From NCBI RefSeq assembly GCF_947499215.1, contig NZ_CANMNI010000001.1, forward strand, positions 1,319,523-1,383,522: a DNA stretch of 64,000 nucleotides. The letters run 5' to 3'. The notes under the pieces were generated by a model. That model made no database searches and was not told the DNA's origin. It saw only the letters and a list, made by a program, of their open reading frames with translations. Below are positions 1 through 64,000 of the stretch, piece after piece. Source of the DNA: an uncultured Pontibacter sp. (GTDB lineage: Bacteria; Bacteroidota; Bacteroidia; Cytophagales; Hymenobacteraceae). The position numbers and the translations under genes are program-made. How positions within the stretch are numbered: the stretch's first letter is position 1; each line of letters begins with the position of its first letter.

Positions 1-239
1 TTTTTAGCAATTTCATTTATAGCCTTTACTCTAATTTCAAATGGGTTGCCATCTATATTAAGTACTTCTTTTACTAAATACTTCTGCTCTCCTAACACAT
101 CAGTTAAAGAAGCCACCCCATCATTTATTAAAATTAAATCAAAACTTTTTTCTGATTGACTTGCTACTGAAAATAGAAAGTCTTTAAGAAATGGAATGTT
201 ACTTGGAAAGATAACGGCTACAAGTGCAGTATCAACCAT
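1..239 (-). CDS. glycosyltransferase-like protein, N-terminal fragment (gene runs off the left edge)
   Basis: Reverse-strand ATG at 237-239, open to the window edge. Hand translation MVDTALVAVIFPSNIPFLKDFLFSVASQSEKSFDLILINDG... resembles the N-terminal segment of GT2-type transferases. Lies in a polysaccharide locus. Confidence 0.45.
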   Translation of the reverse strand, partial: MVDTALVAVIFPSNIPFLKDFLFSVASQSEKSFDLILINDGVASLTDVLGEQKYLVKEVLNIDGNPFEIRVKAINEIAK

Positions 240-268
240 TTTTTGCTGATATTAAATTATATATCTTA

Positions 269-910
269 CTAAAGTTGTTTAAGCACTTTCGCAGGAATAC
301 CTACAGCTAATGCATTTGACAGCAAATCCTTTGTTAATACAGCTCCTGCTCCTAGAATGCTATTGTCTCCTATATTTAAATACTGTAATACAGTAGAATT
401 AACACCTAATAAATTTCTATCCCCAATTATGACACCACCACTAATATTAACCCCTGGATTAATTACATTAAAGTTTCCAATTACAGAATCATGACCTACA
501 GTTGAACTTAGATTAAAAATATTGTATGACCCTATCTTTATATCTACAGTAAACACACACCCTGCAGTTATAATATTTCCATTTCCTATTTTTATGGACT
601 TACTACTGCCTGTGAAAGTGGGATGTATTAAATTAGGAAAGTTAAAACCATTATACTTATCAATGATTTCACTGTTCTTCTTAGGGTCACCAATACCGAG
701 GAATAATGCTATATCTTCACTAACGGGGTTATTATCTCTGAGAAATTCAGATTCGTCTAAAACTGGCCATTCTTGACCATCAGCAAATATATTCTTCAAC
801 TGAGGCTCATAATCAATAAAGCCTTTAAAATCATATATACCATGTATATCGAATAATAGCCTCAAAACTTCTTTTGCGAACCCGCCTGATCCAATTATAT
901 ATGCTTTCAT
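269..910 (-). CDS. sugar N/O-acetyltransferase, NeuD/PglD-type (hexapeptide-repeat left-handed beta-helix)
   Basis: 213-aa ORF. N-terminal MKAYIIGSGGFAKEV Rossmann-like segment, then an imperfect hexapeptide-repeat C-terminus (IGxxxxIxxxxxV...). Directly downstream of a DegT aminotransferase. Confidence 0.8.
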   Translation of the reverse strand: MKAYIIGSGGFAKEVLRLLFDIHGIYDFKGFIDYEPQLKNIFADGQEWPVLDESEFLRDNNPVSEDIALFLGIGDPKKNSEIIDKYNGFNFPNLIHPTFTGSSKSIKIGNGNIITAGCVFTVDIKIGSYNIFNLSSTVGHDSVIGNFNVINPGVNISGGVIIGDRNLLGVNSTVLQYLNIGDNSILGAGAVLTKDLLSNALAVGIPAKVLKQL

Positions 911-915
911 AATTT

Positions 916-2073
916 TTATAACCTAACGCTACTCGGAATATTAACTAACCTTTCCTCAATCCACTTGCTTACAGTTAAATCATCATGTAGGCAATCTTGG
1001 AACATCGGCAGCTTATGCATCAACGACCATGCTGGGCGAGACATCACTCCATTACTGTTCACTTCCGTCAAAAATGAATCACGTGCTTCTCTGTCTTTCA
1101 GTAGAATTGAATTTAACCAATAGTTGGCCTTCGCATCTGATTTTTCTGTTACAAATTCTATTCCTTCTACCTCCTCAAAGAAATTTTTATAATTTTCAGC
1201 TAACTCCCGCTTATTTTCTACGAAAGCATCCAACTGCTCCAGTTGGGCGCAAGCCAGTGCCGCATTTAGATTAGGCATGCGATAATTGTAGCCAATATGA
1301 TCGTGATTAAACTCCCAAGCATGCGGCATTTTCGCCTGTGTGGTTAGGTGCTTAGCAAATTTAGCTATACTTTCATCGTTGGTTACGATGGCACCACCAC
1401 CACCACAGGTCACCGTCTTATTGCCGTTGAAACTGAAAGTACCCAACAAACCGAAGTTGCCTGTATGCATACCTTTATAATAGCTGCCCAAAGACTCTGC
1501 TGCATCCTCCACTAAAGGAATATTCCACTTAGCACAAATCTCTGCTATTTGCTCTATCTCACATGGAAACCCAAAAGTATGCATGGGTACACAAGCGGCA
1601 ATCCGGTTTCCTGTTTTGCTGTTTATAGTTACCCCATCTTCTTGCTTCCCGTATTGCTGTAAAAAGCTTTCCAGTTTATCAGCTGACAAGCCCAGTGTCT
1701 TTCTATCTATATCCAGAAAAACAGGCATAGCTCCTATATAACTGATGGCGTTTGCAGTAGCAATAAAAGTCAAATCCTGAGAAAGCACCTCATCCCCTTG
1801 CTTTACACCCGCTACTATAAGTGCCATATGTAAAGCTGCTGTCCCATTTACAGTGGCAATAGCATATTTTGCCCCTGTGATTTCCTGCATCATTTCTTCA
1901 AAGCGATTCACATAAGCGCCAATAGAAGAAACGAAAGTGGAGTCAATGGCATCTGCTACATACTTTTTCTCATTCCCAATAAACCTTGGCTCATGTAGTG
2001 GGATGAAGTCCTGATTCGGAAATTGAGATTTTATATACTGTATGATGTGGCCATACTTAGAAGGCTGCCCCAT
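916..2073 (-). CDS. DegT/DnrJ/EryC1/StrS-family PLP-dependent sugar aminotransferase
   Basis: 385-aa ORF with typical family segments (VNGTAALHMAL, EDAAESLGS, FSFNGNKTVTCGGGGAIV with the candidate PLP lysine). Confidence 0.9.
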   Translation of the reverse strand: MGQPSKYGHIIQYIKSQFPNQDFIPLHEPRFIGNEKKYVADAIDSTFVSSIGAYVNRFEEMMQEITGAKYAIATVNGTAALHMALIVAGVKQGDEVLSQDLTFIATANAISYIGAMPVFLDIDRKTLGLSADKLESFLQQYGKQEDGVTINSKTGNRIAACVPMHTFGFPCEIEQIAEICAKWNIPLVEDAAESLGSYYKGMHTGNFGLLGTFSFNGNKTVTCGGGGAIVTNDESIAKFAKHLTTQAKMPHAWEFNHDHIGYNYRMPNLNAALACAQLEQLDAFVENKRELAENYKNFFEEVEGIEFVTEKSDAKANYWLNSILLKDREARDSFLTEVNSNGVMSRPAWSLMHKLPMFQDCLHDDLTVSKWIEERLVNIPSSVRL

Positions 2074-2111
2074 AAAGAAAGTTCTTAAGTTTGATTATCT
2101 GAAGCAACAGA

Positions 2112-3113
2112 TTAGATATTATAAATGTCAGCTTTGTATTCACGCAGGTTCTCCTTGTTTCTGAACCATTCTATTGTTTCAGTAAGGCCCTCTTCCAAGC
2201 TATACTGCATCTCCCATTTCGTATGACTCTTAATTTTGCCATTGGCACCATACAAACGGAATACCTCGCTTTTCTCAGGTCTCAAGCGAACATTATCCTG
2301 AATAATTTTGGCATCAGGGTTTATTAGATTGATCAGGCTCTGTGCAAGATCACCAACTGTTATCTCAGACTCTGTTGCAATGTTACAGTCTTCTCCTATC
2401 AGGCTATCAGACTTTGCAATCTCGACAAAGCCATTGGCTGTATCTTTTACAAACAGCAAATCGCGTGTAGGCGTCAGATCACCTAGTTTGATCTCGGTCT
2501 TACCCTGCAACAACTGTGTAATAATAGTTGGTATAACAGCTCTGGCTGATTGGCGCGGCCCATAAGTATTGAAGGGACGAACGATCGTGAGTGGCAAGTT
2601 AAAGCTTCTGTAAAAAGAGTCTGCAATACAGTCTGCACCTATTTTTGAAGCTGAATAGGGCGACTGCGGTTGTCTTGGATGCTTTTCATCAATTGGAATA
2701 TACTGGGCAGTACCATATACTTCTGAAGTAGAGGTTACAAGTACTCTCTCAATCCCCAAATCCTTCGCAGCCTGCACGATATTCAGTGTGCCCTTCACAT
2801 TAGTATCAATGTAGCTATCCGGAGAATGGTAGCTAAACGGTATAGCAATTAGTGCCGCTAGATGAAACACTACATCTATATCCTTCATAGCCGTACGCAC
2901 GCCATTAGGGTCCCTGATATCTCCTGAGAAAATTTCTATCTGTGAGAGCTTCTCCTTCGGGAAGTTATCAAGCCAGCCCCAACTGTTAAATGAATTATAG
3001 TATGTAAATGCTCTTACCTGACAGCCCTCATCCAATAAGCGTTCTACCAGATGGCTACCAATGAAACCATCTGCTCCTGTTACTAATACTCTTTTATGTT
3101 TTAACTTAGCCAT
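2112..3113 (-). CDS. NAD-dependent nucleotide-sugar epimerase/4,6-dehydratase (SDR family)
   Basis: 333-aa ORF with VLVTGADGFIGSHL Rossmann motif, YSASK catalytic motif and a YYNSFNSWGWL segment seen in LegB/PglF-like dehydratases. Confidence 0.85.
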   Translation of the reverse strand: MAKLKHKRVLVTGADGFIGSHLVERLLDEGCQVRAFTYYNSFNSWGWLDNFPKEKLSQIEIFSGDIRDPNGVRTAMKDIDVVFHLAALIAIPFSYHSPDSYIDTNVKGTLNIVQAAKDLGIERVLVTSTSEVYGTAQYIPIDEKHPRQPQSPYSASKIGADCIADSFYRSFNLPLTIVRPFNTYGPRQSARAVIPTIITQLLQGKTEIKLGDLTPTRDLLFVKDTANGFVEIAKSDSLIGEDCNIATESEITVGDLAQSLINLINPDAKIIQDNVRLRPEKSEVFRLYGANGKIKSHTKWEMQYSLEEGLTETIEWFRNKENLREYKADIYNI

Positions 3114-3145
3114 TTACTTTATTGCTTTCCGTTGTGACTTTAAAA

Positions 3146-4144
3146 TTATAAAGTAACCTTATCAGCACTCCTTTTATACCAATTATAAGCTATTCCTAAA
3201 CCTACAAGTACTGAAAAAGCTGGGGCATACCCTATTAGATTATTGGCTTTGCTTATATCTGCCAAACTATGTCGTACATCACCCTTGCGCTCCTCTTTGT
3301 ATTCAGGACTTAGCGTTATACCTGCGATTTCTGTAATCCTGTTCCACAGTTGGTTCAATGTGGTACGCTCACCAAAGGCAATATTTACTACCTCGTGTTC
3401 AGCTATACCTTCAGCCAACATGGCCTTGACATTAGCTTGCACGGCATTTTCCACGAAGGTGAAGTCCCGGCTTGTCTCACCGTCCCCATTAATATAAGGT
3501 GTCTTGTTCTCTAGTGCTGCTTCTATAAAAAGCGGTATTACTGCAGCGTAAGGTCCCTTCGGGTTCTGCTTCGGCCCGAAGACGTTGAAGTAGCGCAGAC
3601 CGACGGTGTGGAAGCCGTAGGTCTTGGAAAAAACGCTCGCGTAGAGCTCGTTCACGTACTTGGTCACGGCGTAGGGAGACAGCGGGCTGCCGATCTGATC
3701 CTCTATTTTCGGCAGGCCCGGGTGGTCGCCGTAGGTAGAGGAACTTGCGGCATACACCATTCGCTTAACCCCCGCATCGCGTGCCGCCACCAGCATGTTC
3801 AGAAAGCCGCTGATGTTAACGTCATTGCTGGTGATCGGGTCGTTGATGGAGCGGGGAACAGAGCCCAGCGCTGCCTGATGCGAGACATAATCCATTCCCT
3901 CCAAGGCTCGCTTGCAGGTATCCAGATCGCGGATGTCGCCCTCCATCAGCTCGAAGGCCGGGTTGGACCTGAACTCCTCGATGTTGGCGTGGGAACCCGT
4001 GGAGAAGTTGTCGAGCACGCGCACCTTCCCAGCTCCGTACCTGAGCAGGTACTCGACGATGTTGGAGCCGATGAAGCCCGCCCCGCCCGTGACGAGGAAG
4101 GTGCTCTGGCTTAACTCTGCTGTGTGGTATTTGGTTTCGTACAT
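3146..4144 (-). CDS. UDP-N-acetylglucosamine (or -glucosaminuronate) 4-epimerase, WbpP/TviC family
   Basis: 332-aa ORF with FLVTGGAGFIGSN, SPYAVTKY and a DGETSRDF segment typical of the WbpP/TviC/CapD-like epimerase family. Its 5' two-thirds is GC-rich and its 3' third AT-rich. Confidence 0.85.
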   Translation of the reverse strand: MYETKYHTAELSQSTFLVTGGAGFIGSNIVEYLLRYGAGKVRVLDNFSTGSHANIEEFRSNPAFELMEGDIRDLDTCKRALEGMDYVSHQAALGSVPRSINDPITSNDVNISGFLNMLVAARDAGVKRMVYAASSSTYGDHPGLPKIEDQIGSPLSPYAVTKYVNELYASVFSKTYGFHTVGLRYFNVFGPKQNPKGPYAAVIPLFIEAALENKTPYINGDGETSRDFTFVENAVQANVKAMLAEGIAEHEVVNIAFGERTTLNQLWNRITEIAGITLSPEYKEERKGDVRHSLADISKANNLIGYAPAFSVLVGLGIAYNWYKRSADKVTL

Positions 4145-4241
4145 GTATTGCTTTGCTTATCCGGGTCAAACCACCCCTAGTCCCTCTCCCGAAACAAGTA
4201 CGGGATCTTAGACTTGTCCAAGGAGGGAGATTTTATTTTTA

Positions 4242-5549
4242 TTACAGTCTTGCGTCGGAGAGCTCTTTGGGGAGCACGCCCTTCACGTCGTAGATCACGG
4301 CCTTTTCCTTGCAGAGCCTGCTCAGGTCCAGTGTTTTGAACTCGTTGTGGGAGACGGCCATGATGATGGCGTCGCAGTCGCTCACGCCGTTAAGCTCCTT
4401 CACCGAGTCCCAGCCGTACTCGTGCTTCACCTCAGCGGGCTCCGCCCACGGGTCGTATATGGTGATGTTGGTGTCGTACTCCCTGAGCGTGCTGAGGATG
4501 TCGACCACCTTGGTGTTCCTTACGTCCGGACAGTTCTCCTTAAAAGTAATACCAAGTACAAGGATGTTGGCCCCCTTCACCGGGATGTCCTTCTTAACCA
4601 TGAGCTTGATCACCTCGTGGGCCACATACTCGCCCATACCGTCGTTGAGCCTGCGGCCGGCGAGGATGATCTCGGGGTGGTAGCCGGCCTCCTGCGCCTT
4701 CTGGGCCAGGTAGTAGGGGTCCACGCCGATGCAGTGGCCGCCCACCAGCCCGGGCCTGAACTTGAGGAAGTTCCACTTCGTGCCGGCCGCCTCGAGCACC
4801 TCGTCCGTGTCGATGCCCAGCCGGTTGAAGATCTTGGCCAGCTCGTTGACGAAGGCGATGTTGATGTCGCGCTGCGCGTTCTCGATCACCTTGGCCGCCT
4901 CGGCCACCTTGATGGAGGCCGCCTTGTGGGTGCCCGCCGTGATCACGGCCCTGTAGAGCCGGTCCACCTGCTCGGCCGCCTCGGGGGTGGAGCCGGAGGT
5001 GATCTTGAGGATCTTGGCCACCGTGTGCTCCTTGTCGCCCGGATTGATGCGCTCGGGCGAGTAGCCGGCGAAGAAGTCCTCGTTAAATTTTAAGCCCGAC
5101 ATGCGCTCGAGCACCGGCACGCACTCCTCCTCGGTTACACCCGGGTACACGGTGGACTCGTAGATGACGATGTCGCCGCGCTTGAGCACCTTGCCCACCG
5201 TCTCGCTGGCCTTGTAGAGCGGCGTCAGGTCCGGGCGGTTGTTTTTGTCCACCGGCGTGGGCACGGTCACGATGTAGTAGTTGCAGCCGGCGATGTCCCC
5301 GAGCCTGTGGGAGCAGTAGAGCCCCTTTTCGAGCGGCGCGTTTACCAGCACGGCCCTCAGATACTCGTCCTCCACCTCCAGCGTGCGGTCGTGCCCCTCG
5401 TTGAGCTCCCGCACGCGGCCCTCGTTTATGTCAAATCCAACAGTGGCGTACTTCTTTGCAAACTCAACGGCTAAGGGCAAGCCCACATAGCCTAGGCCTA
5501 TAACGGCAATCTTTGCATTTTCTATACCTGTAGTATCTGTTCCTGACAT
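4242..5549 (-). CDS. UDP-N-acetyl-hexosamine 6-dehydrogenase (nucleotide-sugar dehydrogenase, TviB/WbpO/Cap5O-like)
   Basis: 435-aa ORF with [17 protein letters not shown]-binding motif and [11 protein letters not shown] catalytic-cysteine motif. Very high GC3 except for the first ~40 codons. Confidence 0.9.
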
Positions 5550-5598
5550 GTTATATTTTCTATTTATGTGTTTTATATGTTTTCTGTATTAACGAAGG

Positions 5599-7953
5599 TT
5601 ACTTCACCAACTTACGAATTTTACTCCCCAGCCCCTTCGACTCCTCCTCATAATAATTACCGTATCCATAACCGTAGCCATAAGAGTAACCATAACTACT
5701 GCTCTTCTTGGCATCGTTCAGCACGATCATTGGGTGCTTGAGTTTACGAGACTTATATAGATCGTCTATGATCTGCAGCTGTTTTTTATGCGTATAATTA
5801 TAACGTACAATGTATAAGCTAGAATCAATGTAAGGAGCTAGTGCCAAAGTATCCGCAACCTGTCCTACTGGAGAGGAATCCAGAATGATGTAGTCAAAGC
5901 TAGCTTTTAATTCATCCAACAGCGTACCAATCTTTGGAAGCAACATTAACTCCGCAGGATTTGGCGGGATAGGGCCAGAACCGATAATGGCAAGCTCTGG
6001 CATTTCAGGCGCAAACTGGATCAGGTCTTCAATCTGTACCGTGTCAGATATCAGATAGTTCGTGATACCAATGTTGTTAGGCAGGTTTACTCCTTGAGTT
6101 AATTTAGGTTTACGCAGGTCAAAGCCTAATACTACCACGCGTTTTCCTGTCATAACCAAACTGGCCGCTAAGTTAAGGCTAAAGAAGGTTTTACCCTCGC
6201 CACTCATACTAGAGGTGATAAGGATTACTTTATTTTCTTTACCTCCGGCAGCAAACTGTAGATTGGCGCGCAAAAGCCTGAAAAGTTCGGCGCTGGAGCT
6301 ACGGCTATCTTCCGTAATGACCAGCATTTTGCCTGACTCATTATGCCCGATTTCGCCCAGAATTGGGGTAGAAGTTGCTTTCTCCACATCACGCAACTCT
6401 TGCACGGTATCATTGAGCATGTCCCGAAGGAAAATGCCTGCAAATGGAATAGCTAATCCTGCTATCAAGGCCATTAAATAAATGTTAGTAGCTAATGGTT
6501 CAACTGGGCTCCCTCCAGCGGTGGCTGGATCGATAACGCGAGAGTTAGAAGGGGTAATTGCCTGTGAGAGGGCTGCTTCTTCACGTTTCTGCAAGAGATA
6601 TAAGTATAATCCTTCTTTTATACCCTGCTGCCGACCGATTACCTGCAAATCACGCTGCATAGAAGGCACTTGACGGACTTGTGACTCGAACTGTCGGGCA
6701 CTTGCTTGCAAATTACGACGGACGATCAAAAGTCCATTTTTAATATTTTGCAGGTTCTCCAGAATGTTAAGGCGTAAAGTTTCTAATTGTGCATTAACAT
6801 TTCGTACCAATGGGTTAGTTTCTGTATTAATTCGTAACAAGCGACGGCGCTGATTTTGCAACTCATTAAAGTTCGCAATAAGGCCATTAAGGGTAGGGTC
6901 TGCTATATCAAGGCTGGTAGGGACTAGCTCAAACTTATTTTCTTCTTTTTTCAGATAAGCCTCTACCGAGTTAAGAATATCCAATCTGATCTCATTCTGA
7001 GTAACTTCCTGATTATACTCATGGGCAGTACTAGAATAAACACCTCCACTGGCAGCCACATCAATCATCTTATTTTCTTGTAGATACTGCACAACCTCTT
7101 TCTCTACATCTGATAGTTCTTGAGTCAGATATACCAATCGATCATCGATAAACTGAATCGTCTTTGTAACAGCTTGATTCTTTTCATTAACTGACTCACG
7201 GTTGTATACTTCAATCAGTTTATTAAGAATATCTTTTCCTTTAGCTGGCACTGGATCAGTCAAACTGAGTTCCATCACAGTGGCATACTCATTCACGCTT
7301 TTAACCACCAAATCTTTGCTATAACGATTGGCCAGTTTGCGCAGGTCATTAAAACGAACCAAAACTCGACGTCCTTTATCATTCGTGATATCTGAGTCTG
7401 CAACTACTGTAAAAGCTCCGTACTTCTTCCTGATTTGCTCACCAAACTTATGCATTGACACTTTATCTTCCCCCTCAAATATGCTGAAGGTATTATTGTC
7501 TTCTACCTCTACTATGAAACTCCGGCCCAAACCGGCAGAATCAAGATTAGCGATGACTACTTTAATTGGGCTTTTCCCACCGTACAATTCAGGTGACTTA
7601 ATACGTCCTTCTCCAAAGTAAGAAACTTCCATACCCAATTCAGAAAGTACACGTTCCATAAGGCCTTTAGATTTGATCACCAAAACCTCATTAGAAAATG
7701 TTTTATTTGACTTCATCAACGCCATATCAGCGAACATCGCACTGCTCGCCAAGTCGGCTCCGCTTTCGTCCTTTATTAGTATGGTTGCTTTAACACTATA
7801 AACAGGAGTGGAATACCGCAAATAGAGATGCGCGGCAGTAAGGGCAAGGGCGACGCCAATCACGAAAAGGTACCAGTAGCGTAGGTATTTCATGATCAAG
7901 CCTTTTATATCTAAAGACTCACTGTTGTCTTCCTGAAAATCGAGTTCGGACAT
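5599..7953 (-). CDS. wzc: polysaccharide co-polymerase / tyrosine autokinase (Wzc/GumC family)
   Basis: 784-aa ORF with an N-terminal Wzz-type transmembrane segment, long coiled-coil periplasmic region, Walker A (SSMSGEGKT) and a C-terminal Tyr cluster (SSYGYSYGYGYGYGNYY). Confidence 0.9.
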   Translation of the reverse strand: MSELDFQEDNSESLDIKGLIMKYLRYWYLFVIGVALALTAAHLYLRYSTPVYSVKATILIKDESGADLASSAMFADMALMKSNKTFSNEVLVIKSKGLMERVLSELGMEVSYFGEGRIKSPELYGGKSPIKVVIANLDSAGLGRSFIVEVEDNNTFSIFEGEDKVSMHKFGEQIRKKYGAFTVVADSDITNDKGRRVLVRFNDLRKLANRYSKDLVVKSVNEYATVMELSLTDPVPAKGKDILNKLIEVYNRESVNEKNQAVTKTIQFIDDRLVYLTQELSDVEKEVVQYLQENKMIDVAASGGVYSSTAHEYNQEVTQNEIRLDILNSVEAYLKKEENKFELVPTSLDIADPTLNGLIANFNELQNQRRRLLRINTETNPLVRNVNAQLETLRLNILENLQNIKNGLLIVRRNLQASARQFESQVRQVPSMQRDLQVIGRQQGIKEGLYLYLLQKREEAALSQAITPSNSRVIDPATAGGSPVEPLATNIYLMALIAGLAIPFAGIFLRDMLNDTVQELRDVEKATSTPILGEIGHNESGKMLVITEDSRSSSAELFRLLRANLQFAAGGKENKVILITSSMSGEGKTFFSLNLAASLVMTGKRVVVLGFDLRKPKLTQGVNLPNNIGITNYLISDTVQIEDLIQFAPEMPELAIIGSGPIPPNPAELMLLPKIGTLLDELKASFDYIILDSSPVGQVADTLALAPYIDSSLYIVRYNYTHKKQLQIIDDLYKSRKLKHPMIVLNDAKKSSSYGYSYGYGYGYGNYYEEESKGLGSKIRKLVK

Positions 7954-7976
7954 TTTATAAAATAGGAAGCGTTAGA

Positions 7977-8768
7977 CTATTTGAATAATTGGTAGAGCAC
8001 GAATGCTGATGAAACAATGCCCGCTGCGAAAGCCCAATTGCGTCGAATAAAGCTTGTTCCTGCCACCTTTGCCTTATCCGGCTCCACGTACACGATGTCA
8101 TTCTGCTGCAGGTAAAAGTATGGGGAGTATAAAGTTTCTTTGCTGTTAAGATTCAAGCGAGCCATGGTACGAACACCTTCTTCTTCTCTGATCACCAACA
8201 CATTGTTCATTTTGCCATAGATGGAAATACCACCTGCCATCGCCAGACCTTCTAGCAAGTTTACGTCTTCATTATCAGCTGGGACCTCCACCACCGTTGG
8301 ACCGGTTTCACCCATCATGGTAAAACGGAAATTCTGTAATCTCACCTTTACAATCGGGTCTTGCACGTATTCGCGAACCTTCAACAGAATAGTATCACGA
8401 ACTTGTTCCGTTGTAAGATTATTTACAGGCATATTCCCAATCACAGGAAAGTCGATAGAGCCTCGGGTATCTACTAAGTAGCCTTCATTCTGGTTACCTT
8501 GCTGCTGTCGTATCATCTGTCCGCCTCCAATACCACCCTCATCCATGATAACACCACGGTTAAAGAGCATATTGGTTTCAACACTAGGCGTGAGCACTTC
8601 TATTGTTAGCAGATCACCCGGCTTAATAGTCAGGCGTTTCATTTCTACCTGTTCGGTAATAAGGGGCTTTTGCTCAAGATCACTGAAATACACAATATTC
8701 CGGGTGCGCAGCGAGGTGCAGGAGGCGAAGAAAAGAAGACTCAAGAAGAGTGCTAGTTTTATTTTCAT
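7977..8768 (-). CDS. wza: polysaccharide export outer-membrane lipoprotein (Wza/BexD/CtrA family)
   Basis: ORF 7977-8813. I place the start at the internal ATG (8766-8768), which gives the lipoprotein signal MKIKLALFLSLLFFASC. Carries a Poly_export-like PGDLL..I..L motif and SLBB-like repeats. Confidence 0.8.
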   Translation of the reverse strand: MKIKLALFLSLLFFASCTSLRTRNIVYFSDLEQKPLITEQVEMKRLTIKPGDLLTIEVLTPSVETNMLFNRGVIMDEGGIGGGQMIRQQQGNQNEGYLVDTRGSIDFPVIGNMPVNNLTTEQVRDTILLKVREYVQDPIVKVRLQNFRFTMMGETGPTVVEVPADNEDVNLLEGLAMAGGISIYGKMNNVLVIREEEGVRTMARLNLNSKETLYSPYFYLQQNDIVYVEPDKAKVAGTSFIRRNWAFAAGIVSSAFVLYQLFK

Positions 8769-8940
8769 ATAGGGTGTAAGCAAATTGCCTGCACGCAATC
8801 GCAACTCAGGCAATGTTTCGTATCAACAGCGGCTGCTATAGGTAGCCACCTTTTGCAAAATTAAGCAAAATGTTTTCAAATACATTTATAATATGGGGTT
8901 AATTATCCCCCCAGCCCCAAAGCTATCAGGGTCTAATAGG

Positions 8941-9037
8941 AACTATCCCCTTGAGGGGATTATAGGGGTGTTGGCGTTTAGTATAAGACTTTCACAACTG
9001 GCTTTACACCCCTGCGGTCCCCTCAAGGGGACAGTTT
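8941..9037. repeat. REP/MITE-like palindromic repeat family A (core TCCCCTCAAGGGGA), inverted pair with 34-bp spacer
   Basis: aactatccccttgaggggattataggggtgt (8941-8971) and its inverted partner acacccctgcggtcccctcaaggggacagttt (9006-9037). The spacer ...gtttagtataagactttcacaac recurs at 16895-16922. Confidence 0.85.
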
Positions 9038-9155
9038 GAATGTCACAATATCAAAAGCTTTACCATTATTGTATGCACAAGTTAGAACCTATTAGCCCTA
9101 GGCATAGGGTATATTTTTCGTACCTTGCATCTCACTACCACAACACGGCTATCCC

Positions 9156-10073
9156 ATGAAAACGATAAACCCGAAAGAAACGAAAACGGCGGAGGTGCAT
9201 GCTTTATTGCTTGGGGCGATTGCGCCGCGGCCGATTGCTTTTGCCAGCACCATGGATGAGGAGGGCAATGTGAACCTGAGTCCTTTTAGTTTCTTCAACG
9301 TGTTTAGCGCTAAACCTCCAATCGTGGTCTTCTCCCCCGCTCGCCGTGTGCGTGACAATACGAGCAAGCATACACTGGAGAATGTGATTAATACAAAGGA
9401 GGTGGTTATTAATATCTGCAACTATGATATAGTGGAGCAGATGTCGCTTGCCAGCACGGAATACGATAAAGGAATAAATGAGTTCATTAAGTCCGGCTTA
9501 ACACCTGAGCCCTCGGCAATGGTGAAGCCCCCTTACGTGAAAGAAGCACCTGTAGCCATGGAGTGCCGGGTAAACGAGGTGATTAGTTTAGGGCCAGAAG
9601 GCGGGGCTGGTAACCTCGTGATCTGTGAAGTGCTTCTCTTACATGTAAATGAGCATATTCTAGACGAGCAGGGCAAAATAGACCCTTACAAACTGGATGC
9701 TGTGGCCCGTATGGGCGGTGACTATTACCTGCGCGCAAACGGCGATTGTATTTTCGAGCTTCCAAAGCCCATCCGCAACAAAGGTATCGGCGTAGACCAA
9801 ATCCCAGCACACATACGCAACAGCAGCATCCTAACTGGCAACAACCTCGCCCGCTTGGGTAATACAGAGGTGATGCCTAGCGCTGAGGAAGTAGAAGCTT
9901 TTAAGGCTGATCCGTTGGTGAGCTATACATTGAATAAGTATAATGAAGACAAGGAGAAAATGCGGCAAGAGTTGGAGCTGCTAGGAAAGAAGCTACTGGA
10001 AGATAATCAGGTGCAGGAGGCGTGGAAGGTTTTGATGCTAATTGCTGATGTTGATTGTTTGTTGCACGGTTAA
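9156..10073 (+). CDS. flavin reductase-like (FMN-binding split-barrel) domain protein
   Basis: 305-aa ORF. N-terminal LLLGAIAPRPIAFAST...NLSPFSFFN matches the Flavin_Reduct-type domain. Confidence 0.75.
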   Translation: MKTINPKETKTAEVHALLLGAIAPRPIAFASTMDEEGNVNLSPFSFFNVFSAKPPIVVFSPARRVRDNTSKHTLENVINTKEVVINICNYDIVEQMSLASTEYDKGINEFIKSGLTPEPSAMVKPPYVKEAPVAMECRVNEVISLGPEGGAGNLVICEVLLLHVNEHILDEQGKIDPYKLDAVARMGGDYYLRANGDCIFELPKPIRNKGIGVDQIPAHIRNSSILTGNNLARLGNTEVMPSAEEVEAFKADPLVSYTLNKYNEDKEKMRQELELLGKKLLEDNQVQEAWKVLMLIADVDCLLHG

Positions 10074-10136
10074 CCCACCCCTGCCCCTCCCAAGAAGGGA
10101 TTTCGGTGCACGATTCGGACAGGTCGCAACCTGTCC

Positions 10137-10895
10137 CTACAGGGAATCTATCTCCCTTACTTCTATTTCTTCTAAGATAATCTCCGACACCTTCTCCATC
10201 TTGCCTGCTTCGAAGGCGCGGTCGTAGTTCTCGAGTGGTGTATCCTCCTTTAAGGTATAATTCACATAATCTTGAAACAGGACACCGCCGACGGTGCGGG
10301 GGTTGATGGCTTCGCGGAAGCGGGTGCCGCCGTCGTTTTCCTGAAATGAGTAAGCGAGGTAGTCCATGGTGTTGCGCTCTTGGTGGAACCAGTAGACGTA
10401 CACATCCTGATAACCCTCACCGCCACCTTCCTGCGCAAAGGTCACCCGCACTTTGTGGTAGGGTTCGCCTTTGATGGTCATCTCACCAAGATACTCTTTG
10501 CGAACTGCCTCATCATTGAGGGCATAAGGCAACAGGGCAAAGTAAATAACAGAGTTTACAGAGGCAGTAAAGGCTTTTTGCCTTTCTTCAGGCAGCTCTA
10601 CCTCCACATCATTCACGGTACGGTTAAAGCCACTATTGCGCCACACATCGCGCACCTGCTGGCCAGTAGAATCGGTGAAAGTGCGGCTATACACAAACAC
10701 TCCGCCATCGCGCAAGGCACGGTACTGCCTGTCCCGAAACATAAAGCTGATCGCGCTTTTCTCATACCGCTCCCCCCCATGCGCCGCGATCGCCTCATCC
10801 ACGATCCGCTGCGCATCCGGCTGCTTTTCGGTTTGGCAGGAGGTAATGGTGAAAAGAAATAGGGCTAATAAGGTATAGAGAGCTTTGTATAGCAT
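10137..10895 (-). CDS. hypothetical lipoprotein
   Basis: ORF 10137-10922. The internal ATG at 10893-10895 gives the lipoprotein signal MLYKALYTLLALFLFTITSC. No recognised catalytic motif. Confidence 0.6.
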   Translation of the reverse strand: MLYKALYTLLALFLFTITSCQTEKQPDAQRIVDEAIAAHGGERYEKSAISFMFRDRQYRALRDGGVFVYSRTFTDSTGQQVRDVWRNSGFNRTVNDVEVELPEERQKAFTASVNSVIYFALLPYALNDEAVRKEYLGEMTIKGEPYHKVRVTFAQEGGGEGYQDVYVYWFHQERNTMDYLAYSFQENDGGTRFREAINPRTVGGVLFQDYVNYTLKEDTPLENYDRAFEAGKMEKVSEIILEEIEVREIDSL

Positions 10896-10945
10896 GTTGT
10901 GATGGGTTTGTTTGAAGGGCAAGATACGAAATTGCCGGCCAATTT

Positions 10946-11163
10946 ATCCAACCACCCCTAACCCCTCCTTGTCTAAGGCGGGGAATTTTACTTACTGCTT
11001 CTCCCTATCTTACTAATAGTAGCCGATCTTTTAGTAGCCGATCTTTACTTAATATACTTAGAGCAACACATATTTAAGCAGTAACTATAAAATTTAGATC
11101 CAGCTAAGTGAATAGCAGGTTCCCCGCCTTAGACAAGGAGGGGTTAGGGGTGGTTGGATCCGG
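10946..11163. repeat. MITE-like element, repeat family B (about 41-bp terminal inverted repeats ATCCAACCACCCCTAACCCCTCCTTGTCTAAGGCGGGGAA)
   Basis: Left arm 10946-10986 and right arm 11120-11163 are reverse complements of each other. The arms are near-identical to those at 12123-12350, but the interior is unrelated. Confidence 0.8.
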
Positions 11164-11239
11164 CATCTGCAAAAACCCCGTGTCTCTTTTTAATCCTAAG
11201 AATCCCTAGAATAGGGGCCCTATGCGGTGATTCAGACAA

Positions 11240-11276
11240 ACAAAAAACCCTCCCCTGTTTTTAGGGGAGGGTTTGA
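11240..11276 (-). terminator. rho-independent terminator of yceI copy 1
   Basis: aaaccctcccct / aggggagggttt stem, followed on the minus strand by a T-run. Confidence 0.8.
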
Positions 11277-11309
11277 TTGGGTTTCTCCTGCTTGGGGAGT
11301 TAATTCCAA

Positions 11310-11972
11310 TTACTGCTTTGCTGTAATATCCAAGCTTACAGTAAAGTTATCTTCAATGGCTTTGTCGCCTAGGTTGTCAAAGAAGCTGTTAGACCCGTAG
11401 CGCACATCGTATTTAGCACGGTCAACGATCACGTCGGCTTTGGCAGTTGCTACGCCATTCTCCACGTTCACTGTAGCCGGGAAGCTTACCGGATTTGTTT
11501 TGCCTTTGATGGTCAGGTCGCCTTCCACGTTATAGTTCGGCTGACCGGCAGCTGCATCGGCAATCGGGCTGATACTATTGATTTTGAAAGTTGCGGTTGG
11601 GTGCTTCTCCACTCCAAAGAAATCATCTGACTTCAAATGGCCTACCAAATCGCTGTTATACTTGGCGTCCGTTAAATCGGTGTTGGTGATAGAAGCCATA
11701 TCGATGGTAAATTCACCACCTACTACTTGGTTATCAGCCACAACCAACTCGCCGTTCTGCAGATTGATGTTGCCCGAGTGCTCGCCACCCACTTTCTTAC
11801 CGTTCCAAGTAATATCGCTTTCAGCCGGAACCACGGCATAGGCCTCACCATCGGCAGCAGTTACCGCCTCTGTTGTTACGGCATTGGTTTCAGTTGTTGT
11901 TGAGTTGCTGTCGCTGCAGGATGTAAATAAAAACACCGCGGCCATTGAAGCTAAAATTGCTGTCTTTTTCAT
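11310..11972 (-). CDS. YceI-family (polyisoprenoid-binding) periplasmic lipoprotein, copy 1
   Basis: 220-aa ORF with signal plus Cys (FLFTSC) and HLKSDDFFGVEKHPTATF, typical of the YceI domain. Confidence 0.85.
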   Translation of the reverse strand: MKKTAILASMAAVFLFTSCSDSNSTTTETNAVTTEAVTAADGEAYAVVPAESDITWNGKKVGGEHSGNINLQNGELVVADNQVVGGEFTIDMASITNTDLTDAKYNSDLVGHLKSDDFFGVEKHPTATFKINSISPIADAAAGQPNYNVEGDLTIKGKTNPVSFPATVNVENGVATAKADVIVDRAKYDVRYGSNSFFDNLGDKAIEDNFTVSLDITAKQ

Positions 11973-12024
11973 GTTGATTCTAGTTTTAAAATAAAGGTTG
12001 TTCTCTCTAAGGAGCTACAAATCT

Positions 12025-12048
12025 AATGTATATACATTAATTGTACAA
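12025..12048. promoter_or_regulatory. candidate operator: perfect 14-bp palindrome AATGTATATACATT followed by the palindrome TTGTACAA
   Basis: Located 50-75 bp upstream of the yceI copy 1 start. A related TATGTACATA palindrome lies in the marR / cytochrome c divergent region (13748-13757). Confidence 0.35.
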
Positions 12049-12122
12049 ACATAGTTCATGTTTTTTTGTTTGAATTTTCAAATTAGCCCTTTACCCTCGG
12101 ATTTTCAGGATTTACGCAGTGG

Positions 12123-12350
12123 CCGGATCCAACCACCCCTAACCCCTCCTTGTCTAAGGCGGGGAATCTGTTGTTGTCACAGCTTAATTTTATGTTCTAT
12201 AGTTGATACTTACATAAGAAGCTAATGCTTACATAACTACGGCTTATGATTCTCTTAAATAGATAGTAGTTGCGATGGGTAAAGTAAAAAGAAGTGGTAA
12301 GTAAAATTCCCCGCCTTAGACAAGGAGGGGTTAGGGGTGGTTGGATCCGG
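12123..12350. repeat. MITE-like element, repeat family B (perfect 45-bp terminal inverted repeats)
   Basis: ccggatccaaccacccctaacccctccttgtctaaggcggggaat (12123-12167) is the exact reverse complement of 12306-12350. Confidence 0.85.
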
Positions 12351-12355
12351 TAAAT

Positions 12356-12390
12356 ATAAAAAAACCCCCTCCTGTTTTTAGGAGGGGGAT
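12356..12390 (-). terminator. rho-independent terminator of yceI copy 2
   Basis: ccccctcc / ggaggggg stem with a T-run on the minus strand. Confidence 0.8.
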
Positions 12391-12420
12391 TAGGGAGGTT
12401 AATCCTAGAAGAAGGATTCC

Positions 12421-13080
12421 TTAACTATTCGTCAGCTTTGCCTTCACATTCAAGCTCACCGTAAATTCATCATAAATAGCCTTATCACCCAAGTTCTCGA
12501 AGAAGTTGCTAGAGCGGTAGCGAATGTCATATTTCGTGCGGTCTACGGTCACGTCGGCTTTAGCGGAAGCAACGCCGTCTTTTATAGTAACAGTAGCCGG
12601 GAAGCTTACCGGGTTGGTAATGCCTTTAATGGTTAAGTTTCCTTTCACATTGTAGTTAGGCTGTCCGGCTGCGGCTTTAGCGATCGGAGTGGCTTCGGTT
12701 ATGGTAAATGTAGCCGTTGGGTGCTTCTCTACGCCGAAGAAGTCATCAGACTTCAAGTGGCCAACCAGTTTCCCGTTAGAGCCAGCATCCTTTATGTCGG
12801 CGCAGGTGATAGATGACATGTCTATCACAAAATTGCCACCGGTCAGTTTGTTCCTGTCTACCTGCAGTTGACCGCTCTTGAGCGTTATATCGCCATAGTG
12901 CTCGCCTGTCATTTTCTTGGCATGCCATTTTACTTCGCTGGCATCAGTAGCCACATGATAGGTACGGACCTTTGCAGCGGCAACTACCTCAGTGGTGTTC
13001 GGTTCGGTAATTGAGCTGCCCGTAAAGGCTGAAAGCATCAGCGCTGCTGCAAGCGATGCCAGAATTGCGGTTTTCTTCAT
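12421..13080 (-). CDS. YceI-family protein, copy 2 (tandem paralogue)
   Basis: 219-aa ORF with the same HLKSDDFFGVEKHPTATF / GQPNYNV / NPVSFPATV blocks as copy 1. Confidence 0.85.
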   Translation of the reverse strand: MKKTAILASLAAALMLSAFTGSSITEPNTTEVVAAAKVRTYHVATDASEVKWHAKKMTGEHYGDITLKSGQLQVDRNKLTGGNFVIDMSSITCADIKDAGSNGKLVGHLKSDDFFGVEKHPTATFTITEATPIAKAAAGQPNYNVKGNLTIKGITNPVSFPATVTIKDGVASAKADVTVDRTKYDIRYRSSNFFENLGDKAIYDEFTVSLNVKAKLTNS

Positions 13081-13223
13081 GGTTGGTTAATTTATAGAAT
13101 TGTTGATGGTTGGAGGGTTAAATTGACAAATGGTTTAATTGCTATGATTTCAATTTTATACTGCCATGGACTACGACATTACAGCTAATGCGACGTCACG
13201 GTGTAACGTCGGTACAAATCCTT

Positions 13224-13673
13224 CTATCCTCTAATTTTATCCAGCAGCTGGCTTAGCTGCAGGGCTTCTTCGTCTGACAGATTCGTAATTCCGGTTCCCT
13301 TCCCTCCTTCCAGTTCATCCATTTGCTTGAGCAACCCCAATCCTTTTTCAGTGATCAGGACATCGACGGTTCGACGGTCATGCAGGCACTGCTGTCGGGT
13401 GACGAGCTCCTTTGCCACCAGTTTGTCCACAATACGCGATGCATTGGAGGTTTTGTCCAGCATACGCTCGATTAACAAACTAACTGTGGCTGGCTTCGGA
13501 TATTGTCCGCGCAAGATACGCAGGATGTTGTATTGTGGCAGCGTCACGCCAAAGGGTTTGAACTGAGTACCCTGCTCCTGCTCCAACCAGCCGGCCGTGT
13601 ACACCAAATTGATGTATGCCTTTTGATGCGGGCTCCTGAAAGCAGGCTGTTTTATCTCTTCTTCTATTTTCAT
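13224..13673 (-). CDS. MarR-family transcriptional regulator
   Basis: 149-aa ORF with a winged-HTH segment (LPQYNILRIL...SNASRIVDKLVAKELV.R....DRR). Confidence 0.85.
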   Translation of the reverse strand: MKIEEEIKQPAFRSPHQKAYINLVYTAGWLEQEQGTQFKPFGVTLPQYNILRILRGQYPKPATVSLLIERMLDKTSNASRIVDKLVAKELVTRQQCLHDRRTVDVLITEKGLGLLKQMDELEGGKGTGITNLSDEEALQLSQLLDKIRG

Positions 13674-13943
13674 GAAAATCTATTTTAAAGGTGTCTTACA
13701 GGCCGGGATGATTAATACAGAAAAAAACCAGTTGACCATTGCAAATATATGTACATACATTTAATATAGGTGCATGGTTCATCTTTTTACTCTTTTTATT
13801 CTGGCTTTTACCCGCTGATTTTGTGCCGATACTCAAATTATAGGATAATCACTATTTACAACTTGATTTTAATAATATTTATTTCAAATATTACTTTTCA
13901 ATGCAGTATTGCGACTAACTCTAAACCTTATACCTATCCCATT

Positions 13944-14951
13944 ATGAATAAAGCTCTTAAAATCGTTGGCATTTTGGTTGTGGCGCTATTAGTGGTAGTG
14001 GCTGCTGGGGTTGTTTATCTGCGCTATACCTTCCCTAAAGTGGATGCAGCGCCTGTTATTTCCATTGAGAAAACACCTGCTTTGGTGGAACGGGGCGAAT
14101 ACTTAGCTCATCATGTGGCTGTCTGCATAGACTGTCACTCAACACGCGACTTCTCACGCTTTTCAGGCCCCATTGTAGAGGGTACTTTTGGCAAGGGTGG
14201 CGATGTGTTTGACCATTCAATGGGATTTCCGGGTACTTTCTACGCCCGAAACATTACTTCAGACAAAGAAACAGGTATAGGCAACTGGACAGACGGCGAG
14301 GTATACCGCGCTATAACTACCGGGGTTAGCCAAAACGGGGATCCTTTATTTCCGGTAATGCCCTACAAAGCCTATGCAAACATGACCACGAATGATGCGT
14401 ACGCCATTGTTTCCTACATCCGCACCCTTAATCCTATTGAACATAAAGTCCCAAAGTCTGAGCCTGACTTCCCGATGAACCTAATCATGCGCACCATTCC
14501 TTCCGGTAACCCCACTCCTACTGATGAGCGTACTTTGGACGATGAAATGGTGAAAGGCAAATACCTGCTCACCATTGCGGCCTGCACCGAATGCCACACG
14601 CCTCAGGAAAAAGGGCAACCAATCGAAGGCAAGTTTTTAGCAGGAGGCTTTGAGTTTAAGTTTCCCAATGGCGCCGTGGTGCGATCAGTCAACATCACAC
14701 CAGACAAAGAGACAGGTATAGGTAACTGGACGGAAGATGCCTTTGTGCAGCGCTTCAAAAACTATGAGGCGCCTGAAGCCACCGCCAAGCAAATCGATCC
14801 AGATGCCTTCAACACCATTATGCCTTGGGCCATGTATGCCGGTATGAAAGAAGAGGACCTGCGCGCTATCTACAAATACATGATGACCTTAGAGCCAATC
14901 AGCAACAAAGTAGAGCGTTATACCCCGCCGGGCGCTGTTGCCCAAAAGTAA
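13944..14951 (+). CDS. membrane-anchored di-haem cytochrome c
   Basis: Two CxxCH motifs (CIDCH, CTECH). I start at ATG 13944 (MNKALKIVGILVVALLVVVAAG anchor) because the 58 upstream codons of the track ORF are low-complexity and AT-rich. Confidence 0.8.
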   Translation: MNKALKIVGILVVALLVVVAAGVVYLRYTFPKVDAAPVISIEKTPALVERGEYLAHHVAVCIDCHSTRDFSRFSGPIVEGTFGKGGDVFDHSMGFPGTFYARNITSDKETGIGNWTDGEVYRAITTGVSQNGDPLFPVMPYKAYANMTTNDAYAIVSYIRTLNPIEHKVPKSEPDFPMNLIMRTIPSGNPTPTDERTLDDEMVKGKYLLTIAACTECHTPQEKGQPIEGKFLAGGFEFKFPNGAVVRSVNITPDKETGIGNWTEDAFVQRFKNYEAPEATAKQIDPDAFNTIMPWAMYAGMKEEDLRAIYKYMMTLEPISNKVERYTPPGAVAQK

Positions 14952-14989
14952 AGAGTAGCTTTTATACCTGCCATAGCTTATCTTTAGGT

Positions 14990-15490
14990 ATGGACAAGCA
15001 AAATTATTCTACCTACCTGAGCACTCCCCTTGGCCTGCTTCGCATTAGCGGTTCAGAGCAGGGTTTAGCAGAGGTAAAGTTCTGTGAAGAATCGGAGACG
15101 GCTATACCTGAGAAACAGGTGCCGGCATGTTTGCAGGATGCTCAGCGGCAGCTAGAGGAGTATTTTGCGGGCAGCCGCCGTACTTTCGAACTGCGGTTGG
15201 CACCACTGGGCACACCTTTTCAGCAACAGGTATGGCAGGAGTTGCAACTGATCCCTTTTGGCAAGACAAGCAGCTACCTCGCTGTATCCTGTGCGGTATC
15301 CACCGAAAAAGCGATCCGGGCGGTTGGTGCTGCTAACGGGCGCAACCCGCTTTGCATCGTCGTGCCCTGCCACCGCGTGATCGGAAGCGACGGTAGCCTG
15401 ACAGGTTATGCGGGAGGTTTATGGCGCAAAGAATGGCTGCTGCAGCATGAAGGTGTCCTGAAGCCAAGCAAGCAATATTCACTCTTTTAA
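14990..15490 (+). CDS. ogt: methylated-DNA--protein-cysteine methyltransferase
   Basis: PCHRV active-site motif. Start moved to ATG 14990 (MDKQNYSTYL...), because the upstream part of the track ORF overlaps the cytochrome c gene. Confidence 0.85.
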   Translation: MDKQNYSTYLSTPLGLLRISGSEQGLAEVKFCEESETAIPEKQVPACLQDAQRQLEEYFAGSRRTFELRLAPLGTPFQQQVWQELQLIPFGKTSSYLAVSCAVSTEKAIRAVGAANGRNPLCIVVPCHRVIGSDGSLTGYAGGLWRKEWLLQHEGVLKPSKQYSLF

Positions 15491-15550
15491 AAATACCAAA
15501 TTTAACCAAAATACTGCAACCTGTTCACCGTAACACAGTATATAAAAGGT

Positions 15551-15985
15551 ATGCAGTTATCTTATCAAAAAACGGAAACAGAGGAGCACGTTGCCAGTTT
15601 AGGTACGCGCGCATTGGCTGGTTTTCTGGATTTGCTGCTGCTGCTCACGATCATCGGGTTGATTGAATACTATACCGTAAGCAGTGACGAAGAGGCATTT
15701 CTCTTAAAAGTGGAGCGTATTCTGCATCTCATGTTGGGCTGGCTTTATTTTGCAGGTGCGGAGAGCTCGGTTTGGCGCGCCACTATCGGTAAGCACCTTC
15801 TCCAACTCAAGGTAAGCAGCACTTCCGGTAAGCGTATTTCCTTCCGTTGTGCCAGCCTCCGCTACTTACTTAAGCCGATCAGCGTTTTCGTGCTCCTCAT
15901 GCAGGCCATTTCCCAAACGTCTACCACTGCCTATACCCGCCTCTTCCACGACAGGGTCTGCGATACGAAAGTGACCGACTACTAG
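15551..15985 (+). CDS. RDD-family membrane protein
   Basis: 144-aa ORF with RALAGFLDLLLL... and a second transmembrane segment, typical of the RDD domain layout. Confidence 0.65.
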   Translation: MQLSYQKTETEEHVASLGTRALAGFLDLLLLLTIIGLIEYYTVSSDEEAFLLKVERILHLMLGWLYFAGAESSVWRATIGKHLLQLKVSSTSGKRISFRCASLRYLLKPISVFVLLMQAISQTSTTAYTRLFHDRVCDTKVTDY

Positions 15986-15998
15986 CCTAGCGTCTATA

Positions 15999-16577
15999 TT
16001 ATTTAGCAGGAACAGCGGCCCCCACACCAAAAGTCTGCACCTCCAATTTGGCATTATCCTCCGAATCGACAAGGAGCTTGAACAGGTAGCTGTATGCGCT
16101 GTCTGGTATTTCGGCTAAAGGCTTCTCAGCGCCAAAAGCCTCGATAATAGGCAATAGCGTATTGGAGTGACCGGCCACCACCACGGTCTGTCCCCGATGC
16201 TCTCGCAGCAGGCGCTCTTTCAGTCCGTGAAAATCGTGCCCTTCATACTGCACCACTTGGATGTTACGCTCCTGAGAAAGCGGCCCTAAAGTTTGCCCCG
16301 TACGCACGTATTTGGTCGCGTATAGCGCGTGCACTTCCTCCTCAGCTAATAAAGCGCGCAAAGCCTCGGCTCGGGCATGGCCAGCTTCAGTCAGATCAGG
16401 ATCCTCATTGGAGGCGTCGGTGGTGTCTTTTTCGGCATGGCGCACAAGGTATATGGTTGTGAGCTCCTCATTCTGCTGTATGATCTCATCGGAATTCTCC
16501 TGCTCGGCTGTGTTGCTGCACGCAGAGGCCAGTGTAACAAATAGAAAAATGCTGAGAAGACGGGTTAATTGTTTCAT
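15999..16577 (-). CDS. histidine phosphatase family protein (SixA/PGAM-like), secreted or lipoprotein
   Basis: 192-aa ORF with a signal peptide ending LASAC, the RHAEK catalytic motif and a downstream GHSN motif. Confidence 0.8.
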   Translation of the reverse strand: MKQLTRLLSIFLFVTLASACSNTAEQENSDEIIQQNEELTTIYLVRHAEKDTTDASNEDPDLTEAGHARAEALRALLAEEEVHALYATKYVRTGQTLGPLSQERNIQVVQYEGHDFHGLKERLLREHRGQTVVVAGHSNTLLPIIEAFGAEKPLAEIPDSAYSYLFKLLVDSEDNAKLEVQTFGVGAAVPAK

Positions 16578-16705
16578 GTGATGGTGTTTTAAGGTATCGT
16601 GTTGTGAGGAAATAGTTCGTATATGTTAGTTTATGTCCCTTCTTAAAAGCCTTTTGTCTTAGCTAGTGCTTATCCAAGTACGCTCTGCCATTTCCAGCCC
16701 CTTTA

Positions 16706-16999
16706 ACACCCCTGTGGTCCCCTCAAGGGGACAGTTTTATTTTCTGAGACTATCCCCTTGAGGGGATTACAGGGGTGTAACTTATCCCATCACATCATGG
16801 TTACAAAGTTAAAAATGGAGAAAACCAAATTCTCCCCTATAGGACAAGTGAGAACAAGAGTTCGAAACTTGCGAGCGTAGCTCTTAGAGGGGGCGTTGGT
16901 GTTTAGTATAAGACTTTCACAACCATCTTTCCACACCTATGGTCCCCTCAAGGGGATAGTTTTTAGAACTTAAGGCCCTACCCCTAAGGGGATAGTTCC
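16706..16999. repeat. cluster of at least 4 family-A palindromic repeat units
   Basis: Units at 16706-16738, 16749-16779 (inverted), 16932-16964 and a degenerate one at 16977-16999. Also contains the ...gtttagtataagactttcacaac spacer shared with 8966-8998. Confidence 0.85.
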
Positions 17000-17038
17000 C
17001 GCATCATTTCTAACCTTTAATTTGGCGCAGCACGAAGC

Positions 17039-19915
17039 CTAAAGCCTGTAAGCCAAATCGATGCCTTCTGCCAATAACCTTTCTGCCGAGCTTCTCTTAT
17101 CTTCTTTGAGCAGCATTTGCACGAGGTTTTGGCGGGCTTCGTAAAGATATGGATTTTCGCGCAGCGCGGCTTCATAGGCTTTGCGGGCTTTTTTAGGTTC
17201 TTTTTCAGCTTCCCATATCTTGCCTGATGCAAAGAGAAAATCCGCAAGTTCGGCTGGGCTATCCTGCACGGGCTGTTTTTTGAGCTCTTCCTGCGCTTTT
17301 TCTGTCTCACCCAGACCGGCATACACCCTCGCCAGTAGAGTAGCCTCGCTTCGGGCGCGCACTTTACCGTTCAGCAGCGGCTCGAGTGCCTGACGGGCGA
17401 CGGCAGCATTTCCTAAATACAAATGCCAAGCCGCCATACGCACCATGTAGCCCGGACGGGGCGTACCGGCTGCTGTCAGGATGCGCTGCGCTTCTTCAAG
17501 TGTGGCGATGGCAAATTCGTAATTGCCCTGCGTGGCCAGCACTTCGGCATACTGCTGGCGTAATTCATAGTGCTGCGGTTTGCGGGCCACCAATTCAGCC
17601 AGCGTGCGGACTGCCTCCTGAGATGGGCCAGCCGTACCACGCAGCCAGCTTGCATAGGCTTGGGCTTCGTCGCGGCGGTCGCGCAGGTAGGTCGAAATGG
17701 TCGGTGCCTCTTTCACATAGCCTTCAGCCACTGCCACCGCCTCGGGCAACTGTCCATAACTGGCGTAAAATTCCCGGAAAGACTGGTTGATGCGGGCGCG
17801 TGTTAACAGGTCGTCTTCGAGGCGCGAAGCCTTGTCGTAACGCAGCACCTGCTCCTGTATAGCTCGCCGCTGTGACATTTTGCCAGCCCGGCGCTGGGCT
17901 TCTATCAGATCAGCCTCCGCCACATACAGCGGTGCATAATTCTCATTAATTGCCTTTGCTTTGTCCAGCCACTGCTGCGCCTGACCAAAATCCAACTGGC
18001 GCTGCATGATGCCGGCATAAGCGATCAAGGCGGGCTGGTACTGGCTATCCCAAGTCAGAGCGGTGTCGAGTAAAGCTGCCGCTTTAGAGTAGTTTTGGGC
18101 TCTTCCTTCACGTTCAGCCAAGTTTAGGTATACCTGCGCCCAATTGCTAGCCATGGCCTGTTGGTCGCCGACAAGGTAAGCCTTTTGTCGTTGCACCAGA
18201 TTGTCTAAGAAGGTATAGAGTTCCGGATCCTTCGCTTTGAGGTCGCTTGTGGTATTGATGGACTTGTGGTTAAGCGGATGCACCTTGACTGGTTCGAAAT
18301 AAGCCGGATAGGTCTGCGCTAGATACTCATGCTCGTTGTTGGCGGAATAGTAGTCGAGGGTGCGCCCCTCTTTCATGGCGTTGTGATAGAGTCGGCGCAC
18401 GGCTCTATTCTCGGCATCGGTGAACACTCGCCCATGGAACAGGTGCACATACTCATGCAACACCACATTGCGCTCGAGGTAGGCTCCCCGAATTACGTAC
18501 TCAATGGCGGCCGCACCGCTTCCCACACCCCGAATGTCCATCCATTGCCGATTGTCGAAGGTGGTGGCCTGCCGGAAATAAGGCGAGTTCATGGCAATGG
18601 CAAGGTCGTTGTGCAGCGGTGGAATCACGAATTTTTCGCCCTGTCGAGACAGAAACGGGAAGTATACCGTGCTGGCGTACAGCTGCGACCAAACCATTTT
18701 CTGTACCGTCTCGCCCGGATAGTAGGTCACATCCGGAAACACGCGAGCGAAGTTCACCGGGTCGGCTATCTGGGTCTGCTGAATGACTTGTGTGAGCGAA
18801 TCGTAGGCGCTCAGGTATACTAGTTGCTTTTGTTTGATAACAGCTGCTAAGGCATTGTGGGCCGGACCGTAGTGCTTCTTTTTTTGGAGGATGCGCTGAA
18901 AGATCACCTCAGCTGAATCGAGACGGGGCTGACGGGGCAAGTCAAAGGCCATGTAATAAGCGGAGCCACGTAGCATATCGGGCAGCACCGAAGTTGGATA
19001 TTGCTGCTGAACTTTTCGAATCTCAACGAGCGCCTCCTGCAGTTTGCTCTGCGAGATCAGTCTATCAGCGGACTGTAAGGCCTTTCGTACTTCCTCATCT
19101 TCAGGCTGGGCATAGTCGGCGTAAGTCAGGTTTGTATGGCCATTGCCCCAGTGCCAGTGCGTGACATAGTGCAGCGGGTTCAGTTCAAGGGCAAGCTCCC
19201 ACTGGGAGGCCATGGAATTGAGTTGTGTCGCATCCACCCGCCGCCAGATGGCATAACCATAGTTGAAGCGGGCATCGGCATCAAAAGGGTTCAGTGTTAG
19301 GCTTGTCACTAGAGGTTTAATTGCCTCCTCCGGTTTCTGGTCCCAGAACAGTACATCGGACTCCAACAGAAAGGCAGCCGCATTTTTAGGGTTCCAGCGC
19401 TGTACCTTAATAGCCTGTGCCAGCGCCTCGTTATACTTTTTCTGCAGCATCAGGATACGCCCGACTGCCAAGGTGGCCTCCTCATCGCGTGGATTCACCT
19501 GCAAAAGCCTATTCGCCGTTGCCAGCGCCTGCGGCAATTCCCATGCCTGCACTTGCAATTTGCTCTTAAGCAGAAGTGCCTCTCTGTGAGCCGGCTCCTT
19601 TTTTAAAACCCCTCCTACCAACGCATCTGCCGCATGATACTCGTTCTGCAGCATTGCCATCCGGGCCTTGGCCAAGTTTGTCTCCTGCGAAACAGGTGCT
19701 TTCTGCAGCAAGGCCTTGGCTTCCTGCCACATCCCGAGCGAGAGCATCCGGTTTGCCCTGTCGGCTACAGGCGACTGCTCCGCTTTGCGCAATTCCTGTC
19801 TTTCCTTCTCCAGTCTGGTCCGCACCTCATCCACTTGGTCCGGGTGCTGGGCAAGCGCAGGTATAGTAAGGAGCAACAAGGTATAGCAAAGGAAGGCAAC
19901 AAGAAGGCGAGACAT
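17039..19915 (-). CDS. secreted TPR-repeat protein with a central HExxH (putative zincin) module
   Basis: 958-aa ORF with signal peptide MSRLLVAFLCYTLLLLTIPALAQ and TPR-like helical repeats on both sides of a central segment containing VVLHEYVHLFHG and a downstream NEHEYLAQ. Confidence 0.8.
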   Translation of the reverse strand: MSRLLVAFLCYTLLLLTIPALAQHPDQVDEVRTRLEKERQELRKAEQSPVADRANRMLSLGMWQEAKALLQKAPVSQETNLAKARMAMLQNEYHAADALVGGVLKKEPAHREALLLKSKLQVQAWELPQALATANRLLQVNPRDEEATLAVGRILMLQKKYNEALAQAIKVQRWNPKNAAAFLLESDVLFWDQKPEEAIKPLVTSLTLNPFDADARFNYGYAIWRRVDATQLNSMASQWELALELNPLHYVTHWHWGNGHTNLTYADYAQPEDEEVRKALQSADRLISQSKLQEALVEIRKVQQQYPTSVLPDMLRGSAYYMAFDLPRQPRLDSAEVIFQRILQKKKHYGPAHNALAAVIKQKQLVYLSAYDSLTQVIQQTQIADPVNFARVFPDVTYYPGETVQKMVWSQLYASTVYFPFLSRQGEKFVIPPLHNDLAIAMNSPYFRQATTFDNRQWMDIRGVGSGAAAIEYVIRGAYLERNVVLHEYVHLFHGRVFTDAENRAVRRLYHNAMKEGRTLDYYSANNEHEYLAQTYPAYFEPVKVHPLNHKSINTTSDLKAKDPELYTFLDNLVQRQKAYLVGDQQAMASNWAQVYLNLAEREGRAQNYSKAAALLDTALTWDSQYQPALIAYAGIMQRQLDFGQAQQWLDKAKAINENYAPLYVAEADLIEAQRRAGKMSQRRAIQEQVLRYDKASRLEDDLLTRARINQSFREFYASYGQLPEAVAVAEGYVKEAPTISTYLRDRRDEAQAYASWLRGTAGPSQEAVRTLAELVARKPQHYELRQQYAEVLATQGNYEFAIATLEEAQRILTAAGTPRPGYMVRMAAWHLYLGNAAVARQALEPLLNGKVRARSEATLLARVYAGLGETEKAQEELKKQPVQDSPAELADFLFASGKIWEAEKEPKKARKAYEAALRENPYLYEARQNLVQMLLKEDKRSSAERLLAEGIDLAYRL

Positions 19916-20051
19916 AGTTTTTGTTTAAGGTAGGCGGTTGATAGCCCCTAAAATAACCTTCGGCCCGCTCATATCAAAATTAAAGGGCAATGGTAGGCAG
20001 TTGGAAGGTGAAATTTCGTTGATTGTTGATTGTTTGGTGCCCGATTCAGGC

Positions 20052-20747
20052 TCAGGTAACGTCGGTACTTCCTAACTTTAAATACATCTTTTCCAGCTTT
20101 TTCATGAGCAGGATCGCGATGAACAGCCAGATGATGCCCATCGCGTACCCGGCCAGCACATCGGTGGCGTAGTGCACATTGAGGTAGATGCGACTGTAGC
20201 CTATGAGTAGCAGCAGCACAGTGAGCAGGCTTACCCACAGCCAGCGCCAGAAAGGGTGCTGCACCTCCCGCCAGATGATATAGATGAGCAGACCATAGAA
20301 GGAACCGCCGATCATGGCGTGGCCGCTGGGGAAACTCAGCCCCGACTGCTCGAGCATGGCGGTGACGGGGCGGGGTCGCTCAAAGAGGCGCTTAAGCGCT
20401 TGGTTAAGCATGGTGCTGGTAAAGGCGATTAACAGCACTTTGAGGGCATACCAACGCAGCTTATGGAACCATGACATGCCCAGTACTAAAAGCGCCGGGG
20501 CGACCAGCAGGTAATCGGCGGAGGCAAAAAAGGAGAAGAAACGCATCAGGCGGGTCATGCCTTCGGAGCGGTGTGAGGCGGCGTACTGAAACAGGGCGGT
20601 GTCCAGTCCTTTGTCCTGCAGAATGAACACTTCCCGCGCCATGTAACTGAACACAAACAGGCAAAGGAAGAAAGCCAGCGCAATAAGCACAGCCTCTGCA
20701 GTAAGCAGGGCCAGTAGTTCCAGCAGTCGTTTAGTTATGCGCTTCAT
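20052..20747 (-). CDS. PAP2-family phosphatase (membrane)
   Basis: Motifs KxxxxRxRP (LKRLFERPRP), PSGH and SRxxxxxHxxxD (SRIYLNVHYATD). Start set at ATG 20745-20747 because it aligns with the paralogue's N-terminus. Confidence 0.8.
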   Translation of the reverse strand: MKRITKRLLELLALLTAEAVLIALAFFLCLFVFSYMAREVFILQDKGLDTALFQYAASHRSEGMTRLMRFFSFFASADYLLVAPALLVLGMSWFHKLRWYALKVLLIAFTSTMLNQALKRLFERPRPVTAMLEQSGLSFPSGHAMIGGSFYGLLIYIIWREVQHPFWRWLWVSLLTVLLLLIGYSRIYLNVHYATDVLAGYAMGIIWLFIAILLMKKLEKMYLKLGSTDVT

Positions 20748-20884
20748 GTCGGCAAAAGGGTGATACCGGCCTGCTTTACGCATTTGATTGCCCGCTAGTT
20801 GGAAATTGCAAATAGCAGATCATTAGGAGCACAGGGGAGAAGGCAGTCTGGAGCAGGTAGGTATAGCTGCGTTCTTGGGAAAAC

Positions 20885-20915
20885 AAAAAAGCCGGCTGCA
20901 AAGCCGGCTTTTTTT
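20885..20915. terminator. bidirectional rho-independent terminator
   Basis: aaaaaa-gccggct-gcaa-agccggc-ttttttt, immediately 3' of tRNA-Leu on the minus strand. Confidence 0.8.
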
Positions 20916-20929
20916 ACATTTTGGATTAG

Positions 20930-21011
20930 TGCGCACGGGGAGACTCGAACTCCCACACCCGAAGGCACAGGCTTCTGAGACCTGCACGTCTACCAATTTC
21001 GCCACGTGCGC
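20930..21011 (-). tRNA. tRNA-Leu(CAG): tRNA-Leu (anticodon CAG), long variable arm, CCA not encoded
   Basis: The reverse complement GCGCACGTGGCGAAATTGGTAGACGTGCAGGTCTCAGAAGCCTGTGCCTTCGGGTGTGGGAGTTCGAGTCTCCCCGTGCGCA folds as a cloverleaf: 7-bp acceptor stem, anticodon loop CTCAGAA, TPsiC arm GGGAGTTCGAGTCTCCC. Confidence 0.95.
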
Positions 21012-21069
21012 AGCTGGTATTATTCAAAATGTGTTCCCAAAACCCTTTAACCCTTGTTGATTGGGATTG

Positions 21070-21077
21070 CAAAGGTA
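21070..21077 (-). promoter_or_regulatory. candidate Bacteroidota -7 promoter box (TACCTTTG) for tRNA-Leu
   Basis: Matches TAnnTTTG on the minus strand, about 60 bp upstream of the mature tRNA 5' end. Confidence 0.3.
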
Positions 21078-21134
21078 TGACAGAATTTTTTATCTGCAAT
21101 AGTCCGCTTCTAAAAAATTTTCATCCCCTAAAAA

Positions 21135-21842
21135 TCAATCTTCCTCCACTACCGGAGCGATCTCTTTTCGGGTGAATTTCTCGATGCGCCGCAGCAGCCC
21201 GATGCCGATGATAACCCACAGAATACCAGCCGCAAAGCCTGCCACCACATCAGTAGCATAGTGTACCCGCAGGTAGATGCGGCTAAAACCGATCAGCAGG
21301 ATAAAGATCACGAGCAGGGCTACCAGAAAATTGCGCAAGGGCTTTGAGCCCACATGATGCCAGACCAGATAAATGAGCAGGCTATAGAAAGAGGCGGCGA
21401 TCATGGAATGGCCGCTCGGGAAACTGAGTCCGGAAGCGTCTACCAAGGGCATGTCCGGTCGCTGCCGGTCGAAGAAAAACTTGAGCACAAGGTTAAGCGA
21501 GATACTGCCCAAGGCCACTACCGGCACTTTGAGCGAATACCACCTGTGGCGTCGCACAAACAGGAAATAGGCAATGAGCAGCAGTCCGGCGGCCGTCATG
21601 AAGTGCCGCGAGGCGAAAAAGGTGATGATCTCAATGAACGTGGTGAAACCGCTACTTTGCATGTCGGCGGCCAAGGCGAAGGCAGACTCGTCGAACTTGA
21701 GCGGACCGGGAGCGGCTACCACCTCAGCGCTGACATACAGAAATACCAGCACGCAAGCCAAAAAGACCGCCATCACAAAAATCAGCTCCAAGGTGAAGAG
21801 CGCAAAACTTGCCGCCAGTTTTCTATAATAGTGTCGTATCAT
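21135..21842 (-). CDS. PAP2-family phosphatase (membrane), paralogue
   Basis: 235-aa ORF with the same three PAP2 motifs (KFFFDRQRP, PSGH, SRIYLRVHYATD). Confidence 0.8.
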   Translation of the reverse strand: MIRHYYRKLAASFALFTLELIFVMAVFLACVLVFLYVSAEVVAAPGPLKFDESAFALAADMQSSGFTTFIEIITFFASRHFMTAAGLLLIAYFLFVRRHRWYSLKVPVVALGSISLNLVLKFFFDRQRPDMPLVDASGLSFPSGHSMIAASFYSLLIYLVWHHVGSKPLRNFLVALLVIFILLIGFSRIYLRVHYATDVVAGFAAGILWVIIGIGLLRRIEKFTRKEIAPVVEED

Positions 21843-21932
21843 GAGTTATCAGTGTAAATTCCTAGGCGAAACCAATAGGCGCCTGTGTAGCAATTACGTA
21901 AGTCCTGCATACAAGTATACCTTAACCGGCCT

Positions 21933-22505
21933 ATGCATCACACAACCAGACTTTTCATAGCCGCTCCCGTGCCGGAAGAACTGAAAAGCTACCTCAGCCG
22001 ACAAGCGTCCTCGTTCCAGCACGAGGCCATCCGGATGGTGCCTGAAGTAAACCTGCACCTCACACTCTTTTTCATCGGCAACGTGCCTATTGAGCAGCTC
22101 TCTGACATCCGAGAAGTGACGGCCCACATGGCAGGGCAGTTCGCACCTTTCGACCTCAAACTGCAAGCTGTGGAGCCCGGACCCAAACCGCGCTCTCCCC
22201 GTCTTGTCTGGGCTCGATTCGCTCCTGATGATACTTTCGCGAACCTAAGCCGTGGGCTGGCGCAGGCCTTGAGTCCCCAGCCGCTCAGCCAGCGTGACCC
22301 CATTCCGCACATCACCTTGGCCAGATTTCGAAAAGACAGACCCACCCCGCATAATCTTGAGGCAATCTCCCCTACCGAACGTATCGTGCTGTCTGTTCGG
22401 GAAATTGCAGTATGGCATTCGGAACTGGCCTCGCCGCATCCGCGCTATACCATCCTGCACCGCTACCCGCTCACCGGAAACCCACAGGCAGCAGATACAG
22501 TATGA
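21933..22505 (+). CDS. thpR: RNA 2',3'-cyclic phosphodiesterase (2H family, LigT/ThpR)
   Basis: Two HxT/S motifs (NLHLTLFF and PHITLARF) at the spacing typical of 2H phosphoesterases. Confidence 0.8.
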   Translation: MHHTTRLFIAAPVPEELKSYLSRQASSFQHEAIRMVPEVNLHLTLFFIGNVPIEQLSDIREVTAHMAGQFAPFDLKLQAVEPGPKPRSPRLVWARFAPDDTFANLSRGLAQALSPQPLSQRDPIPHITLARFRKDRPTPHNLEAISPTERIVLSVREIAVWHSELASPHPRYTILHRYPLTGNPQAADTV

Positions 22506-22544
22506 TAAGCACCAATTGGGGACCTAGCCTATACCTATACAAAC

Positions 22545-23036
22545 ATGAACCAGACGGAACTGACAGAATTAACGATGATGCTGAAAGACAAAGGCCTGAC
22601 CGTGGCCTTTGCGGAGAGTTGCACGGCCGGCATGCTGGCCTCGGAAATGGCGAAAGCCAAGGGAAGCAGTGATGTCTTAAAGGGCAGTCTCGTCGTGTAT
22701 CAGCCGGAAGTCAAGAAAAAGCTGTTGGGTGTGACACAGGCTACACTCGATCTCTATACCGCCGAATCGCAGCAGGTGACCAACGAGATGGTGATGGGCC
22801 TGAAAAAAGCACTGGACGCTGACATTAGCATTGCTACTACCGGGCTAGCCGGGGAAGGAGGCTCCGAGACCCCGGAAAAGCCTGTCGGTACCACATTCGT
22901 TTCCTTCCTCTATGACGGCAAAGCGGAGGAGTTCCGGGAGGTTTTCGAAGGCAACAGCCTCAGCATCCGGAAACAGCTCACCGACTATGTGTTTGAGAAG
23001 CTGAAGGGAATCATGGAAGAGCATTATGACCGGTAA
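22545..23036 (+). CDS. CinA-family nicotinamide-nucleotide amidohydrolase (PncC-like domain)
   Basis: 163-aa ORF with TVAFAESCTAGMLAS and ATTGLAGEGG segments typical of the CinA C-terminal domain. Confidence 0.85.
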   Translation: MNQTELTELTMMLKDKGLTVAFAESCTAGMLASEMAKAKGSSDVLKGSLVVYQPEVKKKLLGVTQATLDLYTAESQQVTNEMVMGLKKALDADISIATTGLAGEGGSETPEKPVGTTFVSFLYDGKAEEFREVFEGNSLSIRKQLTDYVFEKLKGIMEEHYDR

Positions 23037-23040
23037 TTAT

Positions 23041-23458
23041 TGTCATTTCGAACGCTAGTGAGAAATCTGGAGTATCCACACAATTATTGATCACAACAAA
23101 TCTTCATGATAGGCCACAACTACTTTGTCTATATCACAACGAACCCGAAGAAAACAACTTTGTATGTGGGAATGACAAATGAGCTTCCACGAAGAATTGA
23201 TGAGCATACGCTAAATGCTGGCGACCCTAGTACTTTTGCAGGCCGGTACTATTGCCATAATCTTGTCTATTATGAGCGTTTCACATACGTACAACATGCG
23301 ATTGAACGGGAGAAACAAACAAAAAAATGGAGCAGGAAGAAAAAAGAAGAGTTAATTAGCAGTTTTAATCCTGATTTGAAGAGATCGCAGATTGGGATGA
23401 ATAGTACACTATTTGGACCTTCATTCCTTCAGATTTCTCACTAGCGTTCGAAATGACA
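23041..23458 (+). mobile_element. candidate compact mobile cassette: GIY-YIG ORF bounded by perfect 29-bp terminal inverted repeats, flanked by a TTAT direct repeat
   Basis: tgtcatttcgaacgctagtgagaaatctg (23041-23069) is the exact reverse complement of 23430-23458. TTAT occurs at 23037-23040 and at 23459-23462. The cassette sits 4 nt after the cinA stop and 14 nt before the next CDS. Confidence 0.55.
23106..23444 (+). CDS. GIY-YIG nuclease family protein (small, stand-alone)
   Basis: 112-aa ORF with YFVYITTN...LYVGMTNELPRRIDEH...YYE...AIEREKQTKKWSRKKK, the canonical small GIY-YIG (URI) domain. Its last 5 codons and stop lie inside the right inverted repeat. Confidence 0.85.
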   Translation: MIGHNYFVYITTNPKKTTLYVGMTNELPRRIDEHTLNAGDPSTFAGRYYCHNLVYYERFTYVQHAIEREKQTKKWSRKKKEELISSFNPDLKRSQIGMNSTLFGPSFLQISH

Positions 23459-23472
23459 TTATTGTTTAGCCC

Positions 23473-24123
23473 TTGCCTAACCCCACCACCCCCAACTTCG
23501 ACAGCATAGCCCCCATCTACGACAGCCTCTCCCGCATGGTGTTTGGTGATGCCCTGCGGCGAGCGCAGATGGAGCACCTAGGTGCTATACCTGAGCAAGC
23601 GCATGTGCTGCTAATCGGGGGCGGCTCGGGTTGGCTCTTAGAGCAACTGCTCCTACAAAAGCCGCAGGTACAAGTCACCTACCTCGAGTCATCGACCAAA
23701 ATGCTTGAACTGGCGCAAAAGCGCTGTAAACAACTTGCTATACCTACCGCCGCTGTCTCTTTCCGATTGGGAGATGAAAACAGCCTGAAACCCGACGAGA
23801 AGTTCGATGTCATCATCACCCCTTTTCTGCTCGACCTCTTTCCAGATGACAGGCTGCAGCACCTCATGGATCGCCTTTTCACAGCCCTCCGCCCCGGCGG
23901 ACTTTGGTTATTCAGCGATTTTTGGCCTGTGCATGAGCCTACTCCGTTTTGGCAGCGGCTGTTGTTGCGTAGTATGTACACCTTCTTCGGTGTGGTCAGC
24001 GGGGTGAACGCCAGTCAACTACCGGATTTTGGATTGCACTTTCAGCGTCTTCGGCTACAAGAGCAGGCAAGTACCCAATTTTATGGCAGCTTGATTCAGG
24101 CTAAGGTATATCGCAAGGTATAG
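23473..24123 (+). CDS. class I SAM-dependent methyltransferase
   Basis: 216-aa ORF with the LLIGGGSG SAM-binding motif. There is no in-frame ATG upstream of the conserved FDSIAPIYD segment, so the track's TTG start at 23473 is used. Confidence 0.7.
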   Translation: MPNPTTPNFDSIAPIYDSLSRMVFGDALRRAQMEHLGAIPEQAHVLLIGGGSGWLLEQLLLQKPQVQVTYLESSTKMLELAQKRCKQLAIPTAAVSFRLGDENSLKPDEKFDVIITPFLLDLFPDDRLQHLMDRLFTALRPGGLWLFSDFWPVHEPTPFWQRLLLRSMYTFFGVVSGVNASQLPDFGLHFQRLRLQEQASTQFYGSLIQAKVYRKV

Positions 24124-24180
24124 CCAATTGCACAGATGCGTTAATTTCTATACTTTTAAGTTCGAACCAACAGCCTGTTT

Positions 24181-26019
24181 ATGTCGATAAGACTGATTGG
24201 CGCTTTGTGCGCTGCCTTTTTCTGCACCCTATCGCCTGTGCTGGCGCAGCAGCAGGTCAACTACCACCTCTCCTTCCCCAACGCCCTACACCACGAGGCT
24301 CAAATCAGCATCACCTTTAAAGGGATAACCTCCGATACACTGCAGGTACTCATGCCCCGAAGTTCACCGGGACGCTATGCCCTGCACGAATTCGCCAAGA
24401 ACGTTTATGGTGTAAAAGCGACAGACGGCAAGGGCAAATCACTGAATAGCAGCCGCCCGAATCCGCATCAATGGAACGTGAGTGGACACGAAGGCGAGGT
24501 AACGATCACCTATACCTTATTCGGCGCGCATGCTGACGGTACTTACACTGGCATTGACGAAACGCACGCGCACCTCAACATGCCAGCTACCTTAATGTAT
24601 GGTAAAGGCTTTGAGAAGGCACCCGCCCGTGTCACTTTTCATGCCCCTAAAGACAGTAACTGGAAAATAGCCACGCAGCTCCAGCCGGAAAACGACTCCA
24701 CCTTCACGGCGCCTGACTTTCAGTACCTCATGGACAGCCCGACGGAGCTGAGCAATTTTGACTTTGCGGAGTGGACTGTGCAGGACCGCGGCAAAAACAA
24801 AACCATTCAAGTGGCCGCGCACCATTATGGGGATAAGGCACTGTTTGAAGAGTACGTGGCAAAAACCAAACAGATCGTGGCTGAGCAGCAGGCGGTTTTC
24901 GGCGAGCTACCTAATTTTGATTTCGGCCGCTATACCTTTATTGCCTGCTATGGTCCGCAGGCGGTGGGTGACGGCATGGAACACCGCAACTCCACCATCC
25001 TGACCAGTTCTCGCCCTATGAAAGGTTTCCTGTCGTCCCTCCTCAACACGGTGTCGCATGAGTTTTTCCATGCTTGGAATGTGGAGCGCCTGCGTCCGCA
25101 GAGTCTGGAACCTTTCGACTTTCAACAGGCCAATATGTCGGAAGCACTTTGGCTGGCCGAGGGCTTTACCTCCTACTATGGCGACCTGACTATGCGCCGC
25201 AGCGGCATTTTCGATACGAAAAAATATGCCAGCGACTTGGCCGGTGACCTGAATTATGTGCTGCTATCACCGGGCAGGCACTACCACAGTTTGGTTGAAA
25301 TGAGCAAGCAGGCTCCCTTTGTGGATGCGGCTCGCTCCGTGGATCCGCACAACCGCCATAACACCTTTATCTCTTACTATACCTATGGCAGCGTGCTTGG
25401 CCTTGGGCTGGACCTAACTTTGCGTCGCGACTTTAACACCACACTCGATGCCTACATGCAGGCGCTTTGGCAAACTTATGGCAAACCTGAAAAGCCTTAT
25501 ACCATAGCTGATCTGGAGCGCACTTTGGCCGAAGTAACCAAAGATACGGCGTGGGCGGCCGACTTTTTCAGGCGACAGGTATACGGCAGCGAACTGCCGG
25601 ACTATGCGGCCCTTTTAGCCGAAGCCGGATTACAGCTGCGCCAAGCCAATCCCGGCAAGGCCAGTTTAGGTCCCGCCAATCTGGAATACACCAAAAACGG
25701 GGCAAAGCTCCTCAACGGCACCTCCGTGACATCTCCACTTTATAAGGCCGGGCTTAACCGAGGTGACATTATCGTGACACTCAATGGCAAGAAAGTAACA
25801 AGTGCAAAGGAGCTGGAGAAGATCATGAGCAAGCTAAAGCCTACGCACAGTGTGCCGATTACCTACCGGAGCAGTGAACAGGCCCCGATTATAAGTACCC
25901 AGATTGTATTGCAAGAGGACCCGGAGCTTATGATCGAGCATTTTGAAAACATGGGCAAGGAACTGACTCCGGCCATGCAGGCTTTCCGACAGGCTTGGCT
26001 AAGTTCTAAGTCAAAATAA
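24181..26019 (+). CDS. M61-family metallopeptidase (glycyl aminopeptidase-like) with C-terminal PDZ domain
   Basis: 612-aa ORF with a signal peptide, HEFFHAWNVERLRP zinc motif and a PDZ-like GLNRGDIIVTLNGKKV segment. Confidence 0.85.
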   Translation: MSIRLIGALCAAFFCTLSPVLAQQQVNYHLSFPNALHHEAQISITFKGITSDTLQVLMPRSSPGRYALHEFAKNVYGVKATDGKGKSLNSSRPNPHQWNVSGHEGEVTITYTLFGAHADGTYTGIDETHAHLNMPATLMYGKGFEKAPARVTFHAPKDSNWKIATQLQPENDSTFTAPDFQYLMDSPTELSNFDFAEWTVQDRGKNKTIQVAAHHYGDKALFEEYVAKTKQIVAEQQAVFGELPNFDFGRYTFIACYGPQAVGDGMEHRNSTILTSSRPMKGFLSSLLNTVSHEFFHAWNVERLRPQSLEPFDFQQANMSEALWLAEGFTSYYGDLTMRRSGIFDTKKYASDLAGDLNYVLLSPGRHYHSLVEMSKQAPFVDAARSVDPHNRHNTFISYYTYGSVLGLGLDLTLRRDFNTTLDAYMQALWQTYGKPEKPYTIADLERTLAEVTKDTAWAADFFRRQVYGSELPDYAALLAEAGLQLRQANPGKASLGPANLEYTKNGAKLLNGTSVTSPLYKAGLNRGDIIVTLNGKKVTSAKELEKIMSKLKPTHSVPITYRSSEQAPIISTQIVLQEDPELMIEHFENMGKELTPAMQAFRQAWLSSKSK

Positions 26020-26021
26020 GC

Positions 26022-26525
26022 ATGCAGGGTATAAACCTTAAACTTATCCTGTTGCACGGACTCGTGGTCCTGCTTTCATCCTATGCTTTCGTCGCGCTGG
26101 GCTACATTTTTGACACGCCGCTGGCAGAGCTATACTTGGAAACAGGGGACTTGAGTGCCTTTGAGGAAAGTGCCCTGCGCTACGAAGTGGATACAGAACG
26201 GATCGGCAAGCTCAAGCAGGTGCTTCAGTTTGCGCCTTTTGCTGGGGGCCTTTTCGGAGTGGTGCTGTCTTTCATCGCCATCAGGCGCAAGAAGCTGGCT
26301 TTACAGAACGCACTGGTTGTTTTAGGCCTAGCCATCCTTCTTGCACTTATCGGACTCTTAGACAATGAGATTATAAAAGGTATACTTTTTGCTCCCGGCA
26401 GGCTGGTTTCTGACTCAGTGGCAACTGTCTATACCTTGAACTACCTGCTTTTGCTGGGCCTCAGCTTTTGGCTGGCTTTTACGCGCAGGTTAATTCCCGA
26501 GGCGGACCGCAAAACCAAGGTATAG
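26022..26525 (+). CDS. hypothetical integral membrane protein
   Basis: 167-aa ORF with 4 predicted hydrophobic helices. Starts 2 nt after the M61 stop. Confidence 0.55.
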   Translation: MQGINLKLILLHGLVVLLSSYAFVALGYIFDTPLAELYLETGDLSAFEESALRYEVDTERIGKLKQVLQFAPFAGGLFGVVLSFIAIRRKKLALQNALVVLGLAILLALIGLLDNEIIKGILFAPGRLVSDSVATVYTLNYLLLLGLSFWLAFTRRLIPEADRKTKV

Positions 26526-26632
26526 CCCCCTGACAACAAAAGTGTTGCGTGCGCGTTTGCAAAAATAAGGCAAGCTTGTTTCAGAAGCGATTGTATCTTA
26601 ACTTAGTACGAAATCACTTAGACCGTTTTCAC

Positions 26633-27283
26633 GTGAAAATATTTTTAAGCACCATACTGACCTGCAGCCTGCTTTTTGCCGGTACTGCCATGGCGCAGTC
26701 GAACCAGAAAGCCAGTCTGGATGCGGCCCCTGCTCCTGCCATACAGGAGGCACCCGCACCTCAGGCTGAAAAAAAGTCTTCTATGCTGGAAATGCCGACA
26801 AACCGGATCAGCTATAGCTTATCGGCTGGAGCGAGCTTCGGCAGCGGTTTTGGCGCCACGTATCTGGAGCCTACCGTGCGTTACCAGCTCACACCGCGTC
26901 TGCGCGTGTTCAGCAGCCTGACCTATATGTCGGTGATGTCGTCTCAGTTCACCGTACCGACCGCTGAGGGCGGCACCATGCTGCAACGCACCAGCCCGAG
27001 CAACCATTACATAGCCCATGTGGGCGCTGACTATTTGGTAAACGACCGCCTGATTCTGAGCGGCAGCGTTTGGAAGGACTTTTCGAATGTTCCGGCCCAG
27101 AATGCAGCCTACATGAATTTCATGACGCCGGGCCGTCAGGGAATGGATTTCCGGGCGACCTATAAGATCACAGAACACTTCTCCGTGACGGGTGGCATGC
27201 GCTACTCTAATGGTGCCTCACCTTTTTACGGACCTTTCCATCACCCGGTCTCTGTGGGCAGAAGCGGCGGTTTTTGGTATTAG
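26633..27283 (+). CDS. hypothetical secreted / outer-membrane beta-barrel-like protein
   Basis: ORF 26549-27283. A GTG at 26633 gives the signal peptide (V)KIFLSTILTCSLLFAGTAMAQ. Alternating beta-strand-like pattern with a C-terminal aromatic residue. Confidence 0.5.
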   Translation: MKIFLSTILTCSLLFAGTAMAQSNQKASLDAAPAPAIQEAPAPQAEKKSSMLEMPTNRISYSLSAGASFGSGFGATYLEPTVRYQLTPRLRVFSSLTYMSVMSSQFTVPTAEGGTMLQRTSPSNHYIAHVGADYLVNDRLILSGSVWKDFSNVPAQNAAYMNFMTPGRQGMDFRATYKITEHFSVTGGMRYSNGASPFYGPFHHPVSVGRSGGFWY

Positions 27284-27317
27284 CGATTTAAAGAATTAGA
27301 ACTTAGAAGTAATGCGA

Positions 27318-27479
27318 AAACTGTCCCCTTGAGGGGACCATAGGGGTGTAAATTCGGAGTTAAATTGCCAATAGTTGGCAATTTCTAAATTCACCCGCAA
27401 CTGTAAACACCCCTCTGCGCTCCCCTCAAGGGGAGAATTCGCAAGAATGTAACGACCCTGCCCCTGAGAGGACAGTTTC
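27318..27479. repeat. cluster of family-A palindromic repeat units plus a 9-bp-stem hairpin
   Basis: Units at 27318-27350, 27407-27439 (inverted) and a degenerate one at 27456-27479. Perfect hairpin aaattgcca-atagt-tggcaattt at 27362-27384. Confidence 0.8.
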
Positions 27480-27532
27480 AATTAAAGATCAAATGGGGAA
27501 TCACTCACCAACTTGCATAAGTTAAGAATTCA

Positions 27533-27567
27533 AAAGCGTCTTTTCTAAACAGAGAAGGCGCTTTTTT
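27533..27567 (+). terminator. possible rho-independent terminator (imperfect stem)
   Basis: aagcgtcttttc...agaaggcgctttttt has two stem mismatches and is followed by a T-run. Confidence 0.4.
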
Positions 27568-27663
27568 ATAGCTGAAACTTCACTTTTATCGATTTTCGAA
27601 ATACTCTTCAACTTTAAAACGCGTTAAGCTGTTTATATTTATTAGAACAACCCGAATCAGATT

Positions 27664-28680
27664 TTGACGCAGAAGAGTAACAAAGTACGGCATCTAAAGA
27701 ATGAGCGGCTAGAGGTGGTAAAGCCTGATTTCCGCGGCAACAAGACCATCGATGGGCAGTTTGCGAACGGCACTGAGCTGTATACCCCTACGTTCAGCAA
27801 GGTGATCCGCTGGAAAACAACCCGCAACCCGCAGCGAGAGGAGAAAAAAGCCGATAACTACACACCGCCCATCTTATACGGCACAGATTTTCTCCATTCA
27901 TCCGAAGACATGGTGGTTTGGCTCGGGCACGCCACGTTCCTGATCCGGGTGGGCGGCCTCACCATGATCACTGACCCGGTGCTCTATGACCTGCCCATGA
28001 TCAAACGCCGCATCGGTCTGCCCTGCGCTCCGGAGCAACTTACAGGTATAGACCTCGTGCTGCTTTCGCACGGCCACCGCGATCACCTCGACGAAAGGTC
28101 CCTTAAAACCTTATACCGCCAAAATCCCGATCTGAAGGCGCTGGCTCCTTTGCATGCCGGCAATCTGCTGCGCAGCGCCGAGCCGCAGCTGCCATACCAA
28201 GAAGCGGGCTGGTACCAGAAATTCGACTTGACACCGGCAGGTATAGAGATTTATTTTCTGCCGGCCTCGCACTGGCACCGTCGTGGGTTACTTGATATGA
28301 ACAAGGTGCTTTGGGGAAGCTTCCTGATCAAAACACCCACTATGCAGCTTTACTTTGCCGGTGACACAGGCTACAATGGCCACTTTGAGGAGATAGAGGA
28401 GCTATTTGGTCCTATGGATGTGTGCCTGATGCCAGTAGGTGCCTACCGTCCGAGTTTTCTGATGCAGAAGAGTCACCTGAATCCGCATGAAGCGGTGCGG
28501 GCCTACAATGTGCTGCGGGGCGGCACTTTCATACCGATGCACTACGGTACCTTCGACTTGTCGGACGAGCCGCCTAGTGAGCCTGTGCGCTTGCTGGAGC
28601 AGATTGCCGCCTCGGGCGTGATGCGGGGCCTGCGTATACCTGCCATTGGGGAACCGGTGCTGCTGCGGGAATTGCTATAG
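27664..28680 (+). CDS. MBL-fold metallo-hydrolase (NAPE-PLD-like subgroup)
   Basis: 338-aa ORF with the SHGHRDHLD metal-binding motif. There is no upstream in-frame ATG, so the start codon (TTG 27664 or GTG 27715) is uncertain. Confidence 0.8.
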   Translation: MTQKSNKVRHLKNERLEVVKPDFRGNKTIDGQFANGTELYTPTFSKVIRWKTTRNPQREEKKADNYTPPILYGTDFLHSSEDMVVWLGHATFLIRVGGLTMITDPVLYDLPMIKRRIGLPCAPEQLTGIDLVLLSHGHRDHLDERSLKTLYRQNPDLKALAPLHAGNLLRSAEPQLPYQEAGWYQKFDLTPAGIEIYFLPASHWHRRGLLDMNKVLWGSFLIKTPTMQLYFAGDTGYNGHFEEIEELFGPMDVCLMPVGAYRPSFLMQKSHLNPHEAVRAYNVLRGGTFIPMHYGTFDLSDEPPSEPVRLLEQIAASGVMRGLRIPAIGEPVLLRELL

Positions 28681-28732
28681 CCCAAAAACCGGCGGGCTGT
28701 ACTATATTTGCAGCTTCACGACGGCAACCCAC

Positions 28733-30193
28733 ATGTCTGCAACGCTTATCATCAGCCTGATCATAGGCTATTTCGGCATCCTTATCCTCATCTCTTTCCT
28801 CACGGGCAAGAGCACCGATTCCGACACTTTCTTTCTGGCCAACCGCAAATCGCCTTGGTATGTGGTGGCATTCGGTATGATCGGTGCAACACTCTCGGGA
28901 GTGACCTTTGTGTCGGTGCCGGGCATGGTGCGCGACCTGCAGTTTACCTACATGCAGCTGGTGCTGGGTTATCTGGCGGGCTACATGGTTATTGCCACAG
29001 TACTATTGCCGCTCTATTACCGACTCAATTTAGTCTCCATCTATACCTATCTGGACCAACGCTTCGGTTTCTGGTCCTATAAAACAGGCGCGGCTTTCTT
29101 TCTCCTTTCCCGCACCTTGGGCTCAGCCATTCGCCTCTTTCTGGTAGCCAGTGTACTGCAGTTGGCGGTGTTTAACGAAATGGGCATCCCTTTCGCGGTG
29201 ACGGTAGGCATTACAATTCTACTGATCTGGGCCTATACCTTCCGTGGGGGTATGAAAACCATTATTTGGACCGACACTTTCCAGACCACGGCCATGCTCT
29301 TGGCGGTAGGCATCAGTATCTGGGTGGTTTCAGATGAACTGAATTTCGGCTTTCAGGGGATGGTGGAGACGATATCAGCCAGTGAGTATGGTAACGTGTT
29401 TAACTGGGAGTATAAGGAGAACACCTATTTCCTGAAGCAATTCTTCTCGGGCGCCTTTATCACAATCGTGATGACGGGCCTCGATCAGGACATGATGCAG
29501 AAGAACCTGAGCTGTAAAAACATCGGGGAGGCGCAGAAAAACATGTTCTGGTTCAGTGTGATACTGGTGGTCGTGAATGTAATGTTCCTTTCACTGGGTG
29601 CCTTGCTATACCTGTATGCTTCCTCCAAAGGTATAGCGCTGCCTGACCGTGGCGACGATGTTTTCCCGTTTCTGGCGCTGAACCACTTCCCGGCAGTGGT
29701 AGGCATTGCGTTTATCTTGGGCATCATTGCCATCGCCTACGCCTCTGCCGACTCCGCCCTTACCTCGCTCACCACTTCCTTCTGCGTGGACTTCCTCAAC
29801 TTTAAAGAGCGTAGCGAGCACGAGCGGGTACGTCTGCGCTATATCGTACACATTGGCTTTTCGGTGGTGATGATGCTCGTGATCCTGCTCATGAACGAAA
29901 TCAACAGTCAAAGCCTTATCTCAACCTTGCTGCAAGTGGCGGGCTATACCTATGGTCCGCTGCTAGGGCTCTATACCTTCGGCCTCTATACTCGCCGCCA
30001 AGTGCGCGACCGCTTTGTCCCAGCCATCTGCCTTGTAGCCCCCATGCTCACCTACCTCATTAGCGCCAACTCCGTCGAATGGTTCTATGGCTACCAGTTC
30101 GGCTTTGAGGTGCTGATTTTGAATGGGTTTTTGACATTCTTGGGATTGTGGGCTATCTCTGTGAAGGATACGCCGCTGCCGGAGTTAGATTAA
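28733..30193 (+). CDS. sodium:solute symporter (SSS family)
   Basis: Start set at ATG 28733 (MSATLIISLIIGYFG...). About 13 hydrophobic helices with SSF-like segments (FFLANRKSPWYVVAFGMIGATLSGVTFVSVPG). Confidence 0.85.
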   Translation: MSATLIISLIIGYFGILILISFLTGKSTDSDTFFLANRKSPWYVVAFGMIGATLSGVTFVSVPGMVRDLQFTYMQLVLGYLAGYMVIATVLLPLYYRLNLVSIYTYLDQRFGFWSYKTGAAFFLLSRTLGSAIRLFLVASVLQLAVFNEMGIPFAVTVGITILLIWAYTFRGGMKTIIWTDTFQTTAMLLAVGISIWVVSDELNFGFQGMVETISASEYGNVFNWEYKENTYFLKQFFSGAFITIVMTGLDQDMMQKNLSCKNIGEAQKNMFWFSVILVVVNVMFLSLGALLYLYASSKGIALPDRGDDVFPFLALNHFPAVVGIAFILGIIAIAYASADSALTSLTTSFCVDFLNFKERSEHERVRLRYIVHIGFSVVMMLVILLMNEINSQSLISTLLQVAGYTYGPLLGLYTFGLYTRRQVRDRFVPAICLVAPMLTYLISANSVEWFYGYQFGFEVLILNGFLTFLGLWAISVKDTPLPELD

Positions 30194-30241
30194 TGATATC
30201 TGTCACCACGCAAATAGGACGGCTATATCCCATACTTTACT

Positions 30242-30249
30242 TACCTTTG
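30242..30249 (+). promoter_or_regulatory. candidate -7 promoter box TACCTTTG
   Basis: TAnnTTTG match about 120 bp upstream of the ABC transporter start. Confidence 0.3.
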
Positions 30250-30366
30250 TAAGATTTTTCGGGTACGTGGCATTTTTAGCATGCATTAGCTGTTATACCT
30301 GCACATCTCGGGCCAATGCAGTGATCACCTGTGGTTGGCACATATTATTAAGTATAGATTTCATTA

Positions 30367-32169
30367 ATGGCAAAACGCGGAATCGGGCTAAACGACAGCA
30401 CGCAGGAGAAAGAAGGCAGAAAGAAGATCAGCAAAGAGAGCTTTCGTCGCGGCATCAGGATTTTTAGCTACGTACTACCCTACAAGTTTAAATTCCTCAT
30501 CGGTCTGGGCTTTCTGGTGCTCTCCAGCCTGACTTTCATGATTTTCCCGTATCTGGTGGGCAAGCTCTTCAATGAGTCTGAGAACGAGATGATCAATATG
30601 TATGCGCTGGGCCTGCTGGCAGTGATCTTGTTTCAGGGTATTTTCTCCTTTTTCAGGGTATACTTTTTTGCTCAAGTCAGCGAGAACGCCGTAGCAAACA
30701 TCCGCCGAGACCTTTACAGCAAATTCGTACAGCTACCGATATCCTTCTACGAAAAAAGACGCGTAGGCGAGATTACAAGCCGCATTACTACTGATGTGGC
30801 GCAGGTGCAGGATGCCATGTCCATCACCTTGGCCGAACTTTTCCGTCAGGTTACGACACTCATTGTCGGCGTAGCCCTCATCATGTGGATCTCCATCAAG
30901 CTATCTCTGTTTATGCTGGCCACCTTCCCGGTGCTGGTAATACTGGCTATGATTTTTGGCCGTCGCATTAAGAAGCTCTCCAAAAAGACGCAAGACGAAC
31001 TGGCAAACACTAACGTGATCGTGGAGGAAACACTTCAGGCGATCAACACCGTGAAAGCTTTTACGAACGAAATGTTTGAAGTTGCCCGTTACCGCACCAC
31101 ACTGGCCAAGGCGGTGCGCACGGCTATTGCCACAGCAAATTACCGGGGCGCTTTCATCACATTTATCATTGTGGGCTTGTTCGGCGGTATCATTCTCGTG
31201 ATCTGGTATGGCGCGACGTTGGTTGCCAACGGAGAGATCGAACGTGACAGCTTTGTTTCTTTTGTGCTCTATACTGTGTTCATTGGTGCCTCAGTAGGTG
31301 GTTTGGGTGATCTTTACGGCAAAATACAGACAGCCTTGGGTGCTACGGAGCGCATACAGGAGATACTGGCAGAAACAGAAGAGCCAACTGACAAGAGTCA
31401 GCGTCCGCTGAGCGAGATTAGACGTGTTCGCGGCGATATAAGCTACCACCAAGTGGCCTTCTCCTACCCTACCCGCCCGGACATTCAGGTGCTCCGCGAC
31501 ATCAACTTCAGCATCAACTCGGGCGAGAAGATCGCGGTGGTGGGTCCAAGCGGTGCGGGTAAGTCAACTATTGTGCAGCTACTGCTTCGTCTCTACGACG
31601 TGAGACATGGCAGCATCACTGTCGATGGGCAAGACATCCGTAACATGAGCCTGACCGAGTTGCGTGCCAATGTGGGCATCGTGCCGCAGGAAGTATTGCT
31701 GTTCGGCGGTTCCATCCGGGAAAACATTGCTTACGGCCGTCCAGAGGCTACAGAAGAAGAGATTATCATGGCGGCCCGCAAAGCCAATGCCTACGACTTT
31801 ATCATGACCTTCCCGGAAGGACTGGATACACTAGTTGGCGAGCGTGGCATCAAGCTTTCCGGTGGTCAGCGCCAGCGCGTGGCCATTGCCAGAGCCATCC
31901 TGAAAAACCCGGCCATCCTCGTGCTTGACGAGGCTACCAGTTCTCTTGACTCAGAATCAGAGCACTTAGTGCAACAGGCCATGGATGAGTTGATGAAGAA
32001 CAGGACTACCATCGTGATCGCACACCGTCTGGCAACTATCCGCAAGGTAGATAAGATTCTGGTGATCGATGGTGGTGAGATTGTAGAGGAGGGTCCACAT
32101 GAAGTGCTGTCGCTCAACGATAATGGCATCTATGCTAATCTGCTCAGGCTGCAGTTCGAGATGAGTTAA
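30367..32169 (+). CDS. ABC transporter permease/ATPase fusion (MsbA-like exporter)
   Basis: 600-aa ORF with 6 N-terminal transmembrane helices, Walker A GPSGAGKST, signature LSGGQRQR and Walker B ILVLDEATS. Confidence 0.9.
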   Translation: MAKRGIGLNDSTQEKEGRKKISKESFRRGIRIFSYVLPYKFKFLIGLGFLVLSSLTFMIFPYLVGKLFNESENEMINMYALGLLAVILFQGIFSFFRVYFFAQVSENAVANIRRDLYSKFVQLPISFYEKRRVGEITSRITTDVAQVQDAMSITLAELFRQVTTLIVGVALIMWISIKLSLFMLATFPVLVILAMIFGRRIKKLSKKTQDELANTNVIVEETLQAINTVKAFTNEMFEVARYRTTLAKAVRTAIATANYRGAFITFIIVGLFGGIILVIWYGATLVANGEIERDSFVSFVLYTVFIGASVGGLGDLYGKIQTALGATERIQEILAETEEPTDKSQRPLSEIRRVRGDISYHQVAFSYPTRPDIQVLRDINFSINSGEKIAVVGPSGAGKSTIVQLLLRLYDVRHGSITVDGQDIRNMSLTELRANVGIVPQEVLLFGGSIRENIAYGRPEATEEEIIMAARKANAYDFIMTFPEGLDTLVGERGIKLSGGQRQRVAIARAILKNPAILVLDEATSSLDSESEHLVQQAMDELMKNRTTIVIAHRLATIRKVDKILVIDGGEIVEEGPHEVLSLNDNGIYANLLRLQFEMS

Positions 32170-32192
32170 GATTTAAATCTTTAAGGTATAGG

Positions 32193-32230
32193 AGCCCTGT
32201 TGGAGTTTAACTAACAGGGCTTTTTGTTTT
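32193..32230 (+). terminator. rho-independent terminator
   Basis: agccctgtt...aacagggct stem followed by tttttgtttt. Confidence 0.75.
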
Positions 32231-32326
32231 AAGGTCTAGCCTTAATTCAGTATTCATATATCCTAATAAATCACTAATTTGCAAGGCAATAGTTTATACC
32301 TGTACCAGACGCTTCTAAACTTTTCT

Positions 32327-32851
32327 ATGCACTTTACCAGCGCTTTTACCCGAAGCCTCTTAGTTTTCTTTCTGCTCTTACTTGGCTTCTCGGCTTCTGC
32401 CCAGACCTACCGCGACTCATTTAGGGCGCGCAATGCGGTGTATGGAGAGCTCGGCGGCAATGGCGACTTTCTTTCTGTCAACTACGACCGCATTGTTTAC
32501 CAGAAGTCCATGGTGAAGGCTGCGCTCCGGATAGGCATTACCACTAACGCTTTCTTTACGGCTGAGGAGTCTGGCGTATACCCCGTTATACCGGTAGAGG
32601 CGCTCGGCATCATTGGCCGTTACCAGAAGCACTTTGAGTTCGGACTCGGCTATACCCGCCGATTCACGAATGACCCCGATCTGTTACAAAACCTGTACTT
32701 TAGCCGTATAGGGTTTCGGTACCAGCAACCAACAGGCGGACTTGTGGTGCGAGTTGGCTTTACACCGTTCCTGTCTACGGAGAGTAATCCGAGGAGACCT
32801 GGAGCGGCAATTATACCGCGTTTCGGGTTGAGTGTGGGGTACAGCTTTTAG
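32327..32851 (+). CDS. hypothetical secreted protein
   Basis: Start set at ATG 32327, which gives the signal peptide MHFTSAFTRSLLVFFLLLLGFSASAQ. Beta-rich composition ending in ...GYSF. Confidence 0.5.
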   Translation: MHFTSAFTRSLLVFFLLLLGFSASAQTYRDSFRARNAVYGELGGNGDFLSVNYDRIVYQKSMVKAALRIGITTNAFFTAEESGVYPVIPVEALGIIGRYQKHFEFGLGYTRRFTNDPDLLQNLYFSRIGFRYQQPTGGLVVRVGFTPFLSTESNPRRPGAAIIPRFGLSVGYSF

Positions 32852-32953
32852 TTCGTCGAAAACAAATGGCCATCCGGATGGTTAGGCTATCTGCAAGCAT
32901 AAATTTTAGTATTTTCAAGACTCAAAACTTAAACAAAACATAAATATAAAACC

Positions 32954-33835
32954 ATGAAAAAGATTTTATTCAGCATGATGCTGTCGGCGGCGCTGCTAGG
33001 CGGCACAGCCATAACAGTTCAGGCCCAGCAACAGGGTATTGCCATGCCGGCCGCCAGCCCAATGGCCACCGTAACGCAGAAAGTTGGCCTTTCGGATGTA
33101 AAAGTTGAGTACTCACGCCCTTCTATGAAAGGCCGCTCCATCTTTGGTGGCGACGTGGTACCTAACGGAAAGCTATGGCGCACCGGAGCAAATGCCTCTA
33201 CTAAGATTACGTTTGGGGAGGATGTGACCATCCAAGGCAACAAGATTCCAGCTGGTGAGTACGCGCTCTACACTATTCCGAACCAGAACGAGTGGACGAT
33301 CATCATCCACAAAAACACCAAGCACTGGGGTGATGGCGGACAGGCATACAAGCAGGAAGAAGATCAGGCCCGCTTTACGGTAAAGCCACAGACTAACCCA
33401 AGAACCGTAGAGACTTTTACGATCAACTTCGCCAACTTGAAGGCCAACAGTGCTGATCTTGAGATCCTGTGGGACAAGACCGTCGCCAGCTTTACCATCG
33501 AAGCCGACGTGGACAGCAAAGTGATGGCCCAGATTCAGGAGCGTGTTGTGAATGGCAAGGAAGTACCAGCCGGACTGTATGCACAGGCGGCCAGCTACTA
33601 CTACGACAACGATAAAGACATGAAGCAGGCGTTGGAGTGGATCAAGAAAGCCAATGCCAACGACCCTAAATTCTGGCACTTGCACACACAGGCTAAGATT
33701 CAGGCTAAGATGAAAGACTACAAAGGCGCCGTGAAAACCGCTGAGCAGTCGATGGCGATGGCCAAGAAGGAAAACAATGCCGACTATGTGCGTATGAATG
33801 AAAAAGCCATAGCCGAGTGGAAGAAAATGAAGTAG
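32954..33835 (+). CDS. DUF2911 domain protein with C-terminal TPR-like helices
   Basis: 293-aa ORF with a signal peptide, then SP.A.V.QKVGLSDVKVEYSRPSMKGRSIFGG.VP.GKLWRTGAN, typical of DUF2911. Confidence 0.7.
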   Translation: MKKILFSMMLSAALLGGTAITVQAQQQGIAMPAASPMATVTQKVGLSDVKVEYSRPSMKGRSIFGGDVVPNGKLWRTGANASTKITFGEDVTIQGNKIPAGEYALYTIPNQNEWTIIIHKNTKHWGDGGQAYKQEEDQARFTVKPQTNPRTVETFTINFANLKANSADLEILWDKTVASFTIEADVDSKVMAQIQERVVNGKEVPAGLYAQAASYYYDNDKDMKQALEWIKKANANDPKFWHLHTQAKIQAKMKDYKGAVKTAEQSMAMAKKENNADYVRMNEKAIAEWKKMK

Positions 33836-33858
33836 GCCATACCTGCCTGCTCTTTACC

Positions 33859-33892
33859 GAAAGCCTCTGCTCTGGCAGGGGCTTTCCTTTTT
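33859..33892 (+). terminator. rho-independent terminator
   Basis: gaaagcctctgc-tctg-gcaggggctttc stem followed by a T-run. Confidence 0.7.
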
Positions 33893-33950
33893 AACAATAT
33901 TGAGGGTGAAAACCCAGCCTCCTAATAGGCAGGGCTGTTAAATTCTAGCA

Positions 33951-33984
33951 AAAACTATCCCCTCGAGGGGATTGTAGGGGTGTA
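33951..33984. repeat. single family-A palindromic repeat unit
   Basis: aaaactatcccctcgaggggattgtaggggtgta. Confidence 0.8.
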
Positions 33985-34008
33985 AGGCCAATAATGTGAG
34001 ACTTCTTC

Positions 34009-34091
34009 TGTCATTTCGACCTTTGGGAGAAATCTGAAGAAGAGCTGGTGTATTGAAAGAATCCAGATCTCTCATTCCATTCGAGATGACA
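34009..34091. repeat. 83-bp MITE-like inverted-repeat element with ends related to the GIY-YIG cassette TIRs
   Basis: The left arm is tgtcatttcgacctttgggagaaatctg. The reverse complement of the right arm is tgtcatctcgaatggaatgagagatctg. Both match the tgtcatttcgaa...gagaaatctg ends at 23041/23458. There is no ORF inside. Confidence 0.7.
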
Positions 34092-34175
34092 AAAAGGACA
34101 GGATACCCTAAATTGACGGCATTGGGGTTTGGTGGTGGGTTAATTTCCTGATAAATATTTAATACATAATACATA

Positions 34176-35093
34176 TTGGAAGAGAAAAAACATTCAGAAG
34201 ACCACTTGGGTCCGGCCCGCGAATACTGGTGGAACGACGATTATCTAGAGTTGCTAGCCCACCGGCTGCACTTGGACTATACCGGCACGCTGGTGGATAT
34301 AGGTTGCGGCAAGGGTATGATGGGCTTCATGTTTTCGCGGCACCTGCCTCCGGGCGCCAAGGTATACGGCGTCGATTTTGAGCCGGAATACATTGAGGAA
34401 GCCAAGCAAAAGGCCCAAAGCATCTACCTGCATAACGACATCAGCTATGACTTTCGGGTGGGCAACGCTTCTAATATTCCCCTGCCCGACAACTTGGCTG
34501 ACATTACTCTTTGCCAGACCCTGTTGATCCATGTGAAAGATCCGAAGCAGGTCATCAACGAAATGATCCGGATCACGAAACCCGGCGGCTGGGTGCTGGC
34601 GCTGGAGCCAAACAATCTCGTACCTAACCTGATGTTCGACCGCTACGGAGAAACTGACTTTGACGTGGAGAGCACCCTCGAAGTGCTAGAGATAAAACTG
34701 CGCATTGAGAAAGGCAAAAAACGACTCGGCGAGGGTTTCAATTCACTGGGCGATGTTATACCTGACCTCTTCCTGAAAGCCGGGCTCGAAAACCTCAAGG
34801 TATGGATCTCAGATAAAGCCCTCTCCATCATTCCGCCCTACGACACGCAGGAGAAAATGCTGCGCGTAGAACAGATGCTGCAGTGGATCGACTCCGACTC
34901 GATGGGCTACGACTATCAGGACAACCTGAACTACTTCATGGCTGGCGGTGGCGACAAAGACAAGTTCGACGCCTATTGGCAGCGACTGCTTTACAACAAG
35001 ATTGCCCTCAAGCAGCGGCTCCTGAACGAAGAGTACGTGTCGGCGGGTGGCAGTCTGGTGTATATTGTGGCAGGGCAGAAGCCACGGTATTAA
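34176..35093 (+). CDS. class I SAM-dependent methyltransferase
   Basis: 305-aa ORF with LVDIGCGKG motif I. No in-frame ATG upstream of the domain, so TTG 34176 (from the track) is used. Confidence 0.75.
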   Translation: MEEKKHSEDHLGPAREYWWNDDYLELLAHRLHLDYTGTLVDIGCGKGMMGFMFSRHLPPGAKVYGVDFEPEYIEEAKQKAQSIYLHNDISYDFRVGNASNIPLPDNLADITLCQTLLIHVKDPKQVINEMIRITKPGGWVLALEPNNLVPNLMFDRYGETDFDVESTLEVLEIKLRIEKGKKRLGEGFNSLGDVIPDLFLKAGLENLKVWISDKALSIIPPYDTQEKMLRVEQMLQWIDSDSMGYDYQDNLNYFMAGGGDKDKFDAYWQRLLYNKIALKQRLLNEEYVSAGGSLVYIVAGQKPRY

Positions 35094-35161
35094 TATTTAT
35101 GGTGCGAGTTGAAGATCCCGTACTCGATTCGGGGCTTCCTCGCTTGCACTATAAATATTCG

Positions 35162-36865
35162 TTAAGCATATAATCTCTCATCCTTCTGACCGATAAAAAA
35201 CTGAAGGATCGCCCCAAACACAAGCACCGCTACACAGCCGATCACGTTGAACCACAGGAAAGCGATATCGGTGTAGAAATGGCAGTATAGCACTACGGCT
35301 TCTGCCATCAGCGCGGCAATGAATACGGCGTGCCCTTTGATGTACTTCACGTAGAACGCCACGAGAAAAATACCCAAAATGGTGCCGTAGAAGATAGAGC
35401 CAATGATGTTGACGGCCTGAATCAGGTTGTCGAGCAGGGAGGCGTAGGTGGCGAAGATGATCGCCAGCGTACCCCAAGCGGCTGTAAAAATACGAGAAGC
35501 CCGCAGGTAGTGGAAGTTGTCTTTGTCCTGCTTAACGGAGCGTTTGTAAATGTCCACCACCGTGGTGGAGGCCAGCGCATTTAGCTCCGATGCCGTGGAC
35601 GACATGGCAGCCGAGAAGATCACGGCCAAAAGTAGCCCCACCAGACCGGCTGGCAGGTATTTCATCACAAAAGAAATGAATACGTAGTCGGTGTCCTTGG
35701 TCTCAGCCTCGGGCGTTGCTTTGGCGATAAGTGACTTCACCTCGGTGCGCACCGCTTTGGAGGCGTCGGTTATACCTTGCACTTCGGCTTGAGCAGCGGC
35801 AATGGCATTTCCGTCATCAGTGCGCAGGGCGGCAACCAAGCCGTGCACTGCTTCCTGCTTTTGGTTGAACAGGGCGGTATGTTGCTCTTCAAGCGCTTCC
35901 ATCTCTGGGGCAAACTCGGTGGCGTATACCTTGTCTTTGGCGGCTTCGTTGAAGAAGAGCGGCGGCTGGTTGAACTGGTAAAATACGAACACCATCACTC
36001 CAATAAATAGAATAATAAACTGCATCGGAATCTTAAGTAGCCCGTTGAAAAGCAAACCCAGTCGGCTCTCTCCTACCGATTTGCCACCCAGATAGCGGGC
36101 CACCTGACTTTGGTCGGTGCCGAAGTAGGAAAGCGCCAGAAACAAACCGCCCGTCATTCCCGACCAGAAGTTATAGCGGTCGTTCCAATCGAAGGAAAAA
36201 TCCACCACGTTCATCTTCCCCATCTTCCCGGCCACAGCCACGGCATCGCCGAAAGACACGCTTTCGGGTAGGTAGCGAACGACCATAAAACCAGCCACCA
36301 GCATGCCACCCATCATCACGGCCATTTGCTGTTTCTGTGTTACGCTCACCGCCTTTGTCCCCCCCGACACAGTATAGATGATCACCAATATACCGATCAG
36401 CATGTTGGTGGCCGTCAGGTTCCAGCCCAAAATGGTGGAAAGGATAATAGCCGGCGCATAGATCGTGATGCCCGCCGCCAGTCCGCGCTGCACCAAAAAG
36501 AGGAGGGCGGCCAAAGAGCGGGTCTTGAGGTCGAAGCGACTCTCGAGGTACTCGTAAGCCGTGTATACCTTGAGTCGGTAGAAAATAGGTATAACCGTGA
36601 TCGAAATGATGACCATGGCAATCGGGAGGCCGAAGTAGAACTGTACGAAGCGCATGCCGTCTTCGTAGGCTTGGCCCGGTGTGGAAAGGAAGGTAATGGC
36701 ACTGGCCTGTGTCGCCATGATGGACAGACCGATGGTCCACCATTTCATGCTGTTGTCACCTTTGAGGTAGCCCTCTATGTCTTTGCTGCCACGGGTTTTC
36801 CAGACGCCATAGCTCACAATAAAGCCCAGCGTGCCGAGCAGTACAATCCAGTCGAGTAGCCTCAT
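35162..36865 (-). CDS. sodium:solute symporter (SSS family) with a ~90-aa hydrophilic insertion
   Basis: 567-aa ORF with SSF-type helices. Residues about 305-393 form an Ala/Glu/Lys-rich soluble insertion. Confidence 0.85.
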   Translation of the reverse strand: MRLLDWIVLLGTLGFIVSYGVWKTRGSKDIEGYLKGDNSMKWWTIGLSIMATQASAITFLSTPGQAYEDGMRFVQFYFGLPIAMVIISITVIPIFYRLKVYTAYEYLESRFDLKTRSLAALLFLVQRGLAAGITIYAPAIILSTILGWNLTATNMLIGILVIIYTVSGGTKAVSVTQKQQMAVMMGGMLVAGFMVVRYLPESVSFGDAVAVAGKMGKMNVVDFSFDWNDRYNFWSGMTGGLFLALSYFGTDQSQVARYLGGKSVGESRLGLLFNGLLKIPMQFIILFIGVMVFVFYQFNQPPLFFNEAAKDKVYATEFAPEMEALEEQHTALFNQKQEAVHGLVAALRTDDGNAIAAAQAEVQGITDASKAVRTEVKSLIAKATPEAETKDTDYVFISFVMKYLPAGLVGLLLAVIFSAAMSSTASELNALASTTVVDIYKRSVKQDKDNFHYLRASRIFTAAWGTLAIIFATYASLLDNLIQAVNIIGSIFYGTILGIFLVAFYVKYIKGHAVFIAALMAEAVVLYCHFYTDIAFLWFNVIGCVAVLVFGAILQFFIGQKDERLYA

Positions 36866-37005
36866 GAATAGATGCGGGTGATGATGTAGAACAGGGTGAT
36901 CAGAAAAGCGAGATTGCCCAGCACCAGCCAGTACATGCTTTTCCAGCTCTTAAAGAAGGGTGGCTTGTCGAGCTCCTCGGTAGACTTGCTATCGGTTTTT
37001 TTCAT
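36862..37005 (-). CDS. 47-aa single-pass membrane protein, translationally coupled to the symporter (ATGA overlap)
   Basis: Below the ORF-track cutoff. Hand translation is MKKTDSKSTEELDKPPFFKSWKSMYWLVLGNLAFLITLFYIITRIYS*. Its TGA overlaps the symporter ATG (36862-36865). Confidence 0.55.
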   Translation of the reverse strand: MKKTDSKSTEELDKPPFFKSWKSMYWLVLGNLAFLITLFYIITRIYS

Positions 37006-37060
37006 GGTTTTTTATGCGTGTCTCGTAGCACTACATTTTATCATGCGCTACGCTAAAAGC

Positions 37061-39592
37061 CTACTTCACTGCACTGTCAGCGCTGCTGCCTTGGGCGCTA
37101 TGCCCGTTTCCGAGAGAGATCAGGTTGGCAAAGATGCGATAGGCACCCGGCACACCGGCAGGCAATTGCCTGAACCAAGAATAGCCGGTATACACAAAAT
37201 GGCCTTTGCCGTAGCGGGCAACCAAAAGACCGCCGTCGCGGGCCGGTTCTCCGGGATCGTTGCTCGATAAGATGGCCTCAAACTCACTCCCCCACTCACT
37301 CGGGAAGTATAGGCCGCGCTCCTGCACCCAGCCTTCAAAGTCTTTCTTCGTGATCTTGTTCGGGCTGTTCAACACCTGATGGCTTGGTTTTAGGAAACGT
37401 ACTTCAGCATCCTCTACCGCTACTCGTTGGCTCGAAATCTTCAATAGATAAGGGGCAATGTTAGTGGTTTTGAGGCTGTGTCCGGTGTTATACTGCACAA
37501 TGATTGTACCGCCCTGCTGCACGTAATTGAGCAGACGCGGCTGGTAAAAATTCATCCGTTCTACTGTATTGTAGGCCCGAACACCCAGTATTACTGCATC
37601 GAAACGCTTCAGATTCTGGTCTGTGATATCTTCGTCTTTGAGCAATGTTACATTATACCCGATCTGTTGCAGGCTCGCAGGTATATCATCTCCGGCCCCC
37701 ATCAGGTAGGCGATCTGCTCCCCGTTACGCTTCAGGTCGAGACGCACGGCTTTGGCCACGGCCTCGGGAAAGGTAGTTTGTGTTGGGATGTGGCTGTACT
37801 GGATCACATTGAGCCCGCGGGTATAGGATTTACCTGCTACTGTAGCCACGGCTTTCAGTTCCACTTCCTGCTGTCCTTTAGGTGGGTGCACCATGAAGCG
37901 TACTAATTGCTCCGCCCCGTTCTGCTCCAGATCAAATGCCACCTGCGCTGGCTCGGCACGCCAGCCCTTGGGTAATTGCAATGCCACGTTACCTTTTATA
38001 CCTGCCTTACCAGATTTCACCAGCACATGCACCGGCTTAGGCTCCTGCAATGCGAACATCAGCACTTTTTCCGAAATATTCACAAACACGGGCGGCGTAA
38101 TGGCCAGTGGTCTGTACTGCTCCCCGTCCACCGGATCGTTGCGCTTGTAAACCACCGGCACGCTATAGCGGAAAGGCTCACCGCTGATCATCAAATCAAG
38201 CTGTACCTCAGCAGCCGGTTGATTTTCAGGCGCACCGATTTCCTGCAGATCCTCCACTCGGAACAGGCCCAGTGTTCCCTCCTGCCTTAGCCAGTACGGC
38301 TGTGAGAGTGGTGCTGAAGCCGGAACCTGCATTTTGAAAGGGATAAGATGCCCCTCGTTCGGAGCGAGTGTTTTATTCAAGCTGCTGTCTTTAGCCGCGA
38401 AGGTAGGACGCATGCTTACCAACTGCACAGGTATAGTCGAGCGGTTGATGGCTTCTAACTGCATGTTCAGGTGCTCGCCCGGCGTTACGGCATATTCAGT
38501 AGCAACTGCCTCTAGGTATAGACCAAGGCTGTGCTTCACCACTTCCTCCAACTCTTCTGTCTTCACGCGTTTCCAATGGCTGTCGGGGAGCTTTGTAAGT
38601 TCTTTACGGGCGGCCAACAGGGTGGGCACCACGGCTGCCGGTTGCTCCGGCTTAAACTCTGACACCGCCTGCTGCAACAGTGCCGCTACTTTCTCACTGC
38701 CCTTCACGCGGCTCCAAGTGGTGTTTATACCTTCAAACAATTCCTCTTTGGCTCGGTCACCTTTTGTGTGCTCCAAGTATTCCAAGGTCACACCCCGTGT
38801 ACCCGTGGCGCCGAAGCCTTGGCTTTTGTGCATGCTGCGGCTCAGGGCGGCGATCTCTGGGTATGACTTGCCTAGCAGTGGGTTGAAACCGCCAACATCA
38901 ATCTTTAGAAGTTGAGAACCGTAGTCTTCAAATTCTTTTTGGCTGCGGAATGACCATATGCCCGTGTTCCAAAGCACCCGCTTGGCCTGCCATACCTGCA
39001 CATGCTTGAGCTGTTCCGGAAAGCGTTTTGGATCGGCGGCAGCTTCAAAGGCCTCGTTAGCCAGCATGGCAGAGGCCGTGTGATGGCCGTGTGTTTCAGA
39101 AGGGCGCGGTGAGAAACGGGTGATGATTACATCGGGGCGGAACTTGCGGATCGCCCACACCACATCGTGCAGCACCTTTTCCTTACCCCAAGTGGCAAAA
39201 GTCTCTTCCGGATTCTTGGAGAAGCCGAAATCATTGGCGCGGGTAAAGAACTGCTGCCCCCCATCAGTTCGTCTGGCCTGCAGTAGCTCCTGTGTGCGGA
39301 TAATGCCCAGCCCCTCTCTTATCTCCGGTCCGATGAGATTTTGTCCACCATCGCCGCGGGTCACCGACAGGTAACCGGTATTGTAGAGCTTCTCGTTAGC
39401 GAGGTAAGCGATAAAGCGGGTGTTTTCGTCATCAGGGTGCGCCGCCACATAAAGAGCAGTTCCTAGCACGCTCAGCTTTTTAATGTCCTGCAGTAGTTCT
39501 GCGGCATGTGGCTTTTCAGGTGCCTGCGCCTGCACTGGCCCATACACGAACAGCATGAACAAGGTGAATAAGAGAGAAAAACTATTTTTCAT
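37061..39592 (-). CDS. PIG-L/LmbE-family deacetylase fused to a large C-terminal region with a ThuA/GATase1-like module
   Basis: Start set at ATG 39590-39592, giving signal MKNSFSLLFTLFMLFVYGPVQAQ. AHPDDEN motif and HGHH, typical of PIG-L. The C-terminus (FDAVILGVRAYN...GGTIIVQYN) resembles class-I amidotransferase-like folds. Confidence 0.8.
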   Translation of the reverse strand: MKNSFSLLFTLFMLFVYGPVQAQAPEKPHAAELLQDIKKLSVLGTALYVAAHPDDENTRFIAYLANEKLYNTGYLSVTRGDGGQNLIGPEIREGLGIIRTQELLQARRTDGGQQFFTRANDFGFSKNPEETFATWGKEKVLHDVVWAIRKFRPDVIITRFSPRPSETHGHHTASAMLANEAFEAAADPKRFPEQLKHVQVWQAKRVLWNTGIWSFRSQKEFEDYGSQLLKIDVGGFNPLLGKSYPEIAALSRSMHKSQGFGATGTRGVTLEYLEHTKGDRAKEELFEGINTTWSRVKGSEKVAALLQQAVSEFKPEQPAAVVPTLLAARKELTKLPDSHWKRVKTEELEEVVKHSLGLYLEAVATEYAVTPGEHLNMQLEAINRSTIPVQLVSMRPTFAAKDSSLNKTLAPNEGHLIPFKMQVPASAPLSQPYWLRQEGTLGLFRVEDLQEIGAPENQPAAEVQLDLMISGEPFRYSVPVVYKRNDPVDGEQYRPLAITPPVFVNISEKVLMFALQEPKPVHVLVKSGKAGIKGNVALQLPKGWRAEPAQVAFDLEQNGAEQLVRFMVHPPKGQQEVELKAVATVAGKSYTRGLNVIQYSHIPTQTTFPEAVAKAVRLDLKRNGEQIAYLMGAGDDIPASLQQIGYNVTLLKDEDITDQNLKRFDAVILGVRAYNTVERMNFYQPRLLNYVQQGGTIIVQYNTGHSLKTTNIAPYLLKISSQRVAVEDAEVRFLKPSHQVLNSPNKITKKDFEGWVQERGLYFPSEWGSEFEAILSSNDPGEPARDGGLLVARYGKGHFVYTGYSWFRQLPAGVPGAYRIFANLISLGNGHSAQGSSADSAVK

Positions 39593-39886
39593 GTCTTCAG
39601 TAAAAGGGTAAGACCAAAAAGCTAGACAGCCCATGGTGTAAAACTAAAAAATTTGCTTCAGCCTACACAGTTTAACGGGTTTATACTTGACAGAAAGTAT
39701 TCCTAACTCGACATATAACAGCAGGCATTAGCTTTTTGTATTTAACACAGCCTATACAGCAACAACTAACAATTAAGCAATATAGTCTTGTAATATGACT
39801 AGTCAGGATTTAGCTAAGACCAATATAGGTTAAAGCAAAGACAATAAAAAAATAGTTAAATTATTTAGTATTATATACTTGACTTT

Positions 39887-39894
39887 ATATATTT
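39887..39894 (+). promoter_or_regulatory. candidate -7 promoter box TATATTTG
   Basis: TAnnTTTG match in the AT-rich 410-bp divergent intergenic region, about 110 bp upstream of CDS 40005. Confidence 0.3.
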
Positions 39895-40004
39895 GTAAAA
39901 CTTTGGAAATCAACTTTCCAAAAACTGCCCTAAGGCTGATCAGTTTTACTGTGTAGCCCCAACTATGAAGCAACGTATTTGAAGGCCACAATAATCTGAC
40001 ACCC

Positions 40005-40697
40005 ATGGCAGATCAAGGAGAGAACAGGATCGAGGACTACGCAATAGACTTCCTTGGTTCATATTATGCCAAACATCAAAAGAAGTCCGGTCTACTTATC
40101 AATAGGCACGTGGCCACCCAAAAAGGCGCCTTTGCAGACGCACTTCTCGCTTACCAGAAACACGACAATAGTTTTTTTGCTGCTTCCCTAAGCGTCCGCC
40201 GATCCGACAGATTAGCCACTCTACTCAAATCGTATAAGAAAAAAGGTCTCGGCAGACTCCGCTACCTAACGGCGATCACGCTTTTTTCCATAGCTGCGCT
40301 TGCCTGTTTTATGGCTGGCAGTTGGCTGGCAACAGCCGTTATTCCCCCACTGCTGGCTGTTGCCGGTTTTTATCTGCATTCAACACTCAAAAGACGCTAC
40401 TTGGAGCGGCAGCTCAGCACCGCCGTAGACGAACTGAGACAGCAACCGGCCGACCACCAGTGGTTGGGCATACGGGTGAGCAGCCTGCACTGGGGCGGCA
40501 ATCCGATGGCAGACTACCTCTCAAAACTTTGCGAAAGACGCGGTATAGGTCTGATTACGGTTGGTAAGAGAGCCCGTTTGACACTGCGCCAAGAGCCACG
40601 TCTGGCCAATTGCCGTCGTCAGGATTTTCTTTCTTACTATACTTCGGGCGACAGTCTGCGCAAGGAACTCGGTGATCAGTTTATGCGAGTGGCCTAG
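40005..40697 (+). CDS. hypothetical membrane protein
   Basis: 230-aa ORF with two central hydrophobic helices. No recognised motif. Confidence 0.5.
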   Translation: MADQGENRIEDYAIDFLGSYYAKHQKKSGLLINRHVATQKGAFADALLAYQKHDNSFFAASLSVRRSDRLATLLKSYKKKGLGRLRYLTAITLFSIAALACFMAGSWLATAVIPPLLAVAGFYLHSTLKRRYLERQLSTAVDELRQQPADHQWLGIRVSSLHWGGNPMADYLSKLCERRGIGLITVGKRARLTLRQEPRLANCRRQDFLSYYTSGDSLRKELGDQFMRVA

Positions 40698-40815
40698 GTT
40701 TTCTGCTTAAAATAGTACGCCGGGCCGTTACTTATCCTCTCCCGCCTCCGTACATTGTGTTGAGCACCCCGGCCCCGTTTTGCAAGTGGCTTGGGCGCGT
40801 ACATGATACCATACC

Positions 40816-41187
40816 ATGAGAAGATTTATTAGCATACTACCCGTAGTGGCGCTCCTGCTGGCCGGGTGCCAAGCACAGGATGGCTCCCAGATCCCCAGTA
40901 CCCAACCTGATATGCGAGGCAATATCATAAGCCTCAAAAAAACCAACTCAAAGAAAAAAGCCGGTGTTGCCATACTGCTCGTCGAATCAGTGGAGGGCGT
41001 ACAGACCAATCATACCAAAGCGACTTTACGCATCGACGGCGACACGCATATCGAAGGCATTGATGGTGCGATACTCCGACTGGAGCAACTACGCGAAGGG
41101 CAGTTGGTCGAGGCTTGGTTTGGAGATGAAGTGATGGAATCGTTCCCGGTGCAGGCCCACGCCACCGCCATACGGGTAAGTAACTAA
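40816..41187 (+). CDS. hypothetical small lipoprotein
   Basis: 123-aa ORF with lipobox LLLAGC. Confidence 0.6.
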   Translation: MRRFISILPVVALLLAGCQAQDGSQIPSTQPDMRGNIISLKKTNSKKKAGVAILLVESVEGVQTNHTKATLRIDGDTHIEGIDGAILRLEQLREGQLVEAWFGDEVMESFPVQAHATAIRVSN

Positions 41188-41194
41188 CACGGGA

Positions 41195-41557
41195 ATGGAT
41201 CAAAGCAAAGCGGACTATACTTGGCACAAAGTGTTTGGGAGCTCGGCCGAAGCCAAGGAGCAGGTGCCGGTACGCAAACTAAAGCAACTCGTGTTGGGAG
41301 GGCGTTCTATTTGCTTTGCCCACACAGCGGCGGGATTCTTCGCCCTCGACGATGCCTGCCCGCACCTTGGCTATTCTCTCAGCAAAGGCACGACCAATTA
41401 CCTGAACGAGGTTATCTGCCCATGGCACAGCTACCGGTTCAGCATGACAGACGGAAGGGAATGTGAGTTTCGGACACGTAAGGCGGAGCTGCATCCCGTG
41501 GAGGTAAGGGAGGACGGCGTTTACGTTGGTATAAAGGAGGAAGCGCCCGCTACCTGA
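41195..41557 (+). CDS. Rieske [2Fe-2S] domain protein
   Basis: CPHLGYSL ... CPWHSYRF gives the two CxH / CxxH cluster-binding motifs. Confidence 0.8.
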   Translation: MDQSKADYTWHKVFGSSAEAKEQVPVRKLKQLVLGGRSICFAHTAAGFFALDDACPHLGYSLSKGTTNYLNEVICPWHSYRFSMTDGRECEFRTRKAELHPVEVREDGVYVGIKEEAPAT

Positions 41558-41668
41558 TTTTAAGGGTTTACCCTCTCCTATGGGCTATCCGCTCAGATTA
41601 GTCGCCTATTTTATCTGGGCAAACACAAATTGCCTACCTTGCCGGATACCACCAACCATTAAGCGTCT

Positions 41669-42145
41669 ATGGCACCCAAAACTATTCATCGGGAAACCAA
41701 GCCCTTAGAGCCGGTAGAGTTGCGGCATGTGATGGGCGATGTGTATGTTACGATACAGCAGAAAGCCGATTATATCGAAGCCAAGTGGTCAGGCCATATT
41801 ACGGCGGACGAAGTGGTGAGCGCGGCTCAGGCTTATCTGGAACTAGTACGCAGCAGCGGCTGCTCTAAGCTCCTAAACGACAAGTCGGATGTAACCGGCG
41901 ACTGGGAGGAGGCTAACGACTGGTTGCAGTACGAGTGGCTGCCCCGGGCTAAAGAAGCCGGTCTGCGCTTCTTAGCGCATGTTTACTCTTTTAATATGTT
42001 CAGCAAACTGGCCGCCCGCGAACTCCAAGAGCGTGTGTCGCCGGAGTTGTGTATGAAAAACTTTCACGAGCGGCATCAAGCGGAAGAGTGGCTGTCCCAG
42101 TGGGACGCCTCAGCGCCGGCCAACAGGCGGGCTGCAACGACTTAG
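41669..42145 (+). CDS. hypothetical protein (STAS/SpoIIAA-like fold suspected)
   Basis: 158-aa ORF with ordinary globular composition. No motif recognised with confidence. Confidence 0.55.
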   Translation: MAPKTIHRETKPLEPVELRHVMGDVYVTIQQKADYIEAKWSGHITADEVVSAAQAYLELVRSSGCSKLLNDKSDVTGDWEEANDWLQYEWLPRAKEAGLRFLAHVYSFNMFSKLAARELQERVSPELCMKNFHERHQAEEWLSQWDASAPANRRAATT

Positions 42146-42342
42146 CGCACGTTGGCAGCAACCGCGTGTGGCGCAACTGGCGTGATAACCACAGTATCGA
42201 GCAGCACGGTCATCACTGGCTCCTCTACTTCCATTTCTACTGTGTGGGCAGCAACTACTGCTGGTTCTGTTGTTTTTGTATCTGGTTGCAAGGCAAGTCC
42301 GAAGCAAGATACAGTGGCGGCGATAACGAATAATACTTTCAT
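42142..42342 (-). CDS. possible 66-aa secreted peptide
   Basis: The N-terminus MKVLFVIAATVSCFGLALQ looks like a signal or lipoprotein signal. Preceded by an AT-rich region. Competing ORFs on both strands lack any such feature. Confidence 0.35.
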   Translation of the reverse strand: MKVLFVIAATVSCFGLALQPDTKTTEPAVVAAHTVEMEVEEPVMTVLLDTVVITPVAPHAVAANVR

Positions 42343-42711
42343 GGCTATAATATTTAAGTGTTTTACAATTGATTACTGTGACAAAGTTATTATATAGTAC
42401 TTTGTTATGCAAGGTACTGTTGCGCAAATCACTACTGTTTTATACCAACAAGCTGAAAACCTCCGTGAACACTTCTGAAAACCGGACGAACGGATTAATT
42501 ATTTTTTAGCCAAAAAGCCCAAAAATCACTAGGTATAGTTATATATAATTCCTCCTATCAAAACTTAAACATGCCGCATTGTATCCCATTTGCGCTATAC
42601 CCGGAAATTAGGTTTAATTTTGTCTTTAGGCTGTTCAGAGATACTCGTGGCAGCTAACACAATCAACTTTTAGAAAAACGGCGCTGGATTGACAAGTGGC
42701 CACAAGACAGG

Positions 42712-44199
42712 ATGCAGGATATAAAAGAAGCGCAGCAAGTGCAGGAGAGCAAGGGAGAAACCGGGTTTAAGCGGGAGATAGGCCTTTTTGACGCGATTAT
42801 GATCGTGACGGGCGGCATGATCGGTTCGGGTATATTCATTGTGACCGCTGATATTTCGCGGGCGGTGGTTACGCCGGGCAATATGCTGCTGGTGTGGGTG
42901 CTGTCGGGCTTCCTAACCATGGTGGGCGCCATCAGCTATGGCGAACTCTCGTCTATGTTCCCAAAAGTAGGCGGACAGTATGTATACCTGAAAGAAGCTT
43001 ACAACAAGATGGTCGCCTTCCTTTATGGCTGGACGCTGTTTCTGGTGATACAGACGGGCGTGATTGCGGCTGTGGCGGTGGCCTTCGCCCGTTTCACCGG
43101 GGTGCTTATACCTTGGTTCAGCGAAGACAATGTGCTGTTTTCCATACTCGGTTTCAAATTTAGCTCCGTGCAGCTGCTGGCTATTCTGAGCATCGTATAC
43201 CTGACTTACATCAACTCACGCGGCGTGAAAAGCGGCAAGCTGATTCAAAACATATTCGGAAGCACCAAACTCATCGCCCTCTTTGGCCTGATACTCTTCG
43301 GTTTGCTTTTCGGCATCAACGACACGGCGGTGCAGGCCAATTTCTCCGATTTTTGGGGCTCTGCCGCTGCTGCCACAGGTGCCAGCGAGGCTCCTCCGGT
43401 AGGTATGGCTTTGATCACCGCCATCGGCATTGCCATGGTAGGCGCCCTGTTTTCCGCTGACTCTTGGAACAACATCGGCTTTTCCGGCGACGAGATCGTG
43501 AACCCGAAGCGCACGATCGTGCTGAGCATGGTCATCGGCAGTGCTATTGTGATGGGCCTCTACCTAATCATCAACCTCGTATACCTGCTGGTGCTGCCCC
43601 TCAACGGCGACCCGAACGCGACCGATGTGCTAGGCCAAGGTATAAAATACGCCTCCAACGACCGCGTGGCAACCGCTGTCGCTGAAGTAATTGGGGGCTA
43701 CCCGGCTACAGTGGGTATCGCCATCCTGATTATGATTTCCACATTCGGCTGTAACAACGGGGCGATTCTGTCAGGTGCGCGGGTATACTATGCCATAGCC
43801 AAAGACGGACTGTTTTTCCAGAAAATGGGCCACTTGAACAAGAACGGTGTGCCGGCCGCTGCCCTGTGGCTGCAATGTATCTGGGCCTGTCTGCTCTGCC
43901 TATCGGGCACCTACAACGACCTGCTCGACTATGTTATCTTCGCCGTGATGCTCTTCTACATCGTTACCGTAATCGGGGTGTTTGTGCTGCGGGTACGCCG
44001 TCCGGATCTGAAGCGCCCTTACAAGGCTTTCGGTTATCCGATATTGCCTGCCCTTTATGTAATCTTGGCTTCGGGTATCTGCATCATCCTACTCATTTAT
44101 AAACCGGTCTATACTTGGCCGGGACTCATTATTGTAGCACTAGGTATACCTGTGTATTATTTCTTCGGAAGCAAGTTCAGGGAGGAGTCGGGGTTGTAA
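42712..44199 (+). CDS. amino acid permease (APC superfamily)
   Basis: 495-aa ORF with 12 hydrophobic helices and GGMIGSGIF / ELSSMFPKVGGQY signature-like segments. Confidence 0.9.
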   Translation: MQDIKEAQQVQESKGETGFKREIGLFDAIMIVTGGMIGSGIFIVTADISRAVVTPGNMLLVWVLSGFLTMVGAISYGELSSMFPKVGGQYVYLKEAYNKMVAFLYGWTLFLVIQTGVIAAVAVAFARFTGVLIPWFSEDNVLFSILGFKFSSVQLLAILSIVYLTYINSRGVKSGKLIQNIFGSTKLIALFGLILFGLLFGINDTAVQANFSDFWGSAAAATGASEAPPVGMALITAIGIAMVGALFSADSWNNIGFSGDEIVNPKRTIVLSMVIGSAIVMGLYLIINLVYLLVLPLNGDPNATDVLGQGIKYASNDRVATAVAEVIGGYPATVGIAILIMISTFGCNNGAILSGARVYYAIAKDGLFFQKMGHLNKNGVPAAALWLQCIWACLLCLSGTYNDLLDYVIFAVMLFYIVTVIGVFVLRVRRPDLKRPYKAFGYPILPALYVILASGICIILLIYKPVYTWPGLIIVALGIPVYYFFGSKFREESGL

Positions 44200-44218
44200 A
44201 GCCGTCCAGTAAGAGCAA

Positions 44219-44268
44219 AGCCACAAAAAAACAGTCTGTCAGAGTTTGGCAGACTGTTTTTTTGTGGC
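44219..44268 (+). terminator. rho-independent terminator (long stem)
   Basis: gccacaaaaaaacagtctg...cagactgtttttttgtggc. Confidence 0.8.
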
Positions 44269-44357
44269 TTTTAGAAAAATATTCCTAACATGGAGAACGC
44301 ACACAAACAACAAATTCATATTTTAGTACAAGTATATACTATGCTAAAGTTGGTTCT

Positions 44358-45305
44358 ATGCTCCCCAAAGTAAAACGAATGGTGACAGCCCTTGCGCTGA
44401 TCCTAGTGGCGGCCTTTGCCCTTATGATTCGGGCTGATATACCCGCAGCTGAGTTGAAGGCGAAGTACACAACGCCCACCTCTCACTTTATGAAGCTAGG
44501 CGATGCTGAGCTGCATTACCGCGACGAGGGACAAGGTATACCCATTGTGCTGCTGCATGGCACGGCCGCTTCGCTTAACACATGGGATGGCTGGTCTGCC
44601 GAACTCAGCAGGCAATACCGGGTGCTGCGGCTTGACCTGCCCGGCTTTGGCCTCACCGGCCCCAATGCCTCTGGCTCCTATTCCATCGACTACTACAGCA
44701 AACTATTGCATCAGTTTCTAGACAGCTTGGGTATAGACCAAGCCCACATAGGCGGCAGCTCCCTTGGCGGTCAGATTGCCTACGACTTTGCCGCCTCTTA
44801 TCCGGAGCGGGTGCATAAACTGATATTGGTTTCCCCTACTGGTGTCACCAATGCCAACGACAAGCGCATCACGTTGCCTTTCAGAATGGCGCAGACGCCG
44901 CTGCTCAAACACTCCGTGAAATACGTCACCCCGCGGTTTATTGTGGAGCAGAGTCTAAAAGAAGTATATGGCGATGACAGCCGGCTAAAACCCGAAACCA
45001 TCAGCCTAAGCCATGACCTGTTGCTGCGCGAGGGCAACCGCAATGCCTTTGTCGCCCGCCTGAACACCGTGGACAACGACAACCTGCACAAGTTGGCGCA
45101 GGTACAAGCGCCTACGCTCATTCTTTGGGGTGAGGCCGATGCTTGGGTGCCTGTTACAGATGCGAGCCGTTTTCAGAAAGGTATAAAAGGATCTCAACTC
45201 AGGCTATATGCGGGCGCAGGTCACATCCCCATGGAAGAACAGGCAGCGGAAACCGTACAAGACGTAATGGCTTTCCTGAGCCAAGAAGTCGCTCTGCTGG
45301 ATTAG
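44358..45305 (+). CDS. alpha/beta hydrolase
   Basis: 315-aa ORF with the HG oxyanion motif (LLHGTAAS), nucleophile elbow GSSLGG and C-terminal GH. Confidence 0.85.
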   Translation: MLPKVKRMVTALALILVAAFALMIRADIPAAELKAKYTTPTSHFMKLGDAELHYRDEGQGIPIVLLHGTAASLNTWDGWSAELSRQYRVLRLDLPGFGLTGPNASGSYSIDYYSKLLHQFLDSLGIDQAHIGGSSLGGQIAYDFAASYPERVHKLILVSPTGVTNANDKRITLPFRMAQTPLLKHSVKYVTPRFIVEQSLKEVYGDDSRLKPETISLSHDLLLREGNRNAFVARLNTVDNDNLHKLAQVQAPTLILWGEADAWVPVTDASRFQKGIKGSQLRLYAGAGHIPMEEQAAETVQDVMAFLSQEVALLD

Positions 45306-45361
45306 TTGAAAAGCCGTAGCTTTGCAGCTGAAACCGGGTCTGTACCGGAGAAGCAAAGCCT

Positions 45362-46015
45362 ATGAGCACCGTTTATTTTATCAGTGGCCTTGGTGCCGAT
45401 GAGCGCATGTTCCAGTTTCTGCACCTCAAGTGTAAGAACAGAGTATATGTGCAGTGGATTCAGCCCCATGAAGACGAACCGCTGCATGCATATGCCGTCC
45501 GGCTGGCCGAACAGATAAAAGAGCCGAACCCGGTGTTGGTGGGTATGTCGTTTGGAGGCGTGGTGGCCATAGAACTGGCCAAATTCCTGCACCCACGCAA
45601 GACCATACTCATCTCCAGCATCGCCAGCAGCAAGATTCTGCCTTGGTATTATCGCCTGATGGGTTTCTTGAGACTGCATCGTGTCATACCGGTTCCGCTG
45701 CTCAAGCGCTTTCATTTTGTAGGCCCTATCCTGTTTGGAGCCAGTACAAAAGCCGAAAAAGCACTTCTCAAACAGGTAATCCTCGAAACGGACCCGCATT
45801 TCCTGCGCTGGGCCGTGGGGCAATTGCTTAACTGGCATCAACCCGACCATTACGAAAACGCTATGATGATACACGGCACGGCCGACCGCATCCTGCCCAT
45901 GGGCACCTACCCGGGCATCATCAAGATAAAAAGGGCCGGCCACCTCATGGTTTTAAGCCACGCTTCAGAGATAAGTGCTATCTTAGATAAGATTTTAGAA
46001 GATTGCGACACATGA
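45362..46015 (+). CDS. alpha/beta hydrolase (small)
   Basis: 217-aa ORF with ISGLGADERMF and nucleophile elbow GMSFGG. Preferred over the antisense ORF 45302-45943. Confidence 0.75.
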   Translation: MSTVYFISGLGADERMFQFLHLKCKNRVYVQWIQPHEDEPLHAYAVRLAEQIKEPNPVLVGMSFGGVVAIELAKFLHPRKTILISSIASSKILPWYYRLMGFLRLHRVIPVPLLKRFHFVGPILFGASTKAEKALLKQVILETDPHFLRWAVGQLLNWHQPDHYENAMMIHGTADRILPMGTYPGIIKIKRAGHLMVLSHASEISAILDKILEDCDT

Positions 46016-46269
46016 CAACAGATAAGAAAAGATTCATCATCAAGACGCCGGAGGGCAAAACGGCCGACCTTACCCATGCCACCACACTGAAGAGCAATAA
46101 CCTCTACCCTTTCGGTCGACACAATTACTCCATCTACGAAAGCCCCGAAGGTGTTTTCGTGCGCGGCTATAACAATGGCGAGCGGGAGATCATGCTGACC
46201 AGCTTTGAGATAATAGACGAGGCTACGGCCCGTAATTACAAGCACACCTATACCCGGGAGGACGACTAG
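46012..46269 (+). CDS. hypothetical 85-aa protein
   Basis: ATG at 46012 overlaps the upstream stop (ATGA). The next gene starts 2 nt after its stop, which fits an operon. Confidence 0.5.
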   Translation: MTTDKKRFIIKTPEGKTADLTHATTLKSNNLYPFGRHNYSIYESPEGVFVRGYNNGEREIMLTSFEIIDEATARNYKHTYTREDD

Positions 46270-46271
46270 TC

Positions 46272-47411
46272 ATGGAATTGAGTTTCTGGGAAAAGGAGTC
46301 GTATTTCGGAAACATCGACGTGCTTATTGTGGGCAGCGGCATCGTAGGCCTAAATGCGGCGCTATACCTGAAAACCAAACAGCCCAGCCTGAAGGTAATG
46401 GTGGCGGAGAGAGGACTGCTACCAACCGGAGCCAGCACCCGCAATGCCGGCTTTGCCTGTTTCGGCAGCCCCTCTGAACTGCTCGACGACCTGAGTCACC
46501 ACAGTGAAAGCGATGTGTTTGCGCTGGTGGAGCGTCGCTGGCGAGGTCTGCAGCGCCTGCGCCAAAACCTCGGCGACAAAGCCATCGACTTCCACCGCTG
46601 GGGCGGCTACGAGCTTTTTGAGGAGAGTCAACAGCCCTTGTACGATGCCTGCCTTGAGCAACTGCCCTACCTAAACACACAGCTAAAGCAAGTGACCGGC
46701 GAACAGGACGTATACCGTCTGGCTGATCTTAAAATAAAGGAATTTGGTTTCCGGCACGTATCCCACCTGATCGAGAGCACCGCCGAAGGGCAGATCGACA
46801 CTGGCAAGATGATTTTGGCCCTTACGCAAAAGGTGCAGGCCTTGGGTGTGTTTGTTTTGAACGGGCTGGAGATCGAAACGCTGCAGGAAGAGAGCCAAGG
46901 TATAACTGCCCTCACCAAACAAGGCATCGCCATACCTGCCCGTGCCGCACTAGTGGCCACCAACGGTTTCGCAAGGCAATTGCTGCCTCAGTTGCAGGTA
47001 GCGCCAGCCCGTGCGCAGGTGCTCATCACCAAGCCTATACCTGATCTCCGCTTCAAAGGCACTTTCCATTACGACAAGGGCTTTTATTATTTCCGCAACA
47101 TCGGCAACCGGGTACTGTTCGGTGGCGGCCGCAACCTCGATTTCAAAACAGAAGAGACTACCCAGATGGGCCTAACGGATTTGGTGCAGCACAAACTCGA
47201 CGAGCTGTTGCGCGAAGTCATCTTGCCCGACACGCCTTATGAAGTAGAGCAGCGCTGGAGCGGCATTATGGGTGTTGGCCCTGAAAAGACAACCATCATC
47301 CAGCCAGTATCGGAGCACGTGTGTTGCGCTGTGCGTATGGGAGGTATGGGTGTGGCTATCGGTTCGCTGGTAGGTGAAGATGGGGCTGAGCTCGTGCTGG
47401 AGCGGCTTTAG
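46272..47411 (+). CDS. FAD-dependent oxidoreductase (DAO family)
   Basis: 379-aa ORF with the VLIVGSGIVGLNAA dinucleotide-binding motif. Confidence 0.85.
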   Translation: MELSFWEKESYFGNIDVLIVGSGIVGLNAALYLKTKQPSLKVMVAERGLLPTGASTRNAGFACFGSPSELLDDLSHHSESDVFALVERRWRGLQRLRQNLGDKAIDFHRWGGYELFEESQQPLYDACLEQLPYLNTQLKQVTGEQDVYRLADLKIKEFGFRHVSHLIESTAEGQIDTGKMILALTQKVQALGVFVLNGLEIETLQEESQGITALTKQGIAIPARAALVATNGFARQLLPQLQVAPARAQVLITKPIPDLRFKGTFHYDKGFYYFRNIGNRVLFGGGRNLDFKTEETTQMGLTDLVQHKLDELLREVILPDTPYEVEQRWSGIMGVGPEKTTIIQPVSEHVCCAVRMGGMGVAIGSLVGEDGAELVLERL

Positions 47412-47484
47412 AAAAAAAAGTAAAAGCTATCCGGTTTGTCCCAAGGTATACGAGGCATAAGCCCGCAACCAACTTGACAAAAAT

Positions 47485-47519
47485 AAAAAAGGTAAACCTT
47501 GAGCGGGTTTACCTTTTTT
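47485..47519. terminator. bidirectional rho-independent terminator
   Basis: aaaaaaggtaaacc...ggtttacctttttt, between convergent genes. Confidence 0.8.
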
Positions 47520-47540
47520 ATTTACTATAATCAGTAGAAT

Positions 47541-47762
47541 CTACATTCGCATCCATTGAGTCGGGTTCGTTTGGGTAGGGATCATTAGAGGTCTAGAGGC
47601 TTCTTTCTCTGCCCTAAAGAATTCTTGGTACTCTTCTTCGCTCATTTCCTCACGAAGGGCAATGTGGAACTTGGCCAGTTCTGGGTACAGTTGATTGCGC
47701 TCTTGGCGTTCCTGTGGGCTGTTTCGGTTAAAATCGTAAAAGGATTTCACTAAATTTTTCAT
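47541..47762 (-). CDS. hypothetical 73-aa protein
   Basis: ORF with balanced composition, bracketed by terminators. Confidence 0.5.
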   Translation of the reverse strand: MKNLVKSFYDFNRNSPQERQERNQLYPELAKFHIALREEMSEEEYQEFFRAEKEASRPLMIPTQTNPTQWMRM

Positions 47763-47905
47763 AATTAAATATTTGATTTAAAGTGAGTTGGAAAACAGTT
47801 TTACTCCTAGGCCGCTTTTTAAGTTGTCTATATTTAGAAGCAATTTTCCACATTCTGCCCTCAGTGCAGTCAGACAAACCATAGGCGACGGATTTGCATT
47901 AAAAT

Positions 47906-47939
47906 AAAAAGGCCCAACCAAACGGCTGGGCCTTTTTTT
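47906..47939 (-). terminator. rho-independent terminator
   Basis: aaaaaggccca...tgggccttttttt, 3' of the 170-aa gene. Confidence 0.75.
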
Positions 47940-47956
47940 ATCAGTTTGTTAGATAC

Positions 47957-48469
47957 TTATCTGATGATCTGGAGAAAGATCGGAGTAAAAACTGCCACCA
48001 TGACAGCGGCTTGGCTATCAGCCAGCGTTTTGAAGTAAAGCCCTGTAGCCACAAGTAGCAGCTTGGTCAGTTCAGGGATTTCACTATGTATGGCGATGTT
48101 TCCTTTTGTGCCACCAAAGTTGCTTGGGTCGAAATTGATCACGGTGTTGCCAGCTGCATCCACCAAGGCTCTGCTGCTGCCAAACGCCTTACTTTCCAGT
48201 GCAAATCTTTCGCCTGTTACCAGTGTGGTCGTGGTCTTGCCAAAGCCGGATGTTTTACTCATGCCCACTACTTCGCCCTTAAAGCTGATGGTAACTTCAT
48301 GCTCCAGCCAGCCCTGTCTTCGAAAAGCAAGATTGATTCGCTCGGAGCTAAAATCTGCATCAAAGCTTGTCCAACCTTTAAAGTCCAGCCTGCCGACCAG
48401 CCCATTGTTTCCGCTCACTGTATACTTTCGCGCCGTGAACCCTTCCTGCTTCCAAGTCAGTATCTCCAT
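47957..48469 (-). CDS. hypothetical protein with C-terminal membrane helices
   Basis: 170-aa ORF. Preferred over the two low-complexity antisense ORFs (48063-48580). Confidence 0.55.
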   Translation of the reverse strand: MEILTWKQEGFTARKYTVSGNNGLVGRLDFKGWTSFDADFSSERINLAFRRQGWLEHEVTISFKGEVVGMSKTSGFGKTTTTLVTGERFALESKAFGSSRALVDAAGNTVINFDPSNFGGTKGNIAIHSEIPELTKLLLVATGLYFKTLADSQAAVMVAVFTPIFLQIIR

Positions 48470-48479
48470 TTTTTCTTTT

Positions 48480-50147
48480 TTATCTCAGTCCGAGCACATC
48501 CACGCCCTGCTCAAAAACGACATCCACAGGTATGTTCTTCTGGCTCAGCATATCGAGGTCTGCCTGTAGTTCGGCACTGATCTGGCCCTGCTCATTCAGC
48601 AATTTGCCCACGCCAGCATAGTCGCCATTACCCTGCAGCGTCAGGATCAGTTCAGACAGCTTGTCCATGGCCTCTCCCATTTTCACATAGTTCACGCGGT
48701 ACTTGCCGGTCTGTGCATCACGTTCAAAGGCACCATTCTCTTTAAAGAAGTTGAAGCGCACCATATTAGCCTTGCCATGTGCACTGGCTGCCCCGAAACG
48801 TACCGAGCGGAAAATGCCCGCCATAAAGGTCGTGTAGTAATCTTCGAGGCTGCCACTCACTTCGCCTTTCTTGTGCAGCTGCGTGATCATGTAAAGCCCC
48901 AAGATATCGGCCTTTCCTTCTTCTAATGCGGAAGCGTGCTCTTTCAGCGTCTCCCGCACCGTGCCTTTGCCATTGATGGTGTTTTTGATGCCCAGTCCGT
49001 GTGCTACTTCGTGAAACATGGTGTTGGCAAAGAAGGCATCGAAGGTGATATGTTGTTTTTGATCATCGGCAATCAGCTCCTCGGCGATCGGCAGCATGAT
49101 TTTGTCGAACTTAGCCTGCATGGCGTTTTTGAGTTGCAGACGGCGTGTGCCTTTCTTCAGCTGCACCTCCTCGTCGTTTGGCAGGTTGATGGCGATGGTC
49201 TTGCTGCCCGCGTTACAGTCGCCGGCGTAATACACCACGTCATAGGCGTTCAGGTCGGAGTCGGTGCCGGGGGTTTCTTTTTTGTAGTTGGGCGCCACCG
49301 GCAGTCCGCGCTGCAGTTCCGGCAAAAAGGCCGCATACTTCTCGAGGCGCTTGCTCCAGTCCATGTCCTTAATCAACACATAGGCTTCGTGCGCGGCTTT
49401 GTAACCGAACAGCTTATCCTCGTAGGTTTCGATCGGACCAATTACCACATCGATGCGGTTGTTCTTCATGTCCATCCAAGCCAAATCGCTAGGCTGGTAG
49501 TTGTCTTTGAGCATGGCATCTGCACGCAGGGTCAGGTACTTCTTCAGCCCCGGCTCCTCGGCTAGGTTAGCAGCCTGACGCAACAGGTCAGAAGCTCGCT
49601 TCACCTGCTCCTTAAACTGCACGTGGTAAGGCACCGTAATCAGCTGGCCGTTGGCATCACGGCGCAGGAAGGTATACTGGCTGGCCTTGTCTTTCAGATT
49701 GGCTTTTTCAAACTCCTCCTTCGTCATATCGTGCGGGTAGAAGTTGGCCGCATCGGGTTTCGGCCCCACCCCGGGTATAAAAGGCTCATTATTATTCAGT
49801 CGGTCCCAAGGGCCGTAGTTGATCATCACAAATTGCTTTGCGGCATCGTCTGTCAGCGCGTTCAGCAGCGAGTCTTTCTTACCGTAGGCTTCATACCAGA
49901 ACAGCTCGTCCATGATGTTGCCGGCCTCGATCAGCAGCGGAATCATCTGGCGTTCTTTTTCGCTGAGCGAGCTCATGTCAGCAGTTAGGCGCACTGTGGT
50001 GTACATACCCAGTTTTTGCTGCAGGTCAGTTGCAGCGGCGTCGGTTTGCACGGTTTCGGAGGTTTGCGCGTCGTTGGTGGTGCTGCCCGTGCAGGCGGCC
50101 ATCATGGCAGCCACGGAAGCAGCCAGTATCAGGTGGCGTGATTTCAT
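48480..50147 (-). CDS. DPP3-like (M49-related) zinc hydrolase, lipoprotein
   Basis: 555-aa ORF with signal plus Cys (MMAAC), an HEVAHGLG zinc motif and downstream LEEGKADILG, resembling the second M49 motif. Confidence 0.75.
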   Translation of the reverse strand: MKSRHLILAASVAAMMAACTGSTTNDAQTSETVQTDAAATDLQQKLGMYTTVRLTADMSSLSEKERQMIPLLIEAGNIMDELFWYEAYGKKDSLLNALTDDAAKQFVMINYGPWDRLNNNEPFIPGVGPKPDAANFYPHDMTKEEFEKANLKDKASQYTFLRRDANGQLITVPYHVQFKEQVKRASDLLRQAANLAEEPGLKKYLTLRADAMLKDNYQPSDLAWMDMKNNRIDVVIGPIETYEDKLFGYKAAHEAYVLIKDMDWSKRLEKYAAFLPELQRGLPVAPNYKKETPGTDSDLNAYDVVYYAGDCNAGSKTIAINLPNDEEVQLKKGTRRLQLKNAMQAKFDKIMLPIAEELIADDQKQHITFDAFFANTMFHEVAHGLGIKNTINGKGTVRETLKEHASALEEGKADILGLYMITQLHKKGEVSGSLEDYYTTFMAGIFRSVRFGAASAHGKANMVRFNFFKENGAFERDAQTGKYRVNYVKMGEAMDKLSELILTLQGNGDYAGVGKLLNEQGQISAELQADLDMLSQKNIPVDVVFEQGVDVLGLR

Positions 50148-50202
50148 GTTTGTATAAGGTTAGTTTTATTTTTCAAGAGAAAGATACAGGATTTGAGCTA
50201 AA

Positions 50203-50238
50203 AGAAAAAGCCGCCGCCCCTGAACGGGGCAACGGCTT
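50203..50238 (-). terminator. rho-independent terminator (homologous to the one at 54726-54763)
   Basis: aaaaagccgccgcccc-tgaa-cggggcaacggctt, with the T-run on the minus strand. Confidence 0.75.
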
Positions 50239-50262
50239 ATACCGATTCGTACTACTACACAC

Positions 50263-51006
50263 CTAGTAGAGCCACTCCGCAATCTCCCGCTTAATCTGTT
50301 CGCGATAAGTACTCCCAATCAGAATCTCTTCGTCCAGTTCTGTCTCAATCATGTTGCCGTTTATCGCCCTGATGGCGGATTTGCGGACGATATAAGAGCG
50401 ACTCACCCGCAGAAATTGCGTGGCAGGCAGCTTCTCCTCTATTTTAGCCATGGTCATGTGCGTCAGTATTTTCTGGTTGGGCAGGTATAGCTGGATGTAG
50501 TCTTTCATGCCTTTCACCAAAATCAATTCTTCTGTGTTGATTTGAACGAGTTTCTTATCCTGCTTTACCCAGAAGTTTTGTTGGTCGCCTCTGTTTTTCG
50601 AGTGTTCGTTTTCAGCTGGACTGTTGACAGCTCGCTGCATCCTAACCTGCTCATCCACCTTGTGCACTGCTTTCAGAAACCGCTCAAACGAGATCGGTTT
50701 GAGCAAGTAGTCAGCCACCGCCAGTTCATAGCCGTCCAAGGCGTAATCAGGGTAGGCGGTAGTCAGGATAACTTGCATCTGGTGCGCCTGCGTCAGATGC
50801 AGCATTTCCAGCCCAGTCATTTCGGGCATGTTGATGTCCAGAAATATCAGGTCGGGCTGCTGTTCGCGAATGGTGACGAGTGCCTCGATGGCGTTGTCGC
50901 AGACGGCTGCCAGTTGCAGAAAAGGCACCCGCGCCACATACTTGGCTATAATTTCCTGTGCGATAGGCTCGTCATCGATAATAACGCAGCGTAGGGGCTT
51001 AGTCAT
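50263..51006 (-). CDS. LytR/AlgR-family response regulator (REC + LytTR DNA-binding domain)
   Basis: 247-aa ORF with receiver motifs (IIDDE, LIFLDINMP) and a C-terminal LytTR-like FLRVSRSYIV. Confidence 0.9.
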   Translation of the reverse strand: MTKPLRCVIIDDEPIAQEIIAKYVARVPFLQLAAVCDNAIEALVTIREQQPDLIFLDINMPEMTGLEMLHLTQAHQMQVILTTAYPDYALDGYELAVADYLLKPISFERFLKAVHKVDEQVRMQRAVNSPAENEHSKNRGDQQNFWVKQDKKLVQINTEELILVKGMKDYIQLYLPNQKILTHMTMAKIEEKLPATQFLRVSRSYIVRKSAIRAINGNMIETELDEEILIGSTYREQIKREIAEWLY

Positions 51007-52099
51007 GGGTTTGAAGCTTTAGGCTGACCTTATAGGAGTCGGCTGTTTCAGTAATGGACAGTTGGTGCTTTTCGGGATAAAGCAGGGCAAGGCGTCGCTT
51101 CGTGTTCTCTATACCTATACCTGCGGTTGCAGGGCGCTCTTTATTGGTAGCGGGCTTGCTATTTTCCACTTCAAATAGGATGGTTTGGCGCTCCTGCTTT
51201 AGATGGATGTGCACCCACGCTTTGCCAATGGTAGCGTTAACCCCGTGCTTAAAGGCGTTTTCGACAAAGCTGATGAGCAAAAGCGGCACGATAGGCGTTT
51301 CGCTATTTTCGATGTGCTCGAAATTGTAGCTGATAACCACGCGGGTATTGTGATGGCGAATCTGCTCCAGATTGATGTAGTCGGACAGAAACTCCACTTC
51401 CCTCCCGACAGGTATGCGCTTGCCGCTGCTCTCATACAACGAAAAGCGCAGCAAGTCCGACAGCTTGAGTACCACCTGCCCTGCCCTCTCGTTCTCCATC
51501 ACCATACCGTAAATGTTGTTGAGCGTGTTGAACAGGAAGTGCGGGTGAATCTGCGCTCGAAGGAAGTTCAGCTCCATTTCGGTTTTCTCTTTCTGCAGCA
51601 TTGCGTTTCGTTTGTTGGCTTCGTAGTTTCTTTTGAAGTAGTAAAAGGCAGCGGCGATCACGTTGGGTAGCAAGACGAGCGACAATACCCAAATAAGATT
51701 CATATAGGAAAATATGTCTGCTACCGACCTTAGCTTATTTGCCACAGCGAATTGGGGAAGCCGACCCGTGTCTGGAAAAAGATTTACTAAGGGGTCTAGT
51801 GGCAGTTTAATGACCAATACACTTGCCACATAAGCAGCTAGTAAGACTATTGAAAAAATTACCCAACTTCCAGAACTAATAAGATGTGCGCCAAACCTTA
51901 CCACTGCCAGATGGTTCGCATATACCAGTAAGACAAGTATGGTAGTATAAATTAGGGTGGGCATAACAAAAAATGTTGTCCCAAACATAAAGGCATTCCC
52001 ATTCAGGCAAATCAAAAAAATTAGTCCCCAGACAATGATGTCAAGTGCTTTACCTTTAAGAGAAACCATCCGAACCAAACTTCCAGCCACTGCAGTCAT
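50999..52099 (-). CDS. sensor histidine kinase, LytS/YehU-type (His_kinase PF06580-like)
   Basis: 366-aa ORF with multiple N-terminal transmembrane helices, LRAQIHPHFLFNTLNNI and an N-box ENAFKHG. Overlaps the regulator start by 8 nt. Confidence 0.85.
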   Translation of the reverse strand: MTAVAGSLVRMVSLKGKALDIIVWGLIFLICLNGNAFMFGTTFFVMPTLIYTTILVLLVYANHLAVVRFGAHLISSGSWVIFSIVLLAAYVASVLVIKLPLDPLVNLFPDTGRLPQFAVANKLRSVADIFSYMNLIWVLSLVLLPNVIAAAFYYFKRNYEANKRNAMLQKEKTEMELNFLRAQIHPHFLFNTLNNIYGMVMENERAGQVVLKLSDLLRFSLYESSGKRIPVGREVEFLSDYINLEQIRHHNTRVVISYNFEHIENSETPIVPLLLISFVENAFKHGVNATIGKAWVHIHLKQERQTILFEVENSKPATNKERPATAGIGIENTKRRLALLYPEKHQLSITETADSYKVSLKLQTHD

Positions 52100-52181
52100 A
52101 TAAATGTAAGAGAAGCATATACCTGCAGCTAGGGTAAGCCGCAGGTATAGGTATAAGAAAAGCTAATATAGCGAAAATGGC

Positions 52182-54623
52182 TTAATTGGCTCTATTGACC
52201 ACGTCTTCGTTGCCCAGCTTTTTACTGGCTGCCGACTTCACGGTTTGCTTGCCGAACCTATATACCAATCCCAGCTGCACCCGCCTGGCATCATCATAGC
52301 TCACGGAGCGGGTCTGAATGTTTGAGCTGTTCACCACTCCGCCGTTCACGCTGCCCCTGAACACATCGAGAACCGCCAGGGTATACTGCAGCTGCTTGTT
52401 GAATAAGTTTCCTTTCAGAGCTACGCGGGTATAGTGGTTGCCTACTAATTCAGCTAAGCCATAAGTAAACGGCCCTGTGTAGTTGAAACCAGTTTCCAGT
52501 TTCAGGTCGCGCGGCAGCGAGAAGCTGTTTTGCCATCCTATCGCATGGTAAAAGCTAGTAGGTACAGCCAAGCCGCCAAACTCTTCCTGCTTCATGGCAG
52601 AGGTCATCAAAGCGCCCATACCGAACACACTGCCCGACCACCTGTTGGTCACTTGGTAGCTGTAGTTGACATTGCCCCCGACTGATGTCATGTCGAAGTT
52701 CCTGTTTTTCCAGTGAGCCACCCCGTCCTGGTTAATGGGCAGGTTCAGGAACACGTTCTGCTCCTGCCTGTACTCCAGCTCCACATAGAGGTTGTTTTTG
52801 TAAATGCCGTTCAACGAGAAAGTATGCGTGTACTGCGGCAGCAAAGCGGGGTTTCCTTCTTCTATGGTAAAATCGTCGAGATAAACCCGGTAAGGGGTGA
52901 GCACACTAAAACTTGGTCGCTGCACCGTTTTGCGATAATTCAACGTCATGACCAAATCATCTGTCATGGGGCGGCTCAACATCAGCGTTGGGAAAAAGTC
53001 GGTGAAAGTACGATCAACAGGCTTGCGCTTGTTCACTTTGTCCTCTACTTGCATGGTGGCGTGCTCTACCCGCATACCTGCCCGCAGGGTGGTTTTGCCT
53101 AGCTGTTTGTCCAGCGTGGTGTAGCCTGCCAGAATGTTCTCCGTAAACACGTTCTCAAAGCTAAAAGCTTCGTCGCGGATAAAGCGTCCATCCTGCAAAT
53201 AGTCTTGCGTCGGCTGCGTGCGGTTGCCTGACATGGTCATCTTGCCCCCCGCTGTCACATTCCAGCTGTTCCGAAAAGGGAGCTCCCAATCTATCTGCCC
53301 GACCATGATGTTGGCCCTGCTCTGATTGTCATTTCTCACCCTTCTCAAAGGCCCCAACAAGCTGCCATCAGGACCGTACATGTTTTGCGACAGCATCTCG
53401 TTGGTGGTGTTGCCTTGAATCGGGGTATAGGTGAAGATAAGGTCCAGCGACTTGCCCAGGCTATCGAGCTTCCCCGTGTAGTAAAGGCCGTAAGTCTGTA
53501 CATGCCTAGTGGAATATTCCCGCCCGTCTGCCAGCAAGGTGGAATCTGTTGTACCGTTGAGCTGTTCCACAAAATCAATTCGCTTGCTAAGAGTAGTATT
53601 ATTGTCCACTCTTGTCTGCACATAGTTAGCTTGTATACCCAGCGCGTGCTTATCAGACAGCTTATACTCAAACATACCTCTCACCGAGGGTATGGTGTTA
53701 CTGTACCGAAATAAACCATATTCGTGCAGCACAGGGCCGCTGCCATTTAGGGGCACTCTATAGCCATCGTGCTCGGAGTGTGTCAGTGATTTGTTGTAGT
53801 TCAGGTTGATGTTGCTTACCCATTTTTGCTGGCGGTAGGTAAGCGAGGTGCCTACCAGTCCCCTGCCCCTGATGCCCTGCGACACGGTACTTCTGGCTGA
53901 ACCTGTTATACCTAAGGTGCGGGCTCTCTTGGTAGTGATGCTGATAACGGTACTGATGTTGGCGGGGTAGCGGGAAGATGGATTCGTGATAAAATCAATC
54001 TTCTCGATTTCGTCGCCTGTCATGGTTGCCAGCACAGATTGAAGCGTGGCGCCAGGCATTTGCACTTTATCCAACAGAATCAGAACGCCGCCTTTTCCAT
54101 TTACCGACACGCTCTCGCCCTGCACCTGCACAAAGGGCATGGCCCTAAAAATATCCAGCAAGTTATCGCTCTGAAATGTGCTCGCTTCTACGTTCAAGGT
54201 ATAGCGGTCGGGGCTGCGCTCCACCACCTGCCGTTGCGCCTGTATCAGCACTTCGCCTAACTGGTTTGTGTTTCGCTGCAGCTGCAAAACGCCAATATCA
54301 GGTGCAGGTTGCTCCGCCTGTATGCGGACCGTTTCAGAATAAGCTGGCTGAAAACCAACATACCTTACCGCTACAAGATACTCTCCATAAGGTAGGTTCT
54401 CGAATACAAATAGTCCGCGCTCGTCAGTTACTTTGCCCTTTACCAAGCTGCTGTCTGTTGCTGTCAATAGGGTTACGGTGGCAAAGGGGGCTGCATTAGC
54501 AGCGTCTTCTTTCACTGTGCCGCTTATCTTACCTTGCGCCAACACAGGTATAGCTGTCACAAGTGACAGGCAGATGCAGACGAGAAGAAAAATCAGGTGT
54601 TTGGGAGAAAAGGTCTGTTCCAT
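52182..54623 (-). CDS. outer-membrane beta-barrel protein (TonB-dependent-receptor-like, N-terminal CarboxypepD_reg domain)
   Basis: 813-aa ORF with a signal peptide, GKISGTVKE...PFATVTLL carboxypeptidase-regulatory-like fold, a plug-like region and a long beta-barrel ending ...YRFG. Confidence 0.85.
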   Translation of the reverse strand: MEQTFSPKHLIFLLVCICLSLVTAIPVLAQGKISGTVKEDAANAAPFATVTLLTATDSSLVKGKVTDERGLFVFENLPYGEYLVAVRYVGFQPAYSETVRIQAEQPAPDIGVLQLQRNTNQLGEVLIQAQRQVVERSPDRYTLNVEASTFQSDNLLDIFRAMPFVQVQGESVSVNGKGGVLILLDKVQMPGATLQSVLATMTGDEIEKIDFITNPSSRYPANISTVISITTKRARTLGITGSARSTVSQGIRGRGLVGTSLTYRQQKWVSNINLNYNKSLTHSEHDGYRVPLNGSGPVLHEYGLFRYSNTIPSVRGMFEYKLSDKHALGIQANYVQTRVDNNTTLSKRIDFVEQLNGTTDSTLLADGREYSTRHVQTYGLYYTGKLDSLGKSLDLIFTYTPIQGNTTNEMLSQNMYGPDGSLLGPLRRVRNDNQSRANIMVGQIDWELPFRNSWNVTAGGKMTMSGNRTQPTQDYLQDGRFIRDEAFSFENVFTENILAGYTTLDKQLGKTTLRAGMRVEHATMQVEDKVNKRKPVDRTFTDFFPTLMLSRPMTDDLVMTLNYRKTVQRPSFSVLTPYRVYLDDFTIEEGNPALLPQYTHTFSLNGIYKNNLYVELEYRQEQNVFLNLPINQDGVAHWKNRNFDMTSVGGNVNYSYQVTNRWSGSVFGMGALMTSAMKQEEFGGLAVPTSFYHAIGWQNSFSLPRDLKLETGFNYTGPFTYGLAELVGNHYTRVALKGNLFNKQLQYTLAVLDVFRGSVNGGVVNSSNIQTRSVSYDDARRVQLGLVYRFGKQTVKSAASKKLGNEDVVNRAN

Positions 54624-54725
54624 AAGCTATTAGTTAATTCACAGACCAAGTAAGCTTCCTGCCAAACTTTATTCGATTTTATTCGACGAAAGCGGCTTCA
54701 GCTTCGACGTTGAATAGCCTTTTCA

Positions 54726-54763
54726 ACAAAAAAAGCCGCCACCCCTGAGCGGGGTAGCGGCTT
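54726..54763 (-). terminator. rho-independent terminator (homologous to the one at 50203-50238)
   Basis: aaaaaagccgccacccc-tgag-cggggtagcggctt, with the T-run on the minus strand. Lies 3' of the deoxynucleoside kinase gene. Confidence 0.75.
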
Positions 54764-54790
54764 ATACCTATACGAAACTTTTGTCTTGAT

Positions 54791-55405
54791 TTAAAACAGG
54801 CCGAAAAGTTCGCTGTTTATACGCTCAATAATGCTTCCCAAATCCTCTGGGTTAGCTACAAAGTCCATGTTGTTCACATCGATCACCAGCAGCTTGCCTT
54901 GGTCGTAGTTGCTCATCCAGTTGTTATAATGCTCGTTGAGATTGCGCAGGTAGTTGATGCTGATGCTGTTCTCGTAGTCGCGGTTGCGCTTCTCAATCTG
55001 CCCAATCAGCTTGGGTAGGTCAGCCTTCAGGTAGATCATCAGGTCAGGTGCTTTCACCATGGTAATCATCGACTGGAACAGGGCAAAGTAGTTCTCGTAA
55101 TCCCGCGTGGTCATCAGCCCAGACTGGTGCAGATTTTTGGCGAAGATGTAGGCATCCTCGTAAATCGTGCGGTCCTGAATCACATGCCCGTCCTTGGCCT
55201 GTATCTGCTGCACCTGCCCAAAACGGCTGTTCAGGAAGAACACCTGCAGATGGAAAGCCCAGCGCTCCATGTCCTCGTAGAAATCTTTCAGGTATGGGTT
55301 ATTCTCGACTGCCTCCAAGTATAGGTCCCACTTAAAGTGCTGGGATAGTTTGGTAGCCAAGGTGGTTTTGCCGGCGCCAATGTTGCCGACGATTGCAATG
55401 TGCAT
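54791..55405 (-). CDS. deoxynucleoside kinase
   Basis: 204-aa ORF with P-loop IVGNIGAGKTT and dNK-family DR(T/S)IYED and RxxxRxR-like (IEKRNRDYE) segments. Confidence 0.9.
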   Translation of the reverse strand: MHIAIVGNIGAGKTTLATKLSQHFKWDLYLEAVENNPYLKDFYEDMERWAFHLQVFFLNSRFGQVQQIQAKDGHVIQDRTIYEDAYIFAKNLHQSGLMTTRDYENYFALFQSMITMVKAPDLMIYLKADLPKLIGQIEKRNRDYENSISINYLRNLNEHYNNWMSNYDQGKLLVIDVNNMDFVANPEDLGSIIERINSELFGLF

Positions 55406-55665
55406 GGTAATAGTAAAGTTGGTGAAAAAGCAGGTTACAAAGTAAAGCTTTTTTTGAAGATGATACTGCCTCCACTGACTTCTTCGTGTAGGTTTTTTAT
55501 GCCCCTGTTAGCTACACTTCAGCTTACACACACGTATCCAACTCACTATCAATACTTTGTTTAATTATTTGTTTTTAATTGATGATACAAGCACACCACC
55601 GAGGAAGAAATATTCAAGCGCAAGATTCATCACCCCTAAAGTCCGTACATGCTGACCGGACTTTT

Positions 55666-56040
55666 TCACCTCAGCCGAATCAGCTTCTGCATGTCCTCCA
55701 CCGCATCAGATTCCTCCGTAATTTCCAGCCCCAGCAACGTCTCGACAATGTATTCTCCACACTCACAATGCCAGAAATCACGCCATATTCATCAACCAGC
55801 AATGCAATGTGGTCTTTGCTTTCCATCATGCGGGTGAAAAGCTTCGTCACAGGCCTGTCTTGATGAACCGCTTGTAGAGACCGTTGTAGTTAGGCCGGCT
55901 TTGCTCCCCCTGCCCTTCATTGAGGTTGTGCTGTACCTCACCTTAAGCACGTTGCCGGTGAGATGGTCATTGGCTTTATATTCTATGTAAAACACAGCGC
56001 GCTATAAAGCAACCTCCGGCAGCATTGGCACCGGAAGCAA
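55666..56040 (-). pseudogene. truncated, frameshifted remnant of a CBS/CorC_HlyC-domain (HlyC/CorC-type) transporter gene
   Basis: One minus-strand frame reads ...AVHQDRPVTKLFTRMMESKDHIALLVDEYGVISGIVSVEN. A shifted frame continues IVETLLGLEITEESDAVEDMQKLIRLR*. Together they match the conserved ...H.A.VVDEYG...GIVT.EDI.E..G.I.DE block. Upstream frames are broken by stops and the DUF21 membrane half is absent. Confidence 0.6.
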
Positions 56041-56089
56041 CTCCCTTGCCCCTTCTAGGGACGGGCATAGTGCGAACTGATAATGCTGT

Positions 56090-56266
56090 TTATCTCCTGA
56101 ACATCTTGGCTATAAAATAGATGATCAGCACAATGACGGCGATAATAATTAGAGCAGTCCACATACCGAACTCTAGTATATCGCCTACGAGGTCGCAACC
56201 GGTGAGGGTGAGGGAGAAGAATAGGAAAACAAGGCTGTAGAGCCATTTGAGGGAAACACTTTTCAT
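56090..56266 (-). CDS. possible 58-aa lipoprotein / single-pass membrane protein
   Basis: Below the track cutoff. Hand translation is MKSVSLKWLYSLVFLFFSLTLTGCDLVGDILEFGMWTALIIIAVIVLIIYFIAKMFRR*, with lipobox LTGC and a transmembrane helix. Preferred over the overlapping 92-aa track ORF. Confidence 0.45.
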   Translation of the reverse strand: MKSVSLKWLYSLVFLFFSLTLTGCDLVGDILEFGMWTALIIIAVIVLIIYFIAKMFRR

Positions 56267-56729
56267 AGTTTTGTCTTTTAGTTTTAGCTGGAAGCCGCAT
56301 TTGCCTGTCTGTCAGGTATAACAGCTCCTCCAAATGAAATACCTGTTTTAGGAACTATGGGTTTCGAATGCTTCGACTGTGCCATCCAAAAAGAATAAAA
56401 CTTAACACACTCTCTTCAAGCGTTTTTGTTCACAGAAAGCGGCTTTTACTACAATTCAACTGACCTAGCTGGTATAAGCTTATCCATACTGGCGCATGCC
56501 CTGTAGTTATTGTTGCCATAATTTTTATATGAGGGCTCAGCAGTCGGAAGAACCGCTCCATAAGCAGTGAAAGGGTAAATCAAGCTACATCTCCCGAAAG
56601 CACACACTGAAGATTCATATGGCTTCAGATTGTTTAACTATTCTAGCGTCGCCTCGTTTCTAATAAAATAAGGATGAGTTAGCTTTTAACTCATCTTAGA
56701 AGTCTATCAACTACTTAAAACCTAAAGCT

Positions 56730-56909
56730 ATGACAAAGGGACACAATCAAGACAAAAACAAGTCGCAGCAACAGCCTGAGGCAAAGCATAAAGGCGGTCA
56801 GGAAGGGAACCGTAGCCTGAGCGATCAGCAGAAGAACAAGGACCCGAATCAAGGCCGCAATGAAAAGAAGGATCAGTCTGGCGGCACCAAGGGGCAGAAC
56901 GCCATTTAG
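56730..56909 (+). CDS. 59-aa highly hydrophilic (Lys/Gln/Asn/Gly-rich) protein, hydrophilin-like
   Basis: Below the track cutoff. Hand translation is MTKGHNQDKNKSQQQPEAKHKGGQEGNRSLSDQQKNKDPNQGRNEKKDQSGGTKGQNAI*. Followed 14 nt later by a strong terminator. Confidence 0.5.
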   Translation: MTKGHNQDKNKSQQQPEAKHKGGQEGNRSLSDQQKNKDPNQGRNEKKDQSGGTKGQNAI

Positions 56910-56922
56910 AAAGGTATAAACT

Positions 56923-56972
56923 AAAAACAGCCGGGGCGTGTAGTATTGCAGCTACACGCCCCGGCTGTTTTT
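56923..56972 (+). terminator. rho-independent terminator (18-bp stem)
   Basis: aaaaacagccggggcgtgtag...ctacacgccccggctgttttt. Confidence 0.85.
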
Positions 56973-57001
56973 ATACAGTACGTAAACCCTTCAAGGTATA
57001 C

Positions 57002-57634
57002 CTAACGCTGCTCCCGCATGTGGTTATACCTGTCTTTGGCGTCGCGGCTCTTGCGCAGCGTGTTAAACTCCACTTGTAGGGCGGCCAATTTCATTTTATC
57101 GCTGTTGCTCATTTGGCTGAGCACTTGCTGCTTGCGATCGCTGAGCTGCAGGTATACATGCTCGGCATAGTCCCAGTCACGCAGACTCCAGTCGGAGCGC
57201 TGTGCCCGTACGTTTTCCATGAACCGGATAAAAGTGCTTCGCAATTGGCTGGCTTTTAACTGCCCGATCTTATTTGTGCCAGCTAGGCGACGCTCCCAAG
57301 TGGCAGCCGTTTCGCGGTTAAGCGGCTGCCCGTAGCGCTCTTCCTTCTCGGCTTCCCACTCGTTGTAGCGCCCCTTCAGTTCACCGTACTCCTGCTTCGA
57401 GGCTTCCGTCATTTGGCTGCTGCCCCGTTCCAAGCTTTGCGTCTTGGCTTTAAACTCTTGCTTGATCAGAGGCCATTCAGCCCGTGTTACACTATCACCT
57501 TGGCTCACTCTTTTGTTCATCCAAGTGCGGAAATCTTCGAGGTCCTGCTCCAGTTTCGATTTGGTCTGCGCCTGCGCACTAAGCGTGCACATTACTAAAA
57601 AAAGTGTCAGTGCGGCTAGTAAGGTCTTTTTCAT
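57002..57634 (-). CDS. hypothetical secreted helical protein
   Basis: 210-aa ORF with signal peptide MKKTLLAALTLFLVMCTLSAQAQ and a charged, helix-prone composition. Confidence 0.65.
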   Translation of the reverse strand: MKKTLLAALTLFLVMCTLSAQAQTKSKLEQDLEDFRTWMNKRVSQGDSVTRAEWPLIKQEFKAKTQSLERGSSQMTEASKQEYGELKGRYNEWEAEKEERYGQPLNRETAATWERRLAGTNKIGQLKASQLRSTFIRFMENVRAQRSDWSLRDWDYAEHVYLQLSDRKQQVLSQMSNSDKMKLAALQVEFNTLRKSRDAKDRYNHMREQR

Positions 57635-57876
57635 GGTCTTTGTTTTTTATCGCGGATCGTTTTTCTAACAGTGCTTCTCAATAAATATTATGCCAAAACA
57701 TTTAGTTACCACTATATTTTTAGCGCAATAACTAAACCTATCGAATACCTAATGCATCGAGCGCTATCTTTTTGCGGTGGCTTACGTTTAAAGCATCAAA
57801 GGTAAGCAGGTTTGCCTAAACCGCACTTGGGACTGTGCCACACACGTTCTTCCCCCATCCAAACAATCGAATTTAT

Positions 57877-60315
57877 ATGCGTAAAACAAGGGACAACTTC
57901 CACGAAACCGTTGTTTCTATACCTAACCGGGACGAAATCAAACTGAGCGCCGAGCGCTTCCCATTTAAGGCGACACTCAGCCTGTCGCCGCTTATCTCCT
58001 ACTGGGAGAACAAGATAGAGACTGACCCGAACTGCAATGTGGCCCGTGTAAACGAGCTGGCCAGCCTACTGCGCAAAAACCCTGAGCTACTGGAGCCCAT
58101 CGAAGACGTTTCTATTATAGAAAAACACATCGACACGGTGGACATCCTGATGGAGGACATCTTCCCGAGTGCCCTCTGGGAGAACGACCTGCGCGCCACG
58201 GTGCGACCCTTTCACTTCGACAGCTTTTACTCCACACCCCGCCTTGAGGAGCTCGACCTGCTGGGCGGCGGCAACTATACCGAGAAGCTCAATCTCAACC
58301 TGAAAACGCTTATGTTCAGGCAGACCCTGTCGGCCTATACCCTGATTCTGGAGAAGTTCTACAACGCCAACTTTGTGGTGGACGAGCCTTTTATCTTCAC
58401 CATCAAAGATAAATTCACCAAGCTCGACCGGCACTACAAACTCAGCGTCGACCTGAAATTCATGAAAGTGAAGGCCAAGGGAGAGATCAAGAAACTGAAA
58501 ACGCAGGAGATCAATTTCCTGATAAACCGCTACAATGATCTGGATCTGTGGATGAAGAAGCTGCCACCCGAGAACTTCGAGTTCAGCGGCTTTGCCATTT
58601 ACGACTTCACGGACGTGACCAACGAAGAAACCATTTCCTCGCTACGCTACGACCTGTTGGATCAGGATTCGGTGACAACTCAGGAAGGCTTCGAGGACCT
58701 GCAGCAGAAACTGCGGGTGCTGTTCGGACTGCCCGGCCTGCGCCTCGGCCTTGCCTCCTGCCCCGCACAGCAGGAGCTTGACACCAACTACGCCCGCAAA
58801 ACGTGGAACGGCTTGGTGCTAACCAAGACCTGCCACGTAAAACTGGAAGATCTGAATGATTCTATTTATGCTCCGGTAGTAAGCAGTGGCAATACCATTG
58901 TGGTGGACGACTTGGAGCTGCTGGAAGAGCCGGGTATTTTGGAGAAGGACCTGATCAAGACAGGGGTGCGTAACCTCATCATCGCCCCTTTGCACTATGA
59001 GGGCAAAACCATTGGCATGCTGGAACTGGCCTCGCCTATACCCGGTGAGCTGAACGCCCTGTCCACCATCAAACTTAAGGAAATCCTACCCCTCTTTGCC
59101 CTTGCCCTTAACCGTATGCTGGAGGAGTTGCGCAGCAGCATCCAGAACATCATCAAGGAGAAATACACGGCCATACACCCGATCGTGGAATGGCGCTTCA
59201 CGCAGGCGGCCATCAACCTCCTCGACAAGATGGACCGTAACGTACCAGCAGAGATAGAACCCATCGTGTTCCGCGACATCTACCCGCTTTACGGGGTTTC
59301 CGACATCCGAAGTTCCGCCTCAGAGCGCAACAAGGCCATACAGGGTGACCTGCTCGATCAGCTGGTGCTGGCCAAAGAAGTGATCTTGGCCGCCAAGGAT
59401 AATTTGCCGCTCTCCATACTGGATGAGCTGGTGTACAAAATTGACAAGTACTCGCAGAGCATGGTGCAGGAATTGAGTTCTGGCGATGAAGCAACCGTTC
59501 TGGAGTTTTTACGCACCGAGATAGAACCGCTTTTTAACCACTTTGGCCCAAAATATCCTTCTACACAGAAAGCGATTGAGAATTACCGTAAAGCCACCAA
59601 TAACCCCAACCATGTCGTGTACAACAAGCGACGGGCCTACGAGGAAAGCCTATACCTGATCAACGACACCATCTCGAGGTTTTTGGACCGGGAGGAGGAG
59701 AAGGCGCAGCATATCTTCCCACACTATTTTGAGAAGTACAAGACAGACGGGCTGGAGTATAATATTTACATAGGGGCCTCGCTACTGAACAACGGCCACT
59801 TTGAGGAGATATACCTTAAAAACATGCGTCTGTGGCAGCTCATGCTCACCTGCGAAATCGCACGCCGCATACACAAGCTGCGCGCCAACCTCAAACTTCC
59901 GCTCGAGATTACGCAGCTCATTCTCGTGCATAGCAGCTCGATCTCTATTCGTTTCCGTTTGGATGAGAAGAAGTTTGACGTGGAGGGTGCTGACAATATC
60001 CGCTACGAGATCATCAAGAAGCGCATCGACAAAGCCACCCTGCGCGGTAGCGAAGAGCGTTTGACACAACCCGGCAAAGTAGCCATTGTCTATACCCAGC
60101 CACGCGAGGCGCAGGAATATATGCGCTATATCGACTTTCTGCAGGCAGAAGGCTATGTAGAATCGGAAGTAGAGGACCTAGAATTAGAGGAATTGCAGGG
60201 TGTGCAAGGACTGAAGGCGCTACGCATCAGCGTTAATTTCCAAGAGCAGCTCCGCCACGATATTGATGCCGGCGACGAGCTCCTGCAGATAGCCCGAACA
60301 GCCGCCTTAAACTAA
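57877..60315 (+). CDS. large GAF-domain protein with no recognisable output domain
   Basis: Track ORF starts at GTG 57835, but I prefer ATG 57877 (MRKTRDNF...). The central segment GVRNLIIAPLHYEGKTIGMLELASPIPGELN is GAF-like. The N- and C-terminal ~350-aa regions match nothing I recognise. Confidence 0.75.
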   Translation: MRKTRDNFHETVVSIPNRDEIKLSAERFPFKATLSLSPLISYWENKIETDPNCNVARVNELASLLRKNPELLEPIEDVSIIEKHIDTVDILMEDIFPSALWENDLRATVRPFHFDSFYSTPRLEELDLLGGGNYTEKLNLNLKTLMFRQTLSAYTLILEKFYNANFVVDEPFIFTIKDKFTKLDRHYKLSVDLKFMKVKAKGEIKKLKTQEINFLINRYNDLDLWMKKLPPENFEFSGFAIYDFTDVTNEETISSLRYDLLDQDSVTTQEGFEDLQQKLRVLFGLPGLRLGLASCPAQQELDTNYARKTWNGLVLTKTCHVKLEDLNDSIYAPVVSSGNTIVVDDLELLEEPGILEKDLIKTGVRNLIIAPLHYEGKTIGMLELASPIPGELNALSTIKLKEILPLFALALNRMLEELRSSIQNIIKEKYTAIHPIVEWRFTQAAINLLDKMDRNVPAEIEPIVFRDIYPLYGVSDIRSSASERNKAIQGDLLDQLVLAKEVILAAKDNLPLSILDELVYKIDKYSQSMVQELSSGDEATVLEFLRTEIEPLFNHFGPKYPSTQKAIENYRKATNNPNHVVYNKRRAYEESLYLINDTISRFLDREEEKAQHIFPHYFEKYKTDGLEYNIYIGASLLNNGHFEEIYLKNMRLWQLMLTCEIARRIHKLRANLKLPLEITQLILVHSSSISIRFRLDEKKFDVEGADNIRYEIIKKRIDKATLRGSEERLTQPGKVAIVYTQPREAQEYMRYIDFLQAEGYVESEVEDLELEELQGVQGLKALRISVNFQEQLRHDIDAGDELLQIARTAALN

Positions 60316-60549
60316 AATTGCACTTTTACCTAAACCGAAACTTTTTTTCATACCTCAATCAAATAACAAACACCTAAAAGACAGACACTTATAAACAATA
60401 CCTTGTAGCAGGATTCTCCCAAGCACAGGCTAGTCTTTGATTTTATTTACATAGGTGCAATTTTTTTTGCGTGAAGGGCGTTTTACCTGAGACTGCCGGG
60501 GAAATGCCCCGTGCTGTTTATTTATTTTCACTTTTCAACTTTTAGCCAA

Positions 60550-61350
60550 ATGAAATTGAAAAACAGATTTTTACCCGCCATGCTTGTTTTTGGCGCGGTA
60601 GCGTTCTCCTCTTGCGAGAGAAGCGAACAGGACTCAGCCCAACCGTCGTTTGACCAAGGCACCCTGTCGCATGTGATGATGGACTCTTCGGAGGTTACCT
60701 CTTACCAAGTAGTGGGCCAGTCCTTAAATCAGGTGAACCACTACAACCAGCAAACTGGTGAGGTGGAGAGTTTCGACAAGTATGAGCGCGACAACCAAGG
60801 ACGTCTTCTCAAGAGCACGACCTATGCAGGCAAGGGCCAAGTGGTGCTAGCTGAGCAGCACTTCACCTATAGCGACAAGGGACAGTTGAACAAGTCCGTG
60901 TCGACTTATTTTTCAGGAGGCAAGCCAGAGTACCAGTCTTATGCAACTTATTCTTACAACGCTGACAACAAGCTAGAGAAGAAGTCTGTTTATGCGGGTA
61001 CAGAGGAAGAAGGTGCGTTAAAGTCTTTCACGACTTTCGAAGTGCTGCCAAACGGAAACTACACACAGGAGCAGCAGTTTGTAGTGGATGGAACCGGAAC
61101 GGCCAAGCTTTACTCTACCACCACCAATTCATTCGACTCTAACCCGAACCCATTCCAAGCTTTTGCGGAACCGGGAACGGCCAGCAGCACAAACAACCTC
61201 GTGCGTTCAGCAATGGAGGTGCATAACAGCAAAAAAACCTTCACGCGCACCTTCACTTACGAGTATGGCGAAAACGGCTTGCCGACTAGCCAGACTGTAA
61301 CCCTGCCAAACGGTAAAACACAGAAATTCACTTACGTGTACAGCAACTAA
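60550..61350 (+). CDS. hypothetical lipoprotein
   Basis: Start set at ATG 60550, giving MKLKNRFLPAMLVFGAVAFSSC (lipobox). Confidence 0.65.
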   Translation: MKLKNRFLPAMLVFGAVAFSSCERSEQDSAQPSFDQGTLSHVMMDSSEVTSYQVVGQSLNQVNHYNQQTGEVESFDKYERDNQGRLLKSTTYAGKGQVVLAEQHFTYSDKGQLNKSVSTYFSGGKPEYQSYATYSYNADNKLEKKSVYAGTEEEGALKSFTTFEVLPNGNYTQEQQFVVDGTGTAKLYSTTTNSFDSNPNPFQAFAEPGTASSTNNLVRSAMEVHNSKKTFTRTFTYEYGENGLPTSQTVTLPNGKTQKFTYVYSN

Positions 61351-61370
61351 GTCTGTCACAGAAGCTTGAG

Positions 61371-61414
61371 AGCACCAGCCCCCGAACATAGCCTGTTCGG
61401 GGGCTGGTGCTTTT
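61371..61414 (+). terminator. rho-independent terminator
   Basis: agcaccagcccccgaaca...tgttcgggggctggtgctttt. Confidence 0.85.
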
Positions 61415-61497
61415 ATGGCGATGCATTATTCTCGTTTTTGCACGGAGGTAATGTGCCGTAAAAAAGCTATATTTGTTATTGTACTAAACACGAGACA

Positions 61498-61722
61498 ATG
61501 GCAAAGACTAAAATAACAGTGAACAACAATGGTTCGCTCCGCATTGAGGGCGAATTTGAGATAGTGGACAAGGAGGGCAATGTGTATGGACTCGGCGGTA
61601 GAGAGTTGGTATCCATCTGCCGCTGCGGTTTGTCTAAGAACAAGCCTTTCTGCGACGGCTCCCACAAAGGCCACTTCGAGCATGATGCGCAGGCTTTTGA
61701 CCTGCCTCCTAAAAAACAGTAA
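61498..61722 (+). CDS. CDGSH iron-sulfur domain protein
   Basis: The CRCGLSKNKPFCDGSH motif. Confidence 0.85.
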   Translation: MAKTKITVNNNGSLRIEGEFEIVDKEGNVYGLGGRELVSICRCGLSKNKPFCDGSHKGHFEHDAQAFDLPPKKQ

Positions 61723-61753
61723 CAAGCAGCTTCAATAACACAACCTGTTTACC

Positions 61754-62176
61754 ATGGCAGAGCGCCTGATCACCGTTGCCACCTTCAGCCAGCCCACTGA
61801 AGCCCACATTCTAAAAGGTCGCCTCGAGGCGGAAGGCATTCCCTGTTTTTTAGGGGATGAGCACATTATTGCGGCCCAGCCCCTGTACTCAGTGGCCGTG
61901 GGCGGTGTGAAACTGCAGGTCACGGAAGGAGACGTGGAAGAGGCGCTCGAAATGCTGGCCCGCATACAGGGCGGCACAAGTGAGTACATCCTAGACGATA
62001 ACATCGAACTGGCCTCGCCCACGCAAGTGTATCACGATGTAGAGATCTGCCCCATCTGCGAATCAAAAAATATTTCAACCAAGGGATTCTTCGGAGGTGT
62101 GCTGGGTATAACGCTGCCCTTTGTCAGTCGCCGCTATGGCTGCCACGACTGCGGCTATACTTGGAAAGAAAACTAA
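61754..62176 (+). CDS. DUF2007-like (putative signal-transducing) domain protein with a C-terminal Cys4 zinc-ribbon-like motif
   Basis: The N-terminus LITVATFSQPTEAHILKGRLEAEGIPCFLGDEH is typical of DUF2007. CPICES...CHDCG lies at the C-terminus. Confidence 0.65.
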   Translation: MAERLITVATFSQPTEAHILKGRLEAEGIPCFLGDEHIIAAQPLYSVAVGGVKLQVTEGDVEEALEMLARIQGGTSEYILDDNIELASPTQVYHDVEICPICESKNISTKGFFGGVLGITLPFVSRRYGCHDCGYTWKEN

Positions 62177-62203
62177 AAAAGCGCCCCGTGGGGCGCTTTT
62201 TTT
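62175..62203. terminator. bidirectional rho-independent terminator
   Basis: aaaaaagcgcccc-gt-ggggcgcttttttt, between convergent genes. Confidence 0.85.
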
Positions 62204-62230
62204 ATACCTGCTTTTGTATACCTGCTGGTT

Positions 62231-62482
62231 TTACTTCAGGCTGTTCACCAACTGCACATACTGTGCGCGGGCATCCTCTTGGCTTGTTCCTTCCAGATTC
62301 TTCCAAGCATCCCATTTGGCTATGTTTTTAAAATCGAAACCACCCGGGCGCTCCGTATTCACATCACCTTCCGTGGCCTGCTTGTACAAACTGTAAAGCT
62401 GCAGCAAAATGTTGTTCGACGGACGCTCCGTTAGTTGCTTGGACTGCACTACCGCCTGCTCAAATTCTTCTTGTGTTGCCAT
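62231..62482 (-). CDS. acyl-CoA-binding protein (ACBP)
   Basis: Start set at ATG 62480-62482. LQLYSLYKQATEGD ... KWDAW are the hallmark ACBP motifs. Confidence 0.85.
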   Translation of the reverse strand: MATQEEFEQAVVQSKQLTERPSNNILLQLYSLYKQATEGDVNTERPGGFDFKNIAKWDAWKNLEGTSQEDARAQYVQLVNSLK

Positions 62483-62603
62483 AGTTCTTCTATTGTTGTT
62501 TTGCTGTAACAAGGTATAAAAAAACACGCTGCATGCATAACTTTTATTTAATTAAATGTTTGCTGGATTTTGTTTATTTTAGATCGATCAATTGATACAC
62601 ACT

Positions 62604-64000
62604 ATGAAAAAAGCACAGATTAAAGCAACAGCCCCGGCCTTGTTACTCTCCGCCTGCCTCGTAGCGGGATCCGGCTGCAGTTCCAGCCAACCCACAGCTA
62701 CAGCCACTACCGCAGAGCAGACCACTGAAGCAGCTGTTAGCACCGCCCAGCCACAGTTACCACAGCCTCCTGCGGCTGCCAAAAAGCCGAAAGAGCTTAC
62801 TGCCCACGGCCATACTCGCGTGGATAACTACTACTGGCTGAACGAGCGTGAGAACCCGGAAGTGATCGCCTACCTTAACGCCGAGAACGATTATACCAAG
62901 CAGATTATGGCCGATACGGAAGACCTGCAGGAGAAACTCTTCAACGAGATTGTGGGGCGCATCAAGCAGACCGACGAGTCAGTGCCCTTCAAGAAGAATG
63001 GTTACTTCTACTATACCCGTTTCGAGGCAGGCAAAGAGTACCCGATCTATGTCCGCAAAAAAGGGAGTCTGGATGCCAAAGAAGAGGTGATGGTGAATGC
63101 CAACGAGCGTGCCGAGGGTAAGAGCTATTATGCCGCCGCTGGTATGAACGTGAGCCCCAACAACCGCCTGCTGGCTTTTGGCGAGGACACCGTGAGCCGT
63201 CGCCAGTATACCATCCGCTTCAAAGACCTGCAGACCGGCGAGCTGCTGCCTGACCGCATACCTAACACCACGGGCGGCGCTGTGTGGGCTAATGATAACA
63301 AGACCGTATTCTATACCATGAAGGACCCTTCGTTGCGCTCTTTCAAAATCTTCCGCCATACCTTGGGCACACCCACCTCGCAGGACAAAGAGGTGTACCA
63401 CGAAGCCGACGAAACCTTCAGCACCTTTGTGTATAAAACTAAATCCGAGAAATACATTATCATCGGCTCCAGCAGCACTTTGTCGCAGGAGTACCGCTTC
63501 TTGGATGCCGCCAATCCAACTGCCAGTTTAAAGATCATTCAGCCGCGTGAGCGAGGGCTAGAGTACGACGTCGACCACTTCGGTGACAACTTTTACATCC
63601 GTACCAACAAAGACGGCGCCACCAACTTCAAGCTGATGAGGACCCCCGTAGGCAAAACCACCAAGGAAAACTGGAAAGAGGTGATCCCGCACCGCGCCGA
63701 CACCTACTTGGAGGGCACTGAGATCTTTAAGGATCACCTCGTGCTGCAAGAGCGAAAAAATGGCCTAACGCAGTTGCGCATCAAGAAGTGGAATGATCCG
63801 AAAACCGATTACTATGTGGATTTTGGGGAAGAGGCCTACACCGCCGGCATCAGCGTCAATCCAGACTTCGACAGTAAGGTGCTGCGCTATGTGTACAGTT
63901 CTCTCACCACCCCAAGCTCCACGTTCGACTACAACATGGAGACAAAGCAGAAAACCCTGCTAAAAGAACAGGAAGTAGTGGGCGATTTTGACAAGAACAA
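62604..64000 (+). CDS. oligopeptidase B / prolyl oligopeptidase family (S9A) lipoprotein, 5' partial (runs off the right edge)
   Basis: Not in the ORF track because there is no stop in the window. Hand translation from ATG 62604 gives MKKAQIKATAPALLLSACLVAGSGC... then HGHTRVDNYYWLNERENPEVIAYLNAENDYTK, the conserved S9A N-terminal propeller entry. Confidence 0.85.
   Translation, partial: MKKAQIKATAPALLLSACLVAGSGCSSSQPTATATTAEQTTEAAVSTAQPQLPQPPAAAKKPKELTAHGHTRVDNYYWLNERENPEVIAYLNAENDYTKQIMADTEDLQEKLFNEIVGRIKQTDESVPFKKNGYFYYTRFEAGKEYPIYVRKKGSLDAKEEVMVNANERAEGKSYYAAAGMNVSPNNRLLAFGEDTVSRRQYTIRFKDLQTGELLPDRIPNTTGGAVWANDNKTVFYTMKDPSLRSFKIFRHTLGTPTSQDKEVYHEADETFSTFVYKTKSEKYIIIGSSSTLSQEYRFLDAANPTASLKIIQPRERGLEYDVDHFGDNFYIRTNKDGATNFKLMRTPVGKTTKENWKEVIPHRADTYLEGTEIFKDHLVLQERKNGLTQLRIKKWNDPKTDYYVDFGEEAYTAGISVNPDFDSKVLRYVYSSLTTPSSTFDYNMETKQKTLLKEQEVVGDFDKN

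Follow-up and report, generated by a model that had tools for sequence, protein, structure and literature searches.

The iteration of one short word along a stretch of a Pontibacter genome (Bacteroidota) raises the question of what this word is, and of what could maintain it. An earlier note on this stretch, the 64-kb window analysed here, had estimated about 38 copies of the 8-mer CAGGTATA/TATACCTG and about 90 copies of its 7-mer core. Counting gave exactly 38, against 1.51 ± 1.42 (maximum 5) expected from dinucleotide-preserving shuffles, and 93 AGGTATA cores (44 forward, 49 reverse), against 4.81 ± 2.57. The strand split of the 8-mer is 14 forward and 24 reverse, rather than the 15 and 23 first proposed, and the 20 coordinates given as examples were exact in 16 cases, off by 1 in three, and off by 10 in one (29607 instead of 29617). 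This confirms that the iterated word is real. It is not confined to the window either: the density of CAGGTATA is 0.52 per kb in the genome and 0.59 per kb in the window. The motif words rank as the most abundant among the 6- to 11-mers of the 4.31-Mb genome, with enrichments of ~20-70x over chance on both strands (2,823 copies and 21x for AGGTATAG, 68x for CAGGTATAGC). The excess of AGGTATAG survives Markov correction, at 21x, 35x, 21x, and 9.9x for orders 0 to 3. The maximal-order model, which had been suggested as a check, leaves a gain of 1.1-1.45x per extension step, which is small because the sub-words are themselves enriched; this model therefore understates the effect and does not explain it.

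The full motif is h-AGGTATA-[G>C,A]-c, and its best-defined form is AGGTATAG(C) with C, A, or T, and hardly ever G, in front of it (of the 93 window cores, 38 follow a C, 36 an A, 18 a T, and one a G). The 8-mer AGGTATAG makes up 42 of these cores. CAGGTATA, initially taken as the motif, is indeed enriched, as a single flank variant of AGGTATAG(C). The definition of the word is threshold-like: one-mismatch words at core positions are found at ~1.45x, about background, versus 21x for the perfect word, and dialects B and C show the same drop. Recognition of the motif is therefore all-or-none.

Copies of the motif are found on either strand, in every open frame, and in coding as well as intergenic DNA (73 window cores inside long open reading frames [ORFs], 20 intergenic or at ORF edges). 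Synonymous-codon shuffles that keep proteins and codon usage leave the 8-mer 16x and the 10-mer 36x above expectation, as anticipated by the claim that codon or dipeptide preference provides no explanation. These results support a motif that acts at the DNA level, independently of frame. We found no replication polarity, in agreement with the earlier note: the 52-54% of copies on the G-rich strand of this genome are fully accounted for by the three G's of the word and the GC skew, and the strand counts in two other dialects are 75/80 and 141/144. The motif is spread evenly over all large contigs, with near-exponential spacing and mild clustering (CV 1.19), and inverted pairs are rare genome-wide. 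Its density peaks directly 3' of stop codons, where the DNA is least constrained. The motif is scarcer in ribosomal-protein operons and in low-GC islands; in the latter, its density falls despite the word being AT-rich.

This depletion in atypical DNA can be seen in the window. Positions 1-13000, a low-GC, MITE-rich polysaccharide locus that belongs to 34 kb of low motif density in the genome (C1:1296000-1330000), hold 5 cores in 13 kb versus 88 in the remaining 51 kb, and the depletion proposed for this island is thus supported. The five cores lie on the minus strand at 3317-3323 (CAGGTATAAC; here and below, the context is given in brackets), 3404-3410 (AAGGTATAGC), and 5523-5529 (CAGGTATAGA), and on the plus strand at 10253-10259 (AAGGTATAAT) and 10871-10877 (AAGGTATAGA). 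As had been noted, the first 9 kb contain only two 8-mers (and three 7-mers), and GGTATA is absent from the GC-rich patch (zero copies at 3550-5425). Up to 22 kb, further minus-strand cores are at 13929-13935 (TAGGTATAAG), 14025-14031 (AAGGTATAGC), 14963-14969 (CAGGTATAAA), 15103-15109 (CAGGTATAGC), and 21916-21922 (AAGGTATACT, not conserved in clade-A relatives). Those on the plus strand are at 14273-14279 and 14714-14720 (both CAGGTATAGG), 14299-14305 (GAGGTATACC, the sole window copy with G before the core), 16447-16453 (AAGGTATATG), 18211-18217 (AAGGTATAGA), 18813-18819 (CAGGTATACT), 19859-19865 (CAGGTATAGT), 19879-19885 (AAGGTATAGC), and 20859-20865 (TAGGTATAGC). Overlapping pairs on opposite strands, in the palindromic form AGGTATACCT, are found at 18126-18135, 44142-44151, and 56994-57003.

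In the distal part of the window (42-63 kb), plus-strand cores are at 42531-42537 (TAGGTATAGT), 44534-44540 (AAGGTATACC), 46898-46904 (AAGGTATAAC), 47444-47450 (AAGGTATACG), 49670-49676 (AAGGTATACT), 50483-50489 and 54546-54552 (CAGGTATAGC), 54197-54203 (AAGGTATAGC), 56314-56320 (CAGGTATAAC), 57150-57156 (CAGGTATACA), and, in the context AAGGTATAAA, at 43638-43644, 45179-45185, 56912-56918, and 62512-62518. On the minus strand, they are at 42983-42989 and 62217-62223 (CAGGTATACA), 43107-43113 (AAGGTATAAG), 43196-43202 and 43580-43586 (CAGGTATACG), 46363-46369 (CAGGTATAGC), 47036-47042 and 59651-59657 (CAGGTATAGG), 53907-53913 (TAGGTATAAC), 54763-54769 (TAGGTATAAG), 57025-57031 (CAGGTATAAC), 57918-57924 (TAGGTATAGA), 59810-59816 (AAGGTATATC), and 62203-62209 (CAGGTATAAA). 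An overlapping tandem pair of the form AGGTATAGGTATA (spacing 6) occupies 51110-51122 on the minus strand. The spacer between an outer-membrane barrel gene and a histidine-kinase gene carries a cluster at 52118-52155, made of an inverted pair (52118 minus, 52143 plus) and an overlapping tandem copy at 52149.

The comparison with sister genomes, which had been proposed as a check, showed that sister species retain the word at matching positions. Motif sites are orthologous, and their conservation within clade A is 55-75% versus 13-26% in phase-matched flanks. We scored individual sites in 6 clade-A relatives, and the dialect-B form AAGTATA in 7 clade-B genomes. Between 22 and 39 kb, the minus-strand cores at 23586-23592 and 29607-29613 (CAGGTATAGC), 24931-24937 (AAGGTATAGC), 29945-29951 (TAGGTATAGC), and 36564-36570 (AAGGTATACA) are kept in 6/6 relatives, as is the plus-strand core at 26518-26524 (AAGGTATAGC). 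Other sites kept in 6/6 carry AAGTATA in clade B: 25378-25384 (minus, TAGGTATAGT) in 4/7 genomes, 29234-29240 (minus, AAGGTATAGG) in 4/7, 35925-35931 (minus, AAGGTATACG) in 4, 38514-38520 (plus, TAGGTATAGA) in 4, and 29042-29048 (minus, TAGGTATAGA) in 7/7, where it reads TATACTT. In motif-less species, the site at 38514-38520 reads AGGTACA or AGGTAAA, and that at 29042-29048 reads TACACGT in P. ummariensis. Conservation is 5/6 at 24511-24517 (minus, AAGGTATAGG; AAGTATA in 5/7 clade-B genomes), 35771-35777 (minus, AAGGTATAAC), and 38429-38435 (plus, CAGGTATAGT). It is 4/6 on the plus strand at 24116-24122 and 29629-29635 (AAGGTATAGC) and at 28044-28050 and 28239-28245 (CAGGTATAGA), and on the minus strand at 26430-26436 and 29972-29978 (AAGGTATAGA) and 28635-28641 (CAGGTATACG). 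The sites at 25577-25583 (plus, CAGGTATACG), 32184-32190 (plus, AAGGTATAGG, directly 3' of the stop codon of an ABC-transporter gene), 37997-38003 (minus, CAGGTATAAA), and 38726-38732 (minus, AAGGTATAAA) are kept in 3/6, the intergenic one at 30294-30300 (minus, CAGGTATAAC) in 2/6, and 22530-22536 (minus, TAGGTATAGG) in 1/6. There is no conservation at 23739-23745 (minus, TAGGTATAGC) and 26378-26384 (plus, AAGGTATACT, a lineage-specific gain or a loss elsewhere), and the cores at 36587-36593 (TAGGTATAAC) and 37679-37685 (CAGGTATATC), both plus, are private to this genome. The region also includes cores at 24104-24110 (plus, AAGGTATATC), 32295-32301 (minus, CAGGTATAAA), 34360-34366 (plus, AAGGTATACG; AAGTATA in 2 clade-B genomes), and 34757-34763 (minus, CAGGTATAAC). 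The two consecutive gene ends singled out by the earlier note (24113-24124 and 26515-26526) do share one word, CAAGGTATAGC, whose TAG is the stop codon of ORFs 23473-24123 and 26022-26525, respectively.

Across 63 congeners, the word exists as dialects, in which one-letter variants replace AGGTATAG (dialect A) in other species of the genus: AAGTATAA (B), AACTATAG (C), and the weaker TATATATAA (D) and GGTATAAA (E), among others. The TATA core is invariant and the distribution of dialects follows the phylogeny. Species with mixed B and C words look like intermediates, some of the 63 species showed no enriched word, and sister genera have other abundant words. At the positions of clade-A sites, clade-B genomes have the word in their own dialect, a switch in place: synonymous changes re-tune sites to the local dialect, and in clades B and C amino acids, too, are altered to create the word. 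These species-specific dialects at orthologous sites are the main fact of this analysis, beyond the reach of a reading of the window alone. Our literature searches turned up no earlier description of the motif.

The motif and its dialects point to a putative machinery that reads DNA sequence, comparable to those underlying DNA-uptake sequences, Chi, or HIP1. The earlier note had likened the pattern to uptake sequences or HIP1, a resemblance that holds, and also to the footprint of repair or modification. A repair drive of the VSP type would require a depleted single-mismatch precursor, and there is none; the search for a competence receptor, a Vsr-like nuclease, or an orphan methyltransferase gave none tied to the motif. 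More generally, neither ComEC, DprA, a ComEA-like protein, DUF5689, Vsr, a type IIG methylase, nor AddB co-varies with it. The motif could also reflect a drive by repair or modification, a selected binding site, or the Chi of AddAB. The note had argued against a Chi-type signal for lack of polarity, but Chi sites without skew are described in several species (PMC5959072), so missing polarity alone cannot exclude it. More than five dialects in one genus imply a fast-evolving reader, which is more easily reconciled with a surface receptor than with AddB, a highly conserved protein.

Of these readings, we tentatively prefer one in which drive maintains the motif as a DUS/USS-like signal by which conspecific DNA is recognised, while considering it somewhat more probable that another is correct. 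The genus would then share one recognition word, with AGGTATAG(C) as its local dialect. The reader of this word, acting on single- or double-stranded DNA, would be a highly specific protein that is conserved and inherited vertically, and its specificity would drift by single bases from lineage to lineage. We infer that this putative reader acts during uptake or recombination. Word-bearing fragments of conspecific DNA would be preferentially taken up and/or recombined, and perfect-word alleles would therefore be transmitted more often. Such a drive could fill all the positions that protein function permits: synonymous Tyr-Thr, Gly-Ile, and similar dipeptide sites, stop codons, and spacers. In favour of this reading count the abundance of the words, their all-or-none definition, the equal use of both strands independently of coding, the even density with its drops in low-GC islands, the dialects that follow the phylogeny, the preferential conservation and re-tuning of orthologous sites, and the fast evolution of the reader. 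The presence of ComEC, DprA, and a triple-HhH ComEA-like protein also favours uptake: Riemerella needs all three, among other genes, for pilus-independent transformation (PMC8459023). The receptor machinery known for DUS/USS is missing, as we found neither a type IV pilus ATPase nor a secretin or prepilin signal; the uptake route would need to be of this pilus-independent Bacteroidota type, with ComEC, DprA, the triple helix-hairpin-helix protein, outer-membrane proteins, and a putative receptor. Besides the lack of pilus machinery, several observations count against uptake. The competence core genes are found in 63/63 species, including those without a visible enriched word, and therefore do not correlate with the motif. 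DUF5689, a Riemerella surface-protein family, is patchy (29/63 species) and unrelated to motif presence, and its copy in this genome lies in a SusD locus. To our knowledge and in the literature searched, there is no record of natural transformation for any member of the Hymenobacteraceae. The rare inverted pairs, the near-exponential spacing, and an enrichment below that of DUS or USS also argue against uptake.

In enrichment (21-68x), the Pontibacter words are comparable to HIP1 and approach the level of USS. Enrichment of DUS/USS is higher, the scaled advantage here being ~3-4, as estimated from perfect versus one-off counts. The spacing of USS is reported to be more even than random, unlike that of the Pontibacter motif. 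Neisseria DUS typically form inverted pairs that act as terminators, which have only a rare counterpart here. The dialects with their invariant TATA core nevertheless match the eight DUS dialects of the Neisseriaceae, in which the CTG core is invariant (PMC3630211).

A short iterated motif with the core AGGTATA had been noticed by eye in the window, with a claim of about 90 copies of this 7-mer and 38 of the 8-mer CAGGTATA/TATACCTG. Both counts were borne out: the window holds 93 cores, against 4.8 expected, and 38 copies of the 8-mer, against 1.5 (maximum 5) in dinucleotide-preserving shuffles. The strand split of the 8-mer is 14/24, so that the total given in the earlier note was right and its split (about 15/23) slightly off; that of the 7-mer is 44/49. 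Sixteen of its 20 example coordinates were exact and four were off by 1-10 bases. The two gene ends that it quoted as alike are both CAAGGTATAGC, with TAG as the stop codon, and GGTATA is absent, as it said, from the GC-rich patch at 3550-5425 of the window. The start of the window is poor in the motif, with 5 cores in the first 13 kb and 88 in the other 51 kb. We searched the whole assembly (4.31 Mb in six contigs, 49.5% GC, 99.99% complete), in which the window occupies C1:1319523-1383522, and found that the enrichment, which might have been confined to the window, spans the whole genome. Counted on both strands, there are 2,225 copies of CAGGTATA, 5,748 of AGGTATA and 9,467 of GGTATA, and the top 6-, 7-, 8-, 9-, 10- and 11-mers of the genome are all forms of this one word.

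The best-defined 8-mer is AGGTATAG, whose 2,823 copies amount to 21x the expectation from base composition. Longer forms are more enriched across the genome (41x for AGGTATAGC and 68x for CAGGTATAGC). The excess persists under a Markov correction, at 9.9x for AGGTATAG over a third-order model. With maximal-order models, which had been proposed as a check, the ratio is just 1.1-1.45x per base added, because each sub-word is itself enriched; such a model dilutes the signal and does not explain it. The sequence logo has seven near-invariant bases, A-G-G-T-A-T-A, preceded by C, A or T and almost never by G, and followed by G more often than by C or A (about equal) and far more often than by T, then by a weak C. 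Words with one mismatch at the six inner positions together reach about 1.45x background, versus 21x for the perfect word, and a moderate rise is limited to transition neighbours at the outer positions. Recognition looks all-or-none.

The motif had been described as independent of the reading frame, and this holds: the 8-mer occurs in every frame that lacks an in-frame stop, on both gene strands. By our own heuristic gene calls (some 3,500 long ORFs, which take up 87.5% of the genome), 79% of the copies lie in coding DNA, and the density of the 8-mer is 0.58/kb in coding and 1.1/kb in non-coding DNA. A genome-wide shuffle of synonymous codons, which preserves each protein sequence and the overall codon usage, yields merely 1/16 of the genic 8-mers and 1/36 of the 10-mers. 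The frame counts and the shuffles rule out an origin in codon usage, dipeptides or composition. Information in the flanks is close to zero beyond one or two bases, hence the word is no fragment of a longer repeat; the flank logos exclude membership in one. The idea that the word is a by-product of composition, of codon or dipeptide preference, of a dispersed MITE/REP family or of faulty assembly is almost certainly wrong. It could draw on the modest per-step Markov ratios and on the REP/MITE families that do exist in this genome, but it leaves the 16-36x excess over the shuffles, the presence in every frame and on either gene strand, the doubled non-coding density and the empty flanks without an explanation, and dozens of independently assembled genomes show the word, in differing variants. 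Members of REP/MITE families also have conserved sequence or a hairpin that extends past the word, and are intergenic, neither of which applies here.

The word is evenly spread over all the large contigs, with some 130 cores per 100 kb, and every contig has about as many forward as reverse copies. Its orientation relative to the G-rich strand, as given by the GC skew, is 52-54%, a deviation that by our arithmetic stems from the three G's of the word and a skew of 3%. Two of the variants found in other species of the genus (dialects B and C below; the present genome has dialect A) were sampled over 200 kb of a single replichore each, and they are as sharp as A, with strand counts of 75/80 and 141/144. 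The absence of strand polarity reported for the window therefore holds for all three, and orientation near 50% with balanced contig counts rules out a replication-polar signal: KOPS/SRS-type words are strongly oriented along replichores, unlike this one. The earlier note had turned the lack of polarity against both KOPS and Chi; it does rule out a KOPS-type orientation, but an absent skew does not exclude Chi. Gaps between copies are near-exponential, with mild clustering (CV 1.19). Short pairs in opposite orientation, convergent or divergent, which could form hairpins, show no genome-wide excess; the exception is the palindrome AGGTATACCT, made of two overlapping copies, which has only 88 sites and is one of two recurrent overlapping forms, the other being AGGTATAGGTATA. 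Density peaks in the 20 bases after stop codons, at about four times that of coding DNA, and 62 ORFs end in AGGTA-TA[G/A]. A promoter- or terminator-like placement was considered and rejected, since there is no fixed distance to start codons, hairpin pairs are rare, and what is seen is merely a general post-stop excess together with the overlap with TAG/TAA.

Five regions of 24-40 kb are poor in the word; they comprise capsule/polysaccharide loci, an island with restriction-modification and metal-efflux genes, and the ribosomal-protein/rpoBC region. An integrase-linked SusC/D locus of 12 kb lacks it altogether, and 5-kb windows of low GC contain 2.6-3.2 cores versus about 7 elsewhere, despite the AT-rich character of the word. 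Positions 1-13000 of the window fall in one of the five, a low-GC (0.41-0.42) polysaccharide-synthesis region (C1:1296000-1330000, on the contig that holds the window) that includes a Wzz/GNVR tyrosine-kinase gene (window 5599-7953); its low density is consistent with recent acquisition, or with recombination from outside the dialect. On a second contig, the region of ribosomal proteins, EF-G and rpoBC (C2:520000-560000, GC 0.42-0.44) is almost word-free, with 16 cores in 40 kb, which shows that strong codon or protein constraint can keep the word out. We saw no obvious prophage in the low-density regions of the genome, and the taxonomy lists no phage named for Pontibacter or Hymenobacter. At the other extreme, the densest cluster of the genome is a perfect hexamer microsatellite, (TATACC)x14, at C1:211455-211540, i.e., the 6-mer core in tandem; it lies a short way 3' of the stop of a 370-aa minus-strand ORF (C1:211724-212836) and might have arisen by slippage of overlapping copies. 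The second densest (C1:1156744-1157166; 7 cores in 420 bp) reaches across the end of a small acetyltransferase-like ORF and into comEC at its 5' end. Three further species of the same clade (clade A) share most of its sites, and the region is unexceptional in dialects B, C and D (loci L128-L130), so we treated its position at comEC as a coincidence.

The word varies by single letters across Pontibacter. Judged by the ABC transporter of the window, the nearest relatives of the present genome are P. virosus (98% amino-acid identity), P. aquaedesilientis and P. roseus. In syntenic loci of 21 kb, the top 7-mer is AGGTATA in six species, AAGTATA in about ten and AACTATA in three, and four have no such word. 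Counts in the whole genomes of 63 species give three strong dialects: A (AGGTATAG) in 12 species, with 2,800-5,200 copies per genome and the present genome the lowest; B (AAGTATAA) in about 29, with 1,900-7,000; and C (AACTATAG) in 7, with 5,200-8,200, or one per 550 bp. Several species have high counts of both the B and the C words; the mixed ones comprise the genomes G041, G065, G069, G070 and G074 as well as P. fetidus and strain H259. Reversed-word controls have about 100-200 copies per genome. Samples of 40-80 kb revealed two weaker dialects, D (TATATATAA) in the genomes G002 and G057 and E (GGTATAAA) in G060; D is not a microsatellite, because TA runs are capped at 8-9 in both of its genomes. 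No enriched word was seen in 80 kb sampled from each of the genomes G035 and G054, or in loci of 14-22 kb from P. ummariensis, P. beigongshangensis and P. qinzhouensis. All dialects retain TATA and a leading A or G, and they differ from one another by single bases. Of the type strains, P. roseus DSM 17521 and P. virosus belong to clade A, P. vulgaris and P. ruber to clade B and P. burrus to clade C. The ABC-transporter tree recovers A and C as monophyletic clades on a backbone of B, which makes B probably the ancestral dialect; this is tentative, as the tree is of one gene. One dialect-B species (genome G031) has an array with a period of about 66 bp and at least 22 units, each containing AGGTATAG, at C1:1944098-1945495; it looks like a CRISPR array.

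The dialect-B word shows no enrichment in seven other genera of the family. Samples of 22-80 kb from sister genera contain other abundant words: ACCTAGGG in the genome G077 (40 copies, 34x; loci L115-L117) and AAACGCTAT in G075 (13x; L109-L111). In the sample of Hymenobacter sediminis (L023) there is a GGGGTAGC-like word, GCTACCC/CTACCCC. The phenomenon may be family-wide, with very different words. The present genome itself has a secondary excess of GAGGTAG/CTACCTC (640 copies versus 414 expected under the maximal-order model) and of words containing GTAG, which resemble the Hymenobacter-sample words GGGGTAGC and CGAGGTAG.

The comparison with sister genomes that had been suggested as a check showed that the sites are orthologous and the dialects lineage-specific. 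Six clade-A relatives have merely 77-80% DNA identity to the window, and 55-75% of its AGGTATA sites are intact in them at the aligned position. Among the other 7-mers as a whole, 17-24% are intact in this sense, and phase-matched 7-mers displaced by 12 or 21 bases reach 13-26%. Sites shared across clade A (among them window 24511, 25378, 29042, 29234, 35925 and 38514) have AAGTATA at the same position in clade-B genomes, usually through a synonymous change of ACC to ACT in a Tyr-Thr pair, and species without an enriched word have assorted synonymous codons at clade-A-conserved sites. In the ABC-transporter gene, clades B and C carry their own words at places where clade A has none, some of them by way of amino-acid changes. 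Orthologous conservation and the change of dialect in place therefore show directly that a lineage-specific force acts on the DNA and not on the protein. By our estimate, from the ratio of perfect to one-off words, each site has a scaled advantage of about 3-4, a value that would exceed that of Chi, fall short of USS and DUS and agree with the range that HIP1 implies.

We looked for a protein that could read the word by profile searches with named Pfam models. In this genome they gave no match to Secretin, no T2SSE/pilus ATPase above the cut-off, no N_methyl prepilin signal, no RecC, and neither a Dam-type (PF02086) nor an N4/N6 (PF01555) methylase. A competence core is encoded (ComEC, DprA and a ComEA-like protein with three helix-hairpin-helix [HhH] motifs), as are a Vsr-family nuclease, two type I systems, one C5 methylase with a neighbouring nuclease-like gene, and an AddA-like/AddB-like pair (C1:130413-137926). 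The PF02384 matches are the two type I systems and one type IIG enzyme, and the remaining methylases either belong to type I systems or sit in what look like mobile restriction-modification loci. The type IIG-like enzyme, a fused N6-methylase of 1070 aa at C2:356282-359494, adjoins a motif-free island with metal-efflux genes; its homologues (59-71% identity) are found in only 7 other Pontibacter species, which makes 8 of 63 genomes, G054 among them, and from this sporadic distribution we regard it as a mobile restriction-modification element. The earlier note had advised a search for competence genes, Vsr-like endonucleases and orphan methyltransferases. Candidates of the first two kinds were found, but none of them tracks the motif, and the methylase families searched gave no conserved orphan methylase; indeed, no tested gene co-varies with the word across the 63 genomes. 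ComEC, DprA, the triple-HhH protein and AddB are in all 63, including species where no enriched word was seen, so the competence core does not discriminate. The Vsr family is uncorrelated (it is in G035 and G054 and missing from several motif-rich species), and so is the patchy DUF5689, whose copy in the present genome lies in a SusD locus. AddB is intact and 75-89% identical across the genus; clade A is set apart from the rest by six scattered, mostly conservative fixed substitutions, and a sequence search of the PDB gave no relative that could be used to locate a Chi pocket. Two genomes, G046 and G011, have simultaneous in-frame stops in the ComEC, DprA and triple-HhH genes, owing to either assembly error or decay of the competence genes; G011 is among those with the highest dialect-A counts. 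Another member of the Bacteroidota, Riemerella, is transformed without pili by means of ComEC, DprA, a triple-HhH protein, a DUF5689 surface protein and an outer-membrane barrel (PMC8459023). The window encodes, on the minus strand at 52182-54623, an outer-membrane protein of 813 aa with CarboxypepD_reg and OMP_b-brl_3 domains, and an inverted pair of motifs (52118-52149) lies directly downstream of its gene. The likeness of this protein to Riemerella RA0C_RS04915, which is needed for transformation, is one of domains, as both have CarboxypepD_reg and an outer-membrane barrel.

What has written the word into these genomes can be read in several ways. We rank first, as a tentative reading, that it is a drive signal of the DUS/USS kind: biased uptake or recombination of conspecific DNA would drive its accumulation, and uptake would follow a pilus-independent route of the Bacteroidota type. 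It is placed first because of the whole signature, i.e., threshold specificity, strand symmetry, accumulation where constraint allows, retention of sites, depletion in foreign-looking DNA and dialects with an invariant core. It stays tentative because the known receptor machinery is absent, no gene correlates with the word and, to our knowledge, natural transformation is unreported in the Hymenobacteraceae. The earlier note had also thought of a footprint of repair or modification. A motif-specific nickase or methylase would mark one strand and mismatch repair would favour the strand that bears the word, such that word-creating mutations would rise and word-destroying ones fall, site by site. 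Enzymes of the restriction-modification type typically recognise 7-8 asymmetric bases in this all-or-none manner, and the sites behave as independent ones, with near-exponential spacing and no evenness. Type IIG/IIL enzymes (the MmeI family) change specificity stepwise, which the one-base steps between dialects resemble; a Vsr-family nuclease and several methylases are at hand, and redirected mismatch repair could give an enrichment of 20-60x. We nevertheless hold such gene conversion to be unlikely. Very-short-patch (VSP) repair (Dcm/Vsr, acting on CCWGG) likewise produces a k-mer bias at the DNA level through a sequence-specific enzyme, but its effects are well under 2x and deplete the precursor, and here no one-mismatch precursor is strongly depleted. 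Vsr is found in genomes where no enriched word was seen and missing from several motif-rich ones, the only candidate methylase for an asymmetric site is the sporadic 1070-aa enzyme, present also in G054, one of the former, and the remaining methylases belong to type I or mobile loci, with none of the Dam or PF01555 type. Conservation of sites, which Xu et al. held to favour selection over replenishment by biased repair for HIP1 (PMC5861425), is also seen here.

The same conservation, at synonymous sites near saturation, would suit a binding site under selection, of the kind that Xu et al. argued for with HIP1: some abundant protein of the nucleoid, of repair or of segregation would need the sites, weak selection would keep them in their thousands, and the dialects would track the co-evolution of that protein. 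The re-tuning of sites in place when the dialect changes fits this, as does the depletion in foreign-looking DNA, and the words of the sister genera (ACCTAGGG, AAACGCTAT and the GGGGTAGC-like one) suggest a family-wide reader. Against it, no candidate protein was found, the spacing has no short-range regularity, the word is non-palindromic and HIP1-type orphan methylases are absent; congeners with the same core genes seem word-less in the DNA sampled, which would be odd for an essential chromosomal function, and to hold about 5,000-8,000 sites at a scaled advantage of 3-4 by function alone would be demanding. We give this no better chance than gene conversion. Somewhat more doubtful still is that the word is the Chi of a Bacteroidota-type AddAB, at which degradation would halt and RecA be loaded, with dense sites on both strands favoured by the two-ended breaks of desiccation or radiation. 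AddAB, the conserved enzyme that reads Chi, is encoded here, with AddB intact in all 63 species, and known Chi words, like ours, are asymmetric 5-8-mers, species-specific, over-represented genome-wide and lacking from foreign DNA. Some have a replication-oriented skew, which the Pontibacter word does not; in several species Chi is unskewed (PMC5959072), and the Chi of Bacteroides AddAB is not known (PMC2887965). Known Chi words are, however, GC-rich, 4-8x over-represented and spaced at one per 3-4.5 kb (PMC5959072), versus an AT-rich word at 21-51x and one per 0.4-1.5 kb here, an enrichment and density 3-10 times higher. The marginal benefit of Chi would fall steeply with density, making an advantage of 3-4 per site hard to obtain, and at least five dialects and an apparent loss within one genus sit poorly with a near-invariant AddB that has six substitutions private to clade A and is intact in species where no enriched word was seen.

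Searching the literature for the sequence and for the subject turned up nothing on this word, nor on iterated motifs of any kind in Pontibacter or other Hymenobacteraceae. We class it as a genome-saturating recognition word in a phylum new for such words. These are rare, and each of those established (DUS, USS, HIP1, Chi) opened a view on how self DNA is told from foreign DNA; in the Bacteroidota, as far as we know, neither a signal of this sort nor an uptake specificity nor a Chi sequence has been described. A possible overall picture, which we advance with reserve, is that a novel, vertically inherited sequence-reading system of the Hymenobacteraceae writes a lineage-specific word of 7-8 bp into the genome in thousands of copies. 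It would be either the first specificity for uptake or for conspecific recombination outside the Proteobacteria, one independent of type IV pili, or a new motif-directed gene-conversion drive. As part of this picture, the specificity of the reader would shift by single bases within the genus (AGGTATAG, AAGTATAA, AACTATAG, TATATATAA, GGTATAAA) and be unrelated in sister genera (ACCTAGGG, AAACGCTAT). If this is true, such shifts could let the words impede gene flow from one species to another. Pontibacter are cultivable soil bacteria, and the genus offers a natural experiment, with 63 sequenced species, at least five dialects, two-dialect intermediates and lineages that showed no enriched word in the DNA sampled; phylogenetic profiling across it could reveal the reader. 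The words are useful as markers of foreign DNA, given that islands lack them, may predict which species can exchange genes, and are relevant to the design of constructs for these bacteria, whether they are to be included or avoided.

Among known systems, HIP1 (GCGATCGC; cyanobacteria, 15-300x) is likewise a hyper-abundant octamer that occurs between genes and in every frame within them; its sites exceed the local background in conservation, inside ORFs and between them, and it has lineage variants and is lost in some lineages. It differs in being palindromic and having two orphan methylases, whereas AGGTATAG is asymmetric and the Pfam families searched yielded no conserved orphan methylase; HIP1 has a periodicity of 10-90 kb, and the Pontibacter word is spaced at random at short range. 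The function of HIP1 is debated between nucleoid structure and transformation, with recent work linking it to the latter (PMC13756078), which shows that such kinds of explanation may converge.

The DUS of Neisseriaceae and the USS of Pasteurellaceae belong to hosts outside the Bacteroidota that have a type IV pilus, a secretin and a minor-pilin receptor of the ComP or ComN type, all lacking here. They are 9-12 bp long and enriched by hundreds, compared with 7-8 bp and 20-70x, and the Pontibacter word has few inverted terminator pairs and a spacing no more even than random. Like them, it is a short non-palindromic word of sharp specificity, with thousands of copies on both strands, spaced about 1 kb apart on average, that lie between genes and, within them, in every usable frame. 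The pattern of its dialects is paralleled by the eight dialects of DUS in the Neisseriaceae (PMC3630211): both sets track phylogeny, around an invariant core that is CTG in DUS and TATA in Pontibacter. In both, foreign DNA is depleted of the word, and protein sequences have been altered to fit it.

What the first reader, a model, noticed from the sequence alone, without database searches (positions are those of the whole stretch)
23037..23462. GIY-YIG nuclease gene packaged as a 418-bp transposon-like cassette (perfect 29-bp TIRs plus TTAT flanking duplication)
Seen directly: tgtcatttcgaacgctagtgagaaatctg (23041-23069) and its exact reverse complement (23430-23458) bracket one 112-aa GIY-YIG ORF. 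The ORF's stop codon lies inside the right repeat. The 4 nt outside both ends are TTAT (23037-23040 and 23459-23462), which is the pattern expected of a target-site duplication. Each TIR can also fold on its own (ATTTC...GAAAT). The unit is wedged into a 436-bp gap, 4 nt after the cinA stop and 14 nt before a methyltransferase that now has only a TTG start. Small stand-alone GIY-YIG proteins are normally annotated as orphan nucleases. To my knowledge, a TIR- and TSD-bounded unit in which GIY-YIG is the only gene is not a described bacterial transposon class. By analogy with RAYT/REP and IS200/IS605 systems, it could be the autonomous partner of the abundant tgtcatttcga...gagaaatct hairpin repeats of Bacteroidota. 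That link is inference.
Basis: partly seen in the sequence, partly recalled or inferred. Interest (0 to 1): 0.75.

Follow-up and report, generated by a model that had tools for sequence, protein, structure and literature searches.

The report
Ssn-type nuclease gene between hairpin repeats
This is a small GIY-YIG nuclease gene bracketed by its own hairpin repeats, a unit first described in 2025 as the Ssn single-strand-DNA nuclease family. It is real and was inserted in an ancestor of this bacterium. It is not a new transposon class, and the "target-site duplication" does not hold up.

Summary
Perfect 29-nt inverted repeats (23041-23069 / 23430-23458) bracket one GIY-YIG ORF (23106-23444) between cinA and a methyltransferase.

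The unit belongs to a published kind. Chenal et al. 2025 (Nat Commun 16:2388) described the Ssn family: roughly 94-aa single-domain GIY-YIG nucleases whose genes are flanked by HGTC-tagged hairpin repeats. These enzymes cut single-stranded DNA just 5' of the hairpin. The window protein is 40% identical to Neisseria SsnA and keeps its catalytic residues.

The repeats are structured hairpins: TGTC, a 5-bp stem, GA, a mini-stem-loop, GA, the stem complement, then C. The stems covary strongly. Outward-facing tags on both sides of the gene are the family's usual layout.

Comparative data show a real insertion. Thirty-six related Pontibacter species have an 8-56-nt empty spacer. One subclade carries the unit, variously intact, inverted, frameshifted or reduced to gene-less hairpin pairs.

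- TTAT duplication: only 1 of 18 comparable units has a flanking direct repeat, and that one is the window.
- Stop codon inside the repeat: it results from a 13-nt frameshifting deletion.
- TTG start of the methyltransferase: it is also found at empty sites.

The hairpin variant here is not matched by the published search motif. Whether Ssn units are truly mobile remains unproven.

The parts
22545..23036 (+). cinA-family gene (context; left neighbour of the insertion)
   Evidence: Pfam CinA PF02464, E 1.6e-41. It was used to fetch 80 orthologous loci.
23037..23040 (.).
   Evidence: Present. It is part of a 7-nt direct repeat, TTATTGT, with 23459-23465. It is not reproduced in 17 other units.
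23041..23069 (+). Left hairpin repeat (Ssn-related motif, tandem-GA variant): TGTC tag, stem ATTTC, GA, AC-GCTA-GT, GA, stem GAAAT, tail CTG
   Evidence: Exact 29-nt inverted repeat. The predicted fold is (((((..((....))..))))). Covariation of stems across copies. TGTC tag and 3' C are conserved.
23106..23444 (+). ssn-like gene: single-domain GIY-YIG nuclease, 112-aa ORF with an altered C-terminus
   Evidence: Pfam GIY-YIG, E 2.3e-14. 40% identical to N. gonorrhoeae SsnA, E 6e-16. Y9, Y20 and E69 correspond to SsnA Y6, Y17 and E64. 591 homologues of about 100 aa.
23376..23404 (+). Site of a 13-nt deletion (between 23376 and 23377) and the ancestral-frame stop TAG (23402-23404)
   Evidence: Alignment A2 with four orthologous copies. 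The C-terminal tail diverges from all homologues after residue ~91.
23430..23458 (-). Right hairpin repeat, exact reverse complement of the left one (tag pointing outward)
23459..23462 (.). TTAT right flank
   Evidence: See the left flank.
23473..24123 (+). Class I methyltransferase (context; right neighbour), TTG start
   Evidence: Pfam Methyltransf_25 and others. The aligned start is also TTG in most empty-site species.
34009..34036 (+). Gene-less hairpin pair, left member (TGTC-ATTTC-GA-CCTTTGG-GA-GAAAT-CTG)
34064..34091 (-). Gene-less hairpin pair, right member, with compensated stem (ATCTC/GAGAT). Together with the left member it forms a head-to-head dimer of 83 bp.

Best explanation
The cassette is a member of the Ssn family: a roughly 100-aa single-domain GIY-YIG nuclease gene flanked on both sides by its cognate hairpin repeats, with their TGTC tags facing outward.

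By homology to the characterised enzymes, the protein should bind the hairpin only when the DNA is single-stranded and hydrolyse that strand a few nucleotides 5' of the TGTC tag. With outward-facing tags, the + strand would be cut just left of 23041 and the - strand just right of 23458. Both cuts fall at the outer borders of the unit.

The unit entered the cinA-methyltransferase spacer once, in an ancestor of a Pontibacter subclade. It was then inherited vertically and is decaying. Here it carries a 13-nt frameshifting deletion at the 3' end. In relatives it is inverted, frameshifted or reduced to gene-less hairpin pairs. Gene-less hairpins such as 34009-34091 are the dispersed, REP-like partners of the same system.

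Shown here: identity of the family, the structure of the repeat, and insertion followed by decay. Inferred: enzymatic specificity in this organism and any role of the nuclease in spreading the repeats.
For: Protein:
- Pfam GIY-YIG match.
- 40% identity and E 6e-16 to the N. gonorrhoeae SsnA orthologue.
- Equivalents of SsnA Y6, Y17 and E64 are present.
- Homologues are about 98-103 aa single-domain proteins.

Repeat:
- The motif GTC-N5-GA-loop-GA-rc(N5) occurs 43 times in 531 kb of Pontibacter DNA. It occurs 0 times for each of 7 control dinucleotides.
- With no pairing imposed, 124 of 147 anchored matches have fully complementary variable stem triplets, of 11 types. Shuffles give a mean of 17.8 and a maximum of 32.
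- The 5' TGTC and the 3' C are conserved in about 70-77% of structure-only hits. These are the positions that matter for SsnA cleavage and binding.

Association:
- 26 of 80 metagenomic homologue loci have the strict motif within 200 bp. Most of the 19 strict-motif-negative loci inspected by eye have variant GTCA...TGAC hairpins.
- The nearest upstream hairpin is '+' in 18 of 22 loci. The nearest downstream hairpin is '-' in 16 of 19.
- The same layout occurs in S. meliloti, N. aromaticivorans (31-nt perfect arms), N. gonorrhoeae and A. lipoferum.

Literature: Chenal et al. 2025.

Insertion:
- 36 empty spacers versus one occupied clade.
- GIY-YIG nucleotide identity tracks cinA identity.
- A. 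lipoferum carries a unit in sufB|sufC that is absent from relatives with 95-97% identical flanks. Shinella has an independent unit in the same spacer.
Against: - The published degenerate SRM search sequence does not match the window repeat or any Bacteroidota copy tested. The repeat is therefore a variant outside the published definition.
- The CDD cd10448 assignment could not be run.
- The hairpin is thermodynamically unremarkable with standard DNA parameters (z about 0).
- The window ORF has a non-homologous C-terminal tail and may be inactive.
- Copy number of hairpins and ssn genes in this genome is unknown, since only 64 kb were seen.
- No biochemical data exist for any Bacteroidota member.
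Confidence: 0.8

Rival explanations
1. One reading: a classical cut-and-paste TIR transposon whose transposase is the GIY-YIG protein and which duplicates a 4-bp TTAT target on insertion.
For: - Perfect 29-nt terminal inverted repeats and TTAT on both sides.
- The unit is absent from 36 orthologous spacers.
- The closest relative's empty spacer (L006, GTTAATTTTGCAG) loosely resembles the window flanks joined with a single TTAT.
Against: - None of 17 other units bounded by outward-facing hairpins has a flanking direct repeat. Four of them extend the inverted repeat instead.
- Orthologous copies of the same insertion lack TTAT.
- Independent units in Novosphingobium, Shinella and Azospirillum show no duplication.
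- Characterised Ssn enzymes do not touch dsDNA and only hydrolyse one strand.
- GIY-YIG enzymes form no covalent intermediate for strand transfer (established knowledge).
Confidence: 0.07
2. Homing-type selfish element. The nuclease nicks ssDNA at hairpin-bearing sites, including gene-less pairs. Recombinational or template-switch repair from a gene-bearing copy then copies the gene, and new hairpins, into those sites. This would make the gene-bearing unit the autonomous partner of the dispersed hairpins.
For: - Gene-less head-to-head pairs resemble emptied units (L012, L015, L017, L019, L028).
- Both orientations of the gene occur between the same hairpins at one locus.
- The window's two arms are 100% identical although the gene has diverged 23-28% from relatives. 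This suggests conversion between arms.
- Gain or loss occurs in conserved operon spacers.
- The cycle of decay after insertion is typical of homing endonuclease genes.
Against: - GIY-YIG divergence tracks host divergence at this locus. That fits vertical descent rather than repeated re-invasion.
- No recent, strain-level insertion was captured.
- The forward and reverse forms are not simple inversions of each other, and this is unexplained.
- There is no experimental evidence of mobility in the only paper on the family.
Confidence: 0.25
3. Domesticated host function. The nuclease and hairpins act as a system that processes or restricts single-stranded DNA, as SsnA does for transforming DNA in Neisseria. 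The flanking hairpins would be regulatory or historical rather than transposition ends.
For: - Experimental role of SsnA in limiting integration of NTS-bearing DNA.
- Wide vertical retention of ssn genes.
- The authors' own domestication hypothesis.
Against: - At this locus only 2 of 10 species keep an intact gene, so there is no purifying selection here.
- There is no PADLOC defence-family match.
- Whether Pontibacter is naturally competent was not looked into.
- Other paralogues elsewhere in the genome could carry the function, and this was not examined.
Confidence: 0.3
4. Invertible DNA switch. The inverted repeats serve as recombination sites that flip the segment to regulate the nuclease or the downstream methyltransferase.
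For: - The gene lies in opposite orientations in different species between the same repeats.
- All three forward copies (window, L016, L033) are damaged, while the two reverse copies are intact.
Against: - There is no invertase or recombinase nearby.
- Orientation differs between species, not shown within a population.
- The forward and reverse forms differ in their internal non-coding parts, so they are not simple flips.
Confidence: 0.05

Closest known systems
Ssn nuclease family with NTS/SRM hairpin repeats (Chenal et al. 2025, Nat Commun 16:2388; N. meningitidis SsnA, CDD cd10448)
   Same: - Single-domain GIY-YIG protein of about 94-103 aa, 40% identical to Neisseria SsnA, with catalytic Tyr/Tyr/Glu conserved.
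- The gene is flanked on both sides by oriented hairpin repeats with a 5' (C/T)GTC tag and a 3' C.
- The repeats are also dispersed without the gene.
   Different: - The hairpin here has a 5-bp stem, a tandem G·A/A·G mismatch and a 1-2-bp inner stem. It is not matched by the published SRM search pattern.
- The host is a Bacteroidota (Pontibacter), a group not discussed in that paper's main text.
- This copy has a frameshifted C-terminus.
- Activity is untested.
CGTC-tagged REP super-family (Di Nocera, De Gregorio & Rocco 2013, BMC Genomics 14:522)
   Same: - A CGTC tag that is 'changed to TGTC in many repeats'.
- Stems of 8-9 positions beginning A-T, T-A, with loops of about 4-5 nt.
- A short unpaired tail (CCA in L003).
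- Mostly head-to-head dimers, located close to stop codons.
- The host list overlaps the taxa where I found ssn genes flanked by such repeats: Sinorhizobium, Azospirillum, Novosphingobium, Neisseria dRS3.
   Different: [quoted passage not shown]
- The tail here is CTG rather than CCA.
- The stem is interrupted by the tandem GA.
RAYT/REP-REPIN systems (REPtrons) and IS200/IS605
   Same: - A small nuclease gene flanked by inverted copies of the hairpin repeat that it recognises on ssDNA.
- Repeats occur as singletons, head-to-head dimers and clusters (L095 has 13 alternating copies).
- Recognition depends on a conserved unpaired tetranucleotide next to the hairpin.
   Different: - The protein is GIY-YIG, not an HUH/Y1 enzyme, so there is no covalent 5'-phosphotyrosine intermediate and no known strand transfer.
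- The tag is (C/T)GTC, not GTAG.
GIY-YIG homing endonucleases (I-TevI, T4 Seg proteins)
   Same: - The GIY-YIG catalytic domain.
- A free-standing small gene wedged into intergenic or operon spacers.
- A cycle of invasion and decay.
   Different: - There is no separate DNA-binding domain (NUMOD, HTH or zinc finger).
- The target is an ssDNA hairpin rather than a long dsDNA site.
- Only weak profile similarity (TIGR01453 20.8 bits against a cut-off of 56; phrog_5123 E 5e-4).
UPF0213 / bacterial Slx1-like stand-alone GIY-YIG proteins (PDB 1ZG2, 1YWL; E. coli YhbQ type)
   Same: They are the closest solved structures by sequence (E 2.7e-7 and 9e-6) and are also minimal single-domain GIY-YIG proteins.
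   Different: - Lower similarity than to SsnA (33.8 bits by profile against 53.5 bits pairwise).
- No hairpin-repeat association was described for them.

Membership tests
Ssn nuclease family (Chenal et al. 2025) | Single-domain GIY-YIG protein of about 90-105 aa with no accessory domain | tested here: met
   The only significant Pfam domain is GIY-YIG, covering residues 5-80. Homologues are 98-103 aa. The window ORF is 112 aa only because of a frameshifted tail.
Ssn nuclease family (Chenal et al. 2025) | Sequence homology to N. meningitidis/gonorrhoeae SsnA (the paper's criterion is E < 1e-10) | tested here: met
   BLASTP against the N. gonorrhoeae orthologue (L168) gives 40% identity over 81 aa, E 6e-16. 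tblastn hit.
Ssn nuclease family (Chenal et al. 2025) | Catalytic residues equivalent to SsnA Y6, Y17 and E64 | tested here: met
   Y9, Y20 and E69 align with them and are invariant in A1.
Ssn nuclease family (Chenal et al. 2025) | Gene flanked 5' and 3' by oriented hairpin repeats carrying an HGTC tag | tested here: met
   23041-23069 (+) and 23430-23458 (-), with tags outward. The same orientation rule holds in 18/22 upstream and 16/19 downstream cases.
Ssn nuclease family (Chenal et al. 2025) | Flanking repeat matches the published SRM search sequence HGTCWYN(0-2)YYVSBRHN(0-5)WNVSBRGN(0-2)RNCYNB | tested here: not met
   A regex built from the published string finds the Neisseria and Azospirillum repeats. 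It finds 0 matches in the window and 0 in six Bacteroidota loci. The tandem GA breaks the pattern. That pattern was hand-built from 29 genomes.
Ssn nuclease family (Chenal et al. 2025) | Cognate repeat present in many copies in the same genome | tested here: inconclusive
   There are 4 strict copies in the 64-kb window against 0.08 expected. There are 43 in 531 kb of Pontibacter DNA. The whole genome is not available.
Ssn nuclease family (Chenal et al. 2025) | Site-specific cleavage of ssDNA only, a few nt 5' of the hairpin | not testable with these tools
   Needs purified protein and oligonucleotide assays.
Ssn nuclease family (Chenal et al. 2025) | Assignment to CDD cd10448 (GIY-YIG_unchar_3) | not testable with these tools
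   No CDD/rpsblast is available. As indirect support, the protein is closer to SsnA than to the UPF0213 structures.
CGTC-tagged REPs (Di Nocera et al. 2013) | Unpaired CGTC (or TGTC) tag at one end, stem of 8-9 positions starting A-T/T-A, loop of 4-5 nt, short unpaired tail, head-to-head dimers | tested here: met
   TGTC tag, stem ATTTC+GA+AC (9 positions), loop GCTA, tail CTG. CCA tail in L003. Head-to-head dimer at 34009-34091. Criteria taken. The interrupted stem is a deviation.
Insertion sequence / TIR transposon | Target-site duplication of fixed length at independent insertions | tested here: not met
   Only 1 of 18 units, the window itself, has a 4-nt direct repeat. There is none in Novosphingobium, Shinella or Azospirillum.
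Insertion sequence / TIR transposon | Encodes a recognised transposase (DDE, HUH, serine or tyrosine recombinase) | tested here: not met
   The only domain is GIY-YIG. There are no other ORFs with family matches in the unit.
RAYT/REP (REPtron) | HUH-Y1 (IS200-like) nuclease and GTAG-tagged REPs | tested here: not met
   The protein is GIY-YIG and the tag is TGTC. Only the architecture is analogous.
GIY-YIG homing endonucleases | GIY-YIG domain joined to a separate sequence-specific DNA-binding domain | tested here: not met
   There is no second domain. TIGR01453 scores 20.8 bits against a cut-off of 56 and covers residues 7-39 only.

The most novel reading that the evidence does not exclude
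Ssn units are, or recently were, genuinely mobile. On this reading they form a hairpin-directed, ssDNA-dependent selfish element class driven by a minimal GIY-YIG nuclease. They would be the long-missing autonomous partner of the whole (C/T)GTC-tagged REP super-family, which was reported in 2013 to lack a dedicated transposase.

The Pontibacter cinA|methyltransferase locus and the Azospirillum and Shinella sufB|sufC insertions would be natural records of the full cycle: insertion, inversion, gene decay and persistence of gene-less hairpin pairs. The perfect identity of the two arms in this window would then reflect nuclease-triggered conversion between arms.
Probability: 0.3. Interest if true: 0.7.

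Novelty: new member of a known kind. Interest (0 to 1): 0.4.

Why it matters
The window adds a Bacteroidota example to a nuclease family described only in 2025. Its biology outside Neisseria is unknown, and its enzymes are being promoted as tools for cutting single-stranded DNA.

Three points go somewhat beyond the paper:
1. The hairpin here is a distinct structural variant. It has a tandem G·A mismatch inside the stem, and the published search pattern misses it. Published counts of repeat-associated ssn genes (71%) are therefore probably underestimates.
2. Comparative loci give direct evidence that such units are gained in otherwise conserved spacers and then decay to gene-less hairpin pairs. 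The paper only raised this as a hypothesis.
3. The repeats fit the 'CGTC-tagged REP' super-family, for which no enzyme had been found and which the 2025 paper does not cite.

None of this changes the basic classification.

Tried and rejected
- Rfam scans of the region (E up to 10) and of the whole window found only a tRNA. The hairpin is not a curated RNA family.
- Literature searches combining GIY-YIG with MITE, transposase, RAYT, REPIN, 'repetitive extragenic palindromic' or Bacteroidetes found nothing relevant. The key paper surfaced only through the term dRS3.
- Base-level empty-site reconstruction at cinA|methyltransferase failed. The intergenic flanks are too diverged between species. 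L006 gives only a loose resemblance to a single-TTAT site.
- Filled-versus-empty comparison for six other hairpin sites in the Pontibacter loci failed for the same reason.
- The Azospirillum sufB|sufC comparison proved presence or absence at 95-97% flank identity. The spacer itself is rearranged, so exact junctions and any duplication could not be read.
- Simple inversion between the arms was considered as the origin of the forward and reverse forms. It was rejected as a complete explanation because the internal non-coding parts differ.
- PADLOC gave no match for the window protein. For P0002 it gave only weak PDC-S57 hits (E 0.0019 and 0.0065).
- The supplementary tables of the Ssn paper are not held, so I could not check whether Pontibacter is in its lists.
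Full report
**1. Observation.** The sequence is as described.
- TGTCATTTCGAACGCTAGTGAGAAATCTG lies at 23041-23069, and its exact reverse complement at 23430-23458. These are 2 matches with none in 100 shuffles. The inverted repeat extends to 35 nt at 94%.
- Between the arms there is one ORF of note, 23106-23444 (112 aa). It matches Pfam GIY-YIG at E 2.3e-14.
- cinA ends at 23036 and a class I methyltransferase starts with TTG at 23473. The distances of 4 nt, 14 nt and 436 nt are therefore correct.
- TTAT flanks both ends. The direct repeat is in fact 7 nt, TTATTGT, counting the first three bases of the left arm.
- A third and fourth copy of the repeat form a gene-less head-to-head pair at 34009-34091.

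**2. The repeat is a structured hairpin.** Its anatomy is (T/C)GTC, a 5-bp stem, GA, a 1-2-bp inner stem with a 3-4-nt loop, GA, the complementary stem, then C.
- Standard DNA energy parameters find exactly this fold but score it no better than shuffles (z about 0).
- Comparative evidence is strong. The strict motif occurs 43 times in 531 kb of Pontibacter DNA. It occurs 0 times with any of seven other dinucleotides in place of GA.
- I also used an anchored pattern that imposes no pairing on three stem positions. Of 147 matches, 124 are fully complementary, with 11 different complementary triplets. Shuffles give a mean of 17.8 and a maximum of 32.
- When copies are defined by structure alone, the 5' TGTC and the 3' C are each present in about 70-77% of them.

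**3. The gene and the repeat go together, far beyond this genome.**
- The protein has 591 homologues of about 100 aa, mostly from Bacteroidota.
- In Pontibacter aydingkolensis the gene is flanked by inverted hairpin pairs. In a metagenomic genome two copies sit 2.2 kb apart, each with hairpins.
- Of 80 metagenomic homologue loci, 26 carry the strict motif within 200 bp. I inspected the flanks of 19 of the 54 loci without it, and most show variant GTCA...TGAC-tagged hairpins.
- The nearest upstream hairpin is on the gene strand in 18 of 22 loci. The nearest downstream one is on the opposite strand in 16 of 19. The window's layout, with tags outward, is therefore the norm.
- A tblastn search of plasmids and chromids found homologues in Sinorhizobium, Novosphingobium, Azospirillum, Sphingobium, Rhizobium and Neisseria.
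- In four loci inspected, the gene is bracketed by CGTC-tagged hairpins. These include a perfect 31-nt pair 359 nt apart in N. aromaticivorans and dRS3-type repeats in N. gonorrhoeae.

**4. This is a published system.**
- Chenal et al. 2025 (PMC11893778) describe the Ssn family. Its members are roughly 94-aa single-domain GIY-YIG nucleases (CDD cd10448).
- The Neisseria member binds the NTS hairpin, CGTCATTCCCGCGMAVGCGGGAATCYRG, only as ssDNA. It cuts a few nucleotides upstream. It does not act on dsDNA, RNA or the complementary strand.
- They report that 71% of homologue regions carry at least one 'Ssn-related motif' and 42% carry one on both sides. They note that the NTS-ssnA-NTS architecture resembles an IS. 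They draw the RAYT/REP/BIME analogy and propose domestication.
- The window protein is 40% identical to the N. gonorrhoeae orthologue (E 6e-16). Y9, Y20 and E69 align with the SsnA residues whose mutation abolishes cleavage.
- The nucleotides shown to matter for SsnA are the three bases 5' of the palindrome and the C just 3' of it. These are the ones conserved in the Pontibacter hairpins.
- It is the only paper in the library that mentions SsnA with GIY-YIG.

**5. Differences from the published description.**
- The authors' degenerate SRM pattern matches the Neisseria and Azospirillum repeats. It gives no match in the window or in six Bacteroidota loci, because the tandem GA breaks it.
- The main text does not mention Bacteroidota. 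It does not cite Di Nocera et al. 2013.
- That earlier paper's 'CGTC-tagged REP' super-family fits these repeats. Its features are a tag often changed to TGTC, stems beginning A-T/T-A, a short tail and head-to-head dimers. It was said to 'lack a dedicated transposase'.
- The closest solved structures are UPF0213 proteins 1ZG2 and 1YWL, at lower similarity than SsnA.

**6. Insertion and decay at this locus.** I fetched cinA loci from 80 species.
- In 36 Pontibacter species, cinA and the methyltransferase are 8-56 nt apart. Four more have 109-189-nt spacers without hairpins.
- Hairpin-bounded inserts occur only in the window and nine species that cluster together in a neighbour-joining tree of five flanking proteins. 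Empty L006 falls unresolved among them and empty L007 at the base of the clade.
- Within that group the gene is intact and in reverse orientation in two species (L008, L009). It is forward but frameshifted in two (L016, L033). It is forward with a 13-nt 3' deletion in the window.
- In five species (L012, L014, L015, L019, L028) the gene is reduced to internal-deletion remnants that keep hairpins at the borders, with some right arms degenerate.
- Botryobacter ruber has a perfect gene-less pair at another position in the same spacer.
- GIY-YIG nucleotide identity follows cinA identity. One old insertion with vertical descent is therefore the simplest history.
- Independent support for gain or loss comes from Azospirillum. 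A. lipoferum 4B carries a pair-ssn-pair unit in the sufB|sufC spacer. Three relatives with 95-97% identical flanks lack it. Shinella has a different unit in the same spacer.

**7. What does not hold.**
- The TTAT duplication is not a property of these units. Among 18 units with outward-facing hairpins on both sides, only the window has a 4-nt direct repeat. Four extend the inverted repeat instead.
- Orthologous copies of the same insertion lack the duplication.
- The stop codon inside the right arm follows from the 13-nt deletion. The relatives' stop aligns with TAG at 23402-23404.
- The methyltransferase TTG start is shared by most empty-site species.

**8. Mechanism.**
- Shown elsewhere and inferred here: the protein recognises the hairpin on single-stranded DNA and hydrolyses 5' of the tag. 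With tags outward, the two cuts fall at the outer borders of the unit, one on each strand.
- Whether this drives copying of the unit or of gene-less hairpins is unknown. The possibilities are homing-like repair, excision followed by host ligation, or nothing at all.
- GIY-YIG chemistry offers no strand transfer (established knowledge), so a classical transposase role is unlikely.

**9. Unexplained points.**
- The two arms in the window are identical although the gene has diverged 23-28% from relatives. In relatives the two arms carry different loops.
- The forward and reverse forms are not simple inversions of each other.

**10. Verdict.** This is a real, well-observed feature. It is correctly linked to the hairpin repeats, but it belongs to a family described in 2025. 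The transposon-with-TSD reading is not supported. The incremental value lies in the Bacteroidota hairpin variant, the comparative evidence for insertion and decay, and the link to the orphan CGTC REPs.

Noticed in passing
window 34009-34091: An 83-bp gene-less head-to-head pair of the same hairpin family. The two members have compensated stems (ATTTC/GAAAT versus ATCTC/GAGAT) and 27 nt lie between them. The pair sits in the spacer between a DUF-like periplasmic protein gene (ends 33835) and a methyltransferase-like gene (starts 34176).
   Followed up: partly
window 23106-23444 versus P0001: The public gene call for this ORF is 90 aa, starting at Met23. That cuts off the conserved N-terminal 'YFVYI' strand with the first catalytic tyrosine. 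The 112-aa reading matches homologues at the N-terminus.
   Followed up: partly
L003 299-2797 (metagenome genome, 7.3-Mb contig): Two identical-length GIY-YIG genes lie 2.2 kb apart, each followed by a TGTC-ACCTC...GAGGT-CCA hairpin. An IS110-family transposase gene sits between them. From memory, IS110/IS1111 elements are known to target REP-like hairpins.
   Followed up: no
L095 50-1130: An array of 13 alternating '+' and '-' hairpins of two stem types lies upstream of a GIY-YIG gene, reminiscent of BIME clusters.
   Followed up: no
L169 1377-1889 (A. lipoferum 4B) and L172 630-1070 (Shinella sp.): Independent ssn units with different hairpin subtypes are wedged into the sufB|sufC operon spacer in two alphaproteobacterial orders. 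Sphingomonas parapaucimobilis has a DUF559 endonuclease-like gene in the same spacer. The spacer may be a hot spot for small selfish nuclease genes.
   Followed up: partly
L166 1149-1961 (S. meliloti, gltA|lpxB): The end of a second GIY-YIG ORF and several CGTC-ATCCTCGGG hairpins precede the annotated ssn gene. This suggests a tandem duplication of the unit.
   Followed up: no
L008, L009, L016, L033 and window, cinA|methyltransferase spacer: All three copies oriented with the flanking genes are damaged. The two copies on the opposite strand are intact. One possibility is selection against read-through expression of the nuclease, but the numbers are too small to conclude.
   Followed up: partly
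Literature (PMC11893778 versus PMC3733652): The 2025 Ssn paper does not cite the 2013 survey of CGTC-tagged REPs, although the repeats and host taxa overlap. The published SRM pattern misses the tandem-GA hairpins of Bacteroidota.
   Followed up: yes
window 20930-21011 (-): A tRNA gene (Rfam RF00005, 55 bits), the only Rfam match in the window. It is unrelated to the finding.
   Followed up: no
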